Virus record (IMG/VR): IMGVR_UViG_3300037294_000266 | Span: 1-64,000 of that record | DNA length: 64,000 nucleotides | Strand: one strand, 5' to 3' | Shown here: positions 1 through 64,000 of the stretch, one piece after another | Numbering within the stretch: the stretch's first letter is position 1 | Layout: each line of letters starts with the position of its first letter | Position numbers and translations under genes: made by a program | The notes under the pieces: generated by a model | The model's input: the letters and a program-made list of their open reading frames with translations, nothing else | What the model was told of the DNA's origin: nothing | Database searches by the model: none

Positions 1-46
1 TTTTAAATAACTGGCTTATTTTATTACTTGCTATTACCTTCTGTTA

Positions 47-75
47 GATAATGTATTGTTTAAAACGATTAGAGT
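47..75 (-). promoter_or_regulatory. putative early (virion RNAP) promoter for a gene left of the window
   Basis: Minus strand CTCTAA-N13-TACATTATC; same bipartite motif recurs about 8 times in intergenic DNA. Confidence 0.6.
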
Positions 76-92
76 GGATTCCTGACTGACGA

Positions 93-122
93 CATAAAGC
101 GGAGCCGAAGCCCCGCTTTATG
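93..122 (-). terminator. terminator after major capsid gene
   Basis: CATAAAGCGG/CCGCTTTATG stem, UUCG loop on minus strand, 3' arm runs into TATGTCG. Confidence 0.75.
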
Positions 123-199
123 TTTTTTGTCGTTTTAACCCTTACGGATTAAGGTCGACTACTAGCGCTGGAATCACTGGGGGTACCAGGTCTGCCAGA

Positions 200-2368
200 T
201 CAAGGGGCACCTGAGGTGTCACCGGGAAATGTGGCAACTGGGATCTTCCAGCCCTCCGACAACACTTCGTCCAGGCCGATCACGTTGATCTTGCCGAAGA
301 TCGGCAAGTGGTTCACGTGACGGTTACGCGGCTGAACCATCGCTTCACGGATCTGAGTTTCGTCACGGCTCACGTTAACGTGGCTGATCAGCTCAGGGAT
401 CCAGAAGTGAGTACCGCAGTTCAGTGGATCCAGGCCTTCGGTCTTGCGAGTGAAGGTCCAGAAGATCTGCTTGCGGATACGCTGGTCAACGGTCGACACC
501 TTAACGAAGTCGATGTCGTCGCCCAGAGTACGGCTGTCGCCGTCTTTCAGGATGTACGAAGCGGTCTTCGGATCGGAACCGATCAGCACGCACACTTTCT
601 CACCGGTGTAGCCGGTGTAAGCGTCGAGCGCAGTGCGGTAGTTGGATTCCAGGATTGCATCCTGAATGTCGCTACGCAGAACGTTAGCCAGAGCAGCTTG
701 GATGTCCTGCACGCGCTCGAGGGAACGCAGGCTGACAACCAGAGTACGCAGATCCAGATCACGCTCACGGAACCATGGGCGAACCAGGAAACGAGCGATG
801 CCTTCCACTTCCGGCAACAGGTCGTCGGCGTGGATGGTTTCTGCCATGAACTTCCAACGGCTCAGGCCGTCAGTGAAGCGCAGCAGGGTGGTAACAGCCA
901 TGTTGTCGTTACGCAGACGCGCAGCGGTAACCAGCAGATCGATGTCAGCCATGCCACGGGCTTCAGCCAATGGAGACGGGATCGACAGAGGGCTGCCCAG
1001 CATTACTGGATAACGCTCGGTGTACTCGGAGCTGTTCAGTTGCAGACCGCGCAGACGACGGTTGGCGTTGGACAGGCGAGCGTTCGGCTCCCAACCAATG
1101 ATAGCCAGGTCGGCCAGAGCATCAGCGATATCTTTACCTGGACCAGCAGCGGTCAGGCTCAGGCTTTCACCGGCGGCGTTGATTACTTTCTCAACAGTTA
1201 CTGGCGAGACGGAAACAGTGGCGTTGCCTTTCTCGGTGTCAGCGTTACCGGTAACAACCAGACCCAAGGTCACGGTGTAGCCGCCGTCAACGATCTGAGC
1301 GAGGGTAGCGTTACCCAGCACTTCGCCTTTGTAGTTCACGGAGCTGGCATTGATCTGTACCGAGCTGGTACGGAAGTTCAATTCCAGTTCGCGAGCCAGA
1401 CCCTGAGGGCCTTTGATGAACTGCGCACGCGGCAAGTTCTCAACGTCGAAACGCAGCACGTCGCTGTCGCCTTTACGCAGGTACAGAGCCTTCAGACCAA
1501 CAGCGCGGTCCATGGCATCAGTTTGGTTCGCTTGACCGGCGATCTTGACCAGAGTGTTCTGGGCCAGAGCTACCAGGTTAACGCGCTTGCCAACCAACAG
1601 TGGACTGGTGGTAACAGTGCGGTTGCCCAGATCGATCGAACGGCTTTCAACAACGGCAGTCGGAACGAACAGGTCCAGGTTGGCGTCGTGAATTTCTGGA
1701 ACCAATGCAGTGCTCTGGTCGGCCAGGATTTCGTAGTTGATCGCAGCTTCAAGCAGACGGCGCTGTTTGAAATCGGCGTGGTCGCCACGGGTGTTGTGCA
1801 GGAAGTGGTTCAGAACCAGGTGGCTGCGAATGGTGACGTCAGCGCCGCCCTGCTCAGGAGTCAGGATAACGGTGCGGTAGAAACCTTCAGCGAACTCGCC
1901 TTGTTTGGCAACTTTCTGGTTGTAGGTCATGGACAGACCGATGAAGTCGGTCAGGTTCGAGTTGTCGAACGCTTCCATGGAGGCAACAGCCTTTTCCATG
2001 AAGTCGTAGTCACCCAGCGACTCAACCGAAACAACGCTACCTTTGGCAGGAGCAGACATGTTCGAAGCAGCCAGAGCGCTACGAGCATACACAGCTGGAT
2101 CGTGGGCAGCCATTGCGATTACGCCAACGGCGTTACGCTGGGCTTCGCTCAGAACCACACCGTTGCTTTCCATCGACGGCATCAGGCCAGCAATGGCAGA
2201 TTCCATGGAAATGTTCAGGTTGTCTTTGTCCAGGACGCTCAGCGATTCCATCGAGGCGATGCCGCCGATAGTCGTGAAGCCTTGGTTGGCATATTTGGAC
2301 TGCAGATCCTGGGCTTGCTGATTCAGCATTTCCTGGCTGCTTGGCGTACGCTTACCGATCACGCTCAT
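200..2368 (-). CDS. major capsid protein (phiKZ gp120-like)
   Basis: 722 aa; N-terminal propeptide with repeated S-x-E sites (ASMES, ISMES, PSMES, ASMEA); C-terminal QPRNRHVNHLPI motif; strong codon bias; next to DnaB as in phiKZ-like phages. Confidence 0.9.
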   Translation of the reverse strand: MSVIGKRTPSSQEMLNQQAQDLQSKYANQGFTTIGGIASMESLSVLDKDNLNISMESAIAGLMPSMESNGVVLSEAQRNAVGVIAMAAHDPAVYARSALAASNMSAPAKGSVVSVESLGDYDFMEKAVASMEAFDNSNLTDFIGLSMTYNQKVAKQGEFAEGFYRTVILTPEQGGADVTIRSHLVLNHFLHNTRGDHADFKQRRLLEAAINYEILADQSTALVPEIHDANLDLFVPTAVVESRSIDLGNRTVTTSPLLVGKRVNLVALAQNTLVKIAGQANQTDAMDRAVGLKALYLRKGDSDVLRFDVENLPRAQFIKGPQGLARELELNFRTSSVQINASSVNYKGEVLGNATLAQIVDGGYTVTLGLVVTGNADTEKGNATVSVSPVTVEKVINAAGESLSLTAAGPGKDIADALADLAIIGWEPNARLSNANRRLRGLQLNSSEYTERYPVMLGSPLSIPSPLAEARGMADIDLLVTAARLRNDNMAVTTLLRFTDGLSRWKFMAETIHADDLLPEVEGIARFLVRPWFRERDLDLRTLVVSLRSLERVQDIQAALANVLRSDIQDAILESNYRTALDAYTGYTGEKVCVLIGSDPKTASYILKDGDSRTLGDDIDFVKVSTVDQRIRKQIFWTFTRKTEGLDPLNCGTHFWIPELISHVNVSRDETQIREAMVQPRNRHVNHLPIFGKINVIGLDEVLSEGWKIPVATFPGDTSGAP

Positions 2369-2488
2369 TTCTTGTTTCTCCGGAGTTGTGCTGCGCGCGC
2401 AGCGATAAATGCGATACCTGAGTTCTCTTTAGCGTCCCTCAGGACATGCGCAATTTTGCATACCATTGCAATAAACTCGCAACGGCCT

Positions 2489-3037
2489 TCAATAAAATAC
2501 ATGGTCTGTTGGTATTTCGTCTACGAAGCGTTGGAACACGCCCGTCTTAGAAACACTGCGTTGACCGATTCGACCGTGGAGTAACTTAGACACTTTCTTA
2601 GCGAACGTGGAGTTATCAGCCAGTTGATCTTCACTGCACTGACCGACAGGGATCAGACGCACTACCAGGGTTTCCAACTCTGTGAATTCAACTTCGACAC
2701 AGAGGCCGTCATTGATCATTGCTTCGTTAGTCGCCCCATAGATAAGAGTATCTAACGAAACATTAGCGCAGCTAGCACGTTCTTCCAAAGTAGGAGTTGG
2801 TAGAGCCGCATCAAAGCTGGCCATGATTACAGCGCGTTCGGCTGGGGCGTCAATACCGAACTTGACCAGTACATCACTGGCTTGAAAGTTCAGCATCTTG
2901 TAAATCAAAAGATCTCTGGGTGATAGTATGCCAGAAAGTTTTTCACAGTCAGCAAGATCATCGGACGTGACCTCCAGCTCCTTCATCACGAGGTTGAGCC
3001 AGCACGGTACAATGACCAATTTGATTTTGCTCATCAT
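2489..3037 (-). CDS. hypothetical protein between capsid and DnaB genes
   Basis: 182-aa ORF filling the gap; position as in phiKZ gp118-120 block. Confidence 0.7.
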   Translation of the reverse strand: MMSKIKLVIVPCWLNLVMKELEVTSDDLADCEKLSGILSPRDLLIYKMLNFQASDVLVKFGIDAPAERAVIMASFDAALPTPTLEERASCANVSLDTLIYGATNEAMINDGLCVEVEFTELETLVVRLIPVGQCSEDQLADNSTFAKKVSKLLHGRIGQRSVSKTGVFQRFVDEIPTDHVFY

Positions 3038-3076
3038 CAGAATTCATCCTCTATTAGAGCAGTTTAGGACTATAGA

Positions 3077-4645
3077 ATGGACATCAAGTTATTCCTAGTC
3101 AAATCCGTTTCGCTGTTGTTTCTTGAAAGTCAGCTGGAAGGCTACCGGTCAGCAAACGCAACGATAATCAGACAGATCCTTACGGATCTCAAGCTCCCCG
3201 AAAACATCGGAGAGATCGGTGATGGGAGAAATGTCCTGTCGAACCTTCGCACCACAGTACTGTGGATGATTAATGAAGGTGATTCACAGAGATATGAGCC
3301 AGATACGCTCTTGCAGCGACTGCGCATGAATCTCCAATCGGACGAGACTACCTATAAAGCGTTCGAAAAGACCATCCGCGCTTACGCTGACGAGTCGGTT
3401 ATACGTAAGCACATTAACGACATTGGCCGAGAGTTACGTCGTTATAAAAGTCGCGAGAAGCTTAATGAGATCATGCGTAAAGCATCGTATCAGTTAGCGT
3501 TTCGTGAAGCAGAGATTGAAGATTGGGACGGGTTCATTCTTAACACTGCCCAAGACCTTCTTTCGGTTGACATGGAGAACGAAGAGAAGACAGACCCTGC
3601 CTTCATTACTAGTGTTAACTTCACCGATCGCGATTCCGTTGTCAACGCGTTTGATGACATGCATAAGTCGATGAGTACTGAAGGCATCATCAAGTGGCCA
3701 CTTAAGGCACTCAATCGGATGATGGGTAAACAAGCTGGAGGCCGGCGCGGTGAGTTCGGTCTTGTCAATGCCCTACCCGGCAACAACAAGTCAGGAACGC
3801 TTCTAGACCTCTTTGTAGGGACGTGTATCTTTAACGACCCTTATGTATTCAATGAAGGAAAGAAACCGCTGGTGCTGCTCTACAGTACCGAGGATGACGT
3901 GCCAGTCATCATTCAGAAGATCTACGTGATCCTCAAGCAGTTAGAACTCGGTCATGCGGTGTCACTTAAGGGTGTGTCGGCTACTGAAGCTGCTGACTAC
4001 GTCATGGGTAAACTGCAGGCTCGAGGATGGTACGCTGAGATTCACCGTATCAAGGGTTCTCAATTCAGCTATGCCAAATACATCAAACACCTTGAGCAAT
4101 ACAAAGCAAAAGGGTACGAGGTATGTGCATCGTTTGTTGATTACTTGGCCATGTACAGTAAAGACGGTTGTGTCCAAGGTTCTACTGGTGACGATCTTCA
4201 AGATCTTTACAAGCGTGTTCGTGAATACACAGCTCCTGAGAAGATCCTTCAGGTAACTGCACACCAGTTGTCTACTCAGGCAAAAGAAGAGAAGCGGATG
4301 AACCCGTCTAAGTTCATTCGAGACATGCCAGGTGGTGGTTACTACCAAGGCTGTAAGAAACTTGATACTGAAGTGGATTGGGAGTTCTACATCAACAAGC
4401 AGGTGGTTAACAACGGCACCTACTTCGAATACCTCTGGGGTAAACATCGTGGCGTGGTTGAGCCGACAGCGGAGACTCATAAGTACTTTGTAATGAAGTG
4501 CAATGATAACCACATGTACGGTATTCGTTACGACTATGATCTCGAGGAAGATCTGAGTTATAAGATCGTAGGCGGACGACCTAGTTCGGCTGGCGGTGGG
4601 ATGGCTTGGAACGACATTGAAGAAATGAACGACATGGCTGCATAG
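3077..4645 (+). CDS. dnaB: DnaB-like replicative helicase (phiKZ gp118-like)
   Basis: GGRRGE followed by Walker A-like ALPGNNKSG; YSTED; VDYL Walker B; TAHQLS; GKHRG arginine finger. Confidence 0.85.
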   Translation: MDIKLFLVKSVSLLFLESQLEGYRSANATIIRQILTDLKLPENIGEIGDGRNVLSNLRTTVLWMINEGDSQRYEPDTLLQRLRMNLQSDETTYKAFEKTIRAYADESVIRKHINDIGRELRRYKSREKLNEIMRKASYQLAFREAEIEDWDGFILNTAQDLLSVDMENEEKTDPAFITSVNFTDRDSVVNAFDDMHKSMSTEGIIKWPLKALNRMMGKQAGGRRGEFGLVNALPGNNKSGTLLDLFVGTCIFNDPYVFNEGKKPLVLLYSTEDDVPVIIQKIYVILKQLELGHAVSLKGVSATEAADYVMGKLQARGWYAEIHRIKGSQFSYAKYIKHLEQYKAKGYEVCASFVDYLAMYSKDGCVQGSTGDDLQDLYKRVREYTAPEKILQVTAHQLSTQAKEEKRMNPSKFIRDMPGGGYYQGCKKLDTEVDWEFYINKQVVNNGTYFEYLWGKHRGVVEPTAETHKYFVMKCNDNHMYGIRYDYDLEEDLSYKIVGGRPSSAGGGMAWNDIEEMNDMAA

Positions 4646-4647
4646 AA

Positions 4648-4682
4648 CATACAGGGAGGGCAAACGCCCTCCCTGTATGCCG
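4648..4682. terminator. bidirectional terminator between convergent genes
   Basis: 14-bp perfect stem CATACAGGGAGGGC/GCCCTCCCTGTATG, then CCG. Confidence 0.8.
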
Positions 4683-4689
4683 TGTGCCG

Positions 4690-5313
4690 TTAAACGACTT
4701 CTTCAAGAACAGGCCACCAGCCACTTTCGTTACTGATGTAAGTGTCACCTGCAAATGAACCTGTCCGGATATTGCCTTTTGTACTGTTGCGACGGAGCTT
4801 AGCCGTTGGAGACCCTATGCGACTTTCCTTACAGAAAATAGAGAATCCATTACCAGACATGAATCCGAGAGTGGTCGCTGATAACTGCTCTAAACGAGGT
4901 CCTGTATAACTAGGATCACGGCCAGTACTGATCGAGTAGAACAGTTCATTGAACTCACAGTCATCATCATTCACGTTTGATTCTGTGGGATCGATCTCAG
5001 CACCTTGAAGGAGCCGACAGACATACTGTTTCCCGCCATAGTTAAATGTCTTGCCGAGAACCACCCCAGCCGCATTCAGCTGGTTCCATGACATCCCGTA
5101 ACGCATAGGGCCCTTAGAAATGTAACGTACCTTAGAACCCCTTTTAAACTTTATCCAGTCGCTGTCCGCCCGCGTGCCAGAAGTAAGGCCTACATACGCA
5201 GCCAGAGCAGATGAAGTGATTAGATTAGACGCTAAGACCACTCCCAGATACTCAAGAACTTCAACGACAGGCCCTTTCCGGATTCCAGCAGCAGCGGTTA
5301 ATTGTATTCTCAC
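4690..5313 (-). CDS. putative virion adhesin, WxKF...GW(R/W)PxLE domain; paralog of 24559..25233
   Basis: Shared motifs WIKF/WLKF, SWNQLNAAGV/SRDQLNAVGV, CRLL/VRLL, EFNEL/EWNRL, GWWPVLE/GWRPLLE; N-terminus MRIQLTAAAG. Confidence 0.6.
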   Translation of the reverse strand: MRIQLTAAAGIRKGPVVEVLEYLGVVLASNLITSSALAAYVGLTSGTRADSDWIKFKRGSKVRYISKGPMRYGMSWNQLNAAGVVLGKTFNYGGKQYVCRLLQGAEIDPTESNVNDDDCEFNELFYSISTGRDPSYTGPRLEQLSATTLGFMSGNGFSIFCKESRIGSPTAKLRRNSTKGNIRTGSFAGDTYISNESGWWPVLEEVV

Positions 5314-5324
5314 TTCAATGTTCC

Positions 5325-5945
5325 TTAAGGGGCAGTTGCAGAAGCTATAGCTTCAATCAAAACGACCTGTTCAGCAATCGTTGCATTGAGCCGAGTGATT
5401 TCGTTACTCAGTCGTATGATCGTCGCCGTATCCGTTTCATTCACTGCTACGGCATTCTCACGAGCCAGAGTCAACTGAGCATGTTTTGTTTCACTGACGT
5501 AATCTGTAGCAATGCCACGGGTTGGGGTGATGACAGGGTCGACACCGATCTTTGCCGTCACTGCTTCACGAATGGCTTCTGTTACATCGTCAATGTTCCG
5601 GTAGTCAGGCCACATACCAAGCGACACACCGATGATCAACCGACTGTAAGGAACGCTGCCCATGTTCGGATATGCATCGACGTAGGTATCGGGTACATAA
5701 ATCAGATTACCTGCTTTATCTCGCAGACAAACGATCAACGCCCCTTCGGCTTTATCACGGTCAAGATCAGCCTGAGTCAGTTCGACTGGTGTGTAAACTA
5801 ACTTAAGAGGGTTCTGGTTACGGCTAATGACCTCATCGAATGAACGGTGAGCAATGACCGAATAACTAGCAGTGCTACTAACTGAGAACGGAGCTCTGAG
5901 TACGAATGATCCAGAGGCGCCCATTGGAGGAGTTTTACGTGCCAT
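5325..5945 (-). CDS. hypothetical protein, C-terminal coiled coil (likely late)
   Basis: 206-aa ORF; ATCCTATG core upstream at 5991-5998. Confidence 0.7.
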   Translation of the reverse strand: MARKTPPMGASGSFVLRAPFSVSSTASYSVIAHRSFDEVISRNQNPLKLVYTPVELTQADLDRDKAEGALIVCLRDKAGNLIYVPDTYVDAYPNMGSVPYSRLIIGVSLGMWPDYRNIDDVTEAIREAVTAKIGVDPVITPTRGIATDYVSETKHAQLTLARENAVAVNETDTATIIRLSNEITRLNATIAEQVVLIEAIASATAP

Positions 5946-5990
5946 ATTAAATCTCTACCCAAAGAAAAAAAGAAAGGGCTGTTAAGCTGT

Positions 5991-5998
5991 CATAGGAT
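5991..5998 (-). promoter_or_regulatory. putative late promoter (ATCCTATG)
   Basis: TATG is the known phiKZ late core; ATCCTATG also at 16745(+), 18009(+), 54830(-), 58051(-), with variants at 12894(+), 32507(-), 61917(-). Confidence 0.55.
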
Positions 5999-6039
5999 AA
6001 CCAAAATAAAAGAAGGGGTGGGGCCGAAGCCCCACCTTA

Positions 6040-6603
6040 TCAATCCAGGCCAGGCACAGCCCAAGGCATCGCCTCAGACAATTTAACCCGACGCTTACCG
6101 CGATACTTCTTTACAGTCTTAGCACGTTCTGCGCATGCTGCTGCAATAGCCGTAACGTAACGGTTATCTTTATCACGGCTATTACCACCACAGAAGTAGA
6201 CAGCCGGGACCTCAGCCATCTTACCCACACAGACGTAGTAGTACTGTACTTTACCAGTATCGCGAACAGACACGCAGACACCAGGTTCACCTACCTTGAT
6301 GGCTTTGGTATCACGTTCATGCAGGACCCGTCGAGTACCCGGCGCCAATAACTCGCTGTTGGCGTACAGGCACTTCATAGCTTCTTTGTACGATTGAGCA
6401 GCAGTGCCATGAACACTGTCGTAAAAGACAGCGTTACTGATTGCCTTGGAATCGTTGTTACGAGACACCGTCCAACGATGCCGGCCTTTGGTATGATCAC
6501 GGTACAGTCCCTTTACCTTTGGAACAAGGCCGAGGTTCTGGATGAAGTAAGCAGTGCTGAGTACCATTACATCAGAAGCATTGGAGTCCATGTAAAACCT
6601 CAC
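6040..6603 (-). CDS. basic early protein, possible AP2-like DNA-binding domains
   Basis: Two beta-rich segments each followed by an amphipathic helix (SYKEAMKCL; AIAAACAER); downstream of early motif. Confidence 0.45.
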   Translation of the reverse strand: MRFYMDSNASDVMVLSTAYFIQNLGLVPKVKGLYRDHTKGRHRWTVSRNNDSKAISNAVFYDSVHGTAAQSYKEAMKCLYANSELLAPGTRRVLHERDTKAIKVGEPGVCVSVRDTGKVQYYYVCVGKMAEVPAVYFCGGNSRDKDNRYVTAIAAACAERAKTVKKYRGKRRVKLSEAMPWAVPGLD

Positions 6604-6644
6604 AGTGGTTATAAAGGGCTACTTCGGCAGCCCTTGTCATTAGT

Positions 6645-6673
6645 AGAATGTATTGTTGAAAAACTTTCGAATC
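6645..6673 (-). promoter_or_regulatory. putative early promoter
   Basis: TTCGAA-N13-TACATT on minus strand. Confidence 0.65.
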
Positions 6674-7451
6674 AATACGGACGAATGCCGATTGGTTTAT
6701 CATTACGGTCGTAGCAGATCGGATATTCGCAGAAACCACCTGCTGCTTGAACTGTAGTTTCCTGAACAACCGGCAGATAGTTACGCAGTTCAGCCTTTGG
6801 CACCTGTTTGCCATTGATGAAACATGAGTCGTCTAGCTGCGGCGCGCAGCGAGCTTCTTTGACCACTACCCCAGCATCCTCTTGGGTTTCAATCTTACCG
6901 CTCTTCCAAGTAGCGTAGCCGCCGTCATAGTGACGATCCATCTCCCAGACGATGCCGTCTTCTGGAACATTGGCATCTTGGTAGAACTGATGAAGGATAT
7001 TGCCTGCTTCACGGTACGAAACAGCCTCACCACCAAACCCAGGACCGGTATCGAACAGGTAGGCTACTGGTTTACCGTCACTGCTTTCGCTGATGTAGTA
7101 CCAGATCGACAGCCGGGCCCAGATGTCATCAGGATAGAAGCCAGCCTTATAGGTCTTGGCATTACATTTGCCATTGCGGCACTGGACGCCCATGTGGTTG
7201 GAGTAACGGATATTGCGTTGAGTCTGTGGGTCCCATTCTTCTATGTCACGAGGAATGCTCAACCAAGAACACAGAAGGAAGTCGGCAGCACCTGGGCGCT
7301 GATTGACTTTACATGGAATGGCTTCAGGCAGGCCTTCCTTAGAAAGTTCATTCGGAAATAACCGCCCACCACCTTCGTACGCCACACTGGCAGTAGCGAC
7401 ATTTGCCAGCAGTGTAATGACAACACCCATTAACATGATTGACTTTTTCAT
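6672..7451 (-). CDS. exported Cys-rich protein with signal peptide
   Basis: MKK + hydrophobic stretch + ATA/ASVA cleavage region; 8 Cys. Confidence 0.65.
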   Translation of the reverse strand: MKKSIMLMGVVITLLANVATASVAYEGGGRLFPNELSKEGLPEAIPCKVNQRPGAADFLLCSWLSIPRDIEEWDPQTQRNIRYSNHMGVQCRNGKCNAKTYKAGFYPDDIWARLSIWYYISESSDGKPVAYLFDTGPGFGGEAVSYREAGNILHQFYQDANVPEDGIVWEMDRHYDGGYATWKSGKIETQEDAGVVVKEARCAPQLDDSCFINGKQVPKAELRNYLPVVQETTVQAAGGFCEYPICYDRNDKPIGIRPY

Positions 7452-7474
7452 TTTGCAGATTCCTTTTAAATAGA

Positions 7475-7510
7475 CGGCATAAGAGGCTGGGGATTTCCCC
7501 AGCCTCTATT
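7475..7510 (-). terminator. hairpin terminator with TATGCCG tail
   Basis: AGAGGCTGGGG/CCCCAGCCTCT stem; CGGCATA on left flank. Confidence 0.75.
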
Positions 7511-7517
7511 ACGGATG

Positions 7518-7919
7518 TTACTTACCGAGAGTGTCGTAAGCGTCGTAACACTTGACAGTCAGTTCTTCTGTGATGTTGACTCGAGTCTTGAGATCAGGGA
7601 TCTCGCCATCTTCAGACCAGACTTTCCAGAAACCAGGCCCAGGCAGTCCCATGTCACGGCCCGACTTACGTACAACAAGAACTGTAAGGTCAGGGAGGCC
7701 TATTCCTTTACAGAAATTGAATACGTCGTACAGTACCGGAGAGATGGCTTGTGCCAGAGCATTTCCTTTGGACGGGAGTCCTAGATAAATCGCCAAGGTT
7801 TCGTAGTTGATTGTCTCACGACGACATGCCAGCATTTGAAGGGTGTTGAGGCAGTGGAGAGCACGTAGTTGACGTACCGTCATTGCTTCGACTTCGTTTA
7901 CAAGGGGTTTAGCTTCCAT
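7518..7919 (-). CDS. hypothetical protein, winged-helix-like
   Basis: TINYETLA...LPDLTVLVVRK..GLPGPGF pattern recalls N-terminal domains of HNH/Mrr-type proteins. Confidence 0.5.
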   Translation of the reverse strand: MEAKPLVNEVEAMTVRQLRALHCLNTLQMLACRRETINYETLAIYLGLPSKGNALAQAISPVLYDVFNFCKGIGLPDLTVLVVRKSGRDMGLPGPGFWKVWSEDGEIPDLKTRVNITEELTVKCYDAYDTLGK

Positions 7920-7986
7920 GGGAAGACTCCTTTGCTACATTGGTAGCGTGGGTTGTGTCACTTTAGTGACGGGTGGGTGTAACTGA

Positions 7987-8280
7987 TTAATCGTACGGCA
8001 GGAAATTGTTTATTGCTTTCCACCACGATTTAACATTGGCGAAGGTGGTCATGAAGCTGCCAATGTAAACTGCACTAGCAAACATCCAATGCTCTATCTC
8101 ACGACTATATGTCACCACGATAGCGGTAACGATACCCCATCCGATAAAGAGCATGATGAGTGTTATGCCAGAGGCCTTAGGAGGCGTTTGATTCAATAGG
8201 TAGCCTACGTGTAGGAAACCGTAGATGGCACACCATGTAAATACAACTGCTCCAATCAGGAGAATTACCCAAAGTTCCAT
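7987..8280 (-). CDS. small membrane protein (3 TM)
   Basis: Three hydrophobic segments. Confidence 0.65.
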   Translation of the reverse strand: MELWVILLIGAVVFTWCAIYGFLHVGYLLNQTPPKASGITLIMLFIGWGIVTAIVVTYSREIEHWMFASAVYIGSFMTTFANVKSWWKAINNFLPYD

Positions 8281-8288
8281 CGTTATTC

Positions 8289-8498
8289 CTAGGGAGGTGA
8301 GTTAAAGTACAGGGCGTATGCAATATACAAAACCCCCCATACAATACCCATGGCTACAGGCCATTCTAGAGCAGATATAACCACCCAACGCAACAGAGCG
8401 ACGCGAAGACCGACGATAGAAAACACCTGCCATTGAGACAGCGTCATCAATGTAGCAATGACCATCGCTATCGCCATCAATAAACCATTGTCAGTCAT
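8289..8498 (-). CDS. small membrane protein
   Basis: Hydrophobic 69 aa, tightly packed in operon. Confidence 0.55.
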   Translation of the reverse strand: MTDNGLLMAIAMVIATLMTLSQWQVFSIVGLRVALLRWVVISALEWPVAMGIVWGVLYIAYALYFNSPP

Positions 8499-9113
8499 TT
8501 ACCGCCCCTTAAGAATAAGCGCTTTCATTTCAGCTTCATGGTAACTGTAGAAGATGTTCTTCTTCTCGACCTCAATGAGACGGTCATAGATGCGCTTCAT
8601 CAAATAACGGAAATCACCACCCACCTGTTTCCAGAGTTCGTAGTAAGCCGCCATCATGACTTCGACACTTTCAATCACGGTCTTCAACGGATTCTTCTGA
8701 CCCATGTGATCAACGTCTTCAATCGCCTTGGCTAGAATGCCTACATGCCGAATGAGTAGATTGAGTGGAGCATCACCATCCCAACCTTCACTCGACATGA
8801 ATTCTTCAAACTGATAGTTGCAAGTGTTCATCATGGAGAAAGCCACAATGAACCCATCAACGACCAGTATCTCCAGACGGCGGCGATTGTTATCGTGAAT
8901 GTTCAACTCACCCACGATGCCGTATTCCCGAATCGTCGTATGCAGATGGGCTACATATTTACACTGGTGTAAAACCAGATGCACCAAACGATGATGTTTG
9001 TTAAGGGTGTAAATGTCCGTGTGAAACAGTCTGTCGTGAAGCTCTTGCCGATACTGAAGATCTGCAAAAGCAAACGACATGTCACGTAACGACGGTTCTG
9101 GAAGTGTCGACAT
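8499..9113 (-). CDS. all-alpha protein, possible MazG-like NTP pyrophosphatase
   Basis: His-rich helical motif LHD..FHTD..RLVHLVLHQCKY and VDGFIV helix. Confidence 0.4.
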   Translation of the reverse strand: MSTLPEPSLRDMSFAFADLQYRQELHDRLFHTDIYTLNKHHRLVHLVLHQCKYVAHLHTTIREYGIVGELNIHDNNRRRLEILVVDGFIVAFSMMNTCNYQFEEFMSSEGWDGDAPLNLLIRHVGILAKAIEDVDHMGQKNPLKTVIESVEVMMAAYYELWKQVGGDFRYLMKRIYDRLIEVEKKNIFYSYHEAEMKALILKGR

Positions 9114-9143
9114 GGCAATCGCCTTGTTTAAATGAACTGTGGG

Positions 9144-10139
9144 TCATACCAGGTTCTTGGCGGTCAATGCCCACCAGACCAGCTTGAGTCGTTGCCTGAA
9201 GGTCGGCTTATCAAACGGGTTCTCCAACATCGTCCGAATGTTCAAACCATTCTCTGACGAATACGCCGCTGCTTGAGCATGCCCACCGCCATTCCACTGC
9301 TCAGCGATTTTAGAAACATCGACCCCATCTTTACGAGAACGTAAGCTGAAGATCGTACGCTCACTTCGACGGGTGTAGCAGCAGACGAAATCATACTCGT
9401 CGAGCAGTTTGTCACTGAGCTTGTTACGAAGATGGTGAGGCGAGTTGATCATCACGAATGAATGACCCTTATAATTACCCACCAGTGGATAGTTCTTACT
9501 GACCGACTTGATGATCCCAGAGTCATACTTCATCAGAACCATGCCGATGTCCATGATCGCCGGATGTACATCGCCATCATCATTGACCATTTCATCAAGA
9601 CGTTTAAAGTCATGACCACCGCCGTTCAGCAACCAGTCGTTTACTGGCATCGTGGCACTGAAGTTAAACTTCCATAGGTCATAATCTTCGATGTAACGGA
9701 GAGCCATTGGTACTCGATCAAGCCAACCTTCACGAGTCAGCTCATTGTTGAAGAAAGCCCAGGTCAGTACTGCACCCGAATGACCTACATCAGCAAGGAT
9801 CCAAATCGGAACATCTGCACTGTCGCGCTGCAGCAGGTAATTGGAATATGACCATACCGCCGGCAGATGAGACAATTTATCAATCGCCGTTTTATGGTGA
9901 TCGATAATCAAGATGGATTTAATGTGGCGTGGGTAAAGCATCTCGATCTGTTCGGGCGTTAACGACAGATCTACGACGATCAAATGCTTGTCGTAGATCA
10001 TCGCTGGCAGTTCTTCGCCGTACTGATACTGGATAAACTGAGTATCTTCAGGGAGGACTTTACTTGCTGCCCAGGCTGACGCCATGCCGTCATTACAGCC
10101 ACGGTGATACAGTACGACAGTCTTGATATTCATGTTCAT
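9144..10139 (-). CDS. DHH/DHHA1 family phosphoesterase
   Basis: YH..CNDG, VDLS, IDHH, DYDLW, SLRS, GGGH.AA motifs. Confidence 0.9.
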   Translation of the reverse strand: MNMNIKTVVLYHRGCNDGMASAWAASKVLPEDTQFIQYQYGEELPAMIYDKHLIVVDLSLTPEQIEMLYPRHIKSILIIDHHKTAIDKLSHLPAVWSYSNYLLQRDSADVPIWILADVGHSGAVLTWAFFNNELTREGWLDRVPMALRYIEDYDLWKFNFSATMPVNDWLLNGGGHDFKRLDEMVNDDGDVHPAIMDIGMVLMKYDSGIIKSVSKNYPLVGNYKGHSFVMINSPHHLRNKLSDKLLDEYDFVCCYTRRSERTIFSLRSRKDGVDVSKIAEQWNGGGHAQAAAYSSENGLNIRTMLENPFDKPTFRQRLKLVWWALTAKNLV

Positions 10140-10148
10140 CAGATGTCC

Positions 10149-10529
10149 TTAAAACTTGGTGAGGTCGAAGGTAACGATTTCTTTCTTCATCTGCTTGTGG
10201 ATCGAGCGGATAGAGAAACCAAGATTATCGCCATCACGTGCAAGTGACTTCTTAATAACCTTATCCATTGGCCCACATGGCTCGACATCACCAACGATAC
10301 TTTCACCATCGTCACTCCGACGAATGTTGGTTATCTTGGCACAGATGCGATGATGATTGATTCGACTGTATTGGTCGTTGACTTCCTGCTGACTAGCGCC
10401 GGCTATTAACTTAGGGATTCCAAGTTCAGCCAGAAACCCCACAGTGTTAGATTTCTCCGTCAGTTTACGAAGAGTCTCGTCACTTACGTAACCTTCACCT
10501 TTTGCCAATGTCACAGTGGCCTTCTTCAT
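10149..10529 (-). CDS. degenerate prohead protease paralog (T4 gp21/phiKZ gp175-like)
   Basis: ELGIP (vs ELGHP), GDVEPCGP, FSIRS; start moved to MKKATV, which has an AAGGA RBS. Confidence 0.55.
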   Translation of the reverse strand: MKKATVTLAKGEGYVSDETLRKLTEKSNTVGFLAELGIPKLIAGASQQEVNDQYSRINHHRICAKITNIRRSDDGESIVGDVEPCGPMDKVIKKSLARDGDNLGFSIRSIHKQMKKEIVTFDLTKF

Positions 10530-10545
10530 GGGTATGATTCCTTTA

Positions 10546-10881
10546 TTAACCGTAAATGATATTCTTACTGAAATCACTTACGGTCTTAGATGTGAAATCG
10601 ACTACGATAAACGCAACCGTTTGACGCTTACCATTAGATCCTGCTGCAAACATAAACATGAAGAATAAATCATTCTTCAGAACACTCGCATCCGTGAACC
10701 CAGGAACGATGCCTTCATGACTGTTGGTGAACAGCGCCGCTGCGTCATTGATCCCTTTACTTGTAAGCTCGGACATCTTAATGACCAGTTCTTTCAAGAA
10801 CACTTGACCAAATTCATGGTCGCGTGCACTGATATAGTCGGCAGATGCAATGACATCATTTTCAATCGTGACCAGACTCAT
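10546..10881 (-). CDS. hypothetical protein
   Basis: 111-aa ORF in operon. Confidence 0.6.
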   Translation of the reverse strand: MSLVTIENDVIASADYISARDHEFGQVFLKELVIKMSELTSKGINDAAALFTNSHEGIVPGFTDASVLKNDLFFMFMFAAGSNGKRQTVAFIVVDFTSKTVSDFSKNIIYG

Positions 10882-10883
10882 GT

Positions 10884-11708
10884 TTACACCTTAGCTAGAG
10901 TGAGACCGCGTTGACCCTGGTACTTACCCATCTTGTCCTTATAGGAGAGAAGACATTCTTCATCGCCTTGAAGGAATACAAATTGGGAAATGCCTTCTTC
11001 CAAGTAACACCGGACAGGACTGCTTGTCACGTTGGCTACTTCAATCACCACTTCGCCTTCGAAGTCTGGTTCGATAGGCGTCACGTTACAGATAAGTGCA
11101 GAACGGGCATAGGTGCTCTTTCCGAGGACAACCACCAGTACGTCACGCGGAATGCGGAAATACTCCATGGTGGGGCCTTGGATGTAGCTGTGCGCCGGAA
11201 TCCAGACGAACCGAGAACCGTCTTCAGCGAGATGAACGTCAGGGGTGCCGAAGTTAGTCGGCTTCATGTTCTTTGGATCAATCTCCGGCTCATGGACGTT
11301 GGTGAATACCTTGATGTGCTCAGGGTTACCTGCCAGACGTACATCGTAACCATACGACGACGTGCCGAACGAGATTACCTTCCGCGCATGTGCAGGAGGT
11401 TCTTCGCCGTAAGGCACAAATACCGGCTCGCCAGTTGTACGATCTACGTAACGGACTGGTTTATCGAAATACCCTTCTATCATTGGCTTCCAGTCCGCCA
11501 GATCGGCGGCTGATAGAGGGACTGCATATTCTTTAGCCATGAATTTCTCATGGTTACGTTGAGTACAGTAGTTGCCGATGGCTTGGGCCTGATAAGGAGT
11601 GTAGGGAGGCGAAATCAATCGCACCTTCTCATTATTTTTCATGTCGTGGAAGCGGTGTGTCGGCTGAGTACATTGACGAATGATCCAGCCATCGGACTTT
11701 AATGACAT
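10884..11708 (-). CDS. dcd: dCTP deaminase
   Basis: MSLKSDGWI, ISFGTSSYGYDVRL, GKSTYAR, NVTPIEP, SYKDKMGKYQGQRG. Confidence 0.95.
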   Translation of the reverse strand: MSLKSDGWIIRQCTQPTHRFHDMKNNEKVRLISPPYTPYQAQAIGNYCTQRNHEKFMAKEYAVPLSAADLADWKPMIEGYFDKPVRYVDRTTGEPVFVPYGEEPPAHARKVISFGTSSYGYDVRLAGNPEHIKVFTNVHEPEIDPKNMKPTNFGTPDVHLAEDGSRFVWIPAHSYIQGPTMEYFRIPRDVLVVVLGKSTYARSALICNVTPIEPDFEGEVVIEVANVTSSPVRCYLEEGISQFVFLQGDEECLLSYKDKMGKYQGQRGLTLAKV

Positions 11709-11716
11709 TGGTTATA

Positions 11717-12040
11717 TTACCTTATTAATGGCGAATTGGTTAGTGTGAAAGTCACGATGCGTTGTTGCTGACGTTCCACAACACGTAATTGTTCCATCAT
11801 CTCTTCTTTATAAAACAACTTATCTATAAAGCCAGCGCGCATGACGCTGGAATTAAACTTGATGATGTTTAAACGAAGGTCTCGCTCCAATATCCGTACT
11901 TCTAACGGATCCCTTATCGGACGAGTGTGAACGGCTCTGCGATCAATCATGTTCAATAGGTCGGCACTCTGTCGCATGATCAATTTATAGATCTCACGAC
12001 GTTCGAGGACTTGACTTTTAAACCGGCTAAGGCAGTGCAT
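11717..12040 (-). CDS. hypothetical protein
   Basis: 107 aa, GGAG RBS. Confidence 0.6.
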   Translation of the reverse strand: MHCLSRFKSQVLERREIYKLIMRQSADLLNMIDRRAVHTRPIRDPLEVRILERDLRLNIIKFNSSVMRAGFIDKLFYKEEMMEQLRVVERQQQRIVTFTLTNSPLIR

Positions 12041-12130
12041 TTGTAGCTCCAGGTAACAAGGTTATATTGATGTTTGCTTCAGCCACGTTAAATTGACTAA
12101 AGCATATCATTTTTACCTTGAAGACCTTTT

Positions 12131-12460
12131 CTAATTTAAGTCGTATTCGCTTTCAAGCCGCCACACCTGACGCTTTAACAACTTAAGGTGATTGTTCTGC
12201 ACAGGCACGTTATGCTTGTCGAAAAGCATATCGAGGATATTAGAATCATCGCACGCTTTATAATACTGTTCGAGACACAGTGTCAATTCAGCCTTCTGCT
12301 TAAACAGCATCTTCGGGTTACTGTCATAGCCGACGTAGATACAAGACCCACTATCTAGCATGGCAATGAAAGTATTGGCAACGTGTACTGCCTTCAAATA
12401 GAGACGATTACGTTCAAGTGAACGTTCTTTGAATTCATGCCATAGCTTCACAGCGTTCAC
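12131..12460 (-). CDS. hypothetical protein
   Basis: 109 aa, GAGG RBS. Confidence 0.55.
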   Translation of the reverse strand: MNAVKLWHEFKERSLERNRLYLKAVHVANTFIAMLDSGSCIYVGYDSNPKMLFKQKAELTLCLEQYYKACDDSNILDMLFDKHNVPVQNNHLKLLKRQVWRLESEYDLN

Positions 12461-12767
12461 CTCTAGAGACCTTGGCTTCCTTAGGACGAATCGCCCGAGT
12501 CAGGTTAAGTCGTGTTGTAGCCACGCCTATCTTTGTCTTGATGGCGTAGTTCTGAGCAAGTCTCATGACCGCTCGATGTATTTTGGAAAACTCATCAGTA
12601 GGACGAGACGCTTCAAAGAAGTTTCCAACGTAGTAAACGGTTACCGCTCCTGATCGATCCCCAGATCCATCTCGCACAGTGCAGGTACCCAATTGCTTAA
12701 ACCCAGGTAGCTCGTATAAGCTTACCACTAAGTTCTCATTGAGTTTGTGTACTGTTACCCCTTCCAT
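12435..12767 (-). CDS. hypothetical early protein
   Basis: First gene after promoter motif at 12841. Confidence 0.55.
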   Translation of the reverse strand: MEGVTVHKLNENLVVSLYELPGFKQLGTCTVRDGSGDRSGAVTVYYVGNFFEASRPTDEFSKIHRAVMRLAQNYAIKTKIGVATTRLNLTRAIRPKEAKVSRGERCEAMA

Positions 12768-12840
12768 AAAACCCCCTGTTTGGTCATAATCTAAAGCTAT
12801 TCTTTTTTATTTAACTGATATGTCGATGCTTCTTCATGGC

Positions 12841-12869
12841 GATAATGTATTGTCATAATCTCCTCGAAT
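12841..12869 (-). promoter_or_regulatory. putative early promoter
   Basis: TTCGAG-N13-TACATTATC. Confidence 0.65.
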
Positions 12870-12962
12870 ATACAAAAAATAACGATAGCGTATAACCTAT
12901 GCACAGAGGACCATCTAGACACTCGATTGGTCTCAGGTTTAACTCAGTAGAGCATTTAATCA

Positions 12963-15458
12963 ATGATCAGAGAATTCATCAAACGTGACGGTCGGATAGT
13001 TTCATTCGACGCACCTAAGGCTCTTGGCTGGGGTAAGTGGGGCGCTAAGGGCTTTGCAAAGTACATTGACTGGCAGGCCATCGTGGTGTCAACTGTGGCA
13101 CAGATGCCAGAACGCTGCACAGCCAAAGAGTTCAATGAAGGACTCATCCGCAACGCATTGAATGAAGACACATGGGCCGGCCAGCTCATGGCAGGTCGGA
13201 TCTTTGCCACAGAGATCCACAAAGAAGTCTTCGGTAGTAAGAAGCGCCTCACATTGCGCGCTGTTCACAATGTAATGCAGGCTGCCAACGTCCTCGTTGA
13301 TCTGAATTACTCTGATGAAGAATACGCCCACATCGAAACGCTGATCGACCATGAGCGTGATTTCCACTGCGCCTGGTATCAGTTAAAGCAAGGTCGTGAT
13401 AAATACGCATTGCGTAACCGCATGACCGGTAAAGTCTACGAAAGTCGCCAGCATGCACTTATGCGTGTTGCGATGGTAGTCTGCGAGAAAGAAGATCCCA
13501 TCCTTCGGATGAAACGACTTGAATCGATGTTCAGTGACTTGTCTCACGAGCGTCTGTCAGCACCTACACCAAACCACAACAACATGGGCACGGGTCATAA
13601 CGGCTTCTTTAGCTGCTGCTTGTTCACCTGTGGCGACACCAAAGAATCAATCCACGCCTCGAGCACTATTGCTGAAGTAATGACGTACATGTCAGCCGGT
13701 CTCGGCGAGAACATGCAAGTACGTTCATTAGGTGATCCGATTCGTGGCGGTTCTATTCTGCACTCTGGTAAGATCCCTTACTACGGTAAACAGACAGGCA
13801 TTGTTAAGTCGAACAAACAAGGAAGTCGTGGCGGCAGCCTGAACGAATACTTCAGTGCGTACGATCCTGAAGTCGCGTCGATCATGGTGCTGAAGAACCC
13901 ACGCACACCGATCAACAAGCGCAATCGTTCCATCGACTACACGATGATGTTGAACCGTTGGCTGTTGTTGAAGTCTGCTCGTAATGAGAAAGTCTTCCTG
14001 TTCAACATCCATACGGCGCACGATCTTTATCGTGCTCTTTACGGTAAAGACATCAACAAGTTTGTTGAGCTGTATGAGAAGTATGAAGCAGACACTACCT
14101 TCAAGAAGAAGTATGTCTCTGCTCGCCAGTTAGTAGTCAATGCTCGGTCTGAAGGTTTTGAGACCGGCCGTTTCTACCTGGCCATGATCGATGAGATCAA
14201 CTTCCACACACCTCACCGTGACCAGATCTTGTCGTCCAACCTGTGTGTTGAGATTACTCAGCCCACTTGGCACTATGATCACGTCATTCAACTGTACAGT
14301 ACTGAGTTCCTCGGCTATATCAAGTTCAGCACTGACAAGTCCGAAGATGCATTCCTTGACAGTAACATTCCTGTTGAGATCAAAGGCGTCACAGGTGCTG
14401 TAGCGGCGTTGGAACTAAAGCCTGGCATGATGTATCGGAAAGCTATCCGTAAGGGCAGTGACGATGCATGGCAGACTGTTACAGCAGTGAAAGAAGCTAA
14501 ACAAGAGCCTGAAGTATCGCTCTGTGCTTTGGCAGCATTGATTCCAACGAACATCCACTCAGAAGAGCAGTACGCTGAGACTGCCTACAACGCGTTGTAC
14601 ATGATCGATTACTGTATCGATAACAATGACTACGCACTCCCGCACATGAAGCTCACTGCACAGGCACGTCGTAATGCCGGTGTAGGTCTCATGGACATCG
14701 CGCATTACATGGCTCAACGCAAGCTGAGCTACCACAGTCAAGAAGGCATGATGGAACTGCACCGCGTTGCAGAACGTCACGCTTACCACTTGATTCGTGC
14801 TTCCATCCGTTTGGGTAAAGAACGCGGCAATGCCGAGTGGATCCATAAGACCGACTGGCCACGTGGCTGGACACCACAGACCACGTACAACCGTAACGTA
14901 GACCGCCTGGCACCGTTCGTTAACCAGTATGACTGGGTTGAGGTGTCGCACGATCTGGTTGTACAAGGCGGTGGGCGATTCAGTTCTCTGATCGCGTACA
15001 TGCCCGGCGAGTCGTCGTCTAAATACAGTGCAGCTACTAACAGCGTTATGGAATTGCGCGACCTGTCGATCATTAAGACCGACGGCGACAATTCCATCTA
15101 CTGGGTTGCACCAGAAGCCGACACCCTGAAAGAATGGTACGGTATCGCATGGAACTCCACTCGTAAGCAACAGACCAATACTTACGGCATCTTCCAGAAA
15201 TGGACAGACCAGTCGATGAGTGCCGATCTGTACGCCACGTTTAAAGGGGATGAGAAAATCAGTTCGTCTGACCTCATCGAAGAAACCAACTACATTGCTG
15301 AAATGGGACAGAAGACCGTTTACTACACCAACTCAGATACTGCCGATAAGGAAGCACTGAAGTCGGTGATGGTGCGGGTACGCCGCGAAGTCGAAGATGC
15401 TGATGATGGACTTGATCTTTCAGGCCCTGTCTGCACAAGTGACGGCTGCTCGGTTTAA
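12963..15458 (+). CDS. nrdA: ribonucleotide reductase class Ia alpha subunit
   Basis: ATP-cone start IKRDG, PTP, SCCL, SNLCVEI active-site loop, MPGESSS, KTVYY, C-terminal CTSDGC. Confidence 0.95.
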   Translation: MIREFIKRDGRIVSFDAPKALGWGKWGAKGFAKYIDWQAIVVSTVAQMPERCTAKEFNEGLIRNALNEDTWAGQLMAGRIFATEIHKEVFGSKKRLTLRAVHNVMQAANVLVDLNYSDEEYAHIETLIDHERDFHCAWYQLKQGRDKYALRNRMTGKVYESRQHALMRVAMVVCEKEDPILRMKRLESMFSDLSHERLSAPTPNHNNMGTGHNGFFSCCLFTCGDTKESIHASSTIAEVMTYMSAGLGENMQVRSLGDPIRGGSILHSGKIPYYGKQTGIVKSNKQGSRGGSLNEYFSAYDPEVASIMVLKNPRTPINKRNRSIDYTMMLNRWLLLKSARNEKVFLFNIHTAHDLYRALYGKDINKFVELYEKYEADTTFKKKYVSARQLVVNARSEGFETGRFYLAMIDEINFHTPHRDQILSSNLCVEITQPTWHYDHVIQLYSTEFLGYIKFSTDKSEDAFLDSNIPVEIKGVTGAVAALELKPGMMYRKAIRKGSDDAWQTVTAVKEAKQEPEVSLCALAALIPTNIHSEEQYAETAYNALYMIDYCIDNNDYALPHMKLTAQARRNAGVGLMDIAHYMAQRKLSYHSQEGMMELHRVAERHAYHLIRASIRLGKERGNAEWIHKTDWPRGWTPQTTYNRNVDRLAPFVNQYDWVEVSHDLVVQGGGRFSSLIAYMPGESSSKYSAATNSVMELRDLSIIKTDGDNSIYWVAPEADTLKEWYGIAWNSTRKQQTNTYGIFQKWTDQSMSADLYATFKGDEKISSSDLIEETNYIAEMGQKTVYYTNSDTADKEALKSVMVRVRREVEDADDGLDLSGPVCTSDGCSV

Positions 15459-15523
15459 CTGCCAAGGTAGGGCCCTGACTGATAAGGGCCCTTATCATCC
15501 CTCAGATAGAGAACGATTCTCCT

Positions 15524-16687
15524 ATGTTCGATCAAAGTATCTTCAACGCAGCGAAGACGGATTATGACAAATCAACGTTATTCCTCGGGCAACAAGCAGG
15601 GCTTCTCGATACGGTTAACAGCCATCATCCTGAGCTTTGGGATTATTACCGCTCCTTGCGCGGCCTGGACTGGGATACTCACGAGTTCGATTTCAGCCCG
15701 TGCCTCCTGGAATTTAAGAACGCCAATCCCGGTATAGCGCAAGCTATGATCCAAAACCTTGGCTGGCAATGGGAAGGTGACAGCGTAGCTGCCAACTCCA
15801 TCATGGCCGTCATGTGTCACTTCGTTACAGACTCGGGTCTGAAGACGGTGTGGGATCAGATTGTGGCCAACGAGAACCTGCATGCGACTACATATTCAGA
15901 AATCGTTCGTTACAGCTTCGACTCACCGAACAATGTATTGTCTGAAGTACTGGGGGTTAAAGAATCCTTAGCACGGATGGCCGTCATTGGTAAAGTGATG
16001 GGCGAATCACGGCAAGTGGGTCTGAAAGTCTCTCTCGGCCTGATCGAGCGAGATTCTAAAGAAGCTTACCGTGCAGCCTTCATGTTCACTGTAGCGCTGT
16101 TTATGCTAGAGCGTGTAGGGTTCATGGGGTCGTTCGCTGTAACAGGCGCTATCGCGCAGACTGGCATGTTCATGCCTATCTGTAAAGCAGTTCAGCGGAT
16201 CGCTCAAGACGAAGCTGAGATTCACGTGAACGTAGGTCGTTATGTACTGACCCACGAACTCACCACAGCTCGTGGCCGTGAATGTTTGAACGAGAACCGC
16301 CATGTCATTGACGACATGTTGATGGAAGTCCGTGCCTCCGAAATGCGGTGGCGTAACTTCCAACGTGATTCAGGCTCTATCGTTCCAGGCGTAGGTTGGG
16401 ATGAGATCGGTTCCTACATCTCGTTTAACGTGGCCGATGCATGTGACGTGCTCGAGCGCCCAGTGGACTTCAAAGCTCCTCTTGAAAACCCACTGCTTTA
16501 CATGAACAAGTGGCTAGACGTTTCAGCCACGCAGGCATCACCTCAAGAGCAAGATAACGGCCAGTACCGCGTTAACGTCATTAAGCATGACGACGATGGC
16601 CGACTGTTCGATTTCAACCTCGACCGCCATCCTGCAATCCACACCCAGCTGTATGTTCCAGATACCCGTCTGGCGCTTCCAGCATAA
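15524..16687 (+). CDS. nrdB: ribonucleotide reductase class Ia beta subunit
   Basis: Di-metal ligands and radical Tyr: GDS, ENLHATTY, LE, DEAEIH; ASPQE. Confidence 0.95.
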   Translation: MFDQSIFNAAKTDYDKSTLFLGQQAGLLDTVNSHHPELWDYYRSLRGLDWDTHEFDFSPCLLEFKNANPGIAQAMIQNLGWQWEGDSVAANSIMAVMCHFVTDSGLKTVWDQIVANENLHATTYSEIVRYSFDSPNNVLSEVLGVKESLARMAVIGKVMGESRQVGLKVSLGLIERDSKEAYRAAFMFTVALFMLERVGFMGSFAVTGAIAQTGMFMPICKAVQRIAQDEAEIHVNVGRYVLTHELTTARGRECLNENRHVIDDMLMEVRASEMRWRNFQRDSGSIVPGVGWDEIGSYISFNVADACDVLERPVDFKAPLENPLLYMNKWLDVSATQASPQEQDNGQYRVNVIKHDDDGRLFDFNLDRHPAIHTQLYVPDTRLALPA

Positions 16688-16800
16688 CTAAAAGTCTCGT
16701 CGTGGTGACTACTGCCATGACGAGACTATGTCTGTTAGTAATGAATCCTATGCACGGTTGCGTGTGTAGTCACACTCCCCATGATTTCGAGGAACTCCGA

Positions 16801-17922
16801 ATGAGTAGCTCTTTTGTTGCTAAATCTGGCAAGGGTATCTTGCTGAATGCTATCAACCGCGGTATCGCTCTTGGCGAAAGCGGCGTTCAACTCCTGCCAG
16901 CCGACATTGTATTCGGTGACGTAGAAGGCTCTACCGACGAAAGTCGCGAATCGCAAGTGACTTTCGTTGGCGCTGAGGCCAGTCGTTTTGAAGGCAGCGA
17001 AGCTGTTGTTTACTTCGACCGCATTGACATTGGTCAGGTGTTCTTGGATGCCGGCGTTGAAGTTGTCGAAGTCGGTGGTGAATTGACTTCCATTGCCGAT
17101 GTTGTTGCTGCTGTTAACAGCAAGCATTCGGCCGGCTTCAGTGAAGAAGACATCGATCAGTCTGGCGACTTCGATCCTGAAGCATCGTCGGTACTATTGT
17201 CGACTCTCTCGACCTCGCACGGTTACAAAGGCGAGCTGCTCGTTCAGATCACTGCTGAAGATACTGGCGAAGGCGAACCTGTCGATCCGGAATTGCCGCC
17301 TGCCGTACCTGAATACGTCGTAGCGCCGACTGTCACTTCTGGTTCCATTAATGCTAAAGGCCAGAAAGAAGACGGCACCATGCTCGCAGGCACTGGCAAT
17401 CCAGTGGGAGAAATGACGGTTGCTTCTAACGGCGAACTCGAACTCTCCCTGAGCGCACGTGTTTGGAAGTCTGGCGATTTGCCAATTGCACAAGACGGTC
17501 ATTACGACGTAGTGATTGACGATGCCGCTGGCGATTGGAACTTCCCGTTCTCAATGAGTCTTCTTCAAGAAGAGCGCCCGGTTACTGAACTGTACGACAT
17601 CATCCTGACCATGCAATCTGTTGAGTCGAGTGTATCGCTTCCGTTCAATCTGTCTCGTGATGAAGGCGGCGTGTTCCACTTCATTAACGAAGAGTACAGT
17701 ATCGACATCAGCGATAGCGCTACCACAGCGCCAGGCGACACCGTTCAGAACATCCAACGTCTGACTTTCTATAAGCCTGTAATGGGTGCGATGTCACTCA
17801 GCACTAACGGTTCGCCTATCGGCGACTTCATTCTTACCTTGTCGGCCACTCGCCGCGAAGGTGAAGTTGAAGCCGTTGTCTGCGAGATCTCGGTTAACGT
17901 CCAGATCGAAGCTCAAGCGTAA
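16801..17922 (+). CDS. virion structural protein
   Basis: LLNAIN...FDRID N-terminal domain resembling 23027..23584; ATCCTATG upstream; start moved to MSSSF (GAGGA RBS). Confidence 0.65.
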   Translation: MSSSFVAKSGKGILLNAINRGIALGESGVQLLPADIVFGDVEGSTDESRESQVTFVGAEASRFEGSEAVVYFDRIDIGQVFLDAGVEVVEVGGELTSIADVVAAVNSKHSAGFSEEDIDQSGDFDPEASSVLLSTLSTSHGYKGELLVQITAEDTGEGEPVDPELPPAVPEYVVAPTVTSGSINAKGQKEDGTMLAGTGNPVGEMTVASNGELELSLSARVWKSGDLPIAQDGHYDVVIDDAAGDWNFPFSMSLLQEERPVTELYDIILTMQSVESSVSLPFNLSRDEGGVFHFINEEYSIDISDSATTAPGDTVQNIQRLTFYKPVMGAMSLSTNGSPIGDFILTLSATRREGEVEAVVCEISVNVQIEAQA

Positions 17923-17929
17923 TGTAATG

Positions 17930-17971
17930 CCCACCATCTGACTATAACGGTCAGATGGTGGGTTTATGCCG
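17930..17971 (+). terminator. hairpin terminator with TTTATGCCG tail
   Basis: 13-bp stem CCCACCATCTGAC/GTCAGATGGTGGG. Confidence 0.8.
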
Positions 17972-18059
17972 TTACGGTATTTTATTACGTGTTTATCCCA
18001 GTGAACGCATCCTATGTACAACGCTTCTTCTGTACGCTCGTTTCAGATGAGGGACGATC

Positions 18060-18572
18060 ATGTCTGAGGTAGAAAATCCGTGGACAGCGACGATCGGTCA
18101 ACTCACACCCATTGACTCTAACCTGTTATCTGTTGAAGACAGTGTCGAAATCACCGTCTCTACTCGCGTAGACGGCGGCGAAGGACTGGCTAAGAAAACT
18201 TACCGTACTTCGATCGGCGCTATCTTAGGTATTTTTGCTGCAAGGCGGGATAACCCAAATCAGGTCACAGCTGAACAAGTAGGTTCATACACGGTCCAAG
18301 CGATCACGGATCTATTAAGGGAGAAGTTGGGTGTAGACGATGTTGCTGTAGACGCACTTAAGTTAGATGGCAAGACTCGTAGTGAGATCATTGCGGAGGC
18401 TCGTGAAGGGGTTTCGTATGACTCGCAGAATCTTGGCGGGCGACCAGCAAGTGCGTACGTTCTGGTAGATGATTACCTCGCGGGAATTGTTGAAGTCAAG
18501 GAATATACCGATGGACTTGGTTATTGTTTGGTTGACATTATGAACGATGAGGCACAGTCACTAGGCGGTTAA
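18060..18572 (+). CDS. tail fibre-associated protein
   Basis: RRDNPNQVTAEQVG and VDALKLDGKT motifs shared with the next gene. Confidence 0.65.
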   Translation: MSEVENPWTATIGQLTPIDSNLLSVEDSVEITVSTRVDGGEGLAKKTYRTSIGAILGIFAARRDNPNQVTAEQVGSYTVQAITDLLREKLGVDDVAVDALKLDGKTRSEIIAEAREGVSYDSQNLGGRPASAYVLVDDYLAGIVEVKEYTDGLGYCLVDIMNDEAQSLGG

Positions 18573-18690
18573 ACTGCCGACTTCATGTAGAGGTCGGTAT
18601 CGTATGAGGTCAGGTCTTTTATTAAACGAGATCTGGTCACAATGGGGAGATCAATGCATCCCCCAAACTTAGGTTAAGAGGAATGCGATA

Positions 18691-21255
18691 ATGTCAATGA
18701 ACAATGCTGCGTTGGAACTGGCTCTACGGGCAGCGATGTCTCGCCTGACCCTCGCTGTAGCCAACCGCGACGCTCCAAACTCCCTGAAACTCGAGGGTCT
18801 GACCCTCGCCCAGGTAACTGCAACTATCCTGGCCGGTACCGCGTCTAACGCCACCCTCTTCGACGGCAAGACGTACGCTGAAGTCATCACTGCTGCCACC
18901 AGCGGCAACGCTGCTGACATCGACGCTCTGGAAGCTGCCTTCGCTACTTTCATCGCTCGTACCGACAACCCAAACAGCGTAACCAAAGCCCAGGTTGGCC
19001 TTGGCGCAGTTGAGAACTACGGCATTGCCTCCCAGGCTGATGCTGATGCGAAAGCTGCTGACAAGTACGTCACGCCTTCGATTGCCGACTACATGGTTCA
19101 GAAGGCCGTTGACGCTCTCGTTGGCGCGGCTCCTGAAACCCTGAACACCATCTCCGAAATCGCAGCCGCGTTGGGCGACGATCCGGACATCATCAACACC
19201 CTGCTGACTGCAATCGGTACCAAAGAAACTCCAGCCGGTGCCCAGGCAAAAGCTGATGCTGCTGTAACTGCTGCTGCTGCCGATGCCACCACCAAAGCTG
19301 ACGCTGCTCAAGCTGCTGCTATCGCTGCTGCTGCTCTGGACGCGACTTCTAAAGCTGACGCTGCCCAGGCTGCCGCCATTGCTTCTGGTGAATCGTACAC
19401 TGACACCGCTATCGCTGGTGTTGGCGCTTCGTTGGAACGTGCTACTCAGGCTGAAGCCGAAGGCGGTACTGACAACGTTAAACTGATGACTCCTCTGAGC
19501 TCTGCTCAGGCGATCGCAGCACTGGGCGCTACACTGTTCTTGGGTGTTGGTGCCACCGCAGTTGACTCGGCATTGCTCGAAGGCCAGACTCTGGCTCAGG
19601 TTATCGCCACTGCTCAAGCCGGCGTGGACATGTCCAACGTCGTGCAGAAGACTGACGATTTCGCTGCTTACAGCGTTGGCGAAGAAATCATCGGCGACCT
19701 CGTAACCAGCCTGCGTGCCGCAGACACTGCTAACGTTGATGCCATCACCGTTGTTTCCGATGCATTGGGTGCGTTCATCGCCTCCAAAGCAACTGAAGCC
19801 GAAGCCATTGCCGGTACCGATGATGTCAAGTACATCACAGCTCTGGCCCTTAAAGCCAAAGTTGACGCGGCTATCAACTCGGTGGTTGATGGTGCTCCAG
19901 AAGCCCTTGATACCCTGAAAGAACTGGCCATTGCTCTGGCTGATCAGGATAACGAAGTTGCGGCTATCGTTACCGTTCTCGACACCAAGCAAAACGCTGC
20001 GCAGGTTTCCGCTGCTATCGCCGCTGTTACCGATCTGCTGGCTGCTCGCGTTGATGCGTTGGAAGCTGAAGACGTTGTTGTTGACGGTCGTTTGGATGCG
20101 CTGGAAGCTGCTGTAGGTAGCGGTTCCAACTTCATGCAGACTGGCGTCACTGATCTGGGTACTAACCCAGTCGCGTTGGCATCCGACGTTCCAGAAGCTG
20201 CTCCGCGTTCGCTGAAAGCCATTGTTGATGCGCTGGAAGCTGCTGACGTTGTTGTCAACGATCGCATCACTGGTGAAGTTGCCGGCGTTAACTCGGCCAT
20301 CACTGCTGTTTCCGATGCTGCCGCTGCTGCTAACACACTGGTAGCTGATCGCGCCACTGCTCTGGAAGCTGCCGATGTTGTCTCTGACGGTCGTCTTGAC
20401 GTTCTGGAAACTGGCATCGCTACCAAGCTTGAGCAGAATGGCTCGTTGGACGCTGCTACCGTAAACCAGGACGTGGAAGGTACGCCTACCCAAGTTCTGA
20501 TCGGTACTGTATTGTCCGCTCTGGAAGCGCACATCACAGCCGTTGAAAATGGTGGTGCTGGTGACCTGGCTACGCTGCAGTCTGCTTTCAATGACTTCGT
20601 AGCTGCTAAAGCTACTGGCGCTGAAGTAATCGCCGGTACTGACGATGTTAAGTACACCACGTCGTTGGCCGTTAAAGCTGCCATCGTTGATGCAATCGAT
20701 GCTCTGGTTGGCGCTGCTCCGGCTGCGCTGGATACCATCAACGAGATCGCTGCTGCGCTGAACAACGATCCTAACGTCATCAACAACTTGATGACTGCGA
20801 TTGGTACTAAGCTCGATGCCACTGCTACCGCAGTTGACTCGGCTAAGCTGGGCGGCGTTGTTGCTGCTGACTACGCTACCAAAGTGTACGTCGACGATAC
20901 CGTTGAAGCTCTGACTGAAGGCTTCATTGCTTCGGCAGTAGATCTGGCCCCTAACTACAAGGGCGATCTGACCATCGCTAACTTGGGTTCTGGTTCGTAC
21001 GGTTTCAACGCCAGCGGTTCTATCGCTCCTGCTACCTACGGCTCAATCACTGTACAAGCTTTCCATTGGAACGCTTCGGTATTGACTGTTAAGGTTCTTG
21101 GCGACAAGACTGCTGCCGGTATTGACGCAGCCATCGTTAACTCGTTGGTTCTCAATGCCCCAGTGTCGGCTACCTTCGCTAGCGGCTCGACCACATTCGT
21201 GTTCACCGTTGACAAGGTTCTGCCTACCACTGGTGTAGTACCAGTAGCGTTCTAA
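18691..21255 (+). CDS. long tail fibre protein with internal repeats
   Basis: 854 aa, Ala-rich; repeats LVGAAP.xL.TI.EIAAAL..DP, ATxAE...GTD.VK (x3), DSALLEG/LKLEG. Confidence 0.85.
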   Translation: MSMNNAALELALRAAMSRLTLAVANRDAPNSLKLEGLTLAQVTATILAGTASNATLFDGKTYAEVITAATSGNAADIDALEAAFATFIARTDNPNSVTKAQVGLGAVENYGIASQADADAKAADKYVTPSIADYMVQKAVDALVGAAPETLNTISEIAAALGDDPDIINTLLTAIGTKETPAGAQAKADAAVTAAAADATTKADAAQAAAIAAAALDATSKADAAQAAAIASGESYTDTAIAGVGASLERATQAEAEGGTDNVKLMTPLSSAQAIAALGATLFLGVGATAVDSALLEGQTLAQVIATAQAGVDMSNVVQKTDDFAAYSVGEEIIGDLVTSLRAADTANVDAITVVSDALGAFIASKATEAEAIAGTDDVKYITALALKAKVDAAINSVVDGAPEALDTLKELAIALADQDNEVAAIVTVLDTKQNAAQVSAAIAAVTDLLAARVDALEAEDVVVDGRLDALEAAVGSGSNFMQTGVTDLGTNPVALASDVPEAAPRSLKAIVDALEAADVVVNDRITGEVAGVNSAITAVSDAAAAANTLVADRATALEAADVVSDGRLDVLETGIATKLEQNGSLDAATVNQDVEGTPTQVLIGTVLSALEAHITAVENGGAGDLATLQSAFNDFVAAKATGAEVIAGTDDVKYTTSLAVKAAIVDAIDALVGAAPAALDTINEIAAALNNDPNVINNLMTAIGTKLDATATAVDSAKLGGVVAADYATKVYVDDTVEALTEGFIASAVDLAPNYKGDLTIANLGSGSYGFNASGSIAPATYGSITVQAFHWNASVLTVKVLGDKTAAGIDAAIVNSLVLNAPVSATFASGSTTFVFTVDKVLPTTGVVPVAF

Positions 21256-21327
21256 GCCCTCACGTTGCGGCTATTCGTAAAGGGGTCTTCGTGACCCCCT
21301 TACACTTTAAATCAATTTGCTTCAAAG

Positions 21328-21918
21328 GTGAGAAAGATGAGTCAAGCTCTGTTGCTACAGGCGATGCAGAAACACGCCCTGGCTGTTAGAACGTTGTTGG
21401 CCACTGGTGTGGCAGGCGATGCAGCCAAATTGGAAGGCCTCACACTGGCGCAGATTCTTGCCAGTGCTGAGAACACCGCCAAACTGTACACCGATGCCGA
21501 AGTCCTCGACATGGTCGAAGGCAACGCTCTGATCGAAGCAGTCGATGCAGCTATTGCTGAATTGAGCGCTCCGATCGGTGGTGATTTCTACACGGCCATT
21601 ACCGAGCGTAGTGTTGCCCTGGGCGCTGGTGCTGCGATCAATGTATCGCAAGCCAACCATTACACCAAAACGGTAACTGGCAATACAACCTTCAGCGTGA
21701 CCAATGCCCCTGCGGCTGGCCGTGTTGGCGCGTTCGTACTGCACCTTACCAATGCTGGCGCTTCGGTTGTTCAGTGGTGGGCTAACGTTCGCTGGGCTGA
21801 AGGCCAGGCTCCAACCCTGTCGGCCGCTGGCCGTGACGTAATCGCCTTCTCCACCATGGATGGCGGCGCTACGTGGGACGGTTACCTGCTCGGCAAAGAC
21901 ATGAAGGCTGCTGCATAA
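21328..21918 (+). CDS. short tail fibre/adaptor with C-terminal beta domain
   Basis: N-terminal KLEGLTLAQI shared with long fibre; C-terminal VRWAEGQAPTLS..GRDVIAFSTMDGGATWDG fibre-tip-type domain. Confidence 0.7.
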   Translation: MRKMSQALLLQAMQKHALAVRTLLATGVAGDAAKLEGLTLAQILASAENTAKLYTDAEVLDMVEGNALIEAVDAAIAELSAPIGGDFYTAITERSVALGAGAAINVSQANHYTKTVTGNTTFSVTNAPAAGRVGAFVLHLTNAGASVVQWWANVRWAEGQAPTLSAAGRDVIAFSTMDGGATWDGYLLGKDMKAAA

Positions 21919-21982
21919 GCTCCTTCTTAACGTCATAGAGCACGGTGGCTAATGCCACCGTGCTCTTTATTTGGTATCTGAT

Positions 21983-22495
21983 ATGCGTAATCTTCTGCTG
22001 GCGGCTGCGGGCCGTAAGACTGGTGTTATTGACAAGACACCTTTCATTAATCAACTGTCGTCTACCGCTGGGCTGTCTCTTTTAGGAGGGGTTGAAGTTT
22101 ATGCTCCTGCCAATCAGTTCGATTCGCCAGGAGATGGCAAGCGTTATGATTTTTCCAGTTCATTGGCTGGTAAGAAAGTTAAACGCATCAAAGCCTCTTT
22201 CCGATACACCGCCAACACCAGCGCTCTCAGTGCATTTAACTTTGTTGTAGCTGAGTCTGGCAAGGCTCTCGTTTTGGCACTTGGTGTTTACGACGAATGG
22301 AACGCACAGACTGGATTCCGTTTAGTTGACGATTCCAATAACAGGACCTTGAGAACAAGTAATTGGAATGACTTCCTAGAGGTCACGTTTGACACGCCAG
22401 TTAAAATTGAAGATATTTACGTAAAAATCGGTGGTAGATCGGGGCTTACATACGCTCCAATTTACGTAAAAGACTTTGAAATAGAGTTCGTATAA
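21983..22495 (+). CDS. putative adhesin with MRNLLLAAAG N-terminus
   Basis: ATG at 21983; beta-rich; directly follows adaptor gene. Confidence 0.6.
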   Translation: MRNLLLAAAGRKTGVIDKTPFINQLSSTAGLSLLGGVEVYAPANQFDSPGDGKRYDFSSSLAGKKVKRIKASFRYTANTSALSAFNFVVAESGKALVLALGVYDEWNAQTGFRLVDDSNNRTLRTSNWNDFLEVTFDTPVKIEDIYVKIGGRSGLTYAPIYVKDFEIEFV

Positions 22496-22525
22496 CAGCA
22501 TTGTTATTTATCCGAGGAACGACCC

Positions 22526-22981
22526 ATGTTTATCAACACAGATACTAAAGAAGTACTTCGAGACGAAACAGCCCTGCGACTTGCACTGCGGCATATTTCA
22601 CTGCCACTAAATATCACGGACGATACCTTAACATCCGTGGGGTTTGCCCGTGTTCATGAAGGAATCGCACCTGAGCCAACCAATTACCAAATCGTTGAGC
22701 CTGATGGATTAGAGGAACGTGATGGTAAATGGTACCAGGTGTGGAAGGTGACTACCCGTAAGTTCAAAGAAACCTACGACAGCCATCCTCGCATCATCGA
22801 GATCAAGAATGAGCTGAAGGCGCTTGACGACCGTTCGATTCGACCATTGAGAGCACTCGTGATGCGTAAAGGAGGAGAACCCGACTACAATGTTCTTCTA
22901 GGTATCGAGAAAGAACGTGATGTGTTGATGGAAGAAATGGGTAACCTGATTGAATCCATTAAGATGGTTACGATTGAATGA
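22526..22981 (+). CDS. tail fibre assembly-like protein
   Basis: DGKWYQVWKV and LKALDDRSIRPLRA motifs typical of fibre chaperones. Confidence 0.6.
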   Translation: MFINTDTKEVLRDETALRLALRHISLPLNITDDTLTSVGFARVHEGIAPEPTNYQIVEPDGLEERDGKWYQVWKVTTRKFKETYDSHPRIIEIKNELKALDDRSIRPLRALVMRKGGEPDYNVLLGIEKERDVLMEEMGNLIESIKMVTIE

Positions 22982-23016
22982 CAGCATAGAGGCCGGGCTG
23001 ATGCCCGGCCTCTATT
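22982..23016. terminator. bidirectional terminator
   Basis: ATAGAGGCCGGGC/GCCCGGCCTCTAT between convergent genes. Confidence 0.8.
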
Positions 23017-23026
23017 ACGCTGCTAG

Positions 23027-23584
23027 CTAATCAAGACTGCCTAATGGGATCACGCGAATCTGTCCTTCGTCTGTGACACGAAGACGTCCTCCATCAGTGA
23101 AGCGACGGATGCCCTCTGACCAGAAGATCTCAATTCGCTTACGACCGATGTAGATGTACGACTCTTCTTTGGCAAATATATCGACATGAGTAAAATGAGC
23201 CAGTGATGCAAACGGATCATTGATATCAATGTCAAACTCGCCATCGACCAGATTGAAATTCCCGTCCAGGTAGGCGACAAGCGCCTCTTTGTCAGAGATA
23301 TTGAACGCGTCTTTCAGGTCTATCTTGAATGTAGGGTAGTGGGTGTCAATGTCAGCACGGGCGTAGAACATGTCTTTCTCGCCTTTGTACGGACTGCCTT
23401 CCTTAGCCTTGATCAAGATAATGGAGTTATCGCCGTGTTCATCTAGGTCCATGGACCTAGGGGTTTCAATATCAACCATGGTGCCGTTGATAGGAACTCG
23501 ATTGGTCCGATAGATCAAAGCAAAGAAATTCTCTAGCGCTGTCTTTTCAGGATCAAACTTGAAGTCGTCTGTTTTACAGGCCAT
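23027..23584 (-). CDS. virion structural protein
   Basis: LIYRTN...SPYKG...FYARAD...SYIYIG domain related to the 16801 N-terminus; C-terminal R.TD.G repeats. Confidence 0.6.
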   Translation of the reverse strand: MACKTDDFKFDPEKTALENFFALIYRTNRVPINGTMVDIETPRSMDLDEHGDNSIILIKAKEGSPYKGEKDMFYARADIDTHYPTFKIDLKDAFNISDKEALVAYLDGNFNLVDGEFDIDINDPFASLAHFTHVDIFAKEESYIYIGRKRIEIFWSEGIRRFTDGGRLRVTDEGQIRVIPLGSLD

Positions 23585-23596
23585 AGCATCCTCGCT

Positions 23597-24541
23597 TTAA
23601 TTAAGATATGTCATGTCGATTGTGACGATCTGATTACTTCTTGCAGCGTCGTCATACAAAGCCTGACCCGGATAAGAAACGCAACCACCGACAATATGTA
23701 ACTCATTTGTGGATTCGTCAATGTGACTCGTGTGGACATAACGACTGGTCTCAAACGTCACTTTGAATTGACGTGGTTTTGCAGAGAGATTCAACAGGTC
23801 GTATCTATCAATGGCACCAGTGCCGCTGATCACGTAAATAAAACGCCCGCGTGAAATTACAGATCCCCATACAGGAGATCGTGGAATAGAAAAGGTGCTC
23901 CACGTGTTAGTGGCAGTGTTGTAAATCTGCATAACCGGGTTTGCAACAGAACCCATAATGAACAGTTTATTATCGTACACTGCCGCAAAATGACCAATTG
24001 CTGTAAACGGCATGTCTGCCATCACATCCCACGTGTTAGTGGCAATGTTGTAAACATGACATTTCCGCGTAGCTGCTTCGTTAGACGCCCAACCGCCCAG
24101 GCGATAAATCTTTCCAGCATTATGTAGAATGATACTGGAGTGGCGATATGGTGTCGGTGCGTCGGCAAGGGGGGTGAGTGTACTCGGCGATGCAGCAATG
24201 GCCCGGCGACGGAAGGTGCCGTTGTAAGCCCCATTGTGACCATCTAGAAAATAAAGGTTGTCGTCAACCCCAATACCACTTGCCCACGTGTAAGTAGACG
24301 GCAATGCTGTTGATGATTTTTGTTTAGTACGTGTATTGAAATGAAGCGCTGTTGTCGGGTATCTGGCAGCGCCCACACCGCCGGAAAGACCACCCAGCAC
24401 TATCAGATCTCCTGTCAGCTTATTGTAACCACCAGCAAAGTTACTCCGACTCCCAGACATGGTATTGATTGATTTTATTGGGACTAATCGGATAGAATCT
24501 ATTTTGAATCTTTCTGCCGCTGCCAGATATAGGCCGTTCAT
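23597..24541 (-). CDS. Kelch-repeat beta-propeller protein (putative adhesin)
   Basis: GKIYRLGG, YNIATNTW, YNTATNTW repeats; start MNGLYLAAAE with GGAG RBS. Confidence 0.8.
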   Translation of the reverse strand: MNGLYLAAAERFKIDSIRLVPIKSINTMSGSRSNFAGGYNKLTGDLIVLGGLSGGVGAARYPTTALHFNTRTKQKSSTALPSTYTWASGIGVDDNLYFLDGHNGAYNGTFRRRAIAASPSTLTPLADAPTPYRHSSIILHNAGKIYRLGGWASNEAATRKCHVYNIATNTWDVMADMPFTAIGHFAAVYDNKLFIMGSVANPVMQIYNTATNTWSTFSIPRSPVWGSVISRGRFIYVISGTGAIDRYDLLNLSAKPRQFKVTFETSRYVHTSHIDESTNELHIVGGCVSYPGQALYDDAARSNQIVTIDMTYLN

Positions 24542-24558
24542 TATAATCTCCGATATAT

Positions 24559-25233
24559 TTAGTTTACAAGCTCTAGCAGAGGGCGCCAGCCCATGCGGGA
24601 AGATGCGTCTGAGAACGTGGTATAGCCGAGATAAGTAACTGTACCGGGAGCCCCGCCGTACCCACGACATACTGCATAATTAGGATTGGCACCATGGACT
24701 TCTTTACAGATTGTAAAACTACCTTGCGACGGAGTGGCTCCTACACCAAGATCGGCATCTGAATACTCTGCCCAGTTTAAGTTACCTCCCTCTGATGTAA
24801 AGCTATCTGCTGCTACGCCATTACAGATATGATACATCAAGCGGTTCCACTCAGATCCATGTGATGCAGGAGCATCTATGCCGACGTTGTTCTGACTTGG
24901 ATCGGAGAAAGATCCTGAGAGGAGCCTTACTTTATACGACTTCCCACCAATAACAACCTGACGAGATCCAGTAATTACACCGACTGCATTCAACTGATCA
25001 CGACTTATTGAATGACGATAAGAACGTTTAGCGATATATTTAATCTTGCCGTCCGTCACATCGAAAAACTTAAGCCATCCGGCAGTAGAGTTCTGACTAA
25101 TGCCTGCTGTAATGCCCATGGCGACCGCTAACGCGTTTCCATTGATAAACTGATCGGCAGCCACTTCACCAAAGAATGTTGTCTTTGTAGGAAGTCTGCC
25201 AATACTTGAAGTCGCCAGTATTAAATTTCTCAT
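24559..25233 (-). CDS. putative virion adhesin, WLKF...GWRPLLE domain
   Basis: Paralog of 4690..5313; start moved to MRNLILATSS. Confidence 0.65.
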   Translation of the reverse strand: MRNLILATSSIGRLPTKTTFFGEVAADQFINGNALAVAMGITAGISQNSTAGWLKFFDVTDGKIKYIAKRSYRHSISRDQLNAVGVITGSRQVVIGGKSYKVRLLSGSFSDPSQNNVGIDAPASHGSEWNRLMYHICNGVAADSFTSEGGNLNWAEYSDADLGVGATPSQGSFTICKEVHGANPNYAVCRGYGGAPGTVTYLGYTTFSDASSRMGWRPLLELVN

Positions 25234-25261
25234 GCGGCACCGTATTAATGATGAGTATGTT

Positions 25262-25627
25262 TCATAGTATTTCACCCCCTGTTACGATGAGATATCCATT
25301 GTCGTCTGCAATCTCCACCATGTGAGAAACAAATAAGTGTCGATGGCAAAACTTACCCGCTGTACAGTAACAAGCTGCAGCAATAGGACCTTCCCGTTGA
25401 AGGAATGATTCAAAGACCTCAGGAGAGGCTCTAAACTGCTCTCTAAGACGCTTTAAGTAAAGTTCCGTATATAGGTCGTCAGAAACCTCACCGCGCTTGT
25501 ATGCCCATAGTACAGAAGCTTCTGGTGCAAAGGGTTTAAACCCCGACTTAACAGTGATGTCGAACAATTCAATGTTTCTAGCCTTAGCCTTACGCCACTG
25601 AGGTATTGCGATTGTATAAAGTTCCAT
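25262..25627 (-). CDS. DUF488-like protein with CYC...CHR motif
   Basis: FAP...YTELYL...ACYCTAGKFCHRH. Confidence 0.55.
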   Translation of the reverse strand: MELYTIAIPQWRKAKARNIELFDITVKSGFKPFAPEASVLWAYKRGEVSDDLYTELYLKRLREQFRASPEVFESFLQREGPIAAACYCTAGKFCHRHLFVSHMVEIADDNGYLIVTGGEIL

Positions 25628-25664
25628 AAGTCACCTCTATACATTACCTGTGATAATTCTGGAA

Positions 25665-26120
25665 GACGGCATAGAAAGAAAGCTGAGTACATCCCCCAAC
25701 GTTTTAATCACTGCACGATCAAAACGTTGGAGGCTGCACTCTGTCAGACACGTTAGCGAGGAGTCGTCGCGTTTATGTCTGAAAGACTCTTTACCCACAA
25801 GGCCGGATGGGTCTAGAGTCTCTTTCTATGCGGCAGTACGGAGAACAAAGCTCAACGCACTATCGTTTACCATCGTGTGCCGCTGGGTAGCGAGGCAGCG
25901 GGCGATGGAACACACAACACTTGGCTATCACGACGAGTTTACCAAGCTGCAACGAATAAGTAGGGAGGAGCCATTGGCTCCTCCCTAGGTACGGCGATCC
26001 ATGGGGGATTGGAAGGCCGTTGCGTTTGAGGACAAGTCCTCAGTGCTTATACGCAATGAAGCGCATTGGGTGGACACTACTCGAGAGTAGATTCTTTTGT
26101 TAAAGAACACGTCCTACATA
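25665..26120 (-). ncRNA. candidate ~455-nt structured non-coding RNA (possibly two)
   Basis: No credible ORF; more than 10 nested stems; G-U pairs mostly favour minus strand; TATG at 5' end, TATGCCG at 3' end. Confidence 0.6.
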
Positions 26121-26140
26121 ACATAGGTGGCTTTTGGCTA

Positions 26141-27664
26141 TCAACCTTCAACCAATGCCATCAGTGCACGCGTATTGGCGCTGCCATCACGTACCGCTGC
26201 GTTTACCCATGTGTCGTAATGTCGAACCAACACATCAGCTGTGGCTGGCAAGAACATGTCGTTTTCCAGGACGAAGTCCTCACCCACACCGCCTGTCAAT
26301 GCAGCACTGCCTTTCTCACTGAGGAGGTTGAGGCTTGAACAGGTGTCGAGTAGACTTGTCACTGCATCACGACGTGCAACCGTGGTTTCAGGAGTCAGTT
26401 TCAGATCGTCAATAACGATGGCTTCTGACAGTGATTCAGTTGAAGCAGTGGAGTCTTCTTCCTCTTCTTCATCGTCGTCCTTGCCATCATCCTTACCGTC
26501 CTTTTCTTCTTCTTCATCGTCACTGCCTTCAGCAGCATCCGCTTCAGTATCGAGATCCACATCGTCAGTGGTGTCTGGAACAACATCGTCCACTGCGGCC
26601 ACATCAGCAGCATCAGGGATTTCATCCAGGCCATCTACGGCGGTGTCGTCTTCACCTTCAGCAGCCGCAACATCGTCTACCGCAGCTTCTTCAGCTTCGG
26701 CTTCGACATCTACCGAAGCATCGGTATCATCGTCAGCTTCTTCTGACCCAACCGCTTCCAATTCCAAGCCGGGTTCACCATCGTCAGCCGCTGCGCCAGT
26801 ATCGACGTCATCGCCAATGGCTTCTGAGTCATCGTCTTCGGTGCCAGTTATATCGGACGAATCGGTAGGCGCTGGAGAATCGTTCTCGACTGTAGCCGCT
26901 GAAACACCATCGGCCAACTGAGGACCTACAGGCAGTTCTTCGCGATGGGCGTCGAGGACGTCGCCCATCTTGTCTTCGCCACCGGCGCCGACACCTTCTG
27001 ATTCGGCACGAGCAGCGTCGGAGATGCCAACTGCTTCTTCATGCGCCTTGTTAACCAGAGTCTCAATGCGATCGACAGCATCAGCCATTTCGCCCAAGAC
27101 CTGAGTTTGACCGATACCTTCCATCGAGATACCGAGCGCTGCAACGCCTTCGCCAGCGCGTGCCATCAAACGCAGCACCATCGGACGAATGGTATCGACA
27201 GACATGTTTTCCATCGAAGCGATCATTACCTTTACATCACCGACATGTTCTTTAAACAGGTCGAGGACTTCGGCGCGGTGATGTACGCTTTCCATCGATG
27301 ACGTTGTTTCGGCGTCACGAGTGGTGAATGGAACTACTTCGTTGGCATCGACCTTGGCCTGGAGAGATTGTTCAATCTCTTCGATCCCGGTCAGGCGGGG
27401 TGTCAAGATGTCCTGCATGATCAGTTCGACGACTGCAGCAGGTTCAGTCACGCCTTCAACGGCAGTGAGGTCGGCCTGATGGTCGGCTGACTCAAGAACG
27501 CCTTCGGTGAGAATCTTGTAAGCCGACGCTGAAGAATCTTCCATTGAGGGCTGAAGAAGAATGGTGCGACCGAGTTCCAGCAACGATTCGAGACTGGTGC
27601 GGTAGCCTTGAGCCTCAGCAAGCATTTGCGAAGCAGTGATTGTTGCAGGTGCAATACGAGTCAT
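26141..27664 (-). CDS. acidic internal head protein with S-x-E processing sites
   Basis: TSLES, PSMED, SSMES, ASMEN, ISMEG, ASTES; long D/E-rich tract. Confidence 0.7.
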   Translation of the reverse strand: MTRIAPATITASQMLAEAQGYRTSLESLLELGRTILLQPSMEDSSASAYKILTEGVLESADHQADLTAVEGVTEPAAVVELIMQDILTPRLTGIEEIEQSLQAKVDANEVVPFTTRDAETTSSMESVHHRAEVLDLFKEHVGDVKVMIASMENMSVDTIRPMVLRLMARAGEGVAALGISMEGIGQTQVLGEMADAVDRIETLVNKAHEEAVGISDAARAESEGVGAGGEDKMGDVLDAHREELPVGPQLADGVSAATVENDSPAPTDSSDITGTEDDDSEAIGDDVDTGAAADDGEPGLELEAVGSEEADDDTDASVDVEAEAEEAAVDDVAAAEGEDDTAVDGLDEIPDAADVAAVDDVVPDTTDDVDLDTEADAAEGSDDEEEEKDGKDDGKDDDEEEEEDSTASTESLSEAIVIDDLKLTPETTVARRDAVTSLLDTCSSLNLLSEKGSAALTGGVGEDFVLENDMFLPATADVLVRHYDTWVNAAVRDGSANTRALMALVEG

Positions 27665-27835
27665 TTCTTAAACCCCTTATGGGACACATATCCGTTACAC
27701 GGAATATAAGATGTGCTTTAAATTCTGTCGAGGAGACAGCGTCTCACAATATAACCCCTTAGTATTTATAAAAAGAAGGATCGTTTAATTCGAGTCATCT
27801 TATGACTTTTACGTAAACCCTTAAGGAATTCTATC

Positions 27836-29890
27836 ATGTACGCCAGCTTTTCACGACTACTAGGGATCATCTCCGTGAAGGAGACACCGACCCACATCGT
27901 CGTCAGTGGTGTTCCTGGCTTACGGTTGTCCAAAGACATTTATAATGCTTGGAAGACAGGTAAGATCAGTGCGAACCTATTCACTTCGGTTTCTCGGTCA
28001 TCGGTGAAGTTCCCTAAGTTCTATGCGATCGAGATGTTGTACATCCTCGAACACCTGATGCAGTCACGCCGTACCTTTGTAGGGCGCCGTACCCTCAGTA
28101 AGATTGTTGATGAAATGGTGGCCAATACTTGGCTGCATAACATCGGTGGTCAGGACTTCAAAGCACGACTCGATTATTCAAAGCTAGACGAGCTCAACGT
28201 AATCCTGTTCACCTATCAGCGGAAGTTTATTGAAACGTACGACTGGGTGACTTACAAGTACAATCTACTTGGCATGCTGATGGATGTGGCAGCAGGTGGT
28301 GGTAAGACCATTACCAACTACGCCCTTGGCCACTGCCTCAAATCAGACACCTGCATATACGTCGTCCCTAAGAACTCGGTGATTGACGTTTGGGTGAAGA
28401 CAATCAGGTCGTTGTTCAAGACGCCGCAGGACTACTGGTACAGTCTGAGTGGTGTGGAGCCTGAAGCCGGCAAGAAGCATTACATCGTCCATTTCGACTA
28501 CCTGGAGAAGTTCTTAGACTTCGCCAAGAAGAACAAGTCGAAGTTTGGTAAGGTATTCATTGCCATTGATGAGTCGCATAACTTCAACGAAGATTCTGCA
28601 CGTACACGCTTCTTAGTTGATCTCTGCCACACGACCGATGCACGTGATGTCATCCACGCTTCAGGCACTCCATTTAAAGCGATGGGTTCTGAAGCCATTA
28701 CCTTGCTTAAGACAGTCTGTGCAGACTTCACTCCCGAGGTCGAACAGTCGTTCCGTAAGTTGTTTGGTAAGGAGGCCAAGAAAGCCCTTGAGATCTTGGC
28801 TAACCGAATTGGCATCGTGTCGTTTAAGGTGCTCAAAGACGAAGTCGAGACTCCTGGTGTAGATTACTTCGAACGACGCATCAAGATCAAGAACGGCAGT
28901 GACTATACACTGACAGCCGTGCGGGATAAGATGTCTGCGTTCATTACTCAGCGCTTGGAGATGTACAAGAAGCAAATGCCTGAGCATGAACTTATGTACG
29001 GCACATGCCTCGATCTACATGCCAAAGCCATCGGCGGGAGTAGTGCCGCTGTTACTGCGTTCGGTGAGTATAAGCGTAACATTGCGATTCTCCGGAAAGG
29101 TTACGATCCTGTGACCATGAAAGACCTCGTGATGGCCTGTAACCGCTACGAACTCAAAGTAATTGTTCCATCGCTTCCAGATAAGTACCGTAAGCCGTTC
29201 CTTAATGTACGGGCTATCATTAAATACGTCGATCTGAAAGTAATGGGCGAGGCGTTGAGTCAGGTTCTAGGGCGTTTGCGTATTCAGTGTCATTTGGACA
29301 TGCTTCCTGAAATGCCTTTGGATGAGATCATCGATAACTCCAAGAGCAAGACAGTTATCTTTACCAGCTACGTAGAAGTGGTGAAGGAACTTGAGATTCG
29401 TCTGAAGGAAGCTGGTTATAAGCCTCTGGTGGTGTATGGAGAGACTAACAAGGATCTTCCAGCCATCGTCAAGAAGTTTGATAATGACCCTGATGCCAAT
29501 CCATTGATTGCGACATTCAAGAGCCTGTCTACGGCGGTACCGTTGGTTTCAGCTAGCACTGAGATATTCACGAACTCTCCATTCAGGGAGTACGAGCGTA
29601 CCCAGGCGGTTGCACGAGTGGATCGAGTGGGTCAGGTACATCGCTGCTCTATCTACGATACGTTCTTGGACACTGAGATGGATCCAAACATCTCTACCCG
29701 GTCTAAGGACATTCTGGCATGGAGCAAGCAACAGGTCGAGGCGATCCTTGGGGTGCAGACTCCCGATGATCTAGATGTCTCGTTAGAGAACCTGGCTGAA
29801 GTGGACGGTGTCGTGTCTCTGGAATCGGTAGATCGGTTCATTGAGACGTTGTATCTGACTTTCCCCATTGATGTCATTGTCGATCAGTAA
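27836..29890 (+). CDS. SF2 helicase
   Basis: AAGGGKT, DESH, SGTP, KTVIFT, QAVARVDRVGQ. Confidence 0.9.
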   Translation: MYASFSRLLGIISVKETPTHIVVSGVPGLRLSKDIYNAWKTGKISANLFTSVSRSSVKFPKFYAIEMLYILEHLMQSRRTFVGRRTLSKIVDEMVANTWLHNIGGQDFKARLDYSKLDELNVILFTYQRKFIETYDWVTYKYNLLGMLMDVAAGGGKTITNYALGHCLKSDTCIYVVPKNSVIDVWVKTIRSLFKTPQDYWYSLSGVEPEAGKKHYIVHFDYLEKFLDFAKKNKSKFGKVFIAIDESHNFNEDSARTRFLVDLCHTTDARDVIHASGTPFKAMGSEAITLLKTVCADFTPEVEQSFRKLFGKEAKKALEILANRIGIVSFKVLKDEVETPGVDYFERRIKIKNGSDYTLTAVRDKMSAFITQRLEMYKKQMPEHELMYGTCLDLHAKAIGGSSAAVTAFGEYKRNIAILRKGYDPVTMKDLVMACNRYELKVIVPSLPDKYRKPFLNVRAIIKYVDLKVMGEALSQVLGRLRIQCHLDMLPEMPLDEIIDNSKSKTVIFTSYVEVVKELEIRLKEAGYKPLVVYGETNKDLPAIVKKFDNDPDANPLIATFKSLSTAVPLVSASTEIFTNSPFREYERTQAVARVDRVGQVHRCSIYDTFLDTEMDPNISTRSKDILAWSKQQVEAILGVQTPDDLDVSLENLAEVDGVVSLESVDRFIETLYLTFPIDVIVDQ

Positions 29891-29986
29891 CAAAGAAAAA
29901 AGAAAAGGAGAGAGGGGCTGATGCCCCTCTCTTATTCCGTCATGCCCCATAAAGGATCGGGGCTGAGCTTTAAAGGACACCGGTGT

Positions 29987-30205
29987 TCATGCCAGCGACT
30001 CGATGAAGGTTAGATCAGTTTCTTCATCGACATCAACGTGCGTTTCGAGATAGGTAATCTCAGCAAGCAGCAGGTGACATTCGAGTACAGCAGCCTGCCC
30101 AAACATCTTGGAACGAACATCTCCTTCCCAGATAGTGTTCCGCAGTTCCTGGAAACGCTTCTTCTTTGTATCAATCAGCCGGAGCCGATAGTCATTGTTA
30201 GCCAT
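29987..30205 (-). CDS. hypothetical protein
   Basis: 72 aa, AGGAG RBS. Confidence 0.6.
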   Translation of the reverse strand: MANNDYRLRLIDTKKKRFQELRNTIWEGDVRSKMFGQAAVLECHLLLAEITYLETHVDVDEETDLTFIESLA

Positions 30206-30217
30206 GTCAAACTCCTT

Positions 30218-30532
30218 TTAATGAACGATGTGAAGACCGTTGGCTTCAAGAGAGTTAATGGTACGACGCACCCAGTTCTCACTGGGCGGTTTCTTACCTG
30301 CTTTGTTAGCGACAGTGGAGCGGGTTGTAGCAGGGGCCACAAGAAGAGACAGTGGGTAGTACCCACATCGTCCGTCATATGGCGTGCCGTGCCGCACCAG
30401 TAGGTCGCGAGCAGAGTCAAGGTCTTCTGGAACGTCGTCAATATTGACTGCCAGATAACTGATCCCAGATTCTGCTTGTATCTTTCTGAAAACAACGCCG
30501 TACGGTTCGTGATAAACATTAGTAGTTTGCAT
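30218..30532 (-). CDS. hypothetical protein
   Basis: 104 aa, GGAG RBS. Confidence 0.6.
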   Translation of the reverse strand: MQTTNVYHEPYGVVFRKIQAESGISYLAVNIDDVPEDLDSARDLLVRHGTPYDGRCGYYPLSLLVAPATTRSTVANKAGKKPPSENWVRRTINSLEANGLHIVH

Positions 30533-30549
30533 TGATTTCTCCAGCGCAC

Positions 30550-30933
30550 TTAGTTTTTGAGGTAAGTGGCGTTTTCATTGCGGTTATAGTCAATAAGTTC
30601 GATGGTGGTTGAATCTACCTTCACAGTAACTTGCACGCGGTAGATAGGATGATCTACCTTGTCACCCATGATGGGTAACTTATCTACAATATGGCCGTAC
30701 TGCTCGAACTTAGCGTAGTCTTCATTCACCAGCCAAGCTTTCAGTTCAGTCCCCATGGCTGTTTGCAAGGAGATGGTAGTACCTCCTCCCATAGACGGAT
30801 AGAACTCAACACGTTCTGCTGTTGGGAATTCGTCAGGACTTACTTTAAACAGGATGTTCTTATCGCCAGTGAAAATACGAACGGCTGGGATGATGGAACT
30901 GAAGATTATTTTATTGCGCATGGTGTTCTCCAA
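30550..30933 (-). CDS. hypothetical protein
   Basis: Operon packing; true start may be MRNKII at 30921. Confidence 0.6.
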   Translation of the reverse strand: MENTMRNKIIFSSIIPAVRIFTGDKNILFKVSPDEFPTAERVEFYPSMGGGTTISLQTAMGTELKAWLVNEDYAKFEQYGHIVDKLPIMGDKVDHPIYRVQVTVKVDSTTIELIDYNRNENATYLKN

Positions 30934-31420
30934 TAGAACTGGTTAATTTGTTTAAGACGTTATTTATTTTATCAGTGAGAGCCTTTACAGTTAAAGTATT
31001 GAATCTGGACGGATCCTCATTTAACTTTCCATCGGCGATCTCTAACTGGTTCTTAAGGTCAGCATATTCCGTACGATCAAGTTCTTTCATCCGCCCAGAA
31101 TGTATAATCCATTCAACGGTGCGATTAAGTTCACAAACACTGCACCGGCTATGGTCGTGTGGTCGATGCACGTCACCAGCACTGCGCTTAACGATTGTGT
31201 GTGTTTTGACAACATTTTTTAATACGCGGTCGTTCCTAACTCGTTTATCTAGATATTCGATTTCATCATAACCCATCCTGTTTACGATAGTCTCACTAAA
31301 GAGCTCTCCGGTCGATAATTCCGAACTACATGTTGCAATCGACACCAGTGATGCTAATTCGAATGCTTCCTCTACTGTTAGGGATTCTGGATGGTCGATG
31401 GTGTCTAGAAGATCGTACAT
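30911..31420 (-). CDS. hypothetical protein with HxxCxxC motif
   Basis: AGGAGG RBS; HDHSRCSVC. Confidence 0.6.
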   Translation of the reverse strand: MYDLLDTIDHPESLTVEEAFELASLVSIATCSSELSTGELFSETIVNRMGYDEIEYLDKRVRNDRVLKNVVKTHTIVKRSAGDVHRPHDHSRCSVCELNRTVEWIIHSGRMKELDRTEYADLKNQLEIADGKLNEDPSRFNTLTVKALTDKINNVLNKLTSSIGEHHAQ

Positions 31421-31434
31421 GAACTATCCTCCTA

Positions 31435-31602
31435 TTAACGACTAGGCTTATTATAGCCAGGCACATCTTTAAGAAGAGGTTCTACGACCGCACGTACGCG
31501 CTCCATTTCAATCTTTTGCTTATTGTACTTGTCGTACAGGTAATAGCTTCCTGCACCGATAGCGGTTATAATGAGGGCAGTAGCAGCATTTTGAACGGAC
31601 AT
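31435..31602 (-). CDS. 55-aa early membrane-anchored protein (not in ORF track)
   Basis: MSVQNAATALIITAIGAGSYYLYDKYNKQKIEMERVRAVVEPLLKDVPGYNKPSR*; GGAG RBS; first gene after promoter 31643. Confidence 0.7.
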   Translation of the reverse strand: MSVQNAATALIITAIGAGSYYLYDKYNKQKIEMERVRAVVEPLLKDVPGYNKPSR

Positions 31603-31642
31603 GATAGTCTCCAAGACTTAGGTTATGTTTGGTACACATTGC

Positions 31643-31672
31643 TATCATGTATCTTTGAAAATAATTGGAATC
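31643..31672 (-). promoter_or_regulatory. putative early promoter
   Basis: GATTCCAATTATTTTCAAAGATACATGATA, 29/30 identical to 35127-35156. Confidence 0.7.
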
Positions 31673-31715
31673 TTGTCAATTCGGCATATAGAGGAGGGCA
31701 ACCGCCCTCCTCTAT

Positions 31716-32000
31716 TTATTCTGCTTTATTGGATGCGTTGACTAACTTGATTCGGTCGTTACATTCAGCAGTCACTTTGACTTGAGCTATGTAAGCGTCT
31801 GTCATCAACACGGTCTGTTCATCAGGATTCGCGTCAACATACCGACCTGCTTGAGGCGGAGGAACAATGTCGCAGTAGGGTACGCTACGGTATTGTTTGG
31901 TCTCGCACCCACCCAGTAAGAATAACACGGCGATTAACAGACAGACTGCCAAAGCCATGGAAGGGCGCTTAGGACCTCCTGTTAACGAAATGGCTTGCAT
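31716..32000 (-). CDS. o-spanin (Rz1-like lipoprotein)
   Basis: Lipobox LLGGC, Pro-rich segment, C-terminal helix; overlaps or abuts i-spanin. Confidence 0.7.
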   Translation of the reverse strand: MQAISLTGGPKRPSMALAVCLLIAVLFLLGGCETKQYRSVPYCDIVPPPQAGRYVDANPDEQTVLMTDAYIAQVKVTAECNDRIKLVNASNKAE

Positions 32001-32476
32001 GATTCCTCCTTATTGCCTGTAGCAGCACAATAGGCTTTCCAGGAGTTGTTAAGCGACCTTACACGGACTTCATCATTGACAGGACGCATAATGGCGCCAC
32101 CTGTCAAGATCTCAGCTCGGTCTGGATCTGTTGTTGGACATTGGGTAACACGGTCTCTCCATTTGACGACTTCGACTACAGTCGGTTTAGCCGGATCAAT
32201 GGCAGGGAGTGGAGCACTGTATCGTGCTGCGCACAATAGATCTACTTGGTCTTGCTCGATCCCACTGAAGGAATCATTACGAGTACTTTTGGTGTCTACG
32301 TAATCGTCAATCTCTTTCTGGAGAGTTTTAACGCTGTCCTCAAGAGCAGTGATGGTTGTCGCCTGGTTAGCAACCGTGGTGTTCATTCCTAGTGACCAAT
32401 TAACCCACAGCCCCAGACCGCTGAGCACAGCGCCAATGATGATTACGTAGATGACAATCTTCTGAATAGACGGCAT
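31982..32476 (-). CDS. i-spanin (Rz-like)
   Basis: N-terminal TM, coiled coil, Cys residues; CCTATG upstream. Confidence 0.7.
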   Translation of the reverse strand: MPSIQKIVIYVIIIGAVLSGLGLWVNWSLGMNTTVANQATTITALEDSVKTLQKEIDDYVDTKSTRNDSFSGIEQDQVDLLCAARYSAPLPAIDPAKPTVVEVVKWRDRVTQCPTTDPDRAEILTGGAIMRPVNDEVRVRSLNNSWKAYCAATGNKEESCKPFR

Positions 32477-32542
32477 GGTATTTAATTCCTGTCAAGGACT
32501 GCAAGCCATAGGAGCAGGAATTACCCTGCTCCTATTTATAAA

Positions 32543-32890
32543 TCAGCGGTTAAGCAGCCATGCGGTGATGATGGCAGCTACCAATGCGCTTGGTGTCATG
32601 CCTAGTTTTTTGGCTTCTTTGGCCAGCAGTGCTTTTTGAGCAGCGGTGATTGCACCGCGACCTTCTGCATCGCGCTTAGCGCCGCCCTTGCCAAAATCAG
32701 CTACCAGCTTCTGAATAAGTTCGTCTGACACCACAACTTGTGGTTTCTTGGCAGCGACTTTCTTAGGGGCTGCTTTAACAGCCGCCTTCTTGACTGGCGC
32801 TTTGGCCACGGCCTTTACAGGCGCTTTCTTTACAACAGGTTTCTTGACAGGCGGAACTGTGATCGAAGGAGTGCGTTCTTTAGCAGGCAT
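32543..32890 (-). CDS. histone H1-like K/A/P-rich protein with C-terminal ribbon-helix-helix
   Basis: KKAPVKA repeats; AAQKALLAKEAKKLGMTPSALVAAII. Confidence 0.65.
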   Translation of the reverse strand: MPAKERTPSITVPPVKKPVVKKAPVKAVAKAPVKKAAVKAAPKKVAAKKPQVVVSDELIQKLVADFGKGGAKRDAEGRGAITAAQKALLAKEAKKLGMTPSALVAAIITAWLLNR

Positions 32891-32944
32891 GGGTCATTCC
32901 TCTTGATTTACAAAATATGACAGCGAGATATCCGTCATATAATG

Positions 32945-33583
32945 CTATCGGCCCTCTTCTAACAGTCTGATTATACTCAATGTATAGTCTTTATTGCCGT
33001 ATACCTTAGTTGCTACAGTAGGGTCTCCTTTACGACTTGAGAGATCGAACATTAAATCAGCGTACTTTACATGAACTGTTGGGTAGTCTGACATCTTAGC
33101 TAGCGCAAGATCACCTGCAAGAAAGATAATATCCCGTGCCTTAACGCCTCTTTCTGGAACGAAGACAATCTGAACATTCGCAGCTGAAGTAAAACCACCT
33201 AGGCATGTCAATGAATCGAAATGACGCTTTACTCGATTAAACATCCCTGACGAGTAGAATTCATTAGACAGGTGAGCTTCGTCATAGATCTTGGCTATGA
33301 CATCAACCGCCGTAGTCCATACAGCCATGCGGGCATATTCTTCACCGAGCTTACGAACATCGAAGTATGACACATAAGTCGTCTTAGATAGAAAGACAGT
33401 TTCTACCCAGAGTCCTAGCGTCTTAATCATCTTCTTCTTTCGATACGGATGTAACAACAGGTCCAATAACATCTTCAGGAATCCTGTAGGTGTATTCTTT
33501 ACCATCGAAACTTTCCATGATTGGTTTGAGGTATGATTCGAAGAGTTCAGAGAGCTTTTTAGGGAGTCGGTAAATGAGGACAT
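32945..33583 (-). CDS. hypothetical protein
   Basis: 212-aa ORF; start uncertain because it overlaps the upstream ORF. Confidence 0.55.
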   Translation of the reverse strand: MSSFTDSLKSSLNSSNHTSNQSWKVSMVKNTPTGFLKMLLDLLLHPYRKKKMIKTLGLWVETVFLSKTTYVSYFDVRKLGEEYARMAVWTTAVDVIAKIYDEAHLSNEFYSSGMFNRVKRHFDSLTCLGGFTSAANVQIVFVPERGVKARDIIFLAGDLALAKMSDYPTVHVKYADLMFDLSSRKGDPTVATKVYGNKDYTLSIIRLLEEGR

Positions 33584-33938
33584 AATTGCCTTTACTGTGA
33601 AGAACAGCTCTTAAATTAAATACAGGTGACTTATAGGGAGCGAATAATTGAACAGCTCCTTTATGACAAGTTTCATCATTGTCATACGGGTCTGGACCAA
33701 TTACAAGAAAGTGCCAGAAGTCATACTTGTCATCTCCCTTGAAAACAATGTTCCACGATGACGTCAAGATAGAGATACCTCCTACTTGATAGTTATCCTG
33801 CACATCAGGTTCCATGTCAATGAAATCACTTCGTGTTACTTCGCTATCGTATAGGTAATCATCCAAATCGAACCTGTCTTGAACGAGCTCTTCTCTAAAC
33901 ACTAACATTTTCTTCATGTGAGATAAGCTCCAGTTCAC
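33423..33938 (-). CDS. hypothetical protein
   Basis: 171-aa ORF. Confidence 0.55.
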   Translation of the reverse strand: MNWSLSHMKKMLVFREELVQDRFDLDDYLYDSEVTRSDFIDMEPDVQDNYQVGGISILTSSWNIVFKGDDKYDFWHFLVIGPDPYDNDETCHKGAVQLFAPYKSPVFNLRAVLHSKGNYVLIYRLPKKLSELFESYLKPIMESFDGKEYTYRIPEDVIGPVVTSVSKEEDD

Positions 33939-33981
33939 TACATGATCTGACCCATTGTTACTTATTAACGAGGATTAATCC

Positions 33982-34449
33982 ATGTCTCATCTCTATCACG
34001 GGTCGGGATACAAACAGACCGAACTGAAACCCGGTATCATGCACACAGGTGTATTGGTAGAGTGGGATAAAACGGAATCAAACGAATGGCTGTACGCCAC
34101 CGAACTAATGGAAGAAGCCATTGCTCAAGGCGTTGCGTCGACATTGGAGAAAACGTACAACCTGTCACGATATCGCTCTTCCGGCAATGAGATCATCATG
34201 ATCTTTGATGGAGCCGTTCCGACTCGCGCCATTCTTGATTCTCTGGAAGTCTATCTCTATAAGTTAGACTGGGCAAAGGACATGTGGGTCTCTGTCAATA
34301 ACCTCCATAATGGAATGGTTAACGAATATAAGACCAAGCAGGTTGTCAAGTCAGGGTTTATTGATTCGTGCGAAGCAGTTGATGTTAAGAAGTGGCTGTC
34401 CCGTAAGAAGGTAACTATCAAGGCCAAGACGGCTGCCATGAACTGGTAG
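33982..34449 (+). CDS. hypothetical protein, possible ADP-ribosyltransferase fold
   Basis: N-terminal LYHGS..LKPG, WLYAT and late NEY pattern; GAGGA RBS. Confidence 0.45.
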   Translation: MSHLYHGSGYKQTELKPGIMHTGVLVEWDKTESNEWLYATELMEEAIAQGVASTLEKTYNLSRYRSSGNEIIMIFDGAVPTRAILDSLEVYLYKLDWAKDMWVSVNNLHNGMVNEYKTKQVVKSGFIDSCEAVDVKKWLSRKKVTIKAKTAAMNW

Positions 34450-34498
34450 AACCAAAAAAAGAAAGCTAGAGGAGGCCCTAGGGCCTCCTCTTATGCTG

Positions 34499-35080
34499 TC
34501 AGTGGCCTTGCAAGTAAGCTTTGATACGATCGCTTGTAAGAACCGTAAGGTCGCGACTACCGAAGCGAGAGGCGCTTGTGGAGATACCTTGGAACTCACG
34601 CCCATCGAACACCACTGCACTCACATGCTGTTTGGTCACATGCATGATACCGTCATGACCATTCAGTACACATTTGTGCCATCCGCGACTGTGCTCCAAC
34701 TTACTACGATCGCCAAAGTCGGCCAAGGTAAGATCAACCACTTCAAGTCGACGAATCTCTTTCTGGAAATGAGACCAGAAGATTGGAGCAACCACTGGAC
34801 GTGCCCGCGCTACCGATAAGATAGAGTTTGGCCCGATAGGTTCAACGATATCTTCAACAGCCGCCGGTGTGACGACTACTTCAGGTTTCTCAACGATCTC
34901 CTCAACAGGCTCAATAACAACCTCCTCAACAGACGGCTTAGAGACAGTGTTAAGCGCTACAATCGCACCTTCAACCGAGCGCTTGGCCTTACCACGTTTC
35001 ATGAACTTGAGACTGACACCGCCAGCCACAACCGCAACCGCTACAACACCAACAGCAACAACAATAGGCTTGACCATCAC
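34499..35080 (-). CDS. early membrane-anchored protein
   Basis: N-terminal TM followed by KFMKRGK; first gene after promoter 35127. Confidence 0.7.
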   Translation of the reverse strand: MMVKPIVVAVGVVAVAVVAGGVSLKFMKRGKAKRSVEGAIVALNTVSKPSVEEVVIEPVEEIVEKPEVVVTPAAVEDIVEPIGPNSILSVARARPVVAPIFWSHFQKEIRRLEVVDLTLADFGDRSKLEHSRGWHKCVLNGHDGIMHVTKQHVSAVVFDGREFQGISTSASRFGSRDLTVLTSDRIKAYLQGH

Positions 35081-35126
35081 GTAATCCTCATTACAGGTTA
35101 TGTAAGGTTAACTCCTTACTCGTGAC

Positions 35127-35156
35127 TATCATGTATCGTTGAAAATAATTGGAATC
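35127..35156 (-). promoter_or_regulatory. putative early promoter
   Basis: TTCCAA-N13-TACATG. Confidence 0.7.
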
Positions 35157-35192
35157 GACATAGAGGAGGGCCTGAGCCCTCCCTTATGCTGT

Positions 35193-35495
35193 TTAGCATT
35201 TGGCAGCGGCCATGGCATAGAACTCATGGTTGATCTTTATCAACTGATCCAACGTCATGGCGGTATGGAGTTCGTCCATGAACACACCAGTGATGGCTTG
35301 ACAAGTGACCATGAGATGTTTAGCTGATTCGAACTCTTCGCCCTGCAACGTCCCCTTAGGTGCTCGCAGTATCAACTGTAAGAACGTATTGAGATGACTG
35401 GCGGTAATCCGTGCTGCCAGCCAACGTTGCGGGTTGTCATTGTATCCAGGAGGGACAGGGGTTCCTATGGATGTCGTTACACTGACCATGCTCAT
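35193..35495 (-). CDS. hypothetical protein
   Basis: 100 aa in operon. Confidence 0.6.
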   Translation of the reverse strand: MSMVSVTTSIGTPVPPGYNDNPQRWLAARITASHLNTFLQLILRAPKGTLQGEEFESAKHLMVTCQAITGVFMDELHTAMTLDQLIKINHEFYAMAAAKC

Positions 35496-35498
35496 GAT

Positions 35499-36119
35499 TT
35501 ACCCCTGTAATGAAAATGACCACGTAACCGCTTTCAAGGCGATACGGTCATCGGCAGCAACGGCTGCCAACATTTGTTTCTCAGCGCCGTGGCGGCGGGC
35601 TGTGATGGTTGCCAACGCTGGGCTGAAGATCGCATCATTGGTCAGTACTCGTTCAGCAAGACCATATATCCCGCCTGAAATACCTTCCATAGTGCGTTGA
35701 GCAGCAAGATCATAGATGAACGGCGCTAAGGCCCGTGGGAAGTCCTCGACCAGTCGAGTATCGTCCTCAGCCAACCAGGCCATCAATTTGACGGATTCAT
35801 CACGCTGGATAGACCACGTAATCACTTCAGACAATGGATAGGTCTGCTTCAAATACGCCACCATTATCTCGTAATCATTGTTCATGACTGCTAAGATGTT
35901 CTGATAGACACTCTGGATACTGGCTACTGGGAATGGGGTATCTGGCGCGCGTGTACTTGGAACATTACCCACACCTGCCTCGAGTATCCGGCCTTCCATC
36001 ATTTCTTGACGAAGTTCTTCAAACCGTTCTTCAGTCACCTCGACTGCATCTACCCAGATTTTGTTATCTTTGTTAAAAACCAATCGACTCGGAGAGAAAT
36101 AATACACTGGCGTCACCAT
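35499..36119 (-). CDS. tail fibre assembly protein; paralog of 52997..53584
   Basis: YFSPS, YPxxE..TW..Q..E, RVL.N..I.SP, TA.RH..E, TWSF shared. Confidence 0.75.
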   Translation of the reverse strand: MVTPVYYFSPSRLVFNKDNKIWVDAVEVTEERFEELRQEMMEGRILEAGVGNVPSTRAPDTPFPVASIQSVYQNILAVMNNDYEIMVAYLKQTYPLSEVITWSIQRDESVKLMAWLAEDDTRLVEDFPRALAPFIYDLAAQRTMEGISGGIYGLAERVLTNDAIFSPALATITARRHGAEKQMLAAVAADDRIALKAVTWSFSLQG

Positions 36120-36159
36120 TAGATAAAGTTTAAATCTATAGGATAGGTACTACAAAAAT

Positions 36160-36960
36160 AAAAGAAAAAAGGCTTTGGGGTAACTCTTTGGCTAGCGAGC
36201 CCAGGGATGATCAATCCCCAGTCGTTAGCAATCTAAGAGTTCCCCGTGACCCTACAACATGACACTGACCTAAGACGGCCTTGGATTAAAATCCAATAAG
36301 TTCGAACTTAATCGATTTGAGTTTGGTTCGGTCTGTTTATACCGAGACTAGTCTTAGCTAACGAGTACCTTAAACACGCGCTTTGAGTCCTCTCGGTTGC
36401 TGAGGCTGCAATACTGAAACCCAGTGTGGCACACAATCCAATCAGACGATCGCCGTTCGAAGTTCCCACCTGCTCGTTCTTTTACAAACGAGTGCGAACG
36501 AATGATCCATTTCCACAGATCATCTTCCGAGTATGGGTTATCTTGAGGGGCTTCGGCTGATGAAGTTTTCCAGTACTGGACTGGTTCTTCGATGGCGCAT
36601 GCGACACTACAGTTCAGTAAGGCAGCGAGAGCAATTGCTCCGATGCTGATCGTTAACGCTCCATGGTCCGGGTTGGGATTGATCTTCTCGTCAGTATACT
36701 GGTAATACAGCTCACGGGAGCCACCCTTACGACCGCCTTATGATCGTGGGTGGCGGCGATGCCTGTTAGTGCGCTGATGGAGATGCCTGTAGATCGTAGA
36801 GGGGTCAGCTTAGCCAGAGGCCCCAGCCTCAAACTGCCAATCGAACGCACCAGCGATACAACTCGCCAGATTGTACGTGACCAAAATAGACTTCCAAGTA
36901 ACCCACCTGAGAGGAATCCGAACATTGCTGTCCTTATGATTCAGTTATCGGGAGTTTCAC
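36160..36960 (-). ncRNA. candidate ~800-nt multi-domain structured non-coding RNA
   Basis: Largest gene-free gap; more than 12 stems including a long-range 13-bp helix; GNRA loops on minus strand; TATG at 36960-36963; terminal stem plus U-tract. Confidence 0.65.
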
Positions 36961-36996
36961 ATAGATCATGTAACTATCGTAAATAAATACGGATGG

Positions 36997-37521
36997 TTAG
37001 GATAGCTGGGTTACTTCTGGGAACAAGACATTGAGCTTAGCGACGATGAAGTCAATCTTCATGGTCGTAAAGCCAGAACCGTTGGATACCCCCTGCTCAT
37101 TGAACTGTTTAAAGGTATCGTCATCAGAGAGACCTGCCGCGAGTATTGCCGCGATTAAGTCTCGATTGTACTCGCTATCGCTCATTGCCCAACTCACACC
37201 CAAGCCCTGAGGCAATGAATGGACATCGACTGTGTATGATTTATCATCGTCAATGTATATATCCGCTTGCCACAGCGCACCGTGTCTGTCGATGATCAGA
37301 GATGCTGATGTCGTTGATGTTTTGTACCACGTGTCGAATAGTACTCTACCTTCCAGAACTGAAGGCAGATCTGGACCGAGTCCGGTTAACGGATAGATAA
37401 ACCCATGGCGCGTGAAGAACTGATTTTCAGAAGATCCAGCTACCTTTATAGATAGACCTTCCCGAATTGGAGGAATGTTACTAAAACCGATTTTACCATC
37501 CCGGTAGAACAGCGTCATCAT
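36997..37521 (-). CDS. degenerate Ntn-hydrolase/proteasome-beta-like paralog
   Basis: MTLFYRDGKI N-terminus and AILAAGLSDDDTF helix mirror the upstream gene. Confidence 0.45.
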   Translation of the reverse strand: MMTLFYRDGKIGFSNIPPIREGLSIKVAGSSENQFFTRHGFIYPLTGLGPDLPSVLEGRVLFDTWYKTSTTSASLIIDRHGALWQADIYIDDDKSYTVDVHSLPQGLGVSWAMSDSEYNRDLIAAILAAGLSDDDTFKQFNEQGVSNGSGFTTMKIDFIVAKLNVLFPEVTQLS

Positions 37522-38045
37522 TCACCTCCCTTAATAACAAACTGTTTAAGTCGTGTAGTATCGATCGTGTCGAACGTCGAACCAGAGAGGTAATCTAGAG
37601 TGGGCAAGCGTTTGAAGGCTTCGTTAGGAGTCAGACCACAGCGCAATAGAGAAGCAAGCATGGGCCCGCCGGTACCACAGGCATGAGTCTTACCGTCCAG
37701 ACGTACGACGAAAACAATCCCAGTGTCTTTTAAGGCATACTGAACATTCTTTGTACAGATTATTGCGTTGGTGAAATCAATGTCATTCCCGTGGCTGAGG
37801 TTGAGATCAGTTAATTTGATACAGTCTCGACCATTCAGATACATGGCTGTTATAAGTGCTCGAAACAAGGACTCGTACTTGTCGCGATTAAGTTCGGTAA
37901 CTGATTTACCCGAAACCGCATATGCGAAAGATTTGTCTTTACTGATAAGGACCTTCTCCCCATCAATGAAAGTAACGGGAGTAGTGAAAGAAACTTGCTT
38001 CCGATCGCCGTATATTTTACCCTGGTGAAATACGATAGCTGTCAT
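37518..38045 (-). CDS. HslV/proteasome-beta-like Ntn hydrolase
   Basis: MTAIVFHQGKIYGDRK (Thr2, D-R), K near position 30, ACGTGG, GLTPNEA...D.LSG. Confidence 0.6.
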   Translation of the reverse strand: MTAIVFHQGKIYGDRKQVSFTTPVTFIDGEKVLISKDKSFAYAVSGKSVTELNRDKYESLFRALITAMYLNGRDCIKLTDLNLSHGNDIDFTNAIICTKNVQYALKDTGIVFVVRLDGKTHACGTGGPMLASLLRCGLTPNEAFKRLPTLDYLSGSTFDTIDTTRLKQFVIKGGE

Positions 38046-38087
38046 AAAAGATCCGTCATAAAGGGGAGGCTGTGCCTCCCCTAGTGA

Positions 38088-38408
38088 TTAACAGTTAAAA
38101 CCCTTCAAGAAGGCCGCATCGTCTTTATTGCAACCACGAGAACTCGGACTCTGCGCAACTGCTGCTGTTGGCAATGGAGCGCCGCCTTCAACTGGTTCGA
38201 TGGACAGATCATCCATGATCAGTTCGAACGAACTGCCGGCCTTGAGACCTTTCTTCGTATCGACCTCGACCGCTAACTGGATCTTGTCATCGATCTTGAA
38301 CTGAAGAGTATTGGAGTTATGCGTAACGACCACACAAATTATCTTGTCTTTGCCGCCAGCGATATGTTTCAACATCGAAGTCAGTGAATCATTACTATTA
38401 ATCTTCAT
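38088..38408 (-). CDS. hypothetical protein
   Basis: 106 aa, GAGGA RBS. Confidence 0.6.
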   Translation of the reverse strand: MKINSNDSLTSMLKHIAGGKDKIICVVVTHNSNTLQFKIDDKIQLAVEVDTKKGLKAGSSFELIMDDLSIEPVEGGAPLPTAAVAQSPSSRGCNKDDAAFLKGFNC

Positions 38409-38483
38409 GCGGTATTTCCTCAGGATGGATCAATTAGACATAGAGGAGGGTTCGAACCCTCCTCTATGTTTGACGTGGATCAA

Positions 38484-39554
38484 TTAGCCTTGAACTTCTT
38501 CGCCATGTACGCCAGGGCTGAATGCAGCTTCTGCTTCCAGCTCTTGCAGATGAGGAATGAGGATCTTCGACCAGGCTTCGAAAAGCTCGGTATCAGCTTC
38601 CAACTGCTCACGGTTGTACCAACCCACTGTACGGTACTTGGTTTCACGAACAACGAAGTCGTATTCGGCCGGGATCTGAATAACACCCACGACAGCGATG
38701 TGAGTATTGCCAACGAAGCCTTTGACTTCTGGCTTGTAGTCAGACAAGAACGCGACCGGCAGGAGAGAGGCGTCGATCCTGCCTGCATTGCGAGTAGTGG
38801 GTTCTTTACCGAAGACGTCAGTGTAGACCGTGTTGATAGGGGTTGGTGTAGTGAATACCAACAGACCCTTTTCAGTATCTTCGGCCATTGGAATGATGAT
38901 GTACTCATCTTTAACCAACAGAGGTTCGCCAACAACTTCTGTCAGGTATTCAGACAACGGACCAGTAGCAGCAATGGCTTGGATGCCGGTCAGTTTGAAA
39001 TGAGTCAGAAGCTCGTTACTCATTTCCTGGGCATCGAGAGGACGCGGACTGTACTCCGGCAGCAACAACTGGATTTCTTCACCCAGTTCACGCACACCCG
39101 AACGCATGGTGGAGAAGTACGAAGACGGACATTCAGCATGATAGTCCACTTCGTTACCGTCTGCATCATAGACACCGTGACCTGTTACATCGCTCACGTC
39201 AACATGGCCACCAAAGCCAAAGCTGTAGTTGTCTTTCAACTTGTCTTCGCTACCGGCAGAGCGCTGGTATACGGCAAACAGAGTTTCGGTGCCGATCTTC
39301 TTGGTGACGACCATATATAGGATCAACTGGCGTACGGATTCGGTCTGGTCGATGGTGGAACGACGCATGCCAACGAACCCAGCATCCATTTCCATCATCT
39401 TGTTGCGGATCTCGTTCTCAGGATAGAACTTGGCCGAGCCGGACATATCCGGCACCAGGTCCTTCAGAACGAATTCTGGCAGATAACCGAAGGTGGTCTC
39501 ATCGCGCTTGGTACGGACGAATGGATTGAGTTTGACGATGTTTTGCTGGTCCAT
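38484..39554 (-). CDS. Nudix-like phosphoesterase (COG4112 type)
   Basis: RQLILY, YQR..GSE.KL..NYSFGFGGHVD, RELGEE, VGNTHIAVV, FEAWSKI. Confidence 0.75.
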   Translation of the reverse strand: MDQQNIVKLNPFVRTKRDETTFGYLPEFVLKDLVPDMSGSAKFYPENEIRNKMMEMDAGFVGMRRSTIDQTESVRQLILYMVVTKKIGTETLFAVYQRSAGSEDKLKDNYSFGFGGHVDVSDVTGHGVYDADGNEVDYHAECPSSYFSTMRSGVRELGEEIQLLLPEYSPRPLDAQEMSNELLTHFKLTGIQAIAATGPLSEYLTEVVGEPLLVKDEYIIIPMAEDTEKGLLVFTTPTPINTVYTDVFGKEPTTRNAGRIDASLLPVAFLSDYKPEVKGFVGNTHIAVVGVIQIPAEYDFVVRETKYRTVGWYNREQLEADTELFEAWSKILIPHLQELEAEAAFSPGVHGEEVQG

Positions 39555-39611
39555 GAGGACTCCTTTACGTTTAAGAATATTGATTGGGGAGGGATTGCCT
39601 CCCCCGTTGAA

Positions 39612-41474
39612 TTAGATGCTGACGGGAACGCCAGCGGTGGATGGTGCAGCAACATTAACTTCAGGAGCTTTAATGCTGCGGTCAGTGATCACCGGATACT
39701 TGTCGAAATCAGGCGCCACTGTCCAACCATTGGCATCAAAGCGATAACGCATGTCACGTGAACCGAAACGCGCCTGTCCTTCGTCATTCATGCGGACGTA
39801 AATGATGACGGCTATTGTGCGATCCTGACGTGGATGGCGAGGCCCGAAGACCATGGAAATACTCTGCTGTGTTTCAGCACGCGGAATCTCGGTCACACGG
39901 GAATAATCTTCCAGTGCACGACGGTGATCGCGGAACTCTGGCTTCATCGATTCTGCAAACAACGCAGGACGAGGAGCCATTGGCATTGAAATACCACCGA
40001 ACTGGAAGAAGATCATGTCTTCGTCATTCCGGGCACAGTAACCAATGGCCTTGTTCGTACTGATCGACAACACCGGCAACACTGCTTCACGATCTTTCAA
40101 AACGTGAGGCTGTGGGCGCAGTTGGTGCAGCTGATAGCCTTCGCTATATTTCCATGGAATGAACGGCGCACGATTCTCCTCAGTGTCCCAGCTGAAGATT
40201 GGTTTGGCTTCGCGGTTTGCCATGCCATTGATCAGAATCGGCATGAACGTAATGCCAGTGGCCACAAAGCCAATCTCGTCAGCAAACGGCAGTATTTCGT
40301 TTATGAAATAGCCGAGGTCTACTGGCACGATCGCCGAAGGAGTGGTCAGTGTAATGCCTTTCTTTTCAGCGAACGCTGCGAAACCATTGTCAGTTGGCTT
40401 ATGAGCCTCTTCGAATGTCCACGCGCGCTTGGCTTCCCAGATAACCGGGATATCGATCTCAGCAGCTTCTGTCTGCTCCAGAGAGGCCATCCAGTCACCT
40501 TCTTCAAGGAACCGCGCAGTCTTGGCCACTTGACTTTCAGTAGCTTCGGCAGTGGTACGGAGGTAGTTCAAACCACTGGTCTTTTCTGCCCAGAACTTAG
40601 CCAGACGATCCACTTGGTTTTCAGACGAACCGGCATTGAGGATTTCTTGAGCACGAATGAGCAATTCGCCGAGCATTGAGCTACGCAGACCAAGTAGCCC
40701 CATCGAACGCATGCCGGCCTTCCAGATCGAATTGACCACCATGGTTTCTTGGCTGTACGGGTTGACCGAGGTGCTGTATTCTGGCAGTGTTTTCAGGACG
40801 TTGATATTCAAGAGCAGTTGCATGAACTGTTCCATCATAAACTTACCAGAAGCAACATACTCGATGACCCGTGATTTAAACAGGTTATCAACGAAGACCA
40901 CTGTGTTTAAATCAACCTCGCCAATGATCCGGATGAGTGTGTTCACCCGATCCATCTGCGCGCTGATACGCCCGGTGTCAATCGCCGTGCCCAGTACCGG
41001 AACACGGTGACTCAGCACTACTTGCTCGATGTAGAAGTGTCGGAATGGCTTGCCGCCGAGATTGGTGTTCTCGATGTAGTGTTGATACGGACCATCGGTA
41101 TTGAAGAGATTGGTGATTCGGCTTTCTTCAACAAACCGCTTCATTCCTTCGACCACTGTTTTCATTACCGGGTCGGTAACGACTTCAGGGTTCCAATAGA
41201 TGCTCTTGACACCGGAGTCAGTACCCATGACAAGATGGCCTACACGTGCCATGAACTTGGAGCAGGTTGTGCACGTGTATTCTTGGACGTATGCAGCTAC
41301 GTCGAGAACATCGTGCTGAAAGGCGGCAATGCGCAGCATCTTCAGGTAGTGTTGGTTCAGTTTCTTACGAGACTGGGTTACGAACAGCACGCCAACGCCT
41401 GGGCGCAGGAGTTCAGTAGCCGCAGTGCGAAGTTGATCCAGGGTGACGTGATATGTATCGTCAACAGTCGACAT
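39612..41474 (-). CDS. large hypothetical protein with CxxC motif
   Basis: 620 aa; QEYTCTTCSKFMARVGHLV...SIYW; HFY; NYLRTTA. Confidence 0.75.
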   Translation of the reverse strand: MSTVDDTYHVTLDQLRTAATELLRPGVGVLFVTQSRKKLNQHYLKMLRIAAFQHDVLDVAAYVQEYTCTTCSKFMARVGHLVMGTDSGVKSIYWNPEVVTDPVMKTVVEGMKRFVEESRITNLFNTDGPYQHYIENTNLGGKPFRHFYIEQVVLSHRVPVLGTAIDTGRISAQMDRVNTLIRIIGEVDLNTVVFVDNLFKSRVIEYVASGKFMMEQFMQLLLNINVLKTLPEYSTSVNPYSQETMVVNSIWKAGMRSMGLLGLRSSMLGELLIRAQEILNAGSSENQVDRLAKFWAEKTSGLNYLRTTAEATESQVAKTARFLEEGDWMASLEQTEAAEIDIPVIWEAKRAWTFEEAHKPTDNGFAAFAEKKGITLTTPSAIVPVDLGYFINEILPFADEIGFVATGITFMPILINGMANREAKPIFSWDTEENRAPFIPWKYSEGYQLHQLRPQPHVLKDREAVLPVLSISTNKAIGYCARNDEDMIFFQFGGISMPMAPRPALFAESMKPEFRDHRRALEDYSRVTEIPRAETQQSISMVFGPRHPRQDRTIAVIIYVRMNDEGQARFGSRDMRYRFDANGWTVAPDFDKYPVITDRSIKAPEVNVAAPSTAGVPVSI

Positions 41475-41500
41475 GGTGTATTTCCTTGGTTGATGGCTAG

Positions 41501-41770
41501 TTATTTGCCATTGTTGGTGCGGTCGAAATATTTATCGAGCTTATTGTACAGCTTTTGTTTAGCTGGAGTGAGACGTTTACTGATGCCCTCTGGCTGATTA
41601 TTCTGAGGGTTCCAGTAAACATCGCGTAGACACGTGTGCGCGTTGAGTAAGCGGACACGATACATCTGGTCGAGGGGTCGGCCAGTACGAGTGTCTTTAT
41701 CGTACTTCAGTCGAGTGAGACCCTCACTTCCAACATATTGGAAATGTTTCTTACCTAAACGAATACACAT
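41501..41770 (-). CDS. hypothetical basic protein
   Basis: 89 aa, operon packing. Confidence 0.55.
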   Translation of the reverse strand: MCIRLGKKHFQYVGSEGLTRLKYDKDTRTGRPLDQMYRVRLLNAHTCLRDVYWNPQNNQPEGISKRLTPAKQKLYNKLDKYFDRTNNGK

Positions 41771-42402
41771 GGATCACCATCCTCGGTGTCAAACAGCGGA
41801 TAACGTTCTTGCATGTTGGCAAGAGGTAGGAAATGTGGCTTAGGGATATGTGGCCACATATGCCATTCCCAACCTTCGCATTTCTCAGGTTCGAGATTGA
41901 GAGCGATCTGAATGTCCGTGTCAGGGAGACGAGCCAACGTCCACAACGTAACGTAGTGTTTACCTTCCTCAGCGAAGATATCGTTGGTGGCGATCTTGCA
42001 CGGAATCACGGTGTCAAGAACGAGTCCTGTTTCTTCCAGCACTTCACGGCGAGCGCATTCTTCAATAGTCTCGCCGAACTCAAGATGACCGCCGGGTAAC
42101 GACCAACAACCAGCGCCGTGAGAACCTTTACGCTGACTGACAAGGAACTTACCATTACGGTAGACCATTACACCGACCCCAACCCCAATCTGAGCTTTGT
42201 CGTGAGGATTTGGCTGGGCAATGTCATAATCCACAAACGTAGAGATGTGGTCAAGTGGGTTACGGCCGCCCCAACGACATACCTCCCACGCATCTTTCCC
42301 ATTCCAAATCAGTTCGCCGTTGGAACAGTACCAGTGATTGGAATCCCAGCTATTAGCACCTTCGGGCATTGGTGTGGACGGTTTGCTAAATTGCTTTCTC
42401 AT
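41755..42402 (-). CDS. Nudix hydrolase (MutT/NUDT15-like)
   Basis: RKGSHGAGCWSLPGGHLEFGETIEECARREVLEETGL; KHYVTL; EPEKCEGWEW. Confidence 0.9.
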   Translation of the reverse strand: MRKQFSKPSTPMPEGANSWDSNHWYCSNGELIWNGKDAWEVCRWGGRNPLDHISTFVDYDIAQPNPHDKAQIGVGVGVMVYRNGKFLVSQRKGSHGAGCWSLPGGHLEFGETIEECARREVLEETGLVLDTVIPCKIATNDIFAEEGKHYVTLWTLARLPDTDIQIALNLEPEKCEGWEWHMWPHIPKPHFLPLANMQERYPLFDTEDGDPCVFV

Positions 42403-43511
42403 CAGAACCCCTTAGGAATCTTCACAGACTTTTCAAACACGTGCGTAACGCTGCCCGCATGTTCGTTCTTCAGGCCAAGGTGTACGCGAGCGTTCTCAAG
42501 AGAGATCTCGCCATCGGCGTTATCTTTCCGAATAACGCCACTGACTTCGATGGCCTTCTTCTTGAACATCTTGCGCCAGTATTCTGGAAGTTGATGACGA
42601 TTGATTTGAAGATCAAACAAATCACCATGCTTAACGTGATCGCGCCAGCTCTCAAACTCACGAGTGATGTCGAGAGTGTGGCCGTCATGGATAATTGCCA
42701 ATTTGCAGCCGTACTTCGACGGAACAAACCGCAGTTCACGAGCATTGACTTCGGGGAAGTATTTCTCAGTCGGCGCAGGCGGGTTGGTGTAGGCGCTGAG
42801 GGTCAAGGAGTATGCCAGGTGAGCCCGAGCATCCTTAGTCAGATGTCCACGATATTCGTTAAACCAAGTCGGGAAGTTATCCTGCGTCCACTTACGACGG
42901 CCCATGGCCTTCTTGACATACTCGGAATCGATCGTCCCGAATGTATCAGTGTAAAGTAACAGGTTACGGGTTGCTTCCAGCATGTCGTCAGTGACGTTAT
43001 CGGCGTTGGGAACAATGACGTGAGTATCCCCAACCTTAGGGAAGTCTTCAGGAACCGAATCAATGATCATGAACAGATCGGGATCTTGAGTCTTAGCGGC
43101 ATAGTCAGATAACGCTTGGAACCACTCTTGACCGCTGACCTTAGCGACACCGTGCTTTTCGAGTATGGCCTGAGCATCTGCCATAGCTCGACCTACGTCA
43201 TCGGAGGTGTCGTAGATGACTGGCTGTGGAAGGTCGTGCTCTTCGCATAATTTAAAACGTGATTGGCCGGTATAGACTTTAGCAAACACAACACCGCGGA
43301 ACATTACCAGACACTTGCCAAAGGTATCAGCTTCGACCATGGTAATGTCTTCACCGACTACATTCTCCTCGACAAAGACACCAGCTGCATATTTCAACAA
43401 TGCTTCGGCTTCAGCTGCGATGGCTACAGACTCGAGATAGATGTAATCAGAATCTGGACCGTATGTAATTGAACTATCAACGAGGCAGACGGCCCATTGT
43501 TTATCTGACAT
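42402..43511 (-). CDS. hypothetical protein
   Basis: 369 aa, AGGAG RBS. Confidence 0.7.
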   Translation of the reverse strand: MSDKQWAVCLVDSSITYGPDSDYIYLESVAIAAEAEALLKYAAGVFVEENVVGEDITMVEADTFGKCLVMFRGVVFAKVYTGQSRFKLCEEHDLPQPVIYDTSDDVGRAMADAQAILEKHGVAKVSGQEWFQALSDYAAKTQDPDLFMIIDSVPEDFPKVGDTHVIVPNADNVTDDMLEATRNLLLYTDTFGTIDSEYVKKAMGRRKWTQDNFPTWFNEYRGHLTKDARAHLAYSLTLSAYTNPPAPTEKYFPEVNARELRFVPSKYGCKLAIIHDGHTLDITREFESWRDHVKHGDLFDLQINRHQLPEYWRKMFKKKAIEVSGVIRKDNADGEISLENARVHLGLKNEHAGSVTHVFEKSVKIPKGF

Positions 43512-43601
43512 GACATAATCTCCTAGTGTGCATAAAAAAGGTTACATTGGTTTTCTTTGACATGCGGCATAAAGGGAGAGCCTGAGCTCTCCCCTTAAAC
43601 A

Positions 43602-44084
43602 TCAACGGTATTTCTCAAACCGGGTGTTATGGCTAGGCATTGCATTCTTAGCAATGACTTCAATCAAAGCCTTTCGTTCATCATGATTGAGAAGGTTGAT
43701 TGCAAAGCGCGCAAACTTAAGCGGGACAAGGTCACCTGTCCGTTCGTAGAGAAACCAGCCTTTCAACTCAGGTGCTCGGAAAGCACCAGGAAGCGTGTTG
43801 TTGACATAACCTGCAACAAGTCCAGCTTCTATCTTTGTAACTGCATGCGCATTCGATTCATCAACCAGCGAGAGTTCCTTTACTCGACTGGGCTTGACCG
43901 TACTGCGGCTGTTCTTTTCATAGATCTTTTCCAAAGCCTTTTCATCACGTTCCTGGATTGCCCGTTCAGACTCGAACTTGACAAGAGCAAAGCGTGACGA
44001 TCCAACAAGGGAACCTTTCACTAGGAAGAGTTCAGCACCCGGCTGCCCCATTACAACCGGGATGACGTATTTTCCTTTAGCCAT
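43602..44084 (-). CDS. hypothetical early protein
   Basis: Start moved to MAKGKY; follows promoter 44170. Confidence 0.6.
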   Translation of the reverse strand: MAKGKYVIPVVMGQPGAELFLVKGSLVGSSRFALVKFESERAIQERDEKALEKIYEKNSRSTVKPSRVKELSLVDESNAHAVTKIEAGLVAGYVNNTLPGAFRAPELKGWFLYERTGDLVPLKFARFAINLLNHDERKALIEVIAKNAMPSHNTRFEKYR

Positions 44085-44169
44085 GGAAAGCCATTCCGTT
44101 ATTATTAAGTGTTGGATGGATACACTACCAGACAAGTTATTGATTTAGTTGCCATTGGTTATTCTGCCT

Positions 44170-44198
44170 GATAATGTATTGTCGTGTTTTCTTCGAGT
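44170..44198 (-). promoter_or_regulatory. putative early promoter
   Basis: CTCGAA-N13-TACATTATC. Confidence 0.65.
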
Positions 44199-44263
44199 GA
44201 TAGTCCCGATTCATAATGATAGCACATCGCCATACAGGGCAGGGGATTCCCCTGCCCTGTCTA

Positions 44264-45391
44264 TCATGGAACGCCCGGTGCACCCAGGGTGTGAAACTCA
44301 CCGTCGATGTCTAAGAAGTACGCTGTATTGCTTACACTGTCCTTATAAATAAGACCACGTTGCAGCGCACTTTCATTATCCATCGTGCCGGCATTGACCC
44401 AGGCATTGTTCTGCCAGCGCCAGACGACACCGTTACTGTTATCAATGATCTCGGACTTAACCATAGGCACTGAAACATTTTCCCACGTAGCACCCGCTTG
44501 GGACATAGCCACATAACCAATGGCGCATGGGGACAAGAAGATATCTGGAATAGCCCCTGTCCAGTAAACGGGAGTGGGCCATGGAGAACCGTCTGCTTTA
44601 GTCACCTCGATCTCAAATGTCTTATCGATCTTACGCTTAGCTACAACCCGAACGCCAAGACTTAGATCGACACCCACATCCCATGTTTGATTAACTATAC
44701 CAAGATTGGTAGAGAAAATAACATTCATACTAGGACGAGGATTGTTATAGACCAGACGAGCCTTGGCCTGTCCCGATGGCAAACCACCACCATCGACTAC
44801 AAGCATCAGCGTGTGTTCGACAGCCCCTACTTTCTTGTAAGCCAACATGATACCAATGGCGTCATCGTCAGCCACATTAGAAGACATAATGACTTCAAAG
44901 TTGTAGGTGTCAAAACGATCGTTGCTGATAAGACCTATAAGGCTCGTAGAATTCAGTGTCGAAGAGACTTTGTCCGTTGATGCATTGTACGACCAGCCAT
45001 CGAGTTCAGCTGGGATGGAGGGACTGGTCTCGGTGATGCCGTGACTGATTCGTTTCCATTTATCAAACACGTCAGCGAATGAGATGGTGGCAGCTTTTAA
45101 ACTATCAGCCTCAGCAGTCGTTGCAGCTATTCGAACAGTCTTGAACAATTGCATCGCCTTGAATGACATCGCCACGCCTTCTTGTTCGAAGACTGCTACT
45201 TCACCAGGTCTGCCGTTAATAGTTGCCAACTCATTGGAGATCACATCAGCACGCACTTCAGCAGCAGTCTTCCCCTCTAGCAGCGCCGAGTCGGCGGCTT
45301 GAGCGTCGACATCTAGCTTGCCGGTGAACGTGGAGTGAAGTCGCTTGAGCAGTGTGTCCAGTTTAGAGGACAGTGCGGATATACTAGCCAT
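44264..45391 (-). CDS. tail fibre/adhesin with lectin-like domain
   Basis: N-terminal KLDVDAQAADSALLEGKT shared with long fibre; FEV...DDDAIG recalls the thrombospondin C-terminal lectin motif. Confidence 0.65.
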   Translation of the reverse strand: MASISALSSKLDTLLKRLHSTFTGKLDVDAQAADSALLEGKTAAEVRADVISNELATINGRPGEVAVFEQEGVAMSFKAMQLFKTVRIAATTAEADSLKAATISFADVFDKWKRISHGITETSPSIPAELDGWSYNASTDKVSSTLNSTSLIGLISNDRFDTYNFEVIMSSNVADDDAIGIMLAYKKVGAVEHTLMLVVDGGGLPSGQAKARLVYNNPRPSMNVIFSTNLGIVNQTWDVGVDLSLGVRVVAKRKIDKTFEIEVTKADGSPWPTPVYWTGAIPDIFLSPCAIGYVAMSQAGATWENVSVPMVKSEIIDNSNGVVWRWQNNAWVNAGTMDNESALQRGLIYKDSVSNTAYFLDIDGEFHTLGAPGVP

Positions 45392-45464
45392 GATTTCCTC
45401 AAGAAAGAGTCACTAGAGTCATAACATGACACAAAAAATAAAGGAGGGGCCGAAGCCCCTCATT

Positions 45465-45974
45465 TTACTTACGCACCCAAGTCTCAAAGATGAGACCGGT
45501 ATCCAGCTTGACTTCATCCACTCGTTCGAACTCGTCCCAGACAGAGTCTTCACCAGGTTGAGCAATCTTCACCACATCGCCCTGAAGATCGGGAACATCG
45601 ACAATGGTACGGTAGACAGTATCTGCCATATCCAGACCGCGCCGAATGATCTCGGCACCGCCGATGATGAATACTTCTTCTTCACCGACTTCACGACAGT
45701 CTTCAACAGCAAGGCCTACAGACGACATGAATTGGACAGAATCCAATCGACCGAGTCGCGCCAAGCTTTTCTTACGAGTGACGACATAGTGGAAGCGCCC
45801 AGGGAGCAGTCGAGGGAGACTCTCGAACGTGTGCGAACCCATGATGATAGGTTTGCCAACAGTGAGCTCTTTAAACCGTTTGAGGTCTTCAGGGAAATGC
45901 CACGGCAACGGCTCAGGTCCGGCAAAGCCAATGGCGCCGCTTTTATCCTGAGCGTAAATTACCGAGACCTTCAC
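45465..45974 (-). CDS. folA: dihydrofolate reductase
   Basis: LPWHFPEDLKRFKELTVGKPIIMG.HTFESLP..LPGR; IIGGAEI. Confidence 0.95.
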   Translation of the reverse strand: MKVSVIYAQDKSGAIGFAGPEPLPWHFPEDLKRFKELTVGKPIIMGSHTFESLPRLLPGRFHYVVTRKKSLARLGRLDSVQFMSSVGLAVEDCREVGEEEVFIIGGAEIIRRGLDMADTVYRTIVDVPDLQGDVVKIAQPGEDSVWDEFERVDEVKLDTGLIFETWVRK

Positions 45975-46567
45975 GCTACGCCTTCTTCAGTTGCCGCCGG
46001 TGTTGCCGCAGTGTTGCCGGCGCGGTTACGATGCAGTTCCAGTAGATCTTTCTGCAGACGATCCATGCGCGGCATGATGTAGTAGTTCATGGAGCATTCA
46101 TAAACACCGAACTCTTCTTCGGTATCGATGATCACCAGAACTTCCAAACCAATGCCCTTACCCTTAGCCGTCCACTTACGGATGAACGCAACCTTGAAGC
46201 CATATTCATCAAACGCAGTAAGTACCGAGCGATTGATTTCACGACTTTCATCGAGGAAGAGATTGTCTTCACACTGCAAGGTAGCCGGGACATTGGCCAG
46301 CTTGAGAATGTCACCGCCATCCAAACGAGTCCAGGGTTGCTGAGTTTCCAAGGCCAGGTTAGACTGGTATTGAACAACTGCTTCAGCCAATCGCCCGTCC
46401 TTCGACAGATCGTGACGATGAAGAACCTTGGTCACCAGGTTAGCGCTGTCGTAATGGACACGGAGATTGCAGTTACCGAATCCTTCACGGCCAGCCGAAG
46501 TAAGGGTTACCTTATCGCTGATGGCAGCTTTAAGGACAGCATTGATAGAAGCATAGATGTTTTTCAT
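45971..46567 (-). CDS. hypothetical protein
   Basis: 198 aa, coupled to neighbours. Confidence 0.65.
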   Translation of the reverse strand: MKNIYASINAVLKAAISDKVTLTSAGREGFGNCNLRVHYDSANLVTKVLHRHDLSKDGRLAEAVVQYQSNLALETQQPWTRLDGGDILKLANVPATLQCEDNLFLDESREINRSVLTAFDEYGFKVAFIRKWTAKGKGIGLEVLVIIDTEEEFGVYECSMNYYIMPRMDRLQKDLLELHRNRAGNTAATPAATEEGVA

Positions 46568-47019
46568 CAGGTTCTCTTCGGTAAGATGTTGTTGATAACC
46601 ACGTGATCGGCGTATTCGCGCAGACGAGTGAGGATGTAGCCGACAGCCATGTGGTCATCGTCCAAGACCAGCATCATCATGCCCTGACATGTCGGATCAG
46701 AGCGTTCTTGGATGACATGGACTTCCATCGCATCGAAGTGCCCGATCAGTGTATCGACTTGATCGCATCGCTTGAACCACTCACTTGCGGTGATTGCACC
46801 GTCCGGCATGTCGTACAGGTATTGAGCGATGTCATGCGTTAACGCTAACGCGTAGCGGTAGTGTTCACTCAGGCCGGTGGCCAACAACACCATCGACTTG
46901 ACGGTGGGCATGACCATCGACTGAACGCCCCATGCCAAAGCCCGATCGAAATCAGGCAGTTTCTGTACGGCATCGACGACGCTCAATGGTTTGTCGAACA
47001 TGACAAGTTCATTGCTCAT
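46567..47019 (-). CDS. hypothetical protein
   Basis: 150 aa, AGGAG RBS. Confidence 0.65.
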   Translation of the reverse strand: MSNELVMFDKPLSVVDAVQKLPDFDRALAWGVQSMVMPTVKSMVLLATGLSEHYRYALALTHDIAQYLYDMPDGAITASEWFKRCDQVDTLIGHFDAMEVHVIQERSDPTCQGMMMLVLDDDHMAVGYILTRLREYADHVVINNILPKRT

Positions 47020-47028
47020 CTGACTCTC

Positions 47029-49011
47029 CTAGATAGGTTCAATACGGGTGATTGCATTCGGGTTGACTAATCTGATCCCGTCTTCAAAGAAGCCGAGTTC
47101 CTTTGCCGTCTTAACCTTGTCAGGACCTGCGCCATAACCTACGAACACAAAGTCGGTTTTCTTACTGATGCTCTTTGTTAACTTACCGCCGCGAGCGACG
47201 ACATCGTTTTCCATTTCACTACGAGTCTTGCCATCGAAGTTACTTCCAGTGACCACGACAGTCTTTCCAATGAGATCTTGGATTTCTGCCTTAGGTACCT
47301 TAGGTGCAGTGTACGTCAGGATCTTATCAAGTGCTATCAGATCATGCATCATCCCTAAGCTCGCCCCATTTAGGTTAGCAGCAACCTTAGGACCTACGTC
47401 TGGGATTAACTGGAGCTCTAATGGATCAGCCGACAGCAGTTCACTGAAGTTGTGATACTTGACAGACAGCGCCTTTGCTGTACTGTCCCCAATCTCAGAG
47501 ATTCCCACCGCCCTCAACACTTTATAGAAAGGTTGTGACTTGGAACGCAAGATGCTGGCTTGGATCTTGTCAGTCATTGTTTCACCAAGACCCGCACCCA
47601 AGAAGTCTTCTTCAGACAAATGGAATAGCGAGCTAAAGGATCCCAATGAACCGATGTTGATCAATGCCTCTACCGCGGCAGGACCAAGGTTCTTCACATC
47701 GATACCATCACGACTTACAAAGTAAGCCATACGGTTGACGATTTGTGCAGGACACGTTGTCGAGTTGCTGCAATATAGTTCAATGCCTTCATCATCACGT
47801 TTCGAGACGGGCGAACCACAACACGGACATTCGGTAGGCGTCGATATGACGCCGTGGTCGTCCATTCTAAGCGACAGTACCACAGATTCAATCTTAGGTA
47901 TTACGTCGCCTCGACGTGACACCACTACCGTATCCAGAATACGCAGGCCGAGTCGCTCTATTTCTTCGAAGTTGTGTAACGTGACACTGCTAATGGTCAC
48001 GCCGCACAGCTTAACAGGCTTGATCTTAGCCACTGGCGTCAGGACGCCCGTACGGCCCACCTGTACCTCGATCGACTCGAGGACTGACGTTGTTGTCTGT
48101 GCTTCGAACTTGTACGCTACAGCCCACCGTGGAGACGTAGAACGGTTACCTAGCTTAGCGCGTACCTTGGGATCGATGATCTTGAGTACCATGCCGTCAA
48201 TATCGTAGTCCAGTTCATGCCGCCGTCTTTCAATATCGGCAATAGTGTCCATGATTTTGTCGTTAGAGCTGAGTAGCCCCTTCCACAGACTTTCGACCGT
48301 GTAGATCTGATCTAAGATTCCTTCACCCAGATGTTCAAGAGGCATCGACTCGGTCTTGCCGTTACGGTGCACAATTACATCGTAAGCAATGAAACGAATC
48401 CCCATACCCTGAAGACTTTCGCCTTCCTTACGGCGCATGAGACCGGCTACCATGTTACGAGGGTTGGCGTAGACCTTCTTACCCGCTGCCAGCCGGCGCT
48501 CACACGCCTTCTCAAAGAAGTGGTGAGGGACGATGCATTCGCCACGGATCTCTACCTTACCTTTGTAACTGATCTCGCTTGGAACCCCTTCAAAGTAAAC
48601 AGCATTGTCGGTGATATCATCACCGATTTCACCATCACCTCGAGTCAGACCTGTTTTGAGCTTGCCTTTGTCGTAAAGGAGATCAAGACTGCCGCCGTCT
48701 AACTTATATTCGAGAGACGCATAAGGCGCCATGCCAATGCTAGTGATCCAATCGAGGAGTTCTTCCTCGTTGTAAACGTTCATCAGACTGAGCATGGGTG
48801 ACAGATGACTTACTTTCGAGAATCCGCCATCAGAAGCAGCACCAACCATGTTAAGTGGGGATAGCGGATCGTCAGTTTCCCCCTCCAACTCTTTAAGCTG
48901 GCGTTTAAGGGAATCGAACACTTCATCAGTAACGTCTGATTCGCCCTGATTGAAATACAGATCGCTCAGACGTTTGATCTCTGCCCTTAAGGCGATGATG
49001 CGGTTGTTCAT
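47029..49011 (-). CDS. ligA: NAD-dependent DNA ligase
   Basis: PMLSL, EYKLDG, TRGDG, NPRN, PRWAVAYKF, QVGRTG, Zn finger CPCC, BRCT; start moved to MNNRII. Confidence 0.97.
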   Translation of the reverse strand: MNNRIIALRAEIKRLSDLYFNQGESDVTDEVFDSLKRQLKELEGETDDPLSPLNMVGAASDGGFSKVSHLSPMLSLMNVYNEEELLDWITSIGMAPYASLEYKLDGGSLDLLYDKGKLKTGLTRGDGEIGDDITDNAVYFEGVPSEISYKGKVEIRGECIVPHHFFEKACERRLAAGKKVYANPRNMVAGLMRRKEGESLQGMGIRFIAYDVIVHRNGKTESMPLEHLGEGILDQIYTVESLWKGLLSSNDKIMDTIADIERRRHELDYDIDGMVLKIIDPKVRAKLGNRSTSPRWAVAYKFEAQTTTSVLESIEVQVGRTGVLTPVAKIKPVKLCGVTISSVTLHNFEEIERLGLRILDTVVVSRRGDVIPKIESVVLSLRMDDHGVISTPTECPCCGSPVSKRDDEGIELYCSNSTTCPAQIVNRMAYFVSRDGIDVKNLGPAAVEALINIGSLGSFSSLFHLSEEDFLGAGLGETMTDKIQASILRSKSQPFYKVLRAVGISEIGDSTAKALSVKYHNFSELLSADPLELQLIPDVGPKVAANLNGASLGMMHDLIALDKILTYTAPKVPKAEIQDLIGKTVVVTGSNFDGKTRSEMENDVVARGGKLTKSISKKTDFVFVGYGAGPDKVKTAKELGFFEDGIRLVNPNAITRIEPI

Positions 49012-49058
49012 GGATTGCCCCTGTCGAGCAAAAGAAAGATTCGGGTAACCGCCCACCC

Positions 49059-49532
49059 TCACTCGAGAGGATCGGTTCTCACTTTAACAATGTTTACCAA
49101 AGTACGGCCTAGCGAAGCATCTAATGGATCAATGTCTTTAAGGTGTACCGTCAGGCGAAACGGCTTTAGAGCCGAGTGATTAAGGAGATGACCGCCAACG
49201 TACTGGACTCTCCCATGCAATACCCACAGTTCGTTTACTTTTACGAACCCGTGTACAGAAACATGCCCGATCTTCTTTGGTTTCAAGTGAGCATAAATGT
49301 CAGAAATGGTCGCAGACCGATCCTGAGTACTTGGGAGCCAAGGGTGTTCGGCTAAACGCCGTTTTGGCCAACCGGTCATGATCGGAAGAGGGTCTTCTTT
49401 TAAGCACTCCCAGAGTTGCTCTTCAGTGAAACCTTCAGAGCCATCAATCTGAAGTTCTACTTCGGAGTCATGTGCTTGAAAGCGACTCCCTACATTCAAA
49501 TCGTCATCAAGTAACGCTATAGACTGCTGCAT
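49059..49532 (-). CDS. hypothetical protein
   Basis: 157 aa in operon. Confidence 0.6.
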   Translation of the reverse strand: MQQSIALLDDDLNVGSRFQAHDSEVELQIDGSEGFTEEQLWECLKEDPLPIMTGWPKRRLAEHPWLPSTQDRSATISDIYAHLKPKKIGHVSVHGFVKVNELWVLHGRVQYVGGHLLNHSALKPFRLTVHLKDIDPLDASLGRTLVNIVKVRTDPLE

Positions 49533-49543
49533 GACACTTCCTT

Positions 49544-50026
49544 TTATTTGACGACAGTCAATGTCGGTCGTTTTGCTGGAGGTTCGGGTGGCTGTGGCGG
49601 TATCTCACCAGCCACAGCGCCAGCCGCACTGTAAGGACGTAGAACAAGCGATCCACATAAAGGCGACATGATGATGGTGGTTGGATCCAAAAGCATCATG
49701 TCATCGCCTGCTGGGCCGATACCGACTATGTCACCCAGTAAGATTCGAATAGTGAATGGCTGGCCTTTAAAGCGCGCTTCAAACAGCAGGTGATTGTTAT
49801 CACGTCGCTGATTGACTGCTGCCATTGAATTGACGTTGAAAATGACAAAACCTGACACACTACCCAAGTCATCTGCACTAATGACATGGTCGATCATTTG
49901 TGGATTGTCCTGTAACAACTGCTCAGTGGCAAGAACATAGAGGAATACCTTGACCTCCAGACTTTCAAAATAGGCCCGATACCCTAAATACTGGATCATG
50001 CAGAGTTCGTTAATATCGATCTTCAT
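49544..50026 (-). CDS. sspB: SspB-like ClpXP adaptor
   Basis: YLGYRAYF, VIFNV..MA, FEARFKG.P..I, C-terminal KRPTLTVVK (E. coli SspB ends RPALRVVK). Confidence 0.75.
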   Translation of the reverse strand: MKIDINELCMIQYLGYRAYFESLEVKVFLYVLATEQLLQDNPQMIDHVISADDLGSVSGFVIFNVNSMAAVNQRRDNNHLLFEARFKGQPFTIRILLGDIVGIGPAGDDMMLLDPTTIIMSPLCGSLVLRPYSAAGAVAGEIPPQPPEPPAKRPTLTVVK

Positions 50027-50373
50027 CGAGCATCCCTCGGATTAAGACATAGGTATTCAGGATACGCATCCTTCACCAACCTGACGAGAATAGCCTTACG
50101 CTCTTTCTTGACAGTGCACGGGAATTCAAACACCCTGATATCGTGATCTTTCGAATACAGTCCGTTGAGAAGTTTATTCGAATGCCGCCCAATTGACAAC
50201 TGGTTAAGCTGAGCATCGACTTCTTTACTGACGTGCTCATTCTGCCCTAAGAAGAACCGACCAGTTGCTACGTGTTCTAATACGTAACAGCCTTGGTCAG
50301 TTATCTTACTGCGTTTGCTTCTACCTGAGGACGAGTGTAGCCAGTTGATGGCAGTGCCCTGGGTTTCAGCCAT
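50023..50373 (-). CDS. degenerate GIY-YIG domain protein
   Basis: GCY...FFLG, GRHSNKLL, LN; catalytic Arg not evident. Confidence 0.6.
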   Translation of the reverse strand: MAETQGTAINWLHSSSGRSKRSKITDQGCYVLEHVATGRFFLGQNEHVSKEVDAQLNQLSIGRHSNKLLNGLYSKDHDIRVFEFPCTVKKERKAILVRLVKDAYPEYLCLNPRDAR

Positions 50374-50378
50374 TGTAT

Positions 50379-50693
50379 TTAATCCGTAGGAAGGAGTACT
50401 GTGGATATCACGGGAGTGAACGTGACTTTCATTTTCACCACGGCGATAGTACGCTGACCTGGAAAGTCTTCGATTGCTTCAATGCCCCGCGCTGGACGAT
50501 AGACATCCCGGCAGATAGCCACCAAAGCTTTCAGTGCCGCTTCAGCAGTACGGGTGTCTTGGAACGTCAGTGCTTCTTCGAGGAACACCGTGTAGCCAAT
50601 AGAGGCTTCACCAACATGCTTGATGTAACTTGTCTTACAGTTTGTTTCTTCGATCTTTACAACGATCTTTTCACCAACATCTGCAATTCCCAT
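50379..50693 (-). CDS. hypothetical protein
   Basis: 104 aa, GGGAG RBS. Confidence 0.6.
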   Translation of the reverse strand: MGIADVGEKIVVKIEETNCKTSYIKHVGEASIGYTVFLEEALTFQDTRTAEAALKALVAICRDVYRPARGIEAIEDFPGQRTIAVVKMKVTFTPVISTVLLPTD

Positions 50694-50723
50694 AACACTC
50701 CCCTCGGTGATGTCGCCGTATAT

Positions 50724-51284
50724 TTATCGGCAGAATGAATCGTAGCCTACATAGGCCGCTTTCTTTTGTGTGGTAAACACATAGGACATAGCTGGCTTCA
50801 GGATCTGAATACCTTGTTCGCCAGTATCGACATAGAGCGAATACCAACTATCCTTACTAAGACCCACTACAGTGATGGCAGAACCATTCACATCAATTTG
50901 CGTCTGTTCATCGACCTTGGATGTATCTCGGAACTGGAAACCAAGAATTGAGTGTTGCATGTACGAGTATGACCGCCGGCCTGTGATAGTGATGCCAGTC
51001 TTTTCATCTTCGTATTTACACGGACGATAATCTACATAGCGCACACCCGATGTGGTGTATTCGTTATAACCATAATAGCCCAAGCCACCAACAGCCCCAA
51101 ATAGAACTAGTGTGATGAGCAGATACGTGCGCACCATTACTTTCTTAAGCTGCGCAGCACGAGCGTTCATGCGATCTCGTGCGATACTTCCTGGATCTCG
51201 TCGAATCCCAGAAGCCAGTCGGCTGAGGTCTGCAGCATTAACTTCATCATTGTTTTTATCTTGGATAACTAGTGCTTCACTCAT
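50724..51284 (-). CDS. early single-pass membrane protein
   Basis: TM YLLITLVLFGAVGGLGYYGY; follows promoter 51328. Confidence 0.7.
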   Translation of the reverse strand: MSEALVIQDKNNDEVNAADLSRLASGIRRDPGSIARDRMNARAAQLKKVMVRTYLLITLVLFGAVGGLGYYGYNEYTTSGVRYVDYRPCKYEDEKTGITITGRRSYSYMQHSILGFQFRDTSKVDEQTQIDVNGSAITVVGLSKDSWYSLYVDTGEQGIQILKPAMSYVFTTQKKAAYVGYDSFCR

Positions 51285-51327
51285 TTGTAAATCCCCATTA
51301 GTGGTGAACGTTGTATGTATCCAGGTG

Positions 51328-51356
51328 TATAATGTATCGCTCTAATTTTTTTAATT
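51328..51356 (-). promoter_or_regulatory. putative early promoter (weaker upstream box)
   Basis: GCGATACATTATA core with A-rich upstream region. Confidence 0.5.
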
Positions 51357-51415
51357 AAGGGAAATAAAAAATGGTCATACCGCATAGAGAGCCAGGCAGT
51401 TGCCTGGCTCTCTAT

Positions 51416-51847
51416 TTAACGAGTGTAGCCAATTTCAACATGAGGGTCTTCTTTATCAGGGTCTTGTAGAAACCCTATCAATGTAGGTTTCACCTCGGTG
51501 ACAGTAGGTTTCACTGTTTTATGACCGAGGATACGTTTCAACCAATCAAGATTAAACCCACTTGCTTCACGCACACCGCCATGAGATATCACACAGCGCT
51601 TCAACTTGAAGATGGATGCAAATTCTTCCATGTGTCGCTTATAGGACATGACCGTATAGAACACTGTATCTGGGTCGAGGATATAAATTGATTCGAGTGA
51701 CTTAAGCACGCTGGGTTCTCCGATGTCGAGTATCTTACAGATAGCTTCGACTTCTTCGTACGAGTCTGCAATGATTAAGTTGATGCCACTAGATGCTCCA
51801 TTCATGATAAACCTCATTGGTTGGTTATGGTTGTTCGCCATTATCAT
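51416..51847 (-). CDS. hypothetical protein
   Basis: 143-aa ORF. Confidence 0.55.
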   Translation of the reverse strand: MIMANNHNQPMRFIMNGASSGINLIIADSYEEVEAICKILDIGEPSVLKSLESIYILDPDTVFYTVMSYKRHMEEFASIFKLKRCVISHGGVREASGFNLDWLKRILGHKTVKPTVTEVKPTLIGFLQDPDKEDPHVEIGYTR

Positions 51848-51869
51848 GTATGATTGAAAACAATTCGAG

Positions 51870-52265
51870 TTAGGTGCCGATCACTTTGATCATCACAGTG
51901 ACAACACCTGCACTGATCATAGTTTCACCCTTACCAACCCTAGTGTCTCCTTGAACAACCTTCCCTCTGCACGACGTGAGTGACACTGCATTAAGTGATG
52001 TGAACACTTGATCGCTAAATGAAGACGTGTCGAATATAGCTTGTGGATCGACGTGTAGGATTTCAGTAAATCCAGAGCCCGCGTAATTAAACGAGAACGA
52101 GCCATTTACTGACATGGTGACCCCATACCACTCCTTGACTTGCTTGGTCACGTCCTTGCCATCTTTGCCAATCACTTTTCTAGCATCCAGCACTGTCTGT
52201 TTGGCGACCGCTTTAGACAGTTTGGCAATACTCCCTAATAGGGATGAAAAGTTCTTGTTGCTCAT
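51870..52265 (-). CDS. hypothetical protein
   Basis: 131 aa, AGGA RBS. Confidence 0.6.
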   Translation of the reverse strand: MSNKNFSSLLGSIAKLSKAVAKQTVLDARKVIGKDGKDVTKQVKEWYGVTMSVNGSFSFNYAGSGFTEILHVDPQAIFDTSSFSDQVFTSLNAVSLTSCRGKVVQGDTRVGKGETMISAGVVTVMIKVIGT

Positions 52266-52289
52266 GATTCATCCTACATTAGTAATTTC

Positions 52290-52438
52290 GGCAAATAAGA
52301 CCTGTGTGGCTTTCACCACACAGGTCTCGAGTACAGGCGCCGTTGGCTGCGCAGCATCGTCTCACGACGTTACCATCGCGCTGCCGGGTTAGAACTATGC
52401 TGGATCACCCCCTTACTCGACAGTTATACTGCCCGTAC
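52290..52438 (-). ncRNA. candidate ~150-nt structured small RNA
   Basis: TATG at 52438-52441; TCGAGTA/TACTCGA closing stem with internal hairpins (CGUC-GUGA-GACG); 12-bp terminal hairpin. Confidence 0.45.
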
Positions 52439-52449
52439 ATATAATTAGA

Positions 52450-52968
52450 TTAAAACCTAAATGTCCGCTGTACCTCATCTTGAGGTAAGTCAACATAGCA
52501 GCGATACCATACGCGAGTAGCGTTGTATTCTGGCTGCCAGATGACCGAATGAAAATGTAGGACATATTCTCCAAAACTACCTAGCATTGGAAAGGGCAGC
52601 CCTGCATAATTACCAACGAATACAAACGTGAACCATCGCCAAGGACCTCCGGGACCGTTCCCAGCGCTGTAATCATTAGAACCATATTCCACATTAGCTA
52701 TATTTACATATGGGTTATATAGATTCAATGAAGCAGGCGTGAGACTTCCAGGCGGGTTGTATGAGGGGACATATCCTAGTCTAGGTCCGTATACATAGTT
52801 CCAGGCAAGTTTAGCAACTGCATCTATAAGAACAGGAGATGTAGGTTCTGCCACTGAATACCAAGTCCCTGCTACGTTTAAAAATGCTCGTTGGGCGTTT
52901 CTCCAAGTCCCTGCTACGTTGACACTAGGTAGTACAATTTTCCATGTGTTCGATACATTGACTTTCAT
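52450..52968 (-). CDS. fibre-tip adhesin with Trp-repeat N-terminus
   Basis: NVSNTWK/NVAGTWR/NVAGTWY triple repeat. Confidence 0.65.
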   Translation of the reverse strand: MKVNVSNTWKIVLPSVNVAGTWRNAQRAFLNVAGTWYSVAEPTSPVLIDAVAKLAWNYVYGPRLGYVPSYNPPGSLTPASLNLYNPYVNIANVEYGSNDYSAGNGPGGPWRWFTFVFVGNYAGLPFPMLGSFGEYVLHFHSVIWQPEYNATRVWYRCYVDLPQDEVQRTFRF

Positions 52969-52996
52969 TATCGAAATTCCTTCACGAACACTGAAC

Positions 52997-53584
52997 TCAC
53001 TCAGACTGAGTGAAACTCCATGTGATTTCTTCGACTGCTTCGATGGATGCGGTTACATTAGCTGCAACATAAAGAGCCTGCTCAGTCGCGTGACGAATGG
53101 CAGTCAGACGGGAGATCTCAGGACTGTATATTTCATTATTAGACAGTACTCGATCAACCAGATCTTCCAGACCACTCCCAACATTATTAATGTCTCGCTG
53201 GGATGTCAGATCGTTAAGGAAAGGGGTCATTGGTGCATCGCTGATCCGCCCCGCCTTACGCCATGCGTCGTATTCTTGCGATTCTTTTATCTGCACTGGC
53301 CAGGTGGTGGTTTCAGCGAACGGATACGTCCCACGAAGATTGGCGACATGCACTTCGTATTCTGCATTGCATTCGTTCAGACGGTTGGCCATCAGTTGCA
53401 ATGGTGTCAACGCTGCTGGAGGTGATTGTACAATGCCAATTGGTAGATTGTTTTCGCCAATGGCAATGCTGCCTCCGTTGCTGACAATCTCCATTACTTC
53501 ATTGTGCAATTCGTCCGTAACTTCCAAACAGTCCCCTGTCGCATCCGAACTGTAAAAGTGTTTGGTACTTGGTGAAAATAACAT
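52997..53584 (-). CDS. tail fibre assembly protein
   Basis: MLFSPSTKHFY, YPFAETTTWPVQ, TWSF. Confidence 0.75.
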   Translation of the reverse strand: MLFSPSTKHFYSSDATGDCLEVTDELHNEVMEIVSNGGSIAIGENNLPIGIVQSPPAALTPLQLMANRLNECNAEYEVHVANLRGTYPFAETTTWPVQIKESQEYDAWRKAGRISDAPMTPFLNDLTSQRDINNVGSGLEDLVDRVLSNNEIYSPEISRLTAIRHATEQALYVAANVTASIEAVEEITWSFTQSE

Positions 53585-53594
53585 AACGCCACCT

Positions 53595-54086
53595 TTAGAA
53601 TTTTAATGTATGAGTGCCGGAGTTAGGCAACTGTACTGAGAAACCGAGTATGATTTCTGTCAGGTTATACAGAGCAATGTAGTTGACAGAAATTACTTGT
53701 ACACTTCTATATCCTGCAAATTCAGCTGCAGGAATGTCAACGCCACTGACATTACCGGGAATGGCAAGCTGCAACCATCTAAGTGGTCCGTAACTACCTC
53801 TGGAATCAGCGGCTACCTGACAGAGCTGGAGAAGGGTCCCGTCTTTCAATGTAGTCGGACTAGCGCTACCATAGTTACTCCGACTGTACCCCCAATTGTC
53901 GACTCCGCCGAAGTTAACATACCCCATGGTGATACTACCCTCATAGAGCGCATCATACGCTCTATGAACACGTCTCCATACACCACCGCTGTTAACGTAA
54001 ACATACCTGCATCTACGCCACAATGAACTAACACTGACGTAAACCTCTGTCATGGTACGCCATACTGAACTTATTCTTGCTAACAT
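53595..54086 (-). CDS. fibre-tip adhesin with Trp-repeat N-terminus
   Basis: ISSVWR/VSSLWR/NSGGVWR triple repeat; paralog of 52450. Confidence 0.65.
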   Translation of the reverse strand: MLARISSVWRTMTEVYVSVSSLWRRCRYVYVNSGGVWRRVHRAYDALYEGSITMGYVNFGGVDNWGYSRSNYGSASPTTLKDGTLLQLCQVAADSRGSYGPLRWLQLAIPGNVSGVDIPAAEFAGYRSVQVISVNYIALYNLTEIILGFSVQLPNSGTHTLKF

Positions 54087-54098
54087 GATACCTGTACC

Positions 54099-54791
54099 TC
54101 AATACTGGAACCAGACGTCGCCGTCAACACCGCCAGATGGACCGGCTGTACTAATGGTGACATTTCGTGACCCCATGTTGTAGTTACCGCCGGTACCGCC
54201 CCGCGCAGTCGGAATTACGCCACTGGTCAGTTTACTTGTATCGAGCGCTGGGATGTCACTGGCTGCCAGTGCTGCGCCGCCTGTAACACGCCCTTTAGCA
54301 TCTACAGTGACCTTAGGGTAAACTCCCGCTGTGACACCAGAGTTAGCTAATGTGAAGCCAGCAGATACGTTTGCACTACCATCTAGACTGACCGTCCACG
54401 AGCCATCGCCAGTGATACTGACAGAACGTGCGGTAGCTAATTTAGTAGCTGTTGCGGCATTGCCTGTGGTACTTTGGTTCAAGGTAGGTACGTCAGCAGC
54501 TAGCAATGTTCGACCGGCCGTGGCACGGCCTTTAGAATCGACTGTCAACACTGCATAACTGCCCGCAGCAATACCAGAGGCTGCTAGAGTAACTCCCAAG
54601 TTCAACGTAGTAGAACCGTCAGTTGAGCCGCTGGCAGAAGCATCGCCAGTGAGCTGCACTCCAAACGCAGTTGTTAATCGATTGGCAGTTTCAACAGGAG
54701 TACCGACATCCATTTTGGACTCAAGTGTCTCCATGACAGTGAGGATCCATCGATTGAATGCTTGGATCATCGGAGATGATGGGAGTGGCAT
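54099..54791 (-). CDS. short tail fibre
   Basis: GxYxxxTVDxKGR repeats, TTGNAATATKLAT, C-terminal ISTAGPSGGVDGDVWFQY. Confidence 0.8.
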   Translation of the reverse strand: MPLPSSPMIQAFNRWILTVMETLESKMDVGTPVETANRLTTAFGVQLTGDASASGSTDGSTTLNLGVTLAASGIAAGSYAVLTVDSKGRATAGRTLLAADVPTLNQSTTGNAATATKLATARSVSITGDGSWTVSLDGSANVSAGFTLANSGVTAGVYPKVTVDAKGRVTGGAALAASDIPALDTSKLTSGVIPTARGGTGGNYNMGSRNVTISTAGPSGGVDGDVWFQY

Positions 54792-54875
54792 GAGGTATAC
54801 CTCTAATTAAACAAAAAAGAAAGGATCGTCATAGGATAGAACAAAAAAGAAAAGGATAGACTAGTCTCCTTTTCT

Positions 54876-55085
54876 TTATGCATTGAAGCGATAGACAGAC
54901 TTCTGAACAGCAAAAGTCATGTTATTCCACAGTTCAATATGAATACCAGCATCGCTGATAGCAATGTCCAAGATGACCTGAGCAGACAGTTTCTTAGCGA
55001 TGATGATGGCAGTCAGTTTATCAACGCCTGCTTTGATAAGAGCAGTTACGTTTTCCAACATACGAGTTTGTTTGATAGTGTACAT
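54876..55085 (-). CDS. small early protein
   Basis: AGGAG RBS, 69 aa. Confidence 0.65.
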   Translation of the reverse strand: MYTIKQTRMLENVTALIKAGVDKLTAIIIAKKLSAQVILDIAISDAGIHIELWNNMTFAVQKSVYRFNA

Positions 55086-55147
55086 GATGAATCTCCTTTA
55101 AGCGCATAAAAGAGAGAGTGGAAATCCACTCTCTCTAGATTTAGATG

Positions 55148-55258
55148 TTACTTGGTAGCTAGAGCATCCTCTAGCAACTTACTTTGCTTTACAATGACCT
55201 GATGGCCCATGTATGCAATGATACCGCCGATAGTAAAACCGATGATAAATTTAGTCAT
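55148..55258 (-). CDS. 36-aa membrane peptide (not in ORF track)
   Basis: MTKFIIGFTIGGIIAYMGHQVIVKQSKLLEDALATK*; AGGAG RBS. Confidence 0.7.
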   Translation of the reverse strand: MTKFIIGFTIGGIIAYMGHQVIVKQSKLLEDALATK

Positions 55259-55269
55259 GTCAATACTCC

Positions 55270-55389
55270 TTATTCTGAAATAGTTTTGCTTACAGCAGCC
55301 AGTGCATCATGAATAGCCTTGTTACGAGACTGTTCAGTGATACCCACGACAACCCAGTAGCCAACAATAATACCTAGAAATACTTTCAT
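55270..55389 (-). CDS. 39-aa membrane peptide (not in ORF track)
   Basis: MKVFLGIIVGYWVVVGITEQSRNKAIHDALAAVSKTISE*; AGGAG RBS; first gene after promoter 55441. Confidence 0.7.
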   Translation of the reverse strand: MKVFLGIIVGYWVVVGITEQSRNKAIHDALAAVSKTISE

Positions 55390-55440
55390 ACTGATCTCCT
55401 AGACCACGGTTAGAGGAAGATCGTTCTTCCTATTCACCTG

Positions 55441-55470
55441 TACTATGTATTGTTGAAATAAATTCGAATC
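55441..55470 (-). promoter_or_regulatory. putative early promoter
   Basis: TTCGAA-N13-TACATA. Confidence 0.7.
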
Positions 55471-55518
55471 GCATTTCTAGAATTCTATGGGGTTGGTGTT
55501 TAATCGAGAGGATTCAAA

Positions 55519-57534
55519 ATGAGACAGTTAATGATGGCTGCAGCCGTCCAGTATGCAAACCGGTTTCTTCTTGGGACTGTGTCAGATTCCATTTGGGACA
55601 AGACAGTCGCCCGCGTCATTCAGGAAAATGATGTCACCTTCGACATTAAAGCCGATCGAGAAAGCGTCAATAACGTGGACATCGGTGCAGGACGATTCGG
55701 TACTCAATGTCCTCGTTTCAGCACGTCTGCCAAACGCCTTACGGTTACGGGCAGTCCGTTCGCTCTTTATTCAGACTTCACTATAGAAGGTCATTTCTAT
55801 TTTGAAGATATCGAGGCAAGTACTAACCAGTACATGATGGACTACGGTACTAACGGATTTATTCTCCGTTATTATGGTGGCGGGATCGCAGTGTACAACG
55901 GTGGTGGTGTCATTATTCAGAGCGGCATAAAGCCTCAGAATAATCGCTGGTATCATGTTGCGGTGGTTCGTTATAACCAAACCCTGACCCTTTACATCGA
56001 TGGGGTATCTGTCGGGTCGGCGGTCTTTACCACTGGACTTGCGTACACTTCATACACCCTCGGTAATTATGGTGGTGGTGGGTATGCAGTACGTGCACGC
56101 ATTGACCAATTCCGTGTGGTTCAGGAAGCACTATATACCGGGACGTTTACCGTGCCGGCGGCACCTTTTACAGTCGGCGGTCAAGAAGCAACGTACGATC
56201 CATATTGGAGTAATACAGTCGCCTTACTCGACAGTGCTAATGGCAGCACTCTACTTGACAGTACTGGTAAGTACACCGTTGAGAACGTAGGCGGGGCTTC
56301 AATCATTTCTTCGGGTGTTAAGATTGGGGCAGCTGCGGTTCAGTTTACAGCAGCTGATCAATATCTACGTATCCAAGACTCACTGAACGAATTCGATTTC
56401 GGGACTGTGAACTGGACTGTTGAGGCATGGGTAAAGCCAAGTGCCAAGCCAACAGGTGTGTTGTATCTAATTGGTCGTGGTACTGCGGCTGCAATGGGCG
56501 GTTGGTCACTGGTCCTGAACAACATGCGTCCTCAGTTACGTTGGTCCACGACAGGGACCAGTTGGAACAAGGTCACGCCACTTGATAACGATACGGCACT
56601 TGAGACAGGTCGCTGGTATCACATCGCCATTGCTCGTCTTGTCGATACGTTCCAATTGTTCATCAACGGAAGACTGCATTACAGTGTTGCTGCTGCCGAT
56701 ACGTTGGCGGCATCTACACTTCCCGTCACCATTGGTAATGGTGAAGGCGGTACAGCACAGTTCTTGGGTGTGATGGACAGTATCCGCATCACGCGTGGCA
56801 TCTCGCGATACCATAGTGAGTTCACTCCTAAACTGAAGACCCGTTATGCATCGAACGGCAATGTGATACCGTCCTCTAACGATCCATATTGGCCGCGCGT
56901 AGTCGGATTGCTTGAATATATAAGTGACATTGGCGCTGGACCCGACCAGTTCTCAGTCGTACTCAAACGAACTGGAGCTGTAATTGATCCAGCGACTCCA
57001 TTGTTTGGCAAGCCGAGCATGCGGGTGACGTCTGGTTCGGGAGGCGGTCTTAATTATTCAAATGGGTCTAAAACTACACTAGGTAGTCTTGACAACACCG
57101 TCGAAGGATGGGTCAATACTGACTACACAGGCGGTACAGTTGCGTTACCGATCATTGGACAGTACCACGCCACGATAACAGGAGCTTGGGTATTGGGTGT
57201 TTACGCAGGCAAAGCCCTGTTCTTTATTCGTGGTGGCAATACGTTACAAGGTACGAAAAACATCAATGATGGACAGTGGCACCATGTCGCCGTATCCATT
57301 CGATCAGGTGTCATGTACCTGTATGTTGATGGCGTGCTTGAAGCTCAAACTTCCTGGGGTGTGGCACCTACCTATAATGGAAACATTCAGGTAGGTTACA
57401 ACATCAGCGTCGAAACTCCGGCTGGATTTCGAATAAATGTCGGGCGTGTAAGAATCACTAAAGGACGAGGACGGTACACTAGCAACTTCGTAGTTGATGA
57501 AGACACAGTACAGCTGTCGAGTCTGGCAGCATAA
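55519..57534 (+). CDS. triple LamG/concanavalin-A-like lectin adhesin
   Basis: Three repeats of T(I/V)E...W(Y/H)H(V/I)A...L(Y/F)(I/V)(D/N)G...R(V/I); DPYW linkers; N-terminus MRQLMMAAAV. Confidence 0.85.
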   Translation: MRQLMMAAAVQYANRFLLGTVSDSIWDKTVARVIQENDVTFDIKADRESVNNVDIGAGRFGTQCPRFSTSAKRLTVTGSPFALYSDFTIEGHFYFEDIEASTNQYMMDYGTNGFILRYYGGGIAVYNGGGVIIQSGIKPQNNRWYHVAVVRYNQTLTLYIDGVSVGSAVFTTGLAYTSYTLGNYGGGGYAVRARIDQFRVVQEALYTGTFTVPAAPFTVGGQEATYDPYWSNTVALLDSANGSTLLDSTGKYTVENVGGASIISSGVKIGAAAVQFTAADQYLRIQDSLNEFDFGTVNWTVEAWVKPSAKPTGVLYLIGRGTAAAMGGWSLVLNNMRPQLRWSTTGTSWNKVTPLDNDTALETGRWYHIAIARLVDTFQLFINGRLHYSVAAADTLAASTLPVTIGNGEGGTAQFLGVMDSIRITRGISRYHSEFTPKLKTRYASNGNVIPSSNDPYWPRVVGLLEYISDIGAGPDQFSVVLKRTGAVIDPATPLFGKPSMRVTSGSGGGLNYSNGSKTTLGSLDNTVEGWVNTDYTGGTVALPIIGQYHATITGAWVLGVYAGKALFFIRGGNTLQGTKNINDGQWHHVAVSIRSGVMYLYVDGVLEAQTSWGVAPTYNGNIQVGYNISVETPAGFRINVGRVRITKGRGRYTSNFVVDEDTVQLSSLAA

Positions 57535-57535
57535 A

Positions 57536-57572
57536 GACATAGGGAGGAGGCTTGCGCCTCCTCCCTATGTCG
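57536..57572. terminator. bidirectional terminator
   Basis: GACATAGGGAGGAGGC/GCCTCCTCCCTATGTC 16-bp stem. Confidence 0.85.
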
Positions 57573-57576
57573 TCAG

Positions 57577-57984
57577 TCAGTTATTCAACGGAAGATAGTA
57601 CTTAGAACCAAACAACCGAACCCCAATGAAAAACACCGATGCCCTCCACCGAGCTACACCTTCAGCACGTAACGCCCTGTATAGAACTCTGTCTGCTTCA
57701 ATGCGTGACACTTTAACGAAGACCCCATTAAGATTAATGAAGCCTCCTCGATTGTAAAGAAAGTCATGTACAGTAGCAGACTTGTCTCCATAACCTGCTA
57801 GTAGTGCGTACACTGGAAACAGTACGATGTTCTTCAGGCCATCTATTGAAGCGTAATTGGTAACAAACCCTTTTACCGCAGTTATCGGCCCTAGTACATC
57901 ATCGTAGAAAACAAGGTCGTCCAACAATTGATAGAGTCGTTTACCAATCTCACGGGTATCGAAATTACTATAGCGAGCTGTCAT
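57577..57984 (-). CDS. DUF1353 family protein
   Basis: GFVTNYASI, VHDFLY, RIEAD, VRLFG. Confidence 0.75.
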   Translation of the reverse strand: MTARYSNFDTREIGKRLYQLLDDLVFYDDVLGPITAVKGFVTNYASIDGLKNIVLFPVYALLAGYGDKSATVHDFLYNRGGFINLNGVFVKVSRIEADRVLYRALRAEGVARWRASVFFIGVRLFGSKYYLPLNN

Positions 57985-58095
57985 GATCCCGTTCCATACG
58001 CTTCTTATTCATTACCGTTAACCTCACAGTTGACATGTATTTCTACACCACATAGGATTCGGCATAGATGGCGGCTACGGCCGCCATCTACATTG

Positions 58096-58869
58096 TCAGT
58101 CTGGCGTGCTAGCGAACTGGACTCGAGCAGTGAATGCTTTATCAAGATCGTCAGCGTCCTGGACTTCAGTTGCATGACTAGGTTTTATCTTAAAACCAAA
58201 CACTGCGTTATACACAGTGCCGTCAAGGGTACGAGGTGACTTACCAAAGAACTTACCAATGAAGTTCCCAACACCGATCAGCGTCTTGACAATGGCTAGG
58301 CGGACGCCTTCATTACGTTCATTGGCCACTACGTAACGATAACCGTAATAGACACGGCCGGTGGTTTTATCAACCGAACGGATGAAATACCAACCGTCTT
58401 TGATAGGGGCTTTGTCAGAGACATCGCCAGTACCCCACGATTCGATAATACAATCATTTACGAAGCATGCAAAGAACCGACTGGTACGTTTGCCTTGATT
58501 ATAGGCATTTCGACAAAGCCACATGTACTGGTTCCAGAACGTATGTTCCATCCCGCCACATGAAGCACTGTGTTTACCAGAAGGCTCACCACGCAAGCCA
58601 TCTTCATAGTTATTCCACCGACTGATGAACCGCCAGGCAGAAGCCCAGAATTGCCAATGCCCAGAGGAACCTTCGTCGATGTATTTCTGTTTGTGCGTAG
58701 CCTCAGACTCACCCATGTGATTCTTCGTGTGCTTCGCAGTAAGAATGACCAAGAACCCCATCGGGAAATAGGTCAGTAACACGGTGATGCCCAGGATGAA
58801 GCCTACGCCCATCCATTGGATAACTGCTGCCAGTACGTATTTAAACGGTGGCATTTTAGGACTTTCCAT
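58096..58869 (-). CDS. membrane protein
   Basis: N-terminal TM; WNNYEDG, WLCRN. Confidence 0.65.
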   Translation of the reverse strand: MESPKMPPFKYVLAAVIQWMGVGFILGITVLLTYFPMGFLVILTAKHTKNHMGESEATHKQKYIDEGSSGHWQFWASAWRFISRWNNYEDGLRGEPSGKHSASCGGMEHTFWNQYMWLCRNAYNQGKRTSRFFACFVNDCIIESWGTGDVSDKAPIKDGWYFIRSVDKTTGRVYYGYRYVVANERNEGVRLAIVKTLIGVGNFIGKFFGKSPRTLDGTVYNAVFGFKIKPSHATEVQDADDLDKAFTARVQFASTPD

Positions 58870-58880
58870 AATCTAACTCC

Positions 58881-60947
58881 TTAAGTGGAAGTAGCGCCTG
58901 TGTTCATAAAGTGATCTTTGATCAACTTCAGGTTCTTTGGCTGTTCAACACTGTACTGTATCCCAAGACCAGGATAGACATTAGAAATGTCACTGATCAT
59001 CTTAGAGACACGCTCAATTGGTGTAAGTGAAGGTTTCCAGGATTTCAACGTATTGTTGATCTCTGGAAGATTACCACCTAGTTGGAACGTGGGTTGAAAG
59101 CGCTTGACAGTGACTGCAATGGTCATCGGAACCGGACTGGTCAGTACCAGCCTAAGTTCGTCGTTGTTATTGAATTTCACTATGTCAATGTCGTTGGGGA
59201 ATGTCAGGTAATACCTACCCAGTGCCATGTCGAATCGAGCTGTGGCCAGAGACACGGTTCCACGATACAGCGTTCCCACCGATGCTTCGGTTAACGTCCC
59301 AATCAATCCAACTGCCACAGGGACTTTATTCTTCACCCCTATGTCAGTAGAGTGTCCATTATCTTTCGCAATTCCATCAATGATCAATTTAACTGCGAAA
59401 TCAACCACGTAATAAATCACGCGACTGGTGACAATCTGTCCTCCTGTCAATACTGCTGCCACCTGGATTGTTGTCCGCCCTGCGCCGATAGCGAATGGAC
59501 CTACAGCACTTGGAGCAACCGATGCGAATATTGCCACACTAACCCGACTTTCAGACCCACCTGCGTTGATAGACTCGCTGTCGCTCATCGATTCATAAAG
59601 CGGATGGTCGCCGTACGTAGATCTTAAAAACCCTACGTTAATGGGTGTTCGATTGTAGTCGCCAGAGAACCATGCTCCGAATCCAGTTATAATTGCGTTA
59701 GCCGTGGCGAAGAACCCTCCTTTATTGGAAGACGTCGCTTCGGCGATCGTGTTTATAACAGGACCGTGGTCGGTTATCAGATAGATGCCATTACCGTTTT
59801 CACGGTAGGTCATCATAGCGTCACGGCAATTCTGAGTTATCAGGTAAGCGTCGTTGGCATTCTGATACGCTGTAGAAAATACAATCACTGCGCAGTACTG
59901 TTCAAGTTCACTCAACGGAGCATCAATAAGGCCACCGGCCCATTCGTTACGATACTTGTAAGTAAACTGGTACCCGCACAACAACCCAAGTCGGGCGAGG
60001 GTTGTGCCGAACCCACCTCCTGCAACAGTATCTTTAATGAGATAGCTGCCGCCGGGTATCGCATCACCGATTATCAAGACCTTTTTATTACCGGCTGCTA
60101 CTTTGGTCTGATTGGCAATGAACTTCAACGCGTTGTAGAAGTATTTGTAACTCGCTGCCAAATGCGCCCTGACATCAACAACTGTTTTACTGATAGCAGA
60201 ATACTGATTAGCGCCGGTCGTGCTATTGACCAGTCCTGGGATGTCAAGTGTCTTCTCAAACAACGTTTCCTTAATCGTACCTGAACTATTAAGAATGTAG
60301 ATGTCTTTAAAGAACACCGTATATGTCCCGGCAGTATCGTTCTCAAAAGCAATTGTCCATTCATTAATAGTCCTGCCAGCTTGCGAAGACAGGTCTATGG
60401 TGCGTTTGTACCATTTGCCGTTGGCATGAGCTGAGAGATCGGAGGTCGGATGACACGACACTCCGTTCTGATCTACGATAGACGTCCCACGTAACCACTG
60501 AGGACTACCACTTGAAAACGTACCATCGACCCCTGCCTTTATTTGGGCATCGTTGGAGAAGATGTGATACACCAACTTATCGCCAGCAGCAATGGTCACT
60601 TGTCGGGAGGACAGCATCTGATAGTGATACGCATTGACGCCACCGGCACAGGTGCCAATCAGTCGCACAGCTGCATCAAACGGCTCTAGCGTAGCAGACG
60701 GCGCATATGTGTTATAAAACTTAGGAAACCCTCCGTCGTATACCACATTGCCACGACCGTCTTGGGTCACCGCAATGAATGGCACCGGTGGTACGCTCTG
60801 GTCATATGCCACATACTTAGATATCGAAGGAGCCCCGCCATTAACACTAAATTGGAGACTCTGGACATCTGAAGATAAGATCATGTTTACAGTGAATGGA
60901 TTTAGGTAGTAGCCTGGATCCACATCGTACGTGATTTCATTAGCCAT
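58881..60947 (-). CDS. virion structural/tail protein
   Basis: VVYDGGFPKFYN, LITDHG, YGDHPLY, AGGSES; downstream of fibre gene in a late operon. Confidence 0.65.
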   Translation of the reverse strand: MANEITYDVDPGYYLNPFTVNMILSSDVQSLQFSVNGGAPSISKYVAYDQSVPPVPFIAVTQDGRGNVVYDGGFPKFYNTYAPSATLEPFDAAVRLIGTCAGGVNAYHYQMLSSRQVTIAAGDKLVYHIFSNDAQIKAGVDGTFSSGSPQWLRGTSIVDQNGVSCHPTSDLSAHANGKWYKRTIDLSSQAGRTINEWTIAFENDTAGTYTVFFKDIYILNSSGTIKETLFEKTLDIPGLVNSTTGANQYSAISKTVVDVRAHLAASYKYFYNALKFIANQTKVAAGNKKVLIIGDAIPGGSYLIKDTVAGGGFGTTLARLGLLCGYQFTYKYRNEWAGGLIDAPLSELEQYCAVIVFSTAYQNANDAYLITQNCRDAMMTYRENGNGIYLITDHGPVINTIAEATSSNKGGFFATANAIITGFGAWFSGDYNRTPINVGFLRSTYGDHPLYESMSDSESINAGGSESRVSVAIFASVAPSAVGPFAIGAGRTTIQVAAVLTGGQIVTSRVIYYVVDFAVKLIIDGIAKDNGHSTDIGVKNKVPVAVGLIGTLTEASVGTLYRGTVSLATARFDMALGRYYLTFPNDIDIVKFNNNDELRLVLTSPVPMTIAVTVKRFQPTFQLGGNLPEINNTLKSWKPSLTPIERVSKMISDISNVYPGLGIQYSVEQPKNLKLIKDHFMNTGATST

Positions 60948-60957
60948 GACGCCATCC

Positions 60958-61866
60958 TTACGGCACTGCTGGATAGACCAGTACTTTTACATAGAGGCTG
61001 ATAGCCAAGCCGGACTGGTTATCAATGAGAAGACGCTCTTCATCTTTAATCCCATATACGACAACACTTTCTGCGTTCAGGTACGCTCCTTCAGTTGGAG
61101 AGCCGATAGTGCTATTGAGAACACGAATCGTGATGTCTGCAGACTTGATGTCAAATGCAGCCGCATTGACTCCCAGCAAAGTAGTAATGTTGTATTCTTT
61201 CAGTTCATCTACAGTCAGTGAAACGTATTCGTTCACGACCATAGCTGTACTGGCAGGAATGTCAACTGCAATCTCTTCTACTGAAGTGACACGGCCTTTA
61301 GCATCCACCGTGATCTTCGGTATACTACCTGCACTACCGTAGACGCCCGCTGAAACAGCGGTGTTTGAAAGCGTCATTACGGATGAGACCGCTAACGCAC
61401 CGTCAAAGGTGACTTCCCATTCGCCGTCTCCAGTCATGGAGATCTTCCGACCGGTAGCCAGCTTAGTGGCAGTGGCTGCATTGCCTGTAGTGTTTTGATT
61501 CAGCGTTGGAATCCGCGCCGCAGCAAACACACCGGCTGTTGTCTTACCAGCGTCCAACGAAGGAATGTCAGCAGCCAACAGAAGTTGACCACCTGTGACA
61601 CGGCCTTTAGCATCCACTGTGACTTTAGGGTACGTCCCAGCCGCGACACCCGTCGTGTTGAGAGCAATGCTCCACGTAACGTCAGCATCGCCTTGGATGT
61701 TAACGTTACCAAGCAAGTCACCGCCCGCTGTGAGTGTGAACGGAGCTGTCAGTTTATCTGCACTGACGGCAGCCGCAGTACCATCTAGTTTACTGTCAAT
61801 GGACTCGCTGATTGCAGCCAGCATTGCGGCAAACTTAATCTTAAGGATATTGATTTTTGGTGACAT
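60958..61866 (-). CDS. tail fibre protein
   Basis: AGTYPKVTVDAKGRVTGG and PTLNQNTTGNAATATKLAT nearly identical to 54099..54791. Confidence 0.8.
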   Translation of the reverse strand: MSPKINILKIKFAAMLAAISESIDSKLDGTAAAVSADKLTAPFTLTAGGDLLGNVNIQGDADVTWSIALNTTGVAAGTYPKVTVDAKGRVTGGQLLLAADIPSLDAGKTTAGVFAAARIPTLNQNTTGNAATATKLATGRKISMTGDGEWEVTFDGALAVSSVMTLSNTAVSAGVYGSAGSIPKITVDAKGRVTSVEEIAVDIPASTAMVVNEYVSLTVDELKEYNITTLLGVNAAAFDIKSADITIRVLNSTIGSPTEGAYLNAESVVVYGIKDEERLLIDNQSGLAISLYVKVLVYPAVP

Positions 61867-61979
61867 GAGTACTTACCTTACTGGCTAATCCCACTTGTTA
61901 TAAAGGGGTTACGATACATAGGAATAGTCGTTTAACATGGCAAACAAAAAAAGAAAGAGCGGGGATATCCCCGCTCTCT

Positions 61980-62777
61980 TTACCGTTTACTCGCAGCCCA
62001 GACCGACAGTGTAGATTTCTTCCAGAAAGGAGAACGCCCGTGGTATTTGTCAGGCTGAGGGAATGGAGCATAACCAGCTGGTATTTCCCCGGTACGATAA
62101 CGGCCAAGTGATGTCTTTGAAACTTTAAGATAATCGGCTGCGGCTGCCGCTGTTAGCAGATCATCGTAGTCTGTTGCACCCCTAGTGAAATGAGTACTAC
62201 ATAAAGAGACATCTTCGCGAATTGCTTCTTGCCATTGACGCATGACCGCTGCTCTTACTTTGTCTGATAGCAATGCAGTGGCGCGTCCAACGCGTTGATA
62301 GAGATGCTCCATCAAACGTTCATAAGTGACAATAGTTCCTTCGTCGATAATGCTGCCATTGATTAACACTCCTGCCTGTGGCTTTCCAAGGGCACGGAGC
62401 ATTGTTACGCTGTCTATCTTCATGGCAAGTTGGACGGATGTCTTAAACTCCATGATAAGCGTTTGATGTCCAGGAGGTCCAAAGACCTCGTGGTTGTCGC
62501 CGTGAACACGCATGACCCCAGTGATTGCTTTGACCACCTTCAAATCGTGTTCCAGTGAACTAAGAATGCGTGACTGATCTTTCAAATCCACCAATCCTTC
62601 AGGTGGGTGCTTAAGATCAAAGATAACTATCGTGGATGATGCATTAGTCAGGTAGTCGGAGCGGCTAAACGCGACGCGGTCGCCCAGTGATGATGGCTTG
62701 TAGATGCACTCGACTATATCTTTTTCGTTATTGTAATAGTAACCATAGGGACGAGATATTTCTTCATTGATACACAT
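61980..62777 (-). CDS. protein with C-terminal AlpA/excisionase-like HTH
   Basis: LLTAAAAADYLKVSKTSLGRY...FPQP...GRSPFWKKSTLSVW. Confidence 0.7.
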   Translation of the reverse strand: MCINEEISRPYGYYYNNEKDIVECIYKPSSLGDRVAFSRSDYLTNASSTIVIFDLKHPPEGLVDLKDQSRILSSLEHDLKVVKAITGVMRVHGDNHEVFGPPGHQTLIMEFKTSVQLAMKIDSVTMLRALGKPQAGVLINGSIIDEGTIVTYERLMEHLYQRVGRATALLSDKVRAAVMRQWQEAIREDVSLCSTHFTRGATDYDDLLTAAAAADYLKVSKTSLGRYRTGEIPAGYAPFPQPDKYHGRSPFWKKSTLSVWAASKR

Positions 62778-62807
62778 GGGTTAATCTCTGATGGTAATAG
62801 CACATGA

Positions 62808-63056
62808 CTATTGCGGGAACAATTCCACCATATCGCCAGCAAATGTTCGACACATCACGGACGTCACCGTGGTTGGATCGAGACCGTAGTCTTTCATGGC
62901 AGCTGCAATAACAGTGCCACATGACCAGTCTGGGAATGCGGATACCTTAAATCGAAACCAGTAGTCTGTTTTATAGTGGTAGACGAAGTCTTCACCTCGC
63001 ACCACTATATCAAAACTAGCAGACGCTACCGGCACTACCGGTATCAGTTCTATCAT
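62808..63056 (-). CDS. hypothetical protein
   Basis: 82 aa, GGAG RBS. Confidence 0.55.
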   Translation of the reverse strand: MIELIPVVPVASASFDIVVRGEDFVYHYKTDYWFRFKVSAFPDWSCGTVIAAAMKDYGLDPTTVTSVMCRTFAGDMVELFPQ

Positions 63057-63438
63057 ACTTACTCCACCAAAGGTCAGGATCTTTAGTCATCAATAACCCC
63101 ACCTTCTTCATCCCGAACAGGTCGACTATTCTAACGAATGTACGATAAGTAATCAACGCGTCCAAGAGCAGAGTTTGCGGGATATCTCCCTTTGAGACTA
63201 TGTATTGTAAGTACATCCATACACGGTCTCGTTTGACATGACGACTCGAGTAAACGGCCTTGAAAGCAGCTTCTTCTACCGACATCGAACCTGCATGTTT
63301 GTACATACCATGAAGTGCTTTCCATGTCTCTGTCGTTTGTATATCGACTTCAAAAGCTTCGAATATGGCGTAGAGATCATGTTTAGCTCGATGGAAGAAC
63401 CAGATGTCTTTAAGATATTCACGGATACTTGAAAGCAT
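63016..63438 (-). CDS. hypothetical protein
   Basis: 140 aa, AGGAG RBS. Confidence 0.6.
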   Translation of the reverse strand: MLSSIREYLKDIWFFHRAKHDLYAIFEAFEVDIQTTETWKALHGMYKHAGSMSVEEAAFKAVYSSRHVKRDRVWMYLQYIVSKGDIPQTLLLDALITYRTFVRIVDLFGMKKVGLLMTKDPDLWWSKYDRTDTGSAGSVC

Positions 63439-63447
63439 AAGTTTCTC

Positions 63448-63768
63448 CTAGAAGTAACATTCCTTACCTAGGTTGGAAAGGTCAGTGGTGTAAGGTTGGA
63501 ACTGGGAACTGCCAGGTCCTTCTGAACGCGGGGTGACACTGGCCAGGAAACCCATTGCCATCGGGAGCGCTGATTGAGGATTGAGGACAATTGCGTTAAT
63601 CAGCATTGCCTGGTCATCATACCCGTTGAGGTAGTATGCCTTGCCGATTTTGAATTTACTGATGTCAAGTTCAGTCAGTGCCTTGGCCTTCTTCAACTGG
63701 GCCTTTAACTGAGAGGTGATGGAGAACATACCACGGACATCAAGTACTTCTTCGTTGTCATCACTCAT
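63448..63768 (-). CDS. hypothetical protein
   Basis: 106 aa. Confidence 0.6.
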   Translation of the reverse strand: MSDDNEEVLDVRGMFSITSQLKAQLKKAKALTELDISKFKIGKAYYLNGYDDQAMLINAIVLNPQSALPMAMGFLASVTPRSEGPGSSQFQPYTTDLSNLGKECYF

Positions 63769-63956
63769 TTCTTTCTTCCTATTGGGAATTGACGTTTATC
63801 ACCGCGAACACGATGAGGGATTCGCTCACGCCGAGGTATCTTGACATTGGCGTCAAGGCCGAACACTTGATGAGTGAGTTCGTTATACATGTCGCCGTGC
63901 ATTCTTAGCAATTCGTCCAGATTATTCTTAGGGGGCTCATATGAATTGACGAGCAC
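63765..63956 (-). CDS. hypothetical protein
   Basis: 63 aa, ATGA overlap with next gene. Confidence 0.5.
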   Translation of the reverse strand: MLVNSYEPPKNNLDELLRMHGDMYNELTHQVFGLDANVKIPRRERIPHRVRGDKRQFPIGRKK

Positions 63957-64000
63957 GATGTCCGGCAGTCCTTTGAGTAGTTCTATTAACCGCTGATGCA

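What the first reader, a model, noticed from the sequence alone, without database searches (positions are those of the whole stretch)
4690..57534. Possible plug-and-socket adhesin system: five dispersed genes share an N-terminal MRxLxxAAA-like peptide
Seen: MRIQLTAAAG (5313-), MRNLLLAAAG (21983+), MNGLYLAAAE (24541-), MRNLILATSS (25233-) and MRQLMMAAAV (55519+). They head four unrelated binding-type folds: WLKF/GWRP domain (twice), an unknown beta domain, a Kelch propeller and triple LamG. One of them sits right after the short fibre/adaptor 21328..21918, whose C-terminal beta domain occurs once in the window. Inference: the peptide is a docking tag that loads interchangeable receptor-binding heads onto one socket, giving mixed-adhesin virions without any DNA rearrangement. 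The motif is short and three of the starts were reassigned by eye.
Basis: inference. Interest (0 to 1): 0.75.

Follow-up and report, generated by a model that had tools for sequence, protein, structure and literature searches.

The report
Shared address tag on jumbo-phage adhesins
Seven scattered genes of this phiKZ-like jumbo phage encode unrelated sugar-binding domains that all begin with the same ten-residue peptide, most likely an address tag that loads interchangeable host-recognition proteins onto the virus particle, although the site it plugs into is still unknown.

Summary
The window is the first 64 kb of a 266,646-bp chimallivirus. All five N-terminal MRxLxxAAA peptides are present, at starts that independent gene callers also chose, and the genome holds two more. 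Conservation acts on the protein, not the DNA. The cargo domains are unrelated glycan-binding folds: C-type-lectin-like "WLKF/GWRP", Kelch, LamG and a CBM-like sandwich.

The tag recurs in related phages: DT01, two IMG/VR genomes, PhiPA3, 201phi2-1, phiKZ, PhiEaH1 and a Ralstonia phage. Its sequence follows the phage lineage rather than the cargo, so it evolves in concert within a genome. It occurs once per polypeptide, is followed by a variable linker, and is modelled as disordered.

Homologues are virion proteins by mass spectrometry. The tagged Kelch protein gp298 of phiKZ is a published host-specific adsorption factor. A virion-docking tag on interchangeable accessory adhesins is therefore the best reading.

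The proposed socket, the C-terminal domain of the 21328 fibre, is not shown. Gene order supports it in one lineage only, other tag-bearing lineages lack that fibre, and the one complex prediction gave no answer. The closest known principle is the docking peptide of Klebsiella podophage RBP2.

The parts
4690..5313 (-). Tagged WLKF/GWRP protein (207 aa, GTG start). The tag MRIQLTAAAG is encoded at 5284-5313. It lies directly downstream of the DUF7194 gene.
   Evidence: The orthologue in G003 sits in the same slot; G001 has a tagged Kelch gene beside the same DUF7194 gene.
21983..22495 (+). Tagged CBM-like beta-sandwich protein (170 aa). The tag is MRNLLLAAAG.
   Evidence: The AF2 model has pLDDT 78 with residues 1-11 below 50. 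Foldseek matches CBM29/6/32 with prob 1.0 and TM 0.45-0.5.
23597..24541 (-). Tagged Kelch propeller protein (314 aa). The tag is MNGLYLAAAE, preceded by a GGAG ribosome-binding site.
   Evidence: A tagged Kelch protein in G001 starts MNGLILSAAA.
24559..25233 (-). Tagged WLKF/GWRP protein (224 aa) with a C-type-lectin/FGE-like fold. The tag is MRNLILATSS.
   Evidence: The AF2 model has pLDDT 83 with residues 1-13 below 50. VIA-align gives Z 7.9 to PvdO, 7.6 to TvpA and 7.3 to the Bd2740 fibre tip.
55519..57534 (+). Tagged triple-LamG protein (671 aa). The tag is MRQLMMAAAV. It is a solitary gene on the strand opposite to its neighbours.
   Evidence: DT01 has LamG proteins that start MRIHLMAAAI.
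21328..21918 (+). Short fibre. The likely true start is the ATG at 21337, giving 193 aa that begin MSQALLLQ.
   Evidence: Homologues were found only in own, DT01, G001 and G003, each followed by a tagged gene. No relative with a solved structure was found by sequence.
21937..21966 (+). Terminator-like hairpin (13-bp stem plus a T run) between the fibre gene and the tagged gene.
   Evidence: Similar hairpins occur at the same place in DT01 and G003.
23027..23584 (-). Small DUF7941 protein (185 aa), the last gene of the unit 25627 > 25233 > 24541 > 23584. It was a candidate alternative socket.
   Evidence: DUF7941 forms head-to-tail filaments in Goslar (PMC13742148). The complex prediction gave no answer.
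16702..17922 (+). DUF7941 protein (likely start near 16798). It heads the module of a 170-aa protein, the long fibre, the short fibre and the tagged gene.
   Evidence: The same gene order occurs in DT01 genes 00007 to 00004.
18060..21255 (+). A 170-aa fibre-associated protein (18060-18572) and the long tail fibre (18691-21255, 854 aa).
25262..25627 (-). A 121-aa core chimallivirus protein, the phiKZ gp151 homologue. It is the first gene of the unit that carries two tagged genes.
25263..25266 (-). TATG late-promoter-like motif 33 nt upstream of the 25233 start. The same motif at the same distance lies at 55486-55489(+) before 55519.
   Evidence: The phiKZ late-promoter consensus is TATG (PMC4666361). 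This is a weak, four-base motif.

Best explanation
The first 9-10 residues form a virion-incorporation (docking) tag. In this phage the tag is M-R/N-x-L-x-x-A-A-A, often followed by basic or Gly-rich residues and then a linker of variable length. It is shared by a family of small, probably monomeric, glycan-binding accessory adhesins of chimalliviruses. Each tagged protein is made late in infection and is tethered by its free, flexible N-terminus to a common site on the virion periphery, probably the outer baseplate or fibre network. It then presents its lectin-like head to the host surface.

Because only the tag is needed for loading, new heads can be gained, split, fused or swapped without changing the particle. 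One virion can therefore carry several specificities.

Shown here: the tag exists and is under protein-level selection. It is independent of the cargo and specific to the phage lineage. It occurs once per polypeptide and is predicted to lie outside the fold. Taken from published work on homologues: they are present in virions and one has an adsorption phenotype. Inferred: the tag is what attaches the proteins. Unknown: the partner site.
For: Seven tagged genes occur in this genome on four cargo folds.

Tags also occur in DT01, G001, G003, PhiPA3, 201phi2-1, phiKZ, PhiEaH1, Ralstonia FLC1-1B and metagenome contigs, on further cargo types (Gly_rich_2, discoidin).

Tag similarity follows lineage, not cargo. 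The mean score is 10.9 for same lineage and different cargo, against 2.1 for different lineage and same cargo; 0 of 5000 permutations reached that difference.

Third codon positions and the upstream DNA are not conserved.

Linker length varies by 0-20 residues. The tag is modelled with low confidence and outside the domain in both models.

Fused WLKF+Kelch proteins (PhiPA3 gp080 and gp083, phiKZ gp83) have a single N-terminal tag, whereas the split Kelch gene here has its own.

Of 70 diverse WLKF representatives with an N-proximal domain, 48 start with the tag.

201phi2-1 gp452 and gp456 are virion proteins by mass spectrometry.

PhiKZ gp298 starts MFELLLSPDI and carries a Kelch domain. It is a low-abundance virion protein needed for adsorption to two wild strains and dispensable on PAO1.

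A precedent for peptide docking exists: the RBP2 conserved peptide of KP32, K11 and KP34 (PMC13352976).
Against: No binding partner has been identified. The only complex prediction scored 0.04, which the tool reports as no answer: it is not evidence for or against binding. The chains were the fibre trimer, DUF7941-E and the tagged 21983 protein.

No protein other than WLKF itself is present in every tag-bearing genome and absent from tag-less Goslar.

The high-resolution phiKZ atlas of 40 proteins does not mention gp83 or gp298 in its main text, so the attachment site has not been seen.

Concerted evolution of tags could also come from within-genome recombination of N-terminal modules.

No experiment has removed a tag.
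Confidence: 0.55

Rival explanations
1. One reading: the tag plugs into the C-terminal domain of the short fibre 21328-21918. That fibre would be the single socket for all tagged heads.
For: The short-fibre gene is followed immediately by a tagged gene in four related genomes, with different cargo each time. Own has the CBM-like protein, DT01 a 397-aa unknown, and G001 and G003 WLKF proteins. The fibre's C-terminal domain is highly conserved. Adhesins that bind a fibre tip are known, for example T2/S16 gp38 on gp37 (from my own knowledge).
Against: No homologue of this fibre was detected in PhiPA3, 201phi2-1 or phiKZ, all of which have tags. A lineage-B contig carries three tagged genes with no fibre nearby. 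Six of the seven tagged genes here are not next to the fibre. Three sites per trimer would have to serve 7-9 proteins. The complex prediction gave no answer. A hairpin terminator separates the two genes.
Confidence: 0.12
2. The tag is a self-association element. The short hydrophobic N-termini of several tagged proteins bundle together, or with fibre N-terminal helices, into homo- or hetero-oligomeric bouquets. In this model they do not plug into a dedicated socket.
For: The core is Leu/Ala-rich and is modelled as a short helix (residues 2-8) in the 21983 model, at low confidence. The N-termini of the fibres have similar ALLL(A/Q)S stretches. PhiKZ fibres are built from paralogues that share N-terminal segments forming a six-helix bundle (PMC13250141). 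No separate socket protein shows the right phyletic pattern.
Against: Nine residues are short for a stable bundle. The bouquet would still need something to attach it to the virion.
Confidence: 0.12
3. The tag is a transient sorting or processing signal and is not a structural joint in the mature particle. Possibilities include recognition by an assembly chaperone, a capsid-targeting sequence like that of the T4 internal proteins, a protease site, or a membrane/export signal.
For: The tag is strictly N-terminal and about 10 residues long, like the T4 capsid-targeting sequence (from my own knowledge). Some tags end in A-x-E (MNGLYLAAAE here, MNPLMIAASE in G001), which resembles the S/A/G-x-E site of the phiKZ prohead protease (from my own knowledge).
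Against: The Glu is absent from most tags. The hydrophobic core is only 6-8 residues and is followed by charged or Gly-rich linkers, which is too short for a Sec/Tat signal peptide (read directly from the sequences). Lectin-like cargo and the gp298 adsorption phenotype place the proteins on the outside of the particle.
Confidence: 0.12
4. The shared N-terminus has no function of its own. It is a by-product of cassette exchange, in which new domains are recombined behind an existing start region.
For: Tagged genes sit in variable slots, and the cargo differs between related genomes at the same slot.
Against: The upstream DNA and third codon positions are at random-level identity, while the amino acids are conserved. 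The motif persists across Pseudomonas, Erwinia and Ralstonia phages and in 48 of 70 diverse family representatives. Conservation stops after about residue 10; identity at residues 11-20 is 0.06.
Confidence: 0.05

Closest known systems
Conserved docking peptide of RBP2 and T4gp10-like branching domain of RBP1 in Klebsiella podophages KP32, K11 and KP34 (PMC6872550, PMC13352976)
   Same: A short conserved N-terminal peptide, separate from the functional domain, is necessary and sufficient to load an exchangeable receptor-binding protein onto the virion. Heterologous heads can be fused behind it.
   Different: There the peptide is about 29 residues on one trimeric depolymerase per phage, and the partner is known. 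Here the tag is about 10 residues on 2-9 probably monomeric lectin-like proteins per genome, in a jumbo myovirus. The partner is unknown and no branching domain has been identified.
phiKZ gp83 and gp298, 201phi2-1 gp452 and gp456, PhiPA3 gp080-083 (virion structural proteins; gp298 is a host-specific adsorption factor)
   Same: They are direct homologues or analogues with the same WLKF and Kelch cargo. They have the same kind of N-terminal tag (MFELLLSS..., MIDLLM...), are present in virions, and lie dispersed away from the tail genes.
   Different: Those annotations and papers treat the proteins one at a time. The shared tag, and the fact that it unites several cargo folds, is not mentioned in the texts I could search.
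Chimallivirus DUF7941 head-to-tail filaments, the 'fiber cloud' of Goslar (PMC13742148)
   Same: It is a chimallivirus-specific peripheral system that displays carbohydrate-binding domains. A flexible peptide of one protomer docks on a globular domain of the next. DUF7941 genes flank tagged genes in this window.
   Different: The tagged proteins have no DUF7941 domain. The DUF7941 linker consensus does not resemble the tag. Goslar has DUF7941 proteins but no tags. POP15 has a tag-like WLKF protein but no DUF7941.
phiKZ gp131, gp133, gp134 and gp135: paralogues with a shared N-terminal segment that co-assemble into hetero-hexameric fibres (PMC13250141)
   Same: Paralogues share an N-terminal attachment part and differ in their distal domains.
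   Different: That shared part is a whole domain plus a helix. The gp131-like genes of this genome (229-233 kb) do not carry the tag.
T4 capsid-targeting sequence on internal proteins (from my own knowledge)
   Same: A roughly 10-residue N-terminal address label is sufficient to bring foreign cargo into the particle.
   Different: It targets the inside of the prohead and is cleaved off. Here the cargo and the homologue's phenotype point to the virion exterior, and no consistent cleavage site exists.

Membership tests
phiKZ gp83 / 201phi2-1 gp452 family (WLKF/GWRP virion proteins) | Sequence homology of the WLKF...GWRPxLE domain | tested here: met
   tblastn gave 145 phage records, including PhiPA3 gp080 (E 4e-35) and 201phi2-1 gp452 (E 2e-24). 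PhiKZ gp83 scored E 1.4e-6.
phiKZ gp83 / 201phi2-1 gp452 family (WLKF/GWRP virion proteins) | Presence in purified virions | not testable with these tools
   Known only for homologues, from the mass-spectrometry notes in the 201phi2-1 record. No proteome exists for this uncultured phage.
Peptide-docked secondary RBP (KP32 type) | Short conserved N-terminal peptide that is separable from the functional domain | tested here: met
Peptide-docked secondary RBP (KP32 type) | A primary RBP with a T4gp10-like branching domain that receives the peptide | not tested
   No dedicated search for a gp10-like domain was run. Pfam found nothing on the fibres at 18691 and 21328.
Peptide-docked secondary RBP (KP32 type) | The peptide is required for virion incorporation | not testable with these tools
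   This needs phage genetics. The in-silico complex gave no answer.
DUF7941 filament proteins | DUF7941 N-terminal globular domain | tested here: not met
   None of the seven tagged proteins hits PF25613.
DUF7941 filament proteins | A peptide that docks on the DUF7941 N-terminal domain | tested here: inconclusive
   The complex with DUF7941-E scored 0.04, reported as no answer. The linker consensus is unlike the tag. Tags occur without DUF7941 in POP15, and DUF7941 occurs without tags in Goslar (PMC13742148).
Capsid-targeting or prohead-protease-processed proteins | A consistent protease site (S/A/G-x-E in phiKZ-like phages) after the N-terminal peptide | tested here: not met
   Glu at position 10 occurs in only a minority of tags.
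Sec/Tat signal peptides | A hydrophobic core of about 10 or more residues followed by a cleavage site | tested here: not met
   The hydrophobic run is 6-8 residues and is followed by Arg/Lys/Gly-rich linkers (read from the sequences). No signal-peptide predictor was available.
C-type-lectin / FGE-sulfatase fold (for the WLKF domain) | Structural similarity over the whole domain | tested here: inconclusive
   The top matches are consistent: PvdO Z 7.9, TvpA 7.6, CarF 7.4, EgtB, FGE, rhodocytin and Langerin. All are below Z 8 and the Foldseek E-value is 0.013 or worse.

The most novel reading that the evidence does not exclude
The tag may be a general, lineage-tuned address label of chimalliviruses (and perhaps other large myoviruses), by which any protein that carries it is displayed on the virion. 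The receiving site may be the WLKF lectin-like domain itself, or an unresolved flexible part of the outer baseplate. Tagged heads could then daisy-chain into a heterogeneous, evolvable adhesin coat. That would be a natural display system defined by ten residues.
Probability: 0.15. Interest if true: 0.85.

Novelty: new variant of a known kind. Interest (0 to 1): 0.62.

Why it matters
Host recognition by phiKZ-like jumbo phages is poorly understood. The cryo-EM papers on phiKZ and Goslar read here do not describe these proteins, and gp298 was only recently found by transposon screening as an unexpected adsorption factor encoded far from the tail genes.

A ten-residue signature that picks out the whole set of such accessory adhesins in any chimallivirus genome (2-9 per genome, on at least six cargo folds) has three uses. 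It gives a direct way to predict host-range determinants. It offers a simple handle for asking how these proteins are attached. If the tag is sufficient for loading, it is a compact module for studying the display of binding domains on jumbo phages.

It also explains why these genes can be scattered, split, fused and swapped freely.

Tried and rejected
1. DNA-level repeat or recombination site: rejected. Third codon positions and upstream DNA are at random identity.

2. Wrong starts: rejected. Exact products are on record from independent gene callers, and the DT01 GenBank annotation starts at the same Met.

3. DUF7941 N-terminal domain as a universal socket: not supported. The linker consensus differs from the tag. 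Goslar has DUF7941 proteins but no tag (PMC13742148), and POP15 has a tag-like protein but no DUF7941. The complex prediction gave no answer.

4. Phyletic profiling for a dedicated socket: only the WLKF proteins themselves are present in all seven tag-bearing genomes and absent from Goslar, so no candidate emerged.

5. Megablast of 8 kb of the window against the phage collection: no match.

6. PDB sequence searches for the WLKF protein and the fibre: nothing significant.

I rebuilt the alignment without them.

8. Literature searches for gp83, gp452 and DUF7941 found no description of the tag.

9. A mixed-lineage scoring matrix was too blunt and missed some tags. Genome-specific seeds worked better, but they pulled in a few doubtful hits (own 71604, POP15 115617, PhiEaH1 118980) that I do not count.


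Full report
WHAT THE WINDOW IS. The window is the first 64 kb of a 266,646-bp virus record. It encodes a 722-aa phiKZ-type major capsid protein (phrog_3231, E 5e-160). That protein is 80.7% identical to the capsid protein of Pseudomonas phage pPa_SNUABM_DT01 and about 30-35% identical to those of other chimalliviruses. The window also encodes ribonucleotide reductase, a DnaB-like helicase and an NAD-dependent ligase. The phage is therefore an uncultured phiKZ-like jumbo phage.

THE OBSERVATION. Scanning the whole genome found two more. One is 223393(+) MRIHLAGAAG, on a third WLKF/GWRP protein. The other is 250290(+) MRNILMAAAG, on a LamG-like protein.

The starts are sound. All seven proteins, beginning exactly at the tag Met, are on record as products of independent gene callers. 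The GenBank annotation of DT01 starts its homologues at the same Met: MRIHLMAAAI twice, MRIGYLAAAARR and MVRMLLPAAI.

In leave-one-out scoring, five of the seven tags rank within the top 1-7 of 4160 candidate start positions, and at most one of 65,308 non-start positions scores as well. MNGLYLAAAE and MRIHLAGAAG are weaker alone (ranks 15 and 11). Among the seven, nucleotide identity is 0.61 at codon positions 1+2, 0.28 at position 3 and 0.25 in the 30 nt upstream. Amino-acid identity falls from 0.46 at residues 2-10 to 0.06 at residues 11-20. So a ten-residue peptide is conserved, and it is not a DNA repeat.

THE CARGO.
- The Kelch and LamG assignments are confirmed by Pfam.
- The WLKF/GWRP domain has no Pfam family. 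Its AF2 model (pLDDT 83) gives a consistent set of C-type-lectin/FGE-like matches: PvdO Z 7.9, the DGR target TvpA 7.6, the Bdellovibrio fibre-tip domain Bd2740 7.3, then EgtB, FGE, rhodocytin and Langerin. All are below Z 8, so I treat the fold as probable rather than proven.
- The "unknown beta domain" of 21983 models as a beta-sandwich (pLDDT 78). It matches carbohydrate-binding modules CBM29, CBM6 and CBM32 with Foldseek probability 1.0 and TM 0.45-0.5.
- In both models the tag (residues 1-11 or 1-13) has pLDDT below 50 and lies outside the domain.
- An alignment of 17 WLKF proteins shows the tag, then a linker whose length varies by 0-20 residues, then the domain.

THE TAG IN OTHER PHAGES. 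I fetched whole genomes of relatives and scanned them. Tags head unrelated cargo in each of them:
- G001 has six WLKF proteins with tags of the type MNxL(I/L)(I/L)SA..RR, one more WLKF protein after the short fibre that starts MRIIRQAAAIRR, a Kelch protein (MNGLILSAAAYRRL) and two LamG proteins (MNILTTAAAFRRRM, MNILQLSADTTRRK).
- G003 has MNPLFIAAARQR, MIHALTIAAHQARIR, MLYALMMAASRRRQ and a Gly_rich_2 protein, MMHSMIMAAHQARRR.
- PhiPA3 has MFELLL(G/S) on WLKF and WLKF+Kelch proteins, and MFEILLSSGK on a 619-aa Kelch protein.
- 201phi2-1 gp452 and gp456 start MIDLLM and MIDLML.
- PhiKZ gp83 starts MFELLLSSGL and gp298 starts MFELLLSPDI.
- Erwinia phage PhiEaH1 has four consecutive tagged genes: MLEAILLGKK and MIEALLMGRR on LamG, MQELLLAGKK on WLKF and MLEMVMGGKK on Gly_rich_2.
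- Ralstonia phage FLC1-1B gp119 starts MFELLLSTRL.
- A metagenome contig adds a discoidin-domain cargo.
- Homologues of the 21983 protein carry either MRNVLLAAS-type or MLELLLAC-type tags.
- Goslar has neither WLKF proteins nor tags.

Tag similarity depends on lineage, not cargo. The mean score is 10.9 for same lineage and different cargo, 2.1 for different lineage and same cargo, and 10.0 for same lineage and same cargo. None of 5000 label permutations reached the observed difference. The sequences are related, so this count is not a true probability.

The WLKF family is very large: 2627 cluster representatives. Of the 70 top representatives whose WLKF domain is N-proximal, 48 start with a tag-like peptide, against 2% of control N-termini by construction of the threshold. 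Other family members carry an FN3-like or an Mtd_N-like fibre N-terminus instead of the tag. That is what one expects if these are alternative attachment modules.

ONE TAG PER POLYPEPTIDE. The window's adjacent WLKF (25233) and Kelch (24541) genes correspond to single fused genes in PhiPA3 (gp080, gp083) and phiKZ (gp83). PHROG 16120 matches both window proteins in successive parts of its profile. The fused proteins have one tag at the N-terminus and nothing tag-like between the domains. The split Kelch gene here has its own tag and its own ribosome-binding site.

Tagged genes also occupy variable slots. The position beside the DUF7194 and DnaB genes holds a WLKF gene in this phage and in G003, but a Kelch gene in G001. 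The unit gp151-homologue > [tagged genes] > DUF7941-E holds two tagged genes here, one in G001 and none in G003.

ARE THEY VIRION ADHESINS? The 201phi2-1 record states that gp452 and gp456 were identified in virions by mass spectrometry.

The phiKZ transposon study (bioRxiv 10.1101/2025.11.23.690004) reports the following for orf298. It is 1008 bp, has a Kelch domain and is present in the virion at low abundance. It is dispensable on PAO1. It is required for plaquing on, and adsorption to, two wild P. aeruginosa isolates. It lies away from the tail genes. I confirmed that PHIKZ298 (270649-271656, minus strand) is the protein that begins MFELLLSPDI. It is only distantly related to the window's Kelch protein (E 0.046). 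It is therefore an analogue with the same architecture, not an orthologue.

Several first genes of tagged units have an aatcCTATG-like motif 25-40 nt upstream; 25233, 55519 and 250290 all have it at -33. This matches the TATG consensus of phiKZ late promoters (PMC4666361). The evidence is weak, because 42 of 302 genes in this genome have a TATG in that range.

THE SOCKET. A 21328-type short fibre exists in this phage, DT01, G001 and G003, and in each it is followed directly by a tagged gene with a different cargo.

More evidence counts against it:
- No such fibre was detected in PhiPA3, 201phi2-1 or phiKZ.
- A lineage-B contig carries three tagged genes among small non-structural genes with no fibre.
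- Most tagged genes are elsewhere in the genome.
- A strong hairpin terminator separates the fibre gene from the tagged gene.

My own candidate was the DUF7941 N-terminal domain. In Goslar it is proposed to accept a flexible strand of the next protomer (PMC13742148), and DUF7941 genes flank tagged genes here. It fares no better. The DUF7941 linker consensus is unlike the tag. Goslar has DUF7941 proteins without tags. The vequintavirus POP15 has a tag-like WLKF protein (MLEILMADH) without DUF7941.

The score was 0.04 against a mark of 0.32, and the tool states that this is no evidence either way.

Phyletic profiling found no protein, other than WLKF itself, that is present in all seven tag-bearing genomes and absent from Goslar. 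So the partner is one of three things: a core structural protein, a lineage-specific protein, or the WLKF domain or the tags themselves. One tagged WLKF gene lies directly after the homologue of phiKZ gp157, the outer-baseplate ring protein, both here and in G001 (PMC13250141). That is a lead, not a result.

CONCLUSION. The general idea is the best-supported explanation: a short N-terminal docking tag that lets interchangeable glycan-binding heads be loaded on the particle. I give it about 0.55.

[quoted passage not shown] What appears new is the form it takes here, which I found described in none of the papers I could search: a ten-residue, lineage-tuned tag on many monomeric lectin-like proteins of chimalliviruses. 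The limits of this work are that no partner was found, no experiment has been done on the tag itself, and virion association is known only for homologues.

Noticed in passing
window 21937-21966 (+): A strong terminator-like hairpin (13-bp stem) lies between the short-fibre gene and the tagged gene. Similar hairpins occur at the same junction in DT01 and G003. It may set a low ratio of adhesin to fibre by read-through.
   Followed up: partly
window 23597-25233 (-): The adjacent WLKF and Kelch genes correspond to one fused gene in PhiPA3 (gp080, gp083) and phiKZ (gp83). This is a gene split or fusion in which the separated Kelch part has its own tag. The Kelch open frame runs 46 codons upstream of its start and overlaps the end of the WLKF gene.
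   Followed up: partly
window 16702-17922 (+), 23027-23584 (-); genome 256172-258651 (+): The genome has five or six DUF7941 proteins, the chimallivirus 'fiber cloud' family described for Goslar. The related genome G001 has more than a dozen paralogues in one cluster.
   Followed up: partly
window 25263-25266 (-), 55486-55489 (+); genome 250257 (+): An aat(a/c)cTATG motif lies exactly 33 nt upstream of three tagged genes. It resembles the phiKZ late-promoter consensus, and similar motifs occur before tagged units in six other phages.
   Followed up: partly
genome 98508 (-) and 71604 (-), outside the window: Two further N-termini look tag-like. MRNSILASALAISS heads a 409-aa acidic coiled-coil protein, and a TTG-started MRIMLAKALGYT heads a 106-aa ORF. 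I did not count them as members.
   Followed up: no
window 308-2584 (+): A 758-aa open frame lies antisense to the major capsid gene 200-2368 (-). It is almost certainly not a gene.
   Followed up: no
L009 9701-10609; G003 35042-36860; PhiPA3 222535-225466: Some WLKF proteins replace the tag with an Mtd_N-like fibre N-terminus or an FN3-like domain. The FN3-WLKF genes cluster directly after a tagged WLKF gene in G003 and PhiPA3.
   Followed up: no
L104 2474-3085 (Pectobacterium phage POP15, Vequintavirinae): A WLKF protein that starts MLEILMADH occurs in a 153-kb phage that is not a chimallivirus and has no DUF7941. The tag may therefore extend beyond Chimalliviridae.
   Followed up: partly
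window 6672-7451 (-): A 259-aa protein starts MKKSIMLMGVVITLLANVATAS, which looks like a classical signal peptide. It is conserved in G001 and G003.
   Followed up: no
P0102-P0105 (representative proteins): Some WLKF-family representatives are giant proteins of 1400-2600 aa with 5-8 tandem WLKF domains.
   Followed up: no

What the first reader, a model, noticed from the sequence alone, without database searches (positions are those of the whole stretch)
25665..52441. Three RNA-only transcription units with the same layout: a possible jumbo-phage late ncRNA system
Seen: in an otherwise gene-dense window, the three unexplained gaps (25665-26120, 36160-36960, 52290-52438) all run TATG, dense secondary structure, terminator, on the minus strand. 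All would start with GT(A/G) and all lie near virion or fibre genes. They share no obvious sequence. Inference: a set of late structural or regulatory RNAs, e.g. for assembly, packaged cargo, decoys for host RNA-binding or defence proteins, or phage-nucleus export.
Basis: inference. Interest (0 to 1): 0.7.

Follow-up and report, generated by a model that had tools for sequence, protein, structure and literature searches.

The report
Jumbo-phage RNA genes, one ribosome-complementary
Two of the three gaps are conserved, folded RNA genes of phiKZ-related giant phages, and the small one displays an invariant 17-base stretch that is the exact partner of the ribosome's mRNA-docking tail, which suggests a phage RNA that acts on host ribosomes; the third gap is not shown to be an RNA gene.

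Summary
Gap 3 (52292-52438, minus) belongs to a roughly 110-150-nt RNA family with 27 distinct members. They occur once per genome in phiKZ, phiPA3, 201phi2-1, PA1C, DT01 and uncultured jumbo phages, and in none of about 185,000 bacterial species genomes. Covariation supports four helices (17 of 21 pairs compensated). In phiKZ the homologue is an abundant, discrete RNA of about 150 nt with mapped ends. Its invariant junction, U(A/G)AGGGGGUGAUCCAG(C/U), pairs contiguously over 17-20 nt with the 16S rRNA 3' end, and 23 of 27 members have no start codon at Shine-Dalgarno spacing. My leading but untested mechanism is trans binding to the anti-Shine-Dalgarno tail of the 30S subunit.

Gap 1 (about 25665-26117, minus) is a different RNA of about 450 nt. 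It is strongly structured (z = -9.9) and conserved in 12 DT01-clade genomes, always upstream of a DUF488 gene; 21 of 35 core pairs are compensated. Its function is unknown.

Gap 2 has no relatives and no excess structure over its 5' two-thirds. It holds a 127-codon open frame with gene-like codon usage but no canonical start, so "RNA-only" is not supported there.

The three are not one system. They are instances of the promoter-structure-terminator RNA units already reported for phiKZ-like phages.

The parts
52292..52438 (-). Gap 3 small RNA, about 147 nt. It runs from G of TATG through the P1-P2-junction-P3 core (52329-52438) to the intrinsic terminator.
   Evidence: Model R1 scores it 94 bits, E = 1e-18. 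Fold z = -4.65. The family alignment A7 shows covariation. The phiKZ homologue is a discrete RNA of about 150 nt.
52438..52441 (-). TATG box at the 5' edge of the gap 3 RNA. The inferred start is G52438.
   Evidence: It is conserved as TATGTAC in DT01-type copies and as TATAG in phiKZ-type copies. The phiKZ 5' adapter junction lies at TAT|AG.
52399..52415 (-). Invariant junction UAAGGGGGUGAUCCAGC, the complement of the 16S rRNA 3' end.
   Evidence: All 27 members pair contiguously over 17-20 nt with the E. coli rrsH 3' end read in L204. The motif is unique in its own genome. Duplex energy is -23 to -32 kcal/mol and the net after opening is about -16.
52331..52338 (-). P1 3' strand. It pairs with 52431-52438 and closes the RNA at its 5' end.
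   Evidence: Helix 1 is 99.5% paired and 5 of its 8 pairs carry compensatory changes.
52358..52369 (-). P3b hairpin capped by a GNRA tetraloop (GUGA here).
   Evidence: All 4 pairs of helix 4 covary. Across most members (GGGA, GUGA, GCGA, GAGA) the loop is GNRA; phiKZ has CAGGA.
52292..52327 (-). Intrinsic terminator of the gap 3 RNA: a 13-bp GC-rich stem followed by UUAUUUG.
   Evidence: Seen. Relatives keep the stem through compensatory changes.
25665..26117 (-). Gap 1 large structured RNA, about 450 nt. It may be two tandem units split at hairpin T1.
   Evidence: Fold z = -9.9. It is conserved in 12 genomes. RNAalifold predicts 69 pairs, 36 of them compensated.
26117..26126 (-). CCTATGTTATG promoter-like boxes at the 5' edge of the gap 1 RNA.
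   Evidence: Relatives carry GTATAGTATG|TAGGAC at the same place. TCCTATG and CCTATG are enriched upstream of genes.
26001..26010 (-). C-rich loop AAUCCCCCAU on a covarying stem.
   Evidence: A(C/A)(U)CCCCCAU-type loops are conserved in most members while their stems differ.
25961..25987 (-). Internal hairpin T1 of the generic terminator type, followed by UUAUUCG.
   Evidence: The stem covaries. The same hairpin sequence recurs many times in related genomes.
25829..25959 (-). Core multi-helix domain of the gap 1 RNA. A UCGUU/AACGA helix closes two hairpins, and a third hairpin follows. One hairpin carries the invariant loop GAACUCGUCGUGAUA.
   Evidence: On a plain MAFFT alignment (A8), 95.7% of cells are paired and 21 of 35 pairs are compensated. 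No shuffle out of 500 reached this, and slid controls gave 30-56%.
25684..25740 (-). Terminal long hairpin in which CCUCC pairs with GGGGG. A U-rich tract and CUAUGCCG (25667-25674) follow.
   Evidence: Its pairs carry compensatory changes. CTATG at 25674 belongs to the terminator-type class.
25262..25627 (-). DUF488-family gene that always follows the gap 1 RNA. It has its own GTATAG box and Shine-Dalgarno sequence.
   Evidence: It hits Pfam PF22751 at E = 6e-5, below the curated cut-off. The DT01 homologue is annotated DUF488. The linkage is seen in the 10 of 12 aligned genomes whose sequence reaches the gene.
36160..36963 (-). Gap 2. It runs from TATG at 36960-36963 to a branched stem plus U-run at about 36160-36255. 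It is not established as an RNA gene.
   Evidence: No relatives were found. Fold z is +0.92 for the 5' part and -2.0 for the 3' part. Rfam gave nothing.
36354..36734 (-). A 127-codon open frame with no ATG, GTG or TTG until codon 101. Its codon usage is like that of small genes here. Two further in-frame open segments lie upstream, separated by TAA stops.
   Evidence: See: score 0.16, against 0.14-0.28 for neighbouring real genes and -0.22 for off-frames. The ESM Atlas search was uninformative.

Best explanation
The window comes from an uncultured, phiKZ-related jumbo phage whose closest cultured relative is Pseudomonas phage pPa_SNUABM_DT01. Two of the three gaps are stand-alone RNA genes with the phiKZ-type layout: a short TAT(G/A) promoter box, a structured RNA whose 5' end is tucked into a helix, and an intrinsic terminator.

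(1) Gap 3 encodes a small RNA present once per genome across phiKZ-like phages. It folds into a closing helix P1, a hairpin P2 and a branched arm P3 capped by a GNRA loop. An invariant 17-nt junction, UAAGGGGGUGAUCCAGC, is left between them. That junction is the complement of the whole single-stranded 3' tail of 16S rRNA plus the first bases of helix 45, and no start codon follows it. I infer that the RNA base-pairs in trans with the anti-Shine-Dalgarno tail of 30S subunits. It would act as an mRNA-mimicking decoy or dock that changes which messages ribosomes can start on during infection. Transcription, the discrete ends, the fold and the complementarity are shown. Ribosome binding and its consequence are inferred.

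(2) Gap 1 encodes an unrelated, much larger structured RNA restricted to the DT01 clade and always placed before a DUF488 gene. What it does is unknown. It is most likely either a trans-acting RNA or RNP component, or a long regulatory leader.

(3) Gap 2 is most likely an ORFan message or a decaying gene with a long terminator structure, not an RNA gene.
For: Gap 3 family:
- It has 27 distinct members, from exact-motif scans of IMG/VR, JGI metagenomes and cultured phages. There is one copy per genome in five complete phage genomes.
- About 185,000 bacterial species genomes gave only two chance hits in coding sequence.
- Covariation: 92% of cells are paired and 17 of 21 pairs are compensated. 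That is 96 compensated cells against 27.6 in shuffles (0 of 500 as high); slid controls gave 24-38%.
- Expression in phiKZ: Nanopore cDNA depth is 1200-8000 over the RNA, against 20 downstream. The strand-switch adapter sits at the TAT|AG 5' end and a poly(A) tail at the 3' end. The same 3' end carries a ligated Illumina adapter in three runs from two studies.
- The junction pairs over 17-20 contiguous positions with the 16S 3' end in 27 of 27 members. The A/G change at the second position keeps the pair.
- A control scan of rRNAs and tRNAs finds this site in 27 of 27 members. It finds nothing family-wide for the gap 1 RNA.
- 23 of 27 members have no start codon at Shine-Dalgarno spacing.
- Net binding energy is about -16 kcal/mol after the opening cost.
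- The neighbouring gene differs between phages, and in PA1C the next gene is on the other strand.

Gap 1.

Gap 2.

Phage type: DT01 carries phiKZ-type virion and non-virion RNA polymerases (PMC8541153).
Against: - No experiment or data set examined here shows the RNA on ribosomes.
- The central base of the motif is always G, giving a G.U wobble with 16S U1537, and never the perfectly pairing A. An A-centred version exists elsewhere only as a true ribosome-binding site. This points to a constraint beyond anti-Shine-Dalgarno pairing, or to a different partner.
- Unconstrained folds partly pair the G-run with a downstream ACCC/ACCU, with a median opening cost of 7 kcal/mol.
- Pairing beyond 14 nt would have to open the base of helix 45.
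- The A7 alignment was fitted to the model, which favours the structure.
- No RNA data exist for this phage itself, since it comes from a salt-lake metagenome.
- The timing of expression is unknown.
- The phiKZ RNA may already be listed among the 17 '5'UTR-derived ncRNA candidates' of PMC10914365, whose table I could not read.
Confidence: 0.6

Rival explanations
1. The gap 3 RNA is a cis-acting 5' leader or attenuator of the gene behind it. Premature termination would control that gene, and the Shine-Dalgarno-like stretch would be a ribosome standby site or irrelevant.
For: In the window, DT01, phiKZ, phiPA3 and 201phi2-1 a co-directional gene follows within about 30-110 nt. Short RNAs made by promoter-proximal termination in 5'UTRs are described as a class in phiKZ and 201phi2-1 (PMC10914365, PMC11512511).
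Against: No conserved downstream gene is evident from the annotations: PHIKZ204, a DarB-like helicase in phiPA3, gp305 in 201phi2-1, and hypothetical genes in the window and DT01. In PA1C the next gene lies on the opposite strand. Read-through in phiKZ is at most about 1% by contig depth. The following gene has its own Shine-Dalgarno sequence.
Confidence: 0.15
2. The invariant junction of the gap 3 RNA is the binding pocket for a phage or host protein or a small ligand, or a tertiary core. Its match to the 16S tail would then be coincidental or secondary.
For: Absolute invariance of 14-17 nt amid covarying helices, together with a GNRA-capped arm, is typical of ligand- or protein-binding RNAs. 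The central G is never replaced by the better-pairing A. Part of the G-run can pair internally.
Against: The chance that a fixed 14-mer pairs (G.U allowed) with one given 14-nt target is about 2e-7 by my calculation. The match also continues 3-6 nt further. No Rfam riboswitch or ribozyme resembles it. There is no conserved gene association, which a riboswitch would need.
Confidence: 0.25
3. The gap 1 element is a long regulatory 5' leader of the DUF488 gene, or the RNA partner of its protein, rather than a free-standing trans-acting RNA.
For: RNA and gene are adjacent in the 10 of 12 aligned genomes whose sequence reaches the gene, and in the same orientation.
Against: The element ends in a long hairpin plus U-tract and a YUAUGCCG site of the terminator class. 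The gene then has its own conserved GTATAG box and Shine-Dalgarno sequence. An element of 450 nt with eight or more helices is far larger than known leaders. No test of protein binding was possible.
Confidence: 0.3
4. Gap 2 is a protein-coding or recently decayed gene with an unusual start, plus its untranslated regions. It is not an RNA gene.
For: The 127-codon open frame scores 0.16 on codon usage, like neighbouring small genes. The same frame scores positive further upstream across two TAA stops. The 5' 310 nt fold no better than shuffles. A GGAG lies 8 nt before an in-frame AUC that would begin a signal-peptide-like stretch.
Against: There is no canonical start codon. No homologue turned up in phages, IMG/VR or the ESM Atlas. 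The atlas recognition score is below that typical of real proteins.
Confidence: 0.5
5. The gaps act as DNA elements (origin, packaging site) or are mere read-through UTRs with no stable RNA.
For: None specific. The hairpin-rich sequence could also be read as DNA structure.
Against: The compensatory changes keep RNA-type pairs, including G.U, on one strand. The phiKZ homologue of gap 3 has defined 5' and 3' ends and 60- to 400-fold higher depth than its flanks.
Confidence: 0.03

Closest known systems
Short promoter-proximal '5'UTR-derived' ncRNA candidates of phiKZ (17) and sRNAs of 201phi2-1 (11, including the conserved sRNA005) found by ONT-cappable-seq (PMC10914365, PMC11512511)
   Same: The layout is the same: a phage promoter, a structured RNA under 250 nt, an intrinsic terminator, high abundance and no ORF. 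The phiKZ homologue of gap 3 behaves exactly so.
   Different: Those papers, as far as their text is held, do not describe this RNA, its family-wide conservation or its 16S complementarity. Their tables were not readable here. The gap 1 RNA is about 450 nt, well outside that size class.
Shine-Dalgarno elements of mRNAs, including extended ones
   Same: The sequence is the same: the junction differs from the perfect complement of the 16S tail at a single G.U position. True ribosome-binding sites with AGGAGGTGATCCAG followed by ATG exist in other phages.
   Different: Here no start codon or ORF follows in 23 of 27 members. The element sits inside a closed, structured, terminated small RNA, and the complementarity of 17-20 nt far exceeds the usual 4-9 nt.
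6S RNA and other mimic or sponge RNAs (CsrB/RsmZ type)
   Same: The proposed logic is the same: an abundant, structured RNA imitates the normal nucleic-acid ligand of a core machine and occupies it.
   Different: The target would be the ribosome's 16S tail rather than RNA polymerase or a CsrA protein. There is no sequence or structural relation, and binding has not been shown.
Valine tRNA-derived fragment of Haloferax, which binds the small subunit and competes with mRNA (PMC5711459, PMC11009984)
   Same: It is a small non-coding RNA proposed or shown to occupy the small ribosomal subunit and reduce mRNA binding.
   Different: It is a cellular, archaeal, tRNA-derived RNA that binds at the decoding site, not through Shine-Dalgarno-type pairing. 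It is not phage-encoded.
Phage-encoded ribosomal protein bS21 (bioRxiv 10.1101/2021.10.11.463225)
   Same: It is another route by which large phages may act at the anti-Shine-Dalgarno region of host ribosomes.
   Different: It is a protein rather than an RNA, and the phage groups differ.
Large structured phage-associated ncRNAs in Rfam (GOLLD, ROOL) and group I introns, considered for gaps 1 and 2
   Same: The size and the density of helices of the gap 1 RNA are comparable.
   Different: No Rfam model matched at gathering score or at E up to 10. Nothing suggests homology.

Membership tests
phiKZ-type promoter-proximal small ncRNA (Putzeys et al. class) | Own transcription start site, with a terminator less than 250 nt downstream that yields a dominant short transcript | tested here: met
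   For the phiKZ homologue of gap 3, the 5' adapter junction lies at TAT|AG and the 3' end about 150 nt on. Depth is 1200-8000 against 20 downstream. For the window copy this is inferred by homology only.
phiKZ-type promoter-proximal small ncRNA (Putzeys et al. class) | No ORF of at least 10 aa preceded by a Shine-Dalgarno sequence | tested here: met
   23 of 27 members have no start codon 3-15 nt after the G-run. The four exceptions are non-conserved GUGs.
phiKZ-type promoter-proximal small ncRNA (Putzeys et al. class) | Size under 250 nt (applied to gaps 1 and 2) | tested here: not met
   Gap 1 is about 450 nt and gap 2 about 800 nt. Gap 1 would fit only if it splits at hairpin T1 into a unit of about 160 nt and one of about 290 nt, which was not testable.
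Riboswitch or cis-regulatory leader | Conserved association with a particular downstream gene or pathway | tested here: not met
   For gap 3 the downstream genes differ, and in PA1C the next gene is on the opposite strand. For gap 1 the association with DUF488 is conserved, so this remains open there.
Riboswitch or cis-regulatory leader | Match to a described aptamer class | tested here: not met
   Rfam 15 gave nothing at gathering score in the whole window. Only sub-threshold chance hits appeared in the gaps.
Functional Shine-Dalgarno site of an mRNA | Start codon about 4-12 nt downstream that opens a conserved ORF | tested here: not met
   In contrast, the A-centred motif in small phages is followed at once by ATG.
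Anti-Shine-Dalgarno-binding trans RNA (proposed here; no established family) | Conserved, contiguous complementarity to the 16S 3' tail | tested here: met
   17-20 contiguous pairs in 27 of 27 members.
Anti-Shine-Dalgarno-binding trans RNA (proposed here; no established family) | The complementary stretch is accessible in the folded RNA | tested here: inconclusive
   It is unpaired in the covariation-supported consensus. Thermodynamic folds partly pair the G-run, with a median opening cost of 7 kcal/mol, and net binding stays at -16.
Anti-Shine-Dalgarno-binding trans RNA (proposed here; no established family) | Physical association with 30S or 70S in infected cells | not testable with these tools
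   The runs are coded, so gradient fractions cannot be identified.
tRNA, tmRNA or group I intron | Detection by ARAGORN or the Rfam models | tested here: not met

The most novel reading that the evidence does not exclude
phiKZ-related jumbo phages encode a dedicated small RNA that base-pairs with the entire anti-Shine-Dalgarno tail of host 16S rRNA, and into helix 45. It would occupy or remodel ribosomes in trans, acting as a ribosome-directed counterpart of 6S RNA. Such an RNA could shut down or re-route Shine-Dalgarno-dependent initiation during infection. Alternatively, it could mark or cleave the 16S 3' end through the roughly 20-bp duplex. The DT01 clade additionally carries a second, roughly 450-nt structured RNA of a new class coupled to a DUF488 gene.
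Probability: 0.4. Interest if true: 0.9.

Novelty: new variant of a known kind. Interest (0 to 1): 0.72.

Why it matters
How nucleus-forming jumbo phages take over translation is an open question. Their mRNAs must leave the phage nucleus and compete for host ribosomes. So far only proteins have been reported to target ribosomes in phiKZ (PMC10914614).

An abundant RNA carrying a 17-20-nt complement of the ribosome's mRNA-docking tail gives a concrete and cheap hypothesis. It is conserved from phiKZ to distant uncultured relatives. It can be tested at once in the phiKZ/PAO1 laboratory system.

If true, it would be, as far as the searched literature shows, the first RNA that mimics a ribosome-binding site in trans. 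It would also be useful as a portable translation inhibitor or an orthogonal-ribosome tool.

The finding also corrects annotation. Short ORFs are called on top of this RNA in DT01 and Viktualia. Finally, it adds a new large structured RNA (gap 1) to the short list of big phage ncRNAs.

Tried and rejected
- Rfam at gathering score on the whole window, and at E up to 10 on each gap, gave only chance sub-threshold hits. ARAGORN found nothing.
- RNAalifold on a plain MAFFT alignment of all gap 3 members failed, because the variable arms were misaligned. I replaced it with a covariance model built on the DT01-type subset and re-aligned all members to it.
- For gap 2 I ran DNA searches in DT01 and five relatives, tblastn of the flanking proteins and of the open frame, a peptide-pattern scan of IMG/VR, and the ESM Atlas. 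All were empty or uninformative.
- No RNA runs exist for this phage itself; only metagenomic DNA runs hold it.
- The supplementary tables of the two transcriptome papers are not held. I therefore could not check whether the phiKZ RNA is already listed there.
- A scan of conserved gap 1 blocks for rRNA or tRNA complementarity found nothing family-wide. The idea that the C-rich loop of gap 1 pairs with the G-run of gap 3 rests on only 5 bp and was dropped.
- The gap 1 core model found no copy in phiKZ, phiPA3, 201phi2-1, PA1C or one further jumbo contig.
- An A-centred version of the motif retrieved only genuine ribosome-binding sites in small phages, and no RNA family members.
Neither counts as evidence.
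- The Pseudomonas 16S 3' end could not be read with the tools. The E. coli sequence was used instead. From memory, the Pseudomonas variant would make one further pair Watson-Crick.


Full report
WHAT THE WINDOW IS. The window is the first 64 kb of a single 266,646-bp record. DNA of this record is held only in salt-lake and sediment metagenome runs. The only cultured relative found is Pseudomonas phage pPa_SNUABM_DT01, of 265.5 kb; a flanking 507-aa protein is 52% identical. DT01 carries phiKZ-type virion and non-virion multisubunit RNA polymerases and clusters with Noxifer and phiKZ (PMC8541153). The phage therefore belongs to the phiKZ-related jumbo phages. In those phages, from my own memory of Ceyssens et al. 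2014 (not checked here), late promoters have a TATG core.

CHECK OF THE OBSERVATION. Folding against dinucleotide shuffles gives z = -9.9 for gap 1 and -4.65 for gap 3. For gap 2 it gives +0.92 over the 5' 313 nt and -2.0 over the 3' 251 nt.

- TATG by itself says little. YTATG is 3.5-fold enriched outside coding sequence, with 207 of 625 sites lying in 9.4% of the genome. Most of these sites follow a GC-rich hairpin directly, as hairpin-YTATG(Y)CG, and are often readable on both strands. That is a terminator-type signal. A smaller class, (A/T)TCCTATG, looks promoter-like.
- Gaps 1 and 3 end at sites of the first kind.
- Neighbouring genes are virion proteins and an SNF2-type helicase beside gap 1, an NAD-dependent DNA ligase and hypothetical genes near gap 3, and ORFans around gap 2.

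GAP 3: A CONSERVED SMALL RNA.

Discovery of the family. A DNA search of 2.2 kb around gap 3 against the whole DT01 genome returned a single match, and it fell exactly on the 5' half of the gap at 83% identity. The flanking proteins found nothing. The pairwise alignment shows invariant blocks and a terminator stem kept by compensatory changes.

Collecting members. I scanned IMG/VR, JGI metagenomes and cultured phages with the invariant 13-14-mer plus a downstream anchor. This gave 27 distinct copies, nearly all on contigs of 240-320 kb. They include phiKZ, PA7, phiPA3, 201phi2-1, PA1C-like phages and Viktualia.

Distribution. A covariance model finds exactly one copy in each of five complete phage genomes. 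The pattern is absent from one genome of each of about 185,000 bacterial and archaeal species, apart from two chance matches inside GC-rich coding sequence. Rfam has no such family.

Structure. All members share the same order of elements:
- a TAT(G/A) box;
- P1, which pairs the first 8 nt with the last 8 nt of the core;
- a P2 hairpin;
- a long junction that starts with the invariant U(A/G)AGGGGGUGAUCCAG(C/U);
- a branched P3 whose inner hairpin is capped in most members by a GNRA loop;
- a conserved ACGG;
- the P1 3' strand;
- one or two GC-rich hairpins with a U-rich tail.

On the model-guided alignment of the 27 sequences, 92% of cells are paired and 17 of 21 pairs carry compensatory changes. 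There are 96 compensated cells against 27.6 in column shuffles, with 0 of 500 shuffles as high. Sliding the partners by 1-3 columns drops pairing to 24-38%. One caveat applies: the alignment was fitted to the model.

Expression. No RNA data exist for this phage, so I used the phiKZ copy. It is identical in an IMG/VR contig the size of phage PA7.
- In a Nanopore cDNA run, word depth is 1200-8000 across the RNA. It is 20 on the downstream gene side and about 140 upstream.
- The strand-switching adapter abuts the A of TAT|AGAGC, and a poly(A) tail abuts a position just after the first 3' hairpin. This defines an RNA of about 150 nt on the predicted strand.
- The same 3' end carries a ligated Illumina adapter in three runs from two studies, with up to a 76-fold step in depth.
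- These are assembled contigs, so the depths are rough, but the ends are clear.
- The class is known. Putzeys et al. list 17 such RNAs in phiKZ and the 201phi2-1 study lists 11, and function is unknown for all of them. I could not read their tables. I found no paper that mentions this RNA or any phage RNA complementary to the anti-Shine-Dalgarno sequence.

The key feature. The invariant junction is the complement of the 3' end of 16S rRNA.
- I read the E. coli rrsH 3' end from the record; it ends in GGAUCACCUCCUUA. Against it, every one of the 27 RNAs forms 17-20 contiguous pairs. These cover the whole single-stranded tail and extend 3-6 nt into the 3' strand of helix 45.
- The one central G.U, where a perfect Shine-Dalgarno sequence has A, is invariant. 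The second position varies between A and G, and both pair with U.
- The motif occurs once in the phage's own genome, and no antisense partner exists there.
- A blind scan for conserved 9-mers complementary to E. coli 16S, 23S, 5S and three tRNAs recovers this site in 27 of 27 members. It recovers nothing comparable for the gap 1 family.
- 23 of 27 members have no AUG, GUG or UUG 3-15 nt after the G-run, and the four exceptions are not conserved.
- Duplex energies are -23 kcal/mol for 14 nt and -26 to -32 for 18 nt, against about -9 for AGGAGG. After a median opening cost of 7 kcal/mol, the net remains about -16.
- By my calculation, a fixed 14-mer pairs (G.U allowed) with one given 14-nt target with probability about 2e-7.

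Context. There is no conserved downstream gene:
- phiKZ: between the gp203 helicase and gp204;
- phiPA3: before the gp203-like DarB-type helicase gene;
- 201phi2-1: between gp304 and gp305;
- PA1C: followed by a gene on the other strand;
- the window and DT01: among hypothetical genes, about 3-5 kb from a DNA ligase in the window.

This argues for a trans-acting RNA rather than a leader.

MECHANISM PROPOSED FOR GAP 3. Three things are shown: a discrete, abundant transcript in phiKZ; the fold; and the complementarity without an ORF. I infer that the junction pairs with the anti-Shine-Dalgarno tail of 30S subunits, so that the RNA occupies the mRNA-docking site as a decoy. Other consequences are possible:
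- it could tether something to ribosomes;
- it could protect the 16S 3' end;
- it could expose the 16S 3' end to a double-strand-specific nuclease through the roughly 20-bp duplex.

Points against the proposal:
- The central base is never A, although AGGAGGTGATCCAG does exist as a true ribosome-binding site directly before ATG in small phages.
- Thermodynamic folds partly pair the G-run with a downstream ACCC/ACCU.
- Pairs beyond the tail would have to open helix 45.
- No binding data exist.

I put the ribosome-pairing step at about 0.4-0.5 and the existence of the RNA family at above 0.95.

GAP 1: A LARGE STRUCTURED RNA OF THE DT01 CLADE. DT01 has a syntenic 513-nt gap between the 507-aa homologue and a DUF488 gene. 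The alignment shows invariant blocks and hairpins with compensatory changes. DNA searches in ten further IMG/VR jumbo genomes that carry the gap 3 RNA found the element in all ten. In the 10 of 12 aligned genomes whose sequence reaches the gene, it lies just upstream of the DUF488 gene.

- RNAalifold on the 12 sequences predicts 69 pairs, of which 36 have compensatory double changes.
- The 131-nt core (window 25829-25959) was aligned by MAFFT alone. There, 95.7% of cells are paired and 21 of 35 pairs are compensated. That is 68 compensated cells against 21 in shuffles, with 0 of 500 shuffles as high, and slid controls give 30-56%.

The anatomy, 5' to 3', is:
- a GTATAGTATG|TAGGAC start box;
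- an invariant small hairpin (UGCGC/GCGUA);
- a variable hairpin;
- a hairpin presenting a C-rich loop (CCCCC);
- hairpin T1, which matches the generic terminator hairpins repeated throughout these genomes;
- a junction closed by UCGUU/AACGA, which holds a hairpin with the invariant 15-nt loop GAACUCGUCGUGAUA and a second hairpin;
- a further hairpin;
- a long terminal hairpin in which CCUCC pairs with GGGGG;
- a U-rich tract and YUAUGCCG.

The DUF488 gene then has its own GTATAG box and Shine-Dalgarno sequence. I cannot tell whether the element is one RNA or two units split at T1. A model of the core finds no copy in phiKZ, phiPA3, 201phi2-1, PA1C or one more distant jumbo contig. Rfam finds nothing. 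The function is unknown. The fixed link to DUF488 allows either a leader or an RNP role, but the size, the terminator and the separate gene start box favour a separate RNA.

GAP 2: NOT SHOWN TO BE AN RNA GENE. No DNA or protein relative exists in DT01, in five related jumbo genomes, in the phage collection or in IMG/VR. Conservation therefore cannot be tested.

- The 5' 313 nt fold no better than shuffles.
- One frame is open for 127 codons (36734-36354). It scores 0.16 on a codon model trained on this genome. Neighbouring small genes score 0.14-0.28, long genes average 0.32 and wrong frames average -0.22.
- That frame has no ATG, GTG or TTG until codon 101.
- The same frame scores positive further upstream across two TAA stops. 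This fits a decaying gene, an unusual start (a GGAG lies 8 nt before an in-frame AUC that opens a signal-peptide-like stretch), or an assembly error.
- The 90-aa ATG ORF with an AAGGA box scores like non-coding sequence, at -0.10.
- The ESM Atlas was uninformative.
- The 3' end is a branched stem followed by a U-run. The simple terminator scan did not call it.

COMPARISON AND VERDICT. The shared layout is real for gaps 1 and 3. It is the standard form of stand-alone RNA units in phiKZ-like phages, a class already reported but not understood. The three gaps are not one system, because they differ in family, in phylogenetic range and, for gap 2, in kind.

Three things appear to be new:
- the family-wide definition of the gap 3 RNA;
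- its invariant complement to the 16S 3' end;
- the gap 1 RNA as a large, covariation-supported RNA linked to DUF488.

I rate the finding as a new variant of a known kind, with high interest because the ribosome hypothesis is directly testable in phiKZ and PAO1.

Noticed in passing
window 23597-25275 (minus): ORFs 24559-25275 and 23597-24670 overlap by 112 nt. They hit consecutive parts of the same virion-protein PHROG (phrog_16120, positions 33-218 and 246-356). This looks like one gene split by a frameshift, which could be programmed, a mutation or an assembly error.
   Followed up: no
genome positions 97-118 and 266514-266535 (the first pair lies in the window): The same terminator hairpin plus TTATG occurs at both ends of the 266,646-bp record. 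The ends therefore repeat each other, through terminal redundancy or a circular-assembly overlap.
   Followed up: no
whole genome, e.g. window 38443/38464, 57542/57565, 35163/35184: GC-rich hairpins flanked on both strands by YTATG(Y)CG form a dominant class of bidirectional terminator-type sites. The TATG core thought to mark late promoters is mostly found in this context.
   Followed up: partly
L002:1528-1650 (DT01 PA10_00263) and L138:1498-1587 (Viktualia CDS0006): Short hypothetical-protein ORFs are annotated on top of the conserved small RNA, and the DT01 one is antisense to it. They are probably false gene calls.
   Followed up: partly
L213-L216 (IMG/VR contigs of about 40 kb or fragments): AGGAGGTGATCCAG directly followed by ATG serves as a real, unusually long ribosome-binding site in a group of small phages.
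   Followed up: no
window 26001-26010 and 25729-25733 / 25693-25697: The gap 1 RNA displays a CCCCC loop and pairs a CCUCC with GGGGG in its last hairpin. These are anti-SD-like and SD-like runs, reminiscent of the G-run of the gap 3 RNA. Only 5 bp of mutual complementarity exist, so no link is claimed.
   Followed up: partly
window 55086-55518 and 12768-12962; genome 116654-117440, 119091-120549, 149241-149822, 159308-159834: My crude gene calling left further long intergenic stretches, some of them between divergent genes. They were not examined for RNAs.
   Followed up: no
L137:1-1425 (PA1C): The SNF2-type helicase next to the RNA is annotated as two overlapping CDS in PA1C, so the gene may be split.
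   Followed up: no

Follow-up and report, generated by a model that had tools for sequence, protein, structure and literature searches.

The window analyzed here, the whole stretch of 64,000 nucleotides, is the first 64 kb of a 266,646-bp viral record (IMGVR_UViG_3300037294_000266). The record encodes a homologue of chimallin (phiKZ gp54) at genome coordinates 153359-155155 (E 2.4e-26, 25% identity over residues 19-619), indicating a nucleus-forming, phiKZ-related jumbo phage. Its nearest cultured relative is the Pseudomonas aeruginosa phage pPa_SNUABM_DT01 (hereafter DT01). Within the window, a 513-nt gap (25628-26140) without a conserved ORF lies between two minus-strand genes, one coding for a 507-aa orphan protein with a long acidic stretch, upstream, and the other for a DUF488 protein, downstream. 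An earlier note, based on the sequence alone, had proposed that this region specifies a structured non-coding RNA of about 455 nt, of an unrecognized family, with a four-way junction and a late-type TATG promoter. We found that all the stems listed in that note are present in the window. The features of the locus, as they emerge from the analyses described below, are the following.

26141..27664 (-), upstream gene coding for a 507-aa orphan protein, with a helical N-domain, an acidic disordered stretch of about 160 residues and a small C-domain in the predicted model
26117..26126 (-), promoter-like block CTATGTTATG (family consensus GTATAGTATG), with the predicted transcription start at the G at 26117; a second, non-aligned TATG ends at 26122
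25672..26117 (-), predicted non-coding RNA of about 445 nt, with a 3' end that is uncertain within about 25664-25685
26077..26116 (-), 5' leader, with the family helix P1, AGGA (26115-26112) with UCUU (26106-26103), followed by the conserved UUYACAA, and, in the window, lineage-specific hairpins 26108-26102/26097-26091 and 26090-26086/26081-26077
26049..26066 (-), P2 hairpin, AUGCGC/GCGUAU, with a 6-nt loop
26027..26042 (-), V2 hairpin, UGAGGA/UCCUCA
25991..26020 (-), V3 hairpin (26020-26016/25995-25991 and 26013-26010/26001-25998) with a C-run loop, AUCCCCCA
25961..25987 (-), V4, a 12-bp G+C-rich hairpin (25961-25972/25976-25987)
25863..25955 (-), central domain, closed by the long-range helix UCGUU (25955-25951) with AACGA (25867-25863)
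25919..25947 (-), hairpin GCUUGGU/GCCAAGU, with a nearly invariant loop (AACUCGUCGUGAUA)
25870..25908 (-), V5 hairpin (CCAUCG/CGAUGG and CCGCUG/CAGCGG) with the conserved loop CGCUACC
25834..25862 (-), hairpin UAGUGCG/CGUACUG with an inner GAGC/GUUC helix (family consensus GGUGCG...CGCACC)
25802..25834 (-), possible pseudoknot between the junction GCCG (25834-25831; GCUG in the family) and CGGC in the V6 loop (25805-25802)
25785..25820 (-), V6 hairpin (25820-25815/25790-25785 and 25812-25807/25798-25793) with the conserved loop AUCCGGCY
25744..25782 (-), V7 hairpin (25782-25775/25751-25744 and 25770-25767/25759-25756) with the conserved loop CCRCUCCUC
25685..25741 (-), last hairpin, 7 bp (25685-25691/25735-25741) plus 18 bp (25693-25710/25716-25733), with the conserved core GCAGCCUCCA/UGGGGGAUG
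25669..25684 (-), U-rich tail (UUUCUUUCUAUGC), the likely terminator tract and, in this window, also the 3' strand of an 11-bp closing stem with 25821-25831
25637..25647 (-), second promoter-like box, GTAATGTATAG, just upstream of the DUF488 ribosome-binding site
25262..25627 (-), downstream gene coding for a 121-aa DUF488 protein, homologous to phiKZ gp151

To test whether the gap folds better than expected by chance, we compared its folding energy with that of shuffled sequences. On the minus strand the gap folds at -200.5 kcal/mol, against -143.9 +/- 7.3 for shuffles (z -7.74), and on the plus strand z is -4.45, with 0 of 100 shuffles as good. In contrast, other ORF-poor gaps of the window reach only z -2.0 to -2.9. 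Thus, the structure seen in the sequence is real and far beyond chance.

The gap is conserved in related jumbo phages

DT01 has a gap of the same length at the same place, with z -6.93 and no annotated feature in GenBank. Protein-guided and motif-guided searches brought in further jumbo-phage contigs, most of them from records of 160-277 kb and a few from shorter contigs (individual sequences are designated here by L numbers). A scan of IMG/VR with the single motif AGAGTGCAGCCTCCA gave 17 hits, all of which were due to chance, as none shows blastn similarity to the RNA. A two-motif pattern, applied to metagenome and genome collections, found real members (L043-L046, L048 and L050) but also unrelated sequences (L047, L049, L051, L052 and L053), which were excluded after alignment; a strict two-motif scan of 185,579 prokaryote genomes gave only two unrelated hits. 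After removal of chance hits, 19 distinct members were aligned. Four additional contigs were then fetched only through the upstream acidic protein, and all four carry the RNA in a gap of 488-523 nt. This successful blind prediction brings the family to 23 sequences, in which the gap is about 500 nt long and free of ORFs.

We then built a covariance model of the central domain. The model finds exactly one copy per member genome, at E 1e-14 to 1e-29, but nothing better than E 0.5 in the complete genomes of nine other chimallin-type phages, phiKZ, 201phi2-1, PhiPA3, EL, OBP, SPN3US, PhiEaH1, Moabite and pEa_SNUABM_54. Thus, the RNA appears confined to one clade of chimallin-encoding jumbo phages. 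In every locus examined it lies directly downstream of the gene for the orphan acidic protein. This protein also appears confined to the same clade: it has no Pfam or PHROG match, no similarity to phiKZ gp152 by BLASTP or hhalign, and the DT01 protein as its only structural match.

None of the 4227 families of Rfam 15 matches at gathering score in the whole window. The best hit in 25400-26400 is to a microRNA model (E 0.073), which we regard as noise, and six relatives gave no consistent hit at E up to 5. Moreover, no tRNA or tmRNA gene was found in the window with ARAGORN, and searches for papers on such an RNA, or on DT01, turned up none describing it.

Covariation supports a conserved fold on the minus strand

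RNAalifold on the 19 full-length sequences gave 64 consensus pairs, 35 of them with compensatory double changes. In the central domain, 98.3-98.5% of the cells form standard pairs, against 83-85% when the 3' partners are shuffled and 28-61% when partners are slid by 1-3 columns. Seventeen of 29 pairs show changes on both sides, against about 10-11 in shuffles and 2-8 in the slid controls, and none of 500 shuffles reaches any measure. The sequences are related, so the shuffle controls overstate significance, but the slid-partner controls do not have that weakness. The homologue covariation test suggested in the earlier note is therefore passed strongly.

Within the central domain, the closing helix UCGUU/AACGA is paired in 100% of the cells, and the only changes are C-G to U-G. 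This helix is not in the minimum-energy fold of the window itself and comes from the family consensus. All 7 pairs of the GCUUGGU/GCCAAGU hairpin vary while 100% of the cells are paired, and at least 6 show changes on both sides. Changes on both sides were also found for 5 of the 6 pairs in the outer helix of V5, and for four pairs in the hairpin at 25834-25862. In the last hairpin there are 9 pairs with compensatory change. Compensatory changes are also seen in V4, which many relatives cap with a UUCG loop. P2, in contrast, is nearly invariant in sequence, with 16-18 of 19 sequences carrying the same pair.

The variable hairpins V2-V4, V6-V7 and the last hairpin cannot be aligned well by sequence, and a MAFFT alignment of the 5' domain was too poor for RNAalifold, which found only 4 pairs. 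We therefore folded these modules member by member. They fold into the same architecture in every member, except that V6 is absent in L028 and L030, and the mean module z-scores are -5.3, -3.2 and -7.1. The V2-V4 module has z -3.0 to -9.0 in 19 of 19 members, and the last hairpin z -4.5 to -9.6. The V2 hairpin varies in sequence but is kept in every member. The C-run loop of V3 is kept in the main subclade and absent in L026, L048, L029, L028 and L030, whereas the V7 loop is invariant at CUCCU in 19 of 19 members. Throughout, stems vary and stay paired while several loops and junctions are nearly invariant, as exemplified by the loops of the GCUUGGU/GCCAAGU hairpin, V5, V6 and V7, by GGUAAACGA, and by the core of the last hairpin.

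Three details of the earlier note did not hold up as conserved features. The 11-bp stem drawn as closing the four-way junction (25669-25679/25821-25831) is specific to this window: duplex z is -5.0 in the window, -2.4 in L024 and -0.47 on average over 18 members, and in most members only a purine-rich strand faces the U-rich tail. The three hairpins that it encloses are nevertheless conserved, apart from the lack of V6 in two members. The TTGCGT/ACGCAA stem competes with the conserved P2 hairpin, and the GGAC/GTCC three-way junction lies in the lineage-variable 5' leader. In that leader, P1 covaries, since AGGA/UCUU becomes AGAG/CUCU in L026 and L048. As the V7 loop does not change, the local P1 hairpin was preferred to a long-range pairing of the 5' AGGA with UCCU in the V7 loop.

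RNAalifold also proposes the pseudoknot between the junction and the V6 loop, but the support for it is weak. The pairing is almost invariant, with two one-sided compatible changes and two breaks. A kissing dimer through the CCGG palindrome of the V6 loop was not supported because L024 has UCGG; pairing of that loop with the GCUG junction fits L024 and L029 better.

The consensus pairs contain 203 G-U cells but only 42 A-C cells, and the sense strand, minus in the window, is more stable in 19 of 19 members, by 20 kcal/mol on average. The longest ORFs differ in position, frame and length from member to member. This is an RNA-level structure on the minus strand, not a protein gene or a DNA cruciform.

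The inferred transcription unit

The best-conserved block of the family alignment is GTATAGTATG, followed by GUAGGAC. The late promoters of phiKZ are defined by TATG, with the G as +1 (PMC4666361), which would place the start at 26117. TATG is aligned in 18 of 19 members, embedded in this block; the remaining one, L026, has TGTG at the presumed start. The extended form GTA-N3-TATG occurs 14 times in the genome, 7 of them in the roughly 10% that is intergenic, mostly 40-85 nt upstream of ORFs.

At the other end, every member has a U-rich tract after the last long hairpin. A G+C-rich hairpin followed by a U-run is clear in many relatives, for example L023, L025, L027 and L021, and L028 and L030 add a separate classic terminator hairpin. 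In the window, although a terminator-like site is flagged at 25700-25682, the tract (UUUCUUUCU) is interrupted by C and starts 3 nt after the stem, so that read-through into DUF488 is possible. Between the tract and the DUF488 ribosome-binding site lies the second promoter-like box, conserved as GGTAnnnTATAG in most relatives. Moreover, in L029 and L048 an extra gene, an unknown 156-aa ORF and a Kelch-repeat protein gene, respectively, separates the RNA from DUF488, and in both the RNA still directly follows the acidic protein gene. Together, these observations favor an independent RNA gene, from 26117 to about 25672, over a leader of DUF488. In the absence of expression data, however, the start, the end, the abundance and the timing are all inferred.

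Our best explanation is that the gap holds an independent gene for a non-coding RNA of about 445 nt, with a conserved fold of at least 11 helices in three domains, which the RNA polymerase of the phage would transcribe from the G of the conserved TATG, with DUF488 started afresh from its own promoter-like box. We give this explanation as a whole, including the mode of action considered below, a probability of about 0.6. That the region specifies a real structured RNA is very likely, and that it forms its own transcription unit is likely.

Alternative explanations

It seems possible, although unlikely, that the RNA belongs functionally to the upstream acidic protein gene, either as a structured 3' UTR or processing product of that mRNA or as the RNA partner of that protein. 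Their adjacency in every locus examined, including L029 and L048, and their apparent confinement to the same clade would agree with this view. However, the RNA has its own strongly conserved promoter-like block just after the stop codon, and the adjacency could simply reflect shared ancestry within one clade. The model of the protein, a helical bundle with an acidic disordered stretch, shows no recognizable RNA-binding fold, and no PDB match with E below 0.5 was found.

Somewhat less likely, the RNA could be a cis-acting leader of DUF488, of the riboswitch, T-box or attenuator type, in which a large sensing domain would decide whether the last hairpin and the U-rich tract terminate transcription. 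The RNA lies directly upstream of DUF488, on the same strand, in 21 of the 23 members, and ends in a hairpin followed by a U-rich tract. In the main subclade, by our reading of the alignment, the C-run in the V3 loop is complementary to the G-run in the 3' strand of the last hairpin, which could in principle give alternative pairings. Nevertheless, the C-run loop is missing in five members, and no conserved alternative pairing was found. The promoter-like box upstream of DUF488 and the displacement of DUF488 in L029 and L048 also speak against a leader. Furthermore, the DUF488 homologues of phiKZ, SPN3US, PhiEaH1, Moabite and pEa_SNUABM_54 have no such leader, and no riboswitch or T-box model matches.

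The earlier note had also considered two RNAs of about 160 and 290 nt, split at the 12-bp hairpin, a division that is neither supported nor excluded but that we consider doubtful. The hairpin is G+C-rich, present in all members, and flagged, with its tail CUUAUUCGUU, as terminator-like. The tail, however, is not a U-run, and no promoter-like TATG block is conserved after the hairpin. The bases that follow it (UUCGUU) pair with AAACGA 90 nt downstream in every member, which argues for one continuous fold.

A self-splicing intron, an intron remnant or another mobile RNA element is very unlikely: although phiKZ-like phages carry several introns (PMC11512511) and the size would fit an ORF-less group I intron, no group I or group II model matches even at E up to 5-10 in seven members, the flanking ORFs end in a stop codon and begin with a ribosome-binding site plus ATG, the two genes are separate in phiKZ, with a 76-nt spacer, and there is one copy per genome at a fixed site. 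Equally improbable is a DNA-level element (origin, packaging site or cruciform) or a chance fold in decayed coding sequence, since, although the plus strand also folds better than shuffles, as any inverted-repeat-rich DNA would, the 203 G-U cells would become A-C mismatches on the other strand or in DNA, and the compensatory changes preserve pairing rather than sequence.

Possible mode of action and relation to known RNAs

The many covarying struts holding invariant loops and junctions, together with the long-range helices and the possible pseudoknot, are the anatomy of RNAs that act through a defined three-dimensional fold. We therefore propose, tentatively, that the RNA works in trans as a compactly folded molecule, made from a late-type promoter inside the phage nucleus. 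Its invariant loops and junctions would make tertiary contacts or bind a protein partner, in a ribonucleoprotein (RNP) scaffold, an RNA-only assembly or a ribozyme-like fold, although no partner protein or tertiary contact was demonstrated. The constant adjacency to the orphan acidic protein makes that protein the first candidate partner. On this tentative view, the RNA would not work as a leader of the next gene, nor as an antisense regulator. The reverse complements of eight conserved loops or junctions (12-21 nt) occur nowhere else in the 266.6-kb phage genome with 0 or 1 mismatch, apart from one 1-mismatch hit for the V7 loop, a comparison that does not extend to host targets.

The closest analogues in kind are the GOLLD and ROOL RNAs of phages and prophages, which are also phage-encoded, non-coding and hundreds of nucleotides long, with many covarying helices and conserved loops and no known function or protein partner (PMC5737381; 10.1101/2024.12.08.627333). 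Cryo-EM showed that their conserved loops make kissing and A-minor contacts (10.1101/2024.12.08.627333). Their Rfam models, however, do not match this RNA, which is shorter (many GOLLD members exceed 800 nt), is not near tRNA genes within the window, and is found in nucleus-forming jumbo phages of Gram-negative hosts. The sRNAs of giant phages, 201phi2-1 sRNA005 and the phiKZ sRNA upstream of gp182, are conserved by position across genera, but are under 250 nt, arise by premature termination in a 5' UTR and lie upstream of a tail gene (PMC11512511). The RNA described here sits at another locus and has a far more elaborate fold. The phi29 pRNA is unrelated in sequence, and nothing here links our RNA to packaging. 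Relative to Staphylococcus aureus RNAIII, with which it is not homologous, it has long-range helices and invariant loops that are not C-rich, and we found no extended complementarity to any site in the phage genome, only generic anti-SD-like loops.

It also remains possible, though less likely than not, that this is a new class of large 'ornate' RNA specific to one lineage of nucleus-forming jumbo phages, acting as a ribozyme, an RNA-only assembly or the RNA core of a phage RNP, possibly together with the acidic protein, in a late-phase role for which no protein or RNA analogue is known in phiKZ-type phages. As an RNA family it is new; as a kind of object, a large structured phage RNA of unknown function, it has precedents. 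Large bacterial and phage RNAs with elaborate conserved folds are rare, and the few known classes (RNase P, group I and II introns, tmRNA, OLE, GOLLD, ROOL and HEARO) have each turned out to be catalysts, RNP cores or unexpected assemblies. This one sits in nucleus-forming jumbo phages, including a cultured phage of P. aeruginosa, whose RNA biology, with transcription inside a protein shell, export and ribosome take-over, is an active open field.

Neighboring genes and other gaps

The protein encoded directly upstream of the RNA (26141-27664, minus strand) is an orphan. We found 62 homologues in a set of 5.8 billion proteins, none of them informatively named. The protein has no Pfam or PHROG family and no fold match apart from the orthologue of Pseudomonas phage pPa_SNUABM_DT01, and about 160 of its residues are acidic and predicted to be disordered. 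Two further minus-strand ORFs of the window, which overlap by 112 nt, match successive parts of the same PHROG "virion structural protein" profile (511 positions):
23597-24670 (-), matching profile positions 33-218
24559-25275 (-), matching profile positions 246-356 and carrying Kelch repeats
These ORFs may represent one gene split by a frameshift, or adjacent related pieces. In one relative, L074 (1-2452, minus strand), the divergently transcribed helicase homologue is 1068 aa long and carries a LAGLIDADG_3 domain, probably an intein or homing-endonuclease insertion, which is absent from the 684-aa helicase of the window (27836-29890).

The folding energies of other ORF-poor gaps of the window were compared with those of shuffled sequences. 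The gaps at 36120-36996, 7920-8498 and 54792-55518 folded only slightly better than the shuffles (z of -2.0, -2.5 and -2.9, respectively), and the second contains a small hydrophobic ORF. None resembles the RNA described here.

The 3' junction and promoter-like motifs

The tail of the RNA contains another TATG (25670-25673, minus strand; UAUGCC, with its G at 25670). This element, however, is present in only about 7 of 19 members, and it is therefore not a conserved start. A variant box, GTAATGTATAG (25637-25647, minus strand), lies 10 nt upstream of the DUF488 ribosome-binding site and is conserved as GGTAnnnTATAG in most relatives; it is probably that gene's own promoter. In two relatives, a gene has been inserted between the RNA and DUF488: a six-blade Kelch-repeat protein in L048 (752-1762) and an unknown ORF in L029 (748-1218). 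Thus, the junction following the U-tract of the RNA tolerates insertions.

A bipartite promoter-like motif, GTA-N3-TATG or TAT-NN-TATG, was also noted at the following sites:
window: 8338 (-), 18606 (+), 5999 (-) and 54838 (-)
genome: 121200 (-), 121504 (-), 171902 (-) and 221963 (-)
Of the 14 GTA-N3-TATG hits, 7 are in intergenic DNA, usually 40-85 nt upstream of a same-strand ORF. Three sites outside the window have no ORF of 70 aa or more within 200 nt downstream, and could mark further non-coding transcripts.
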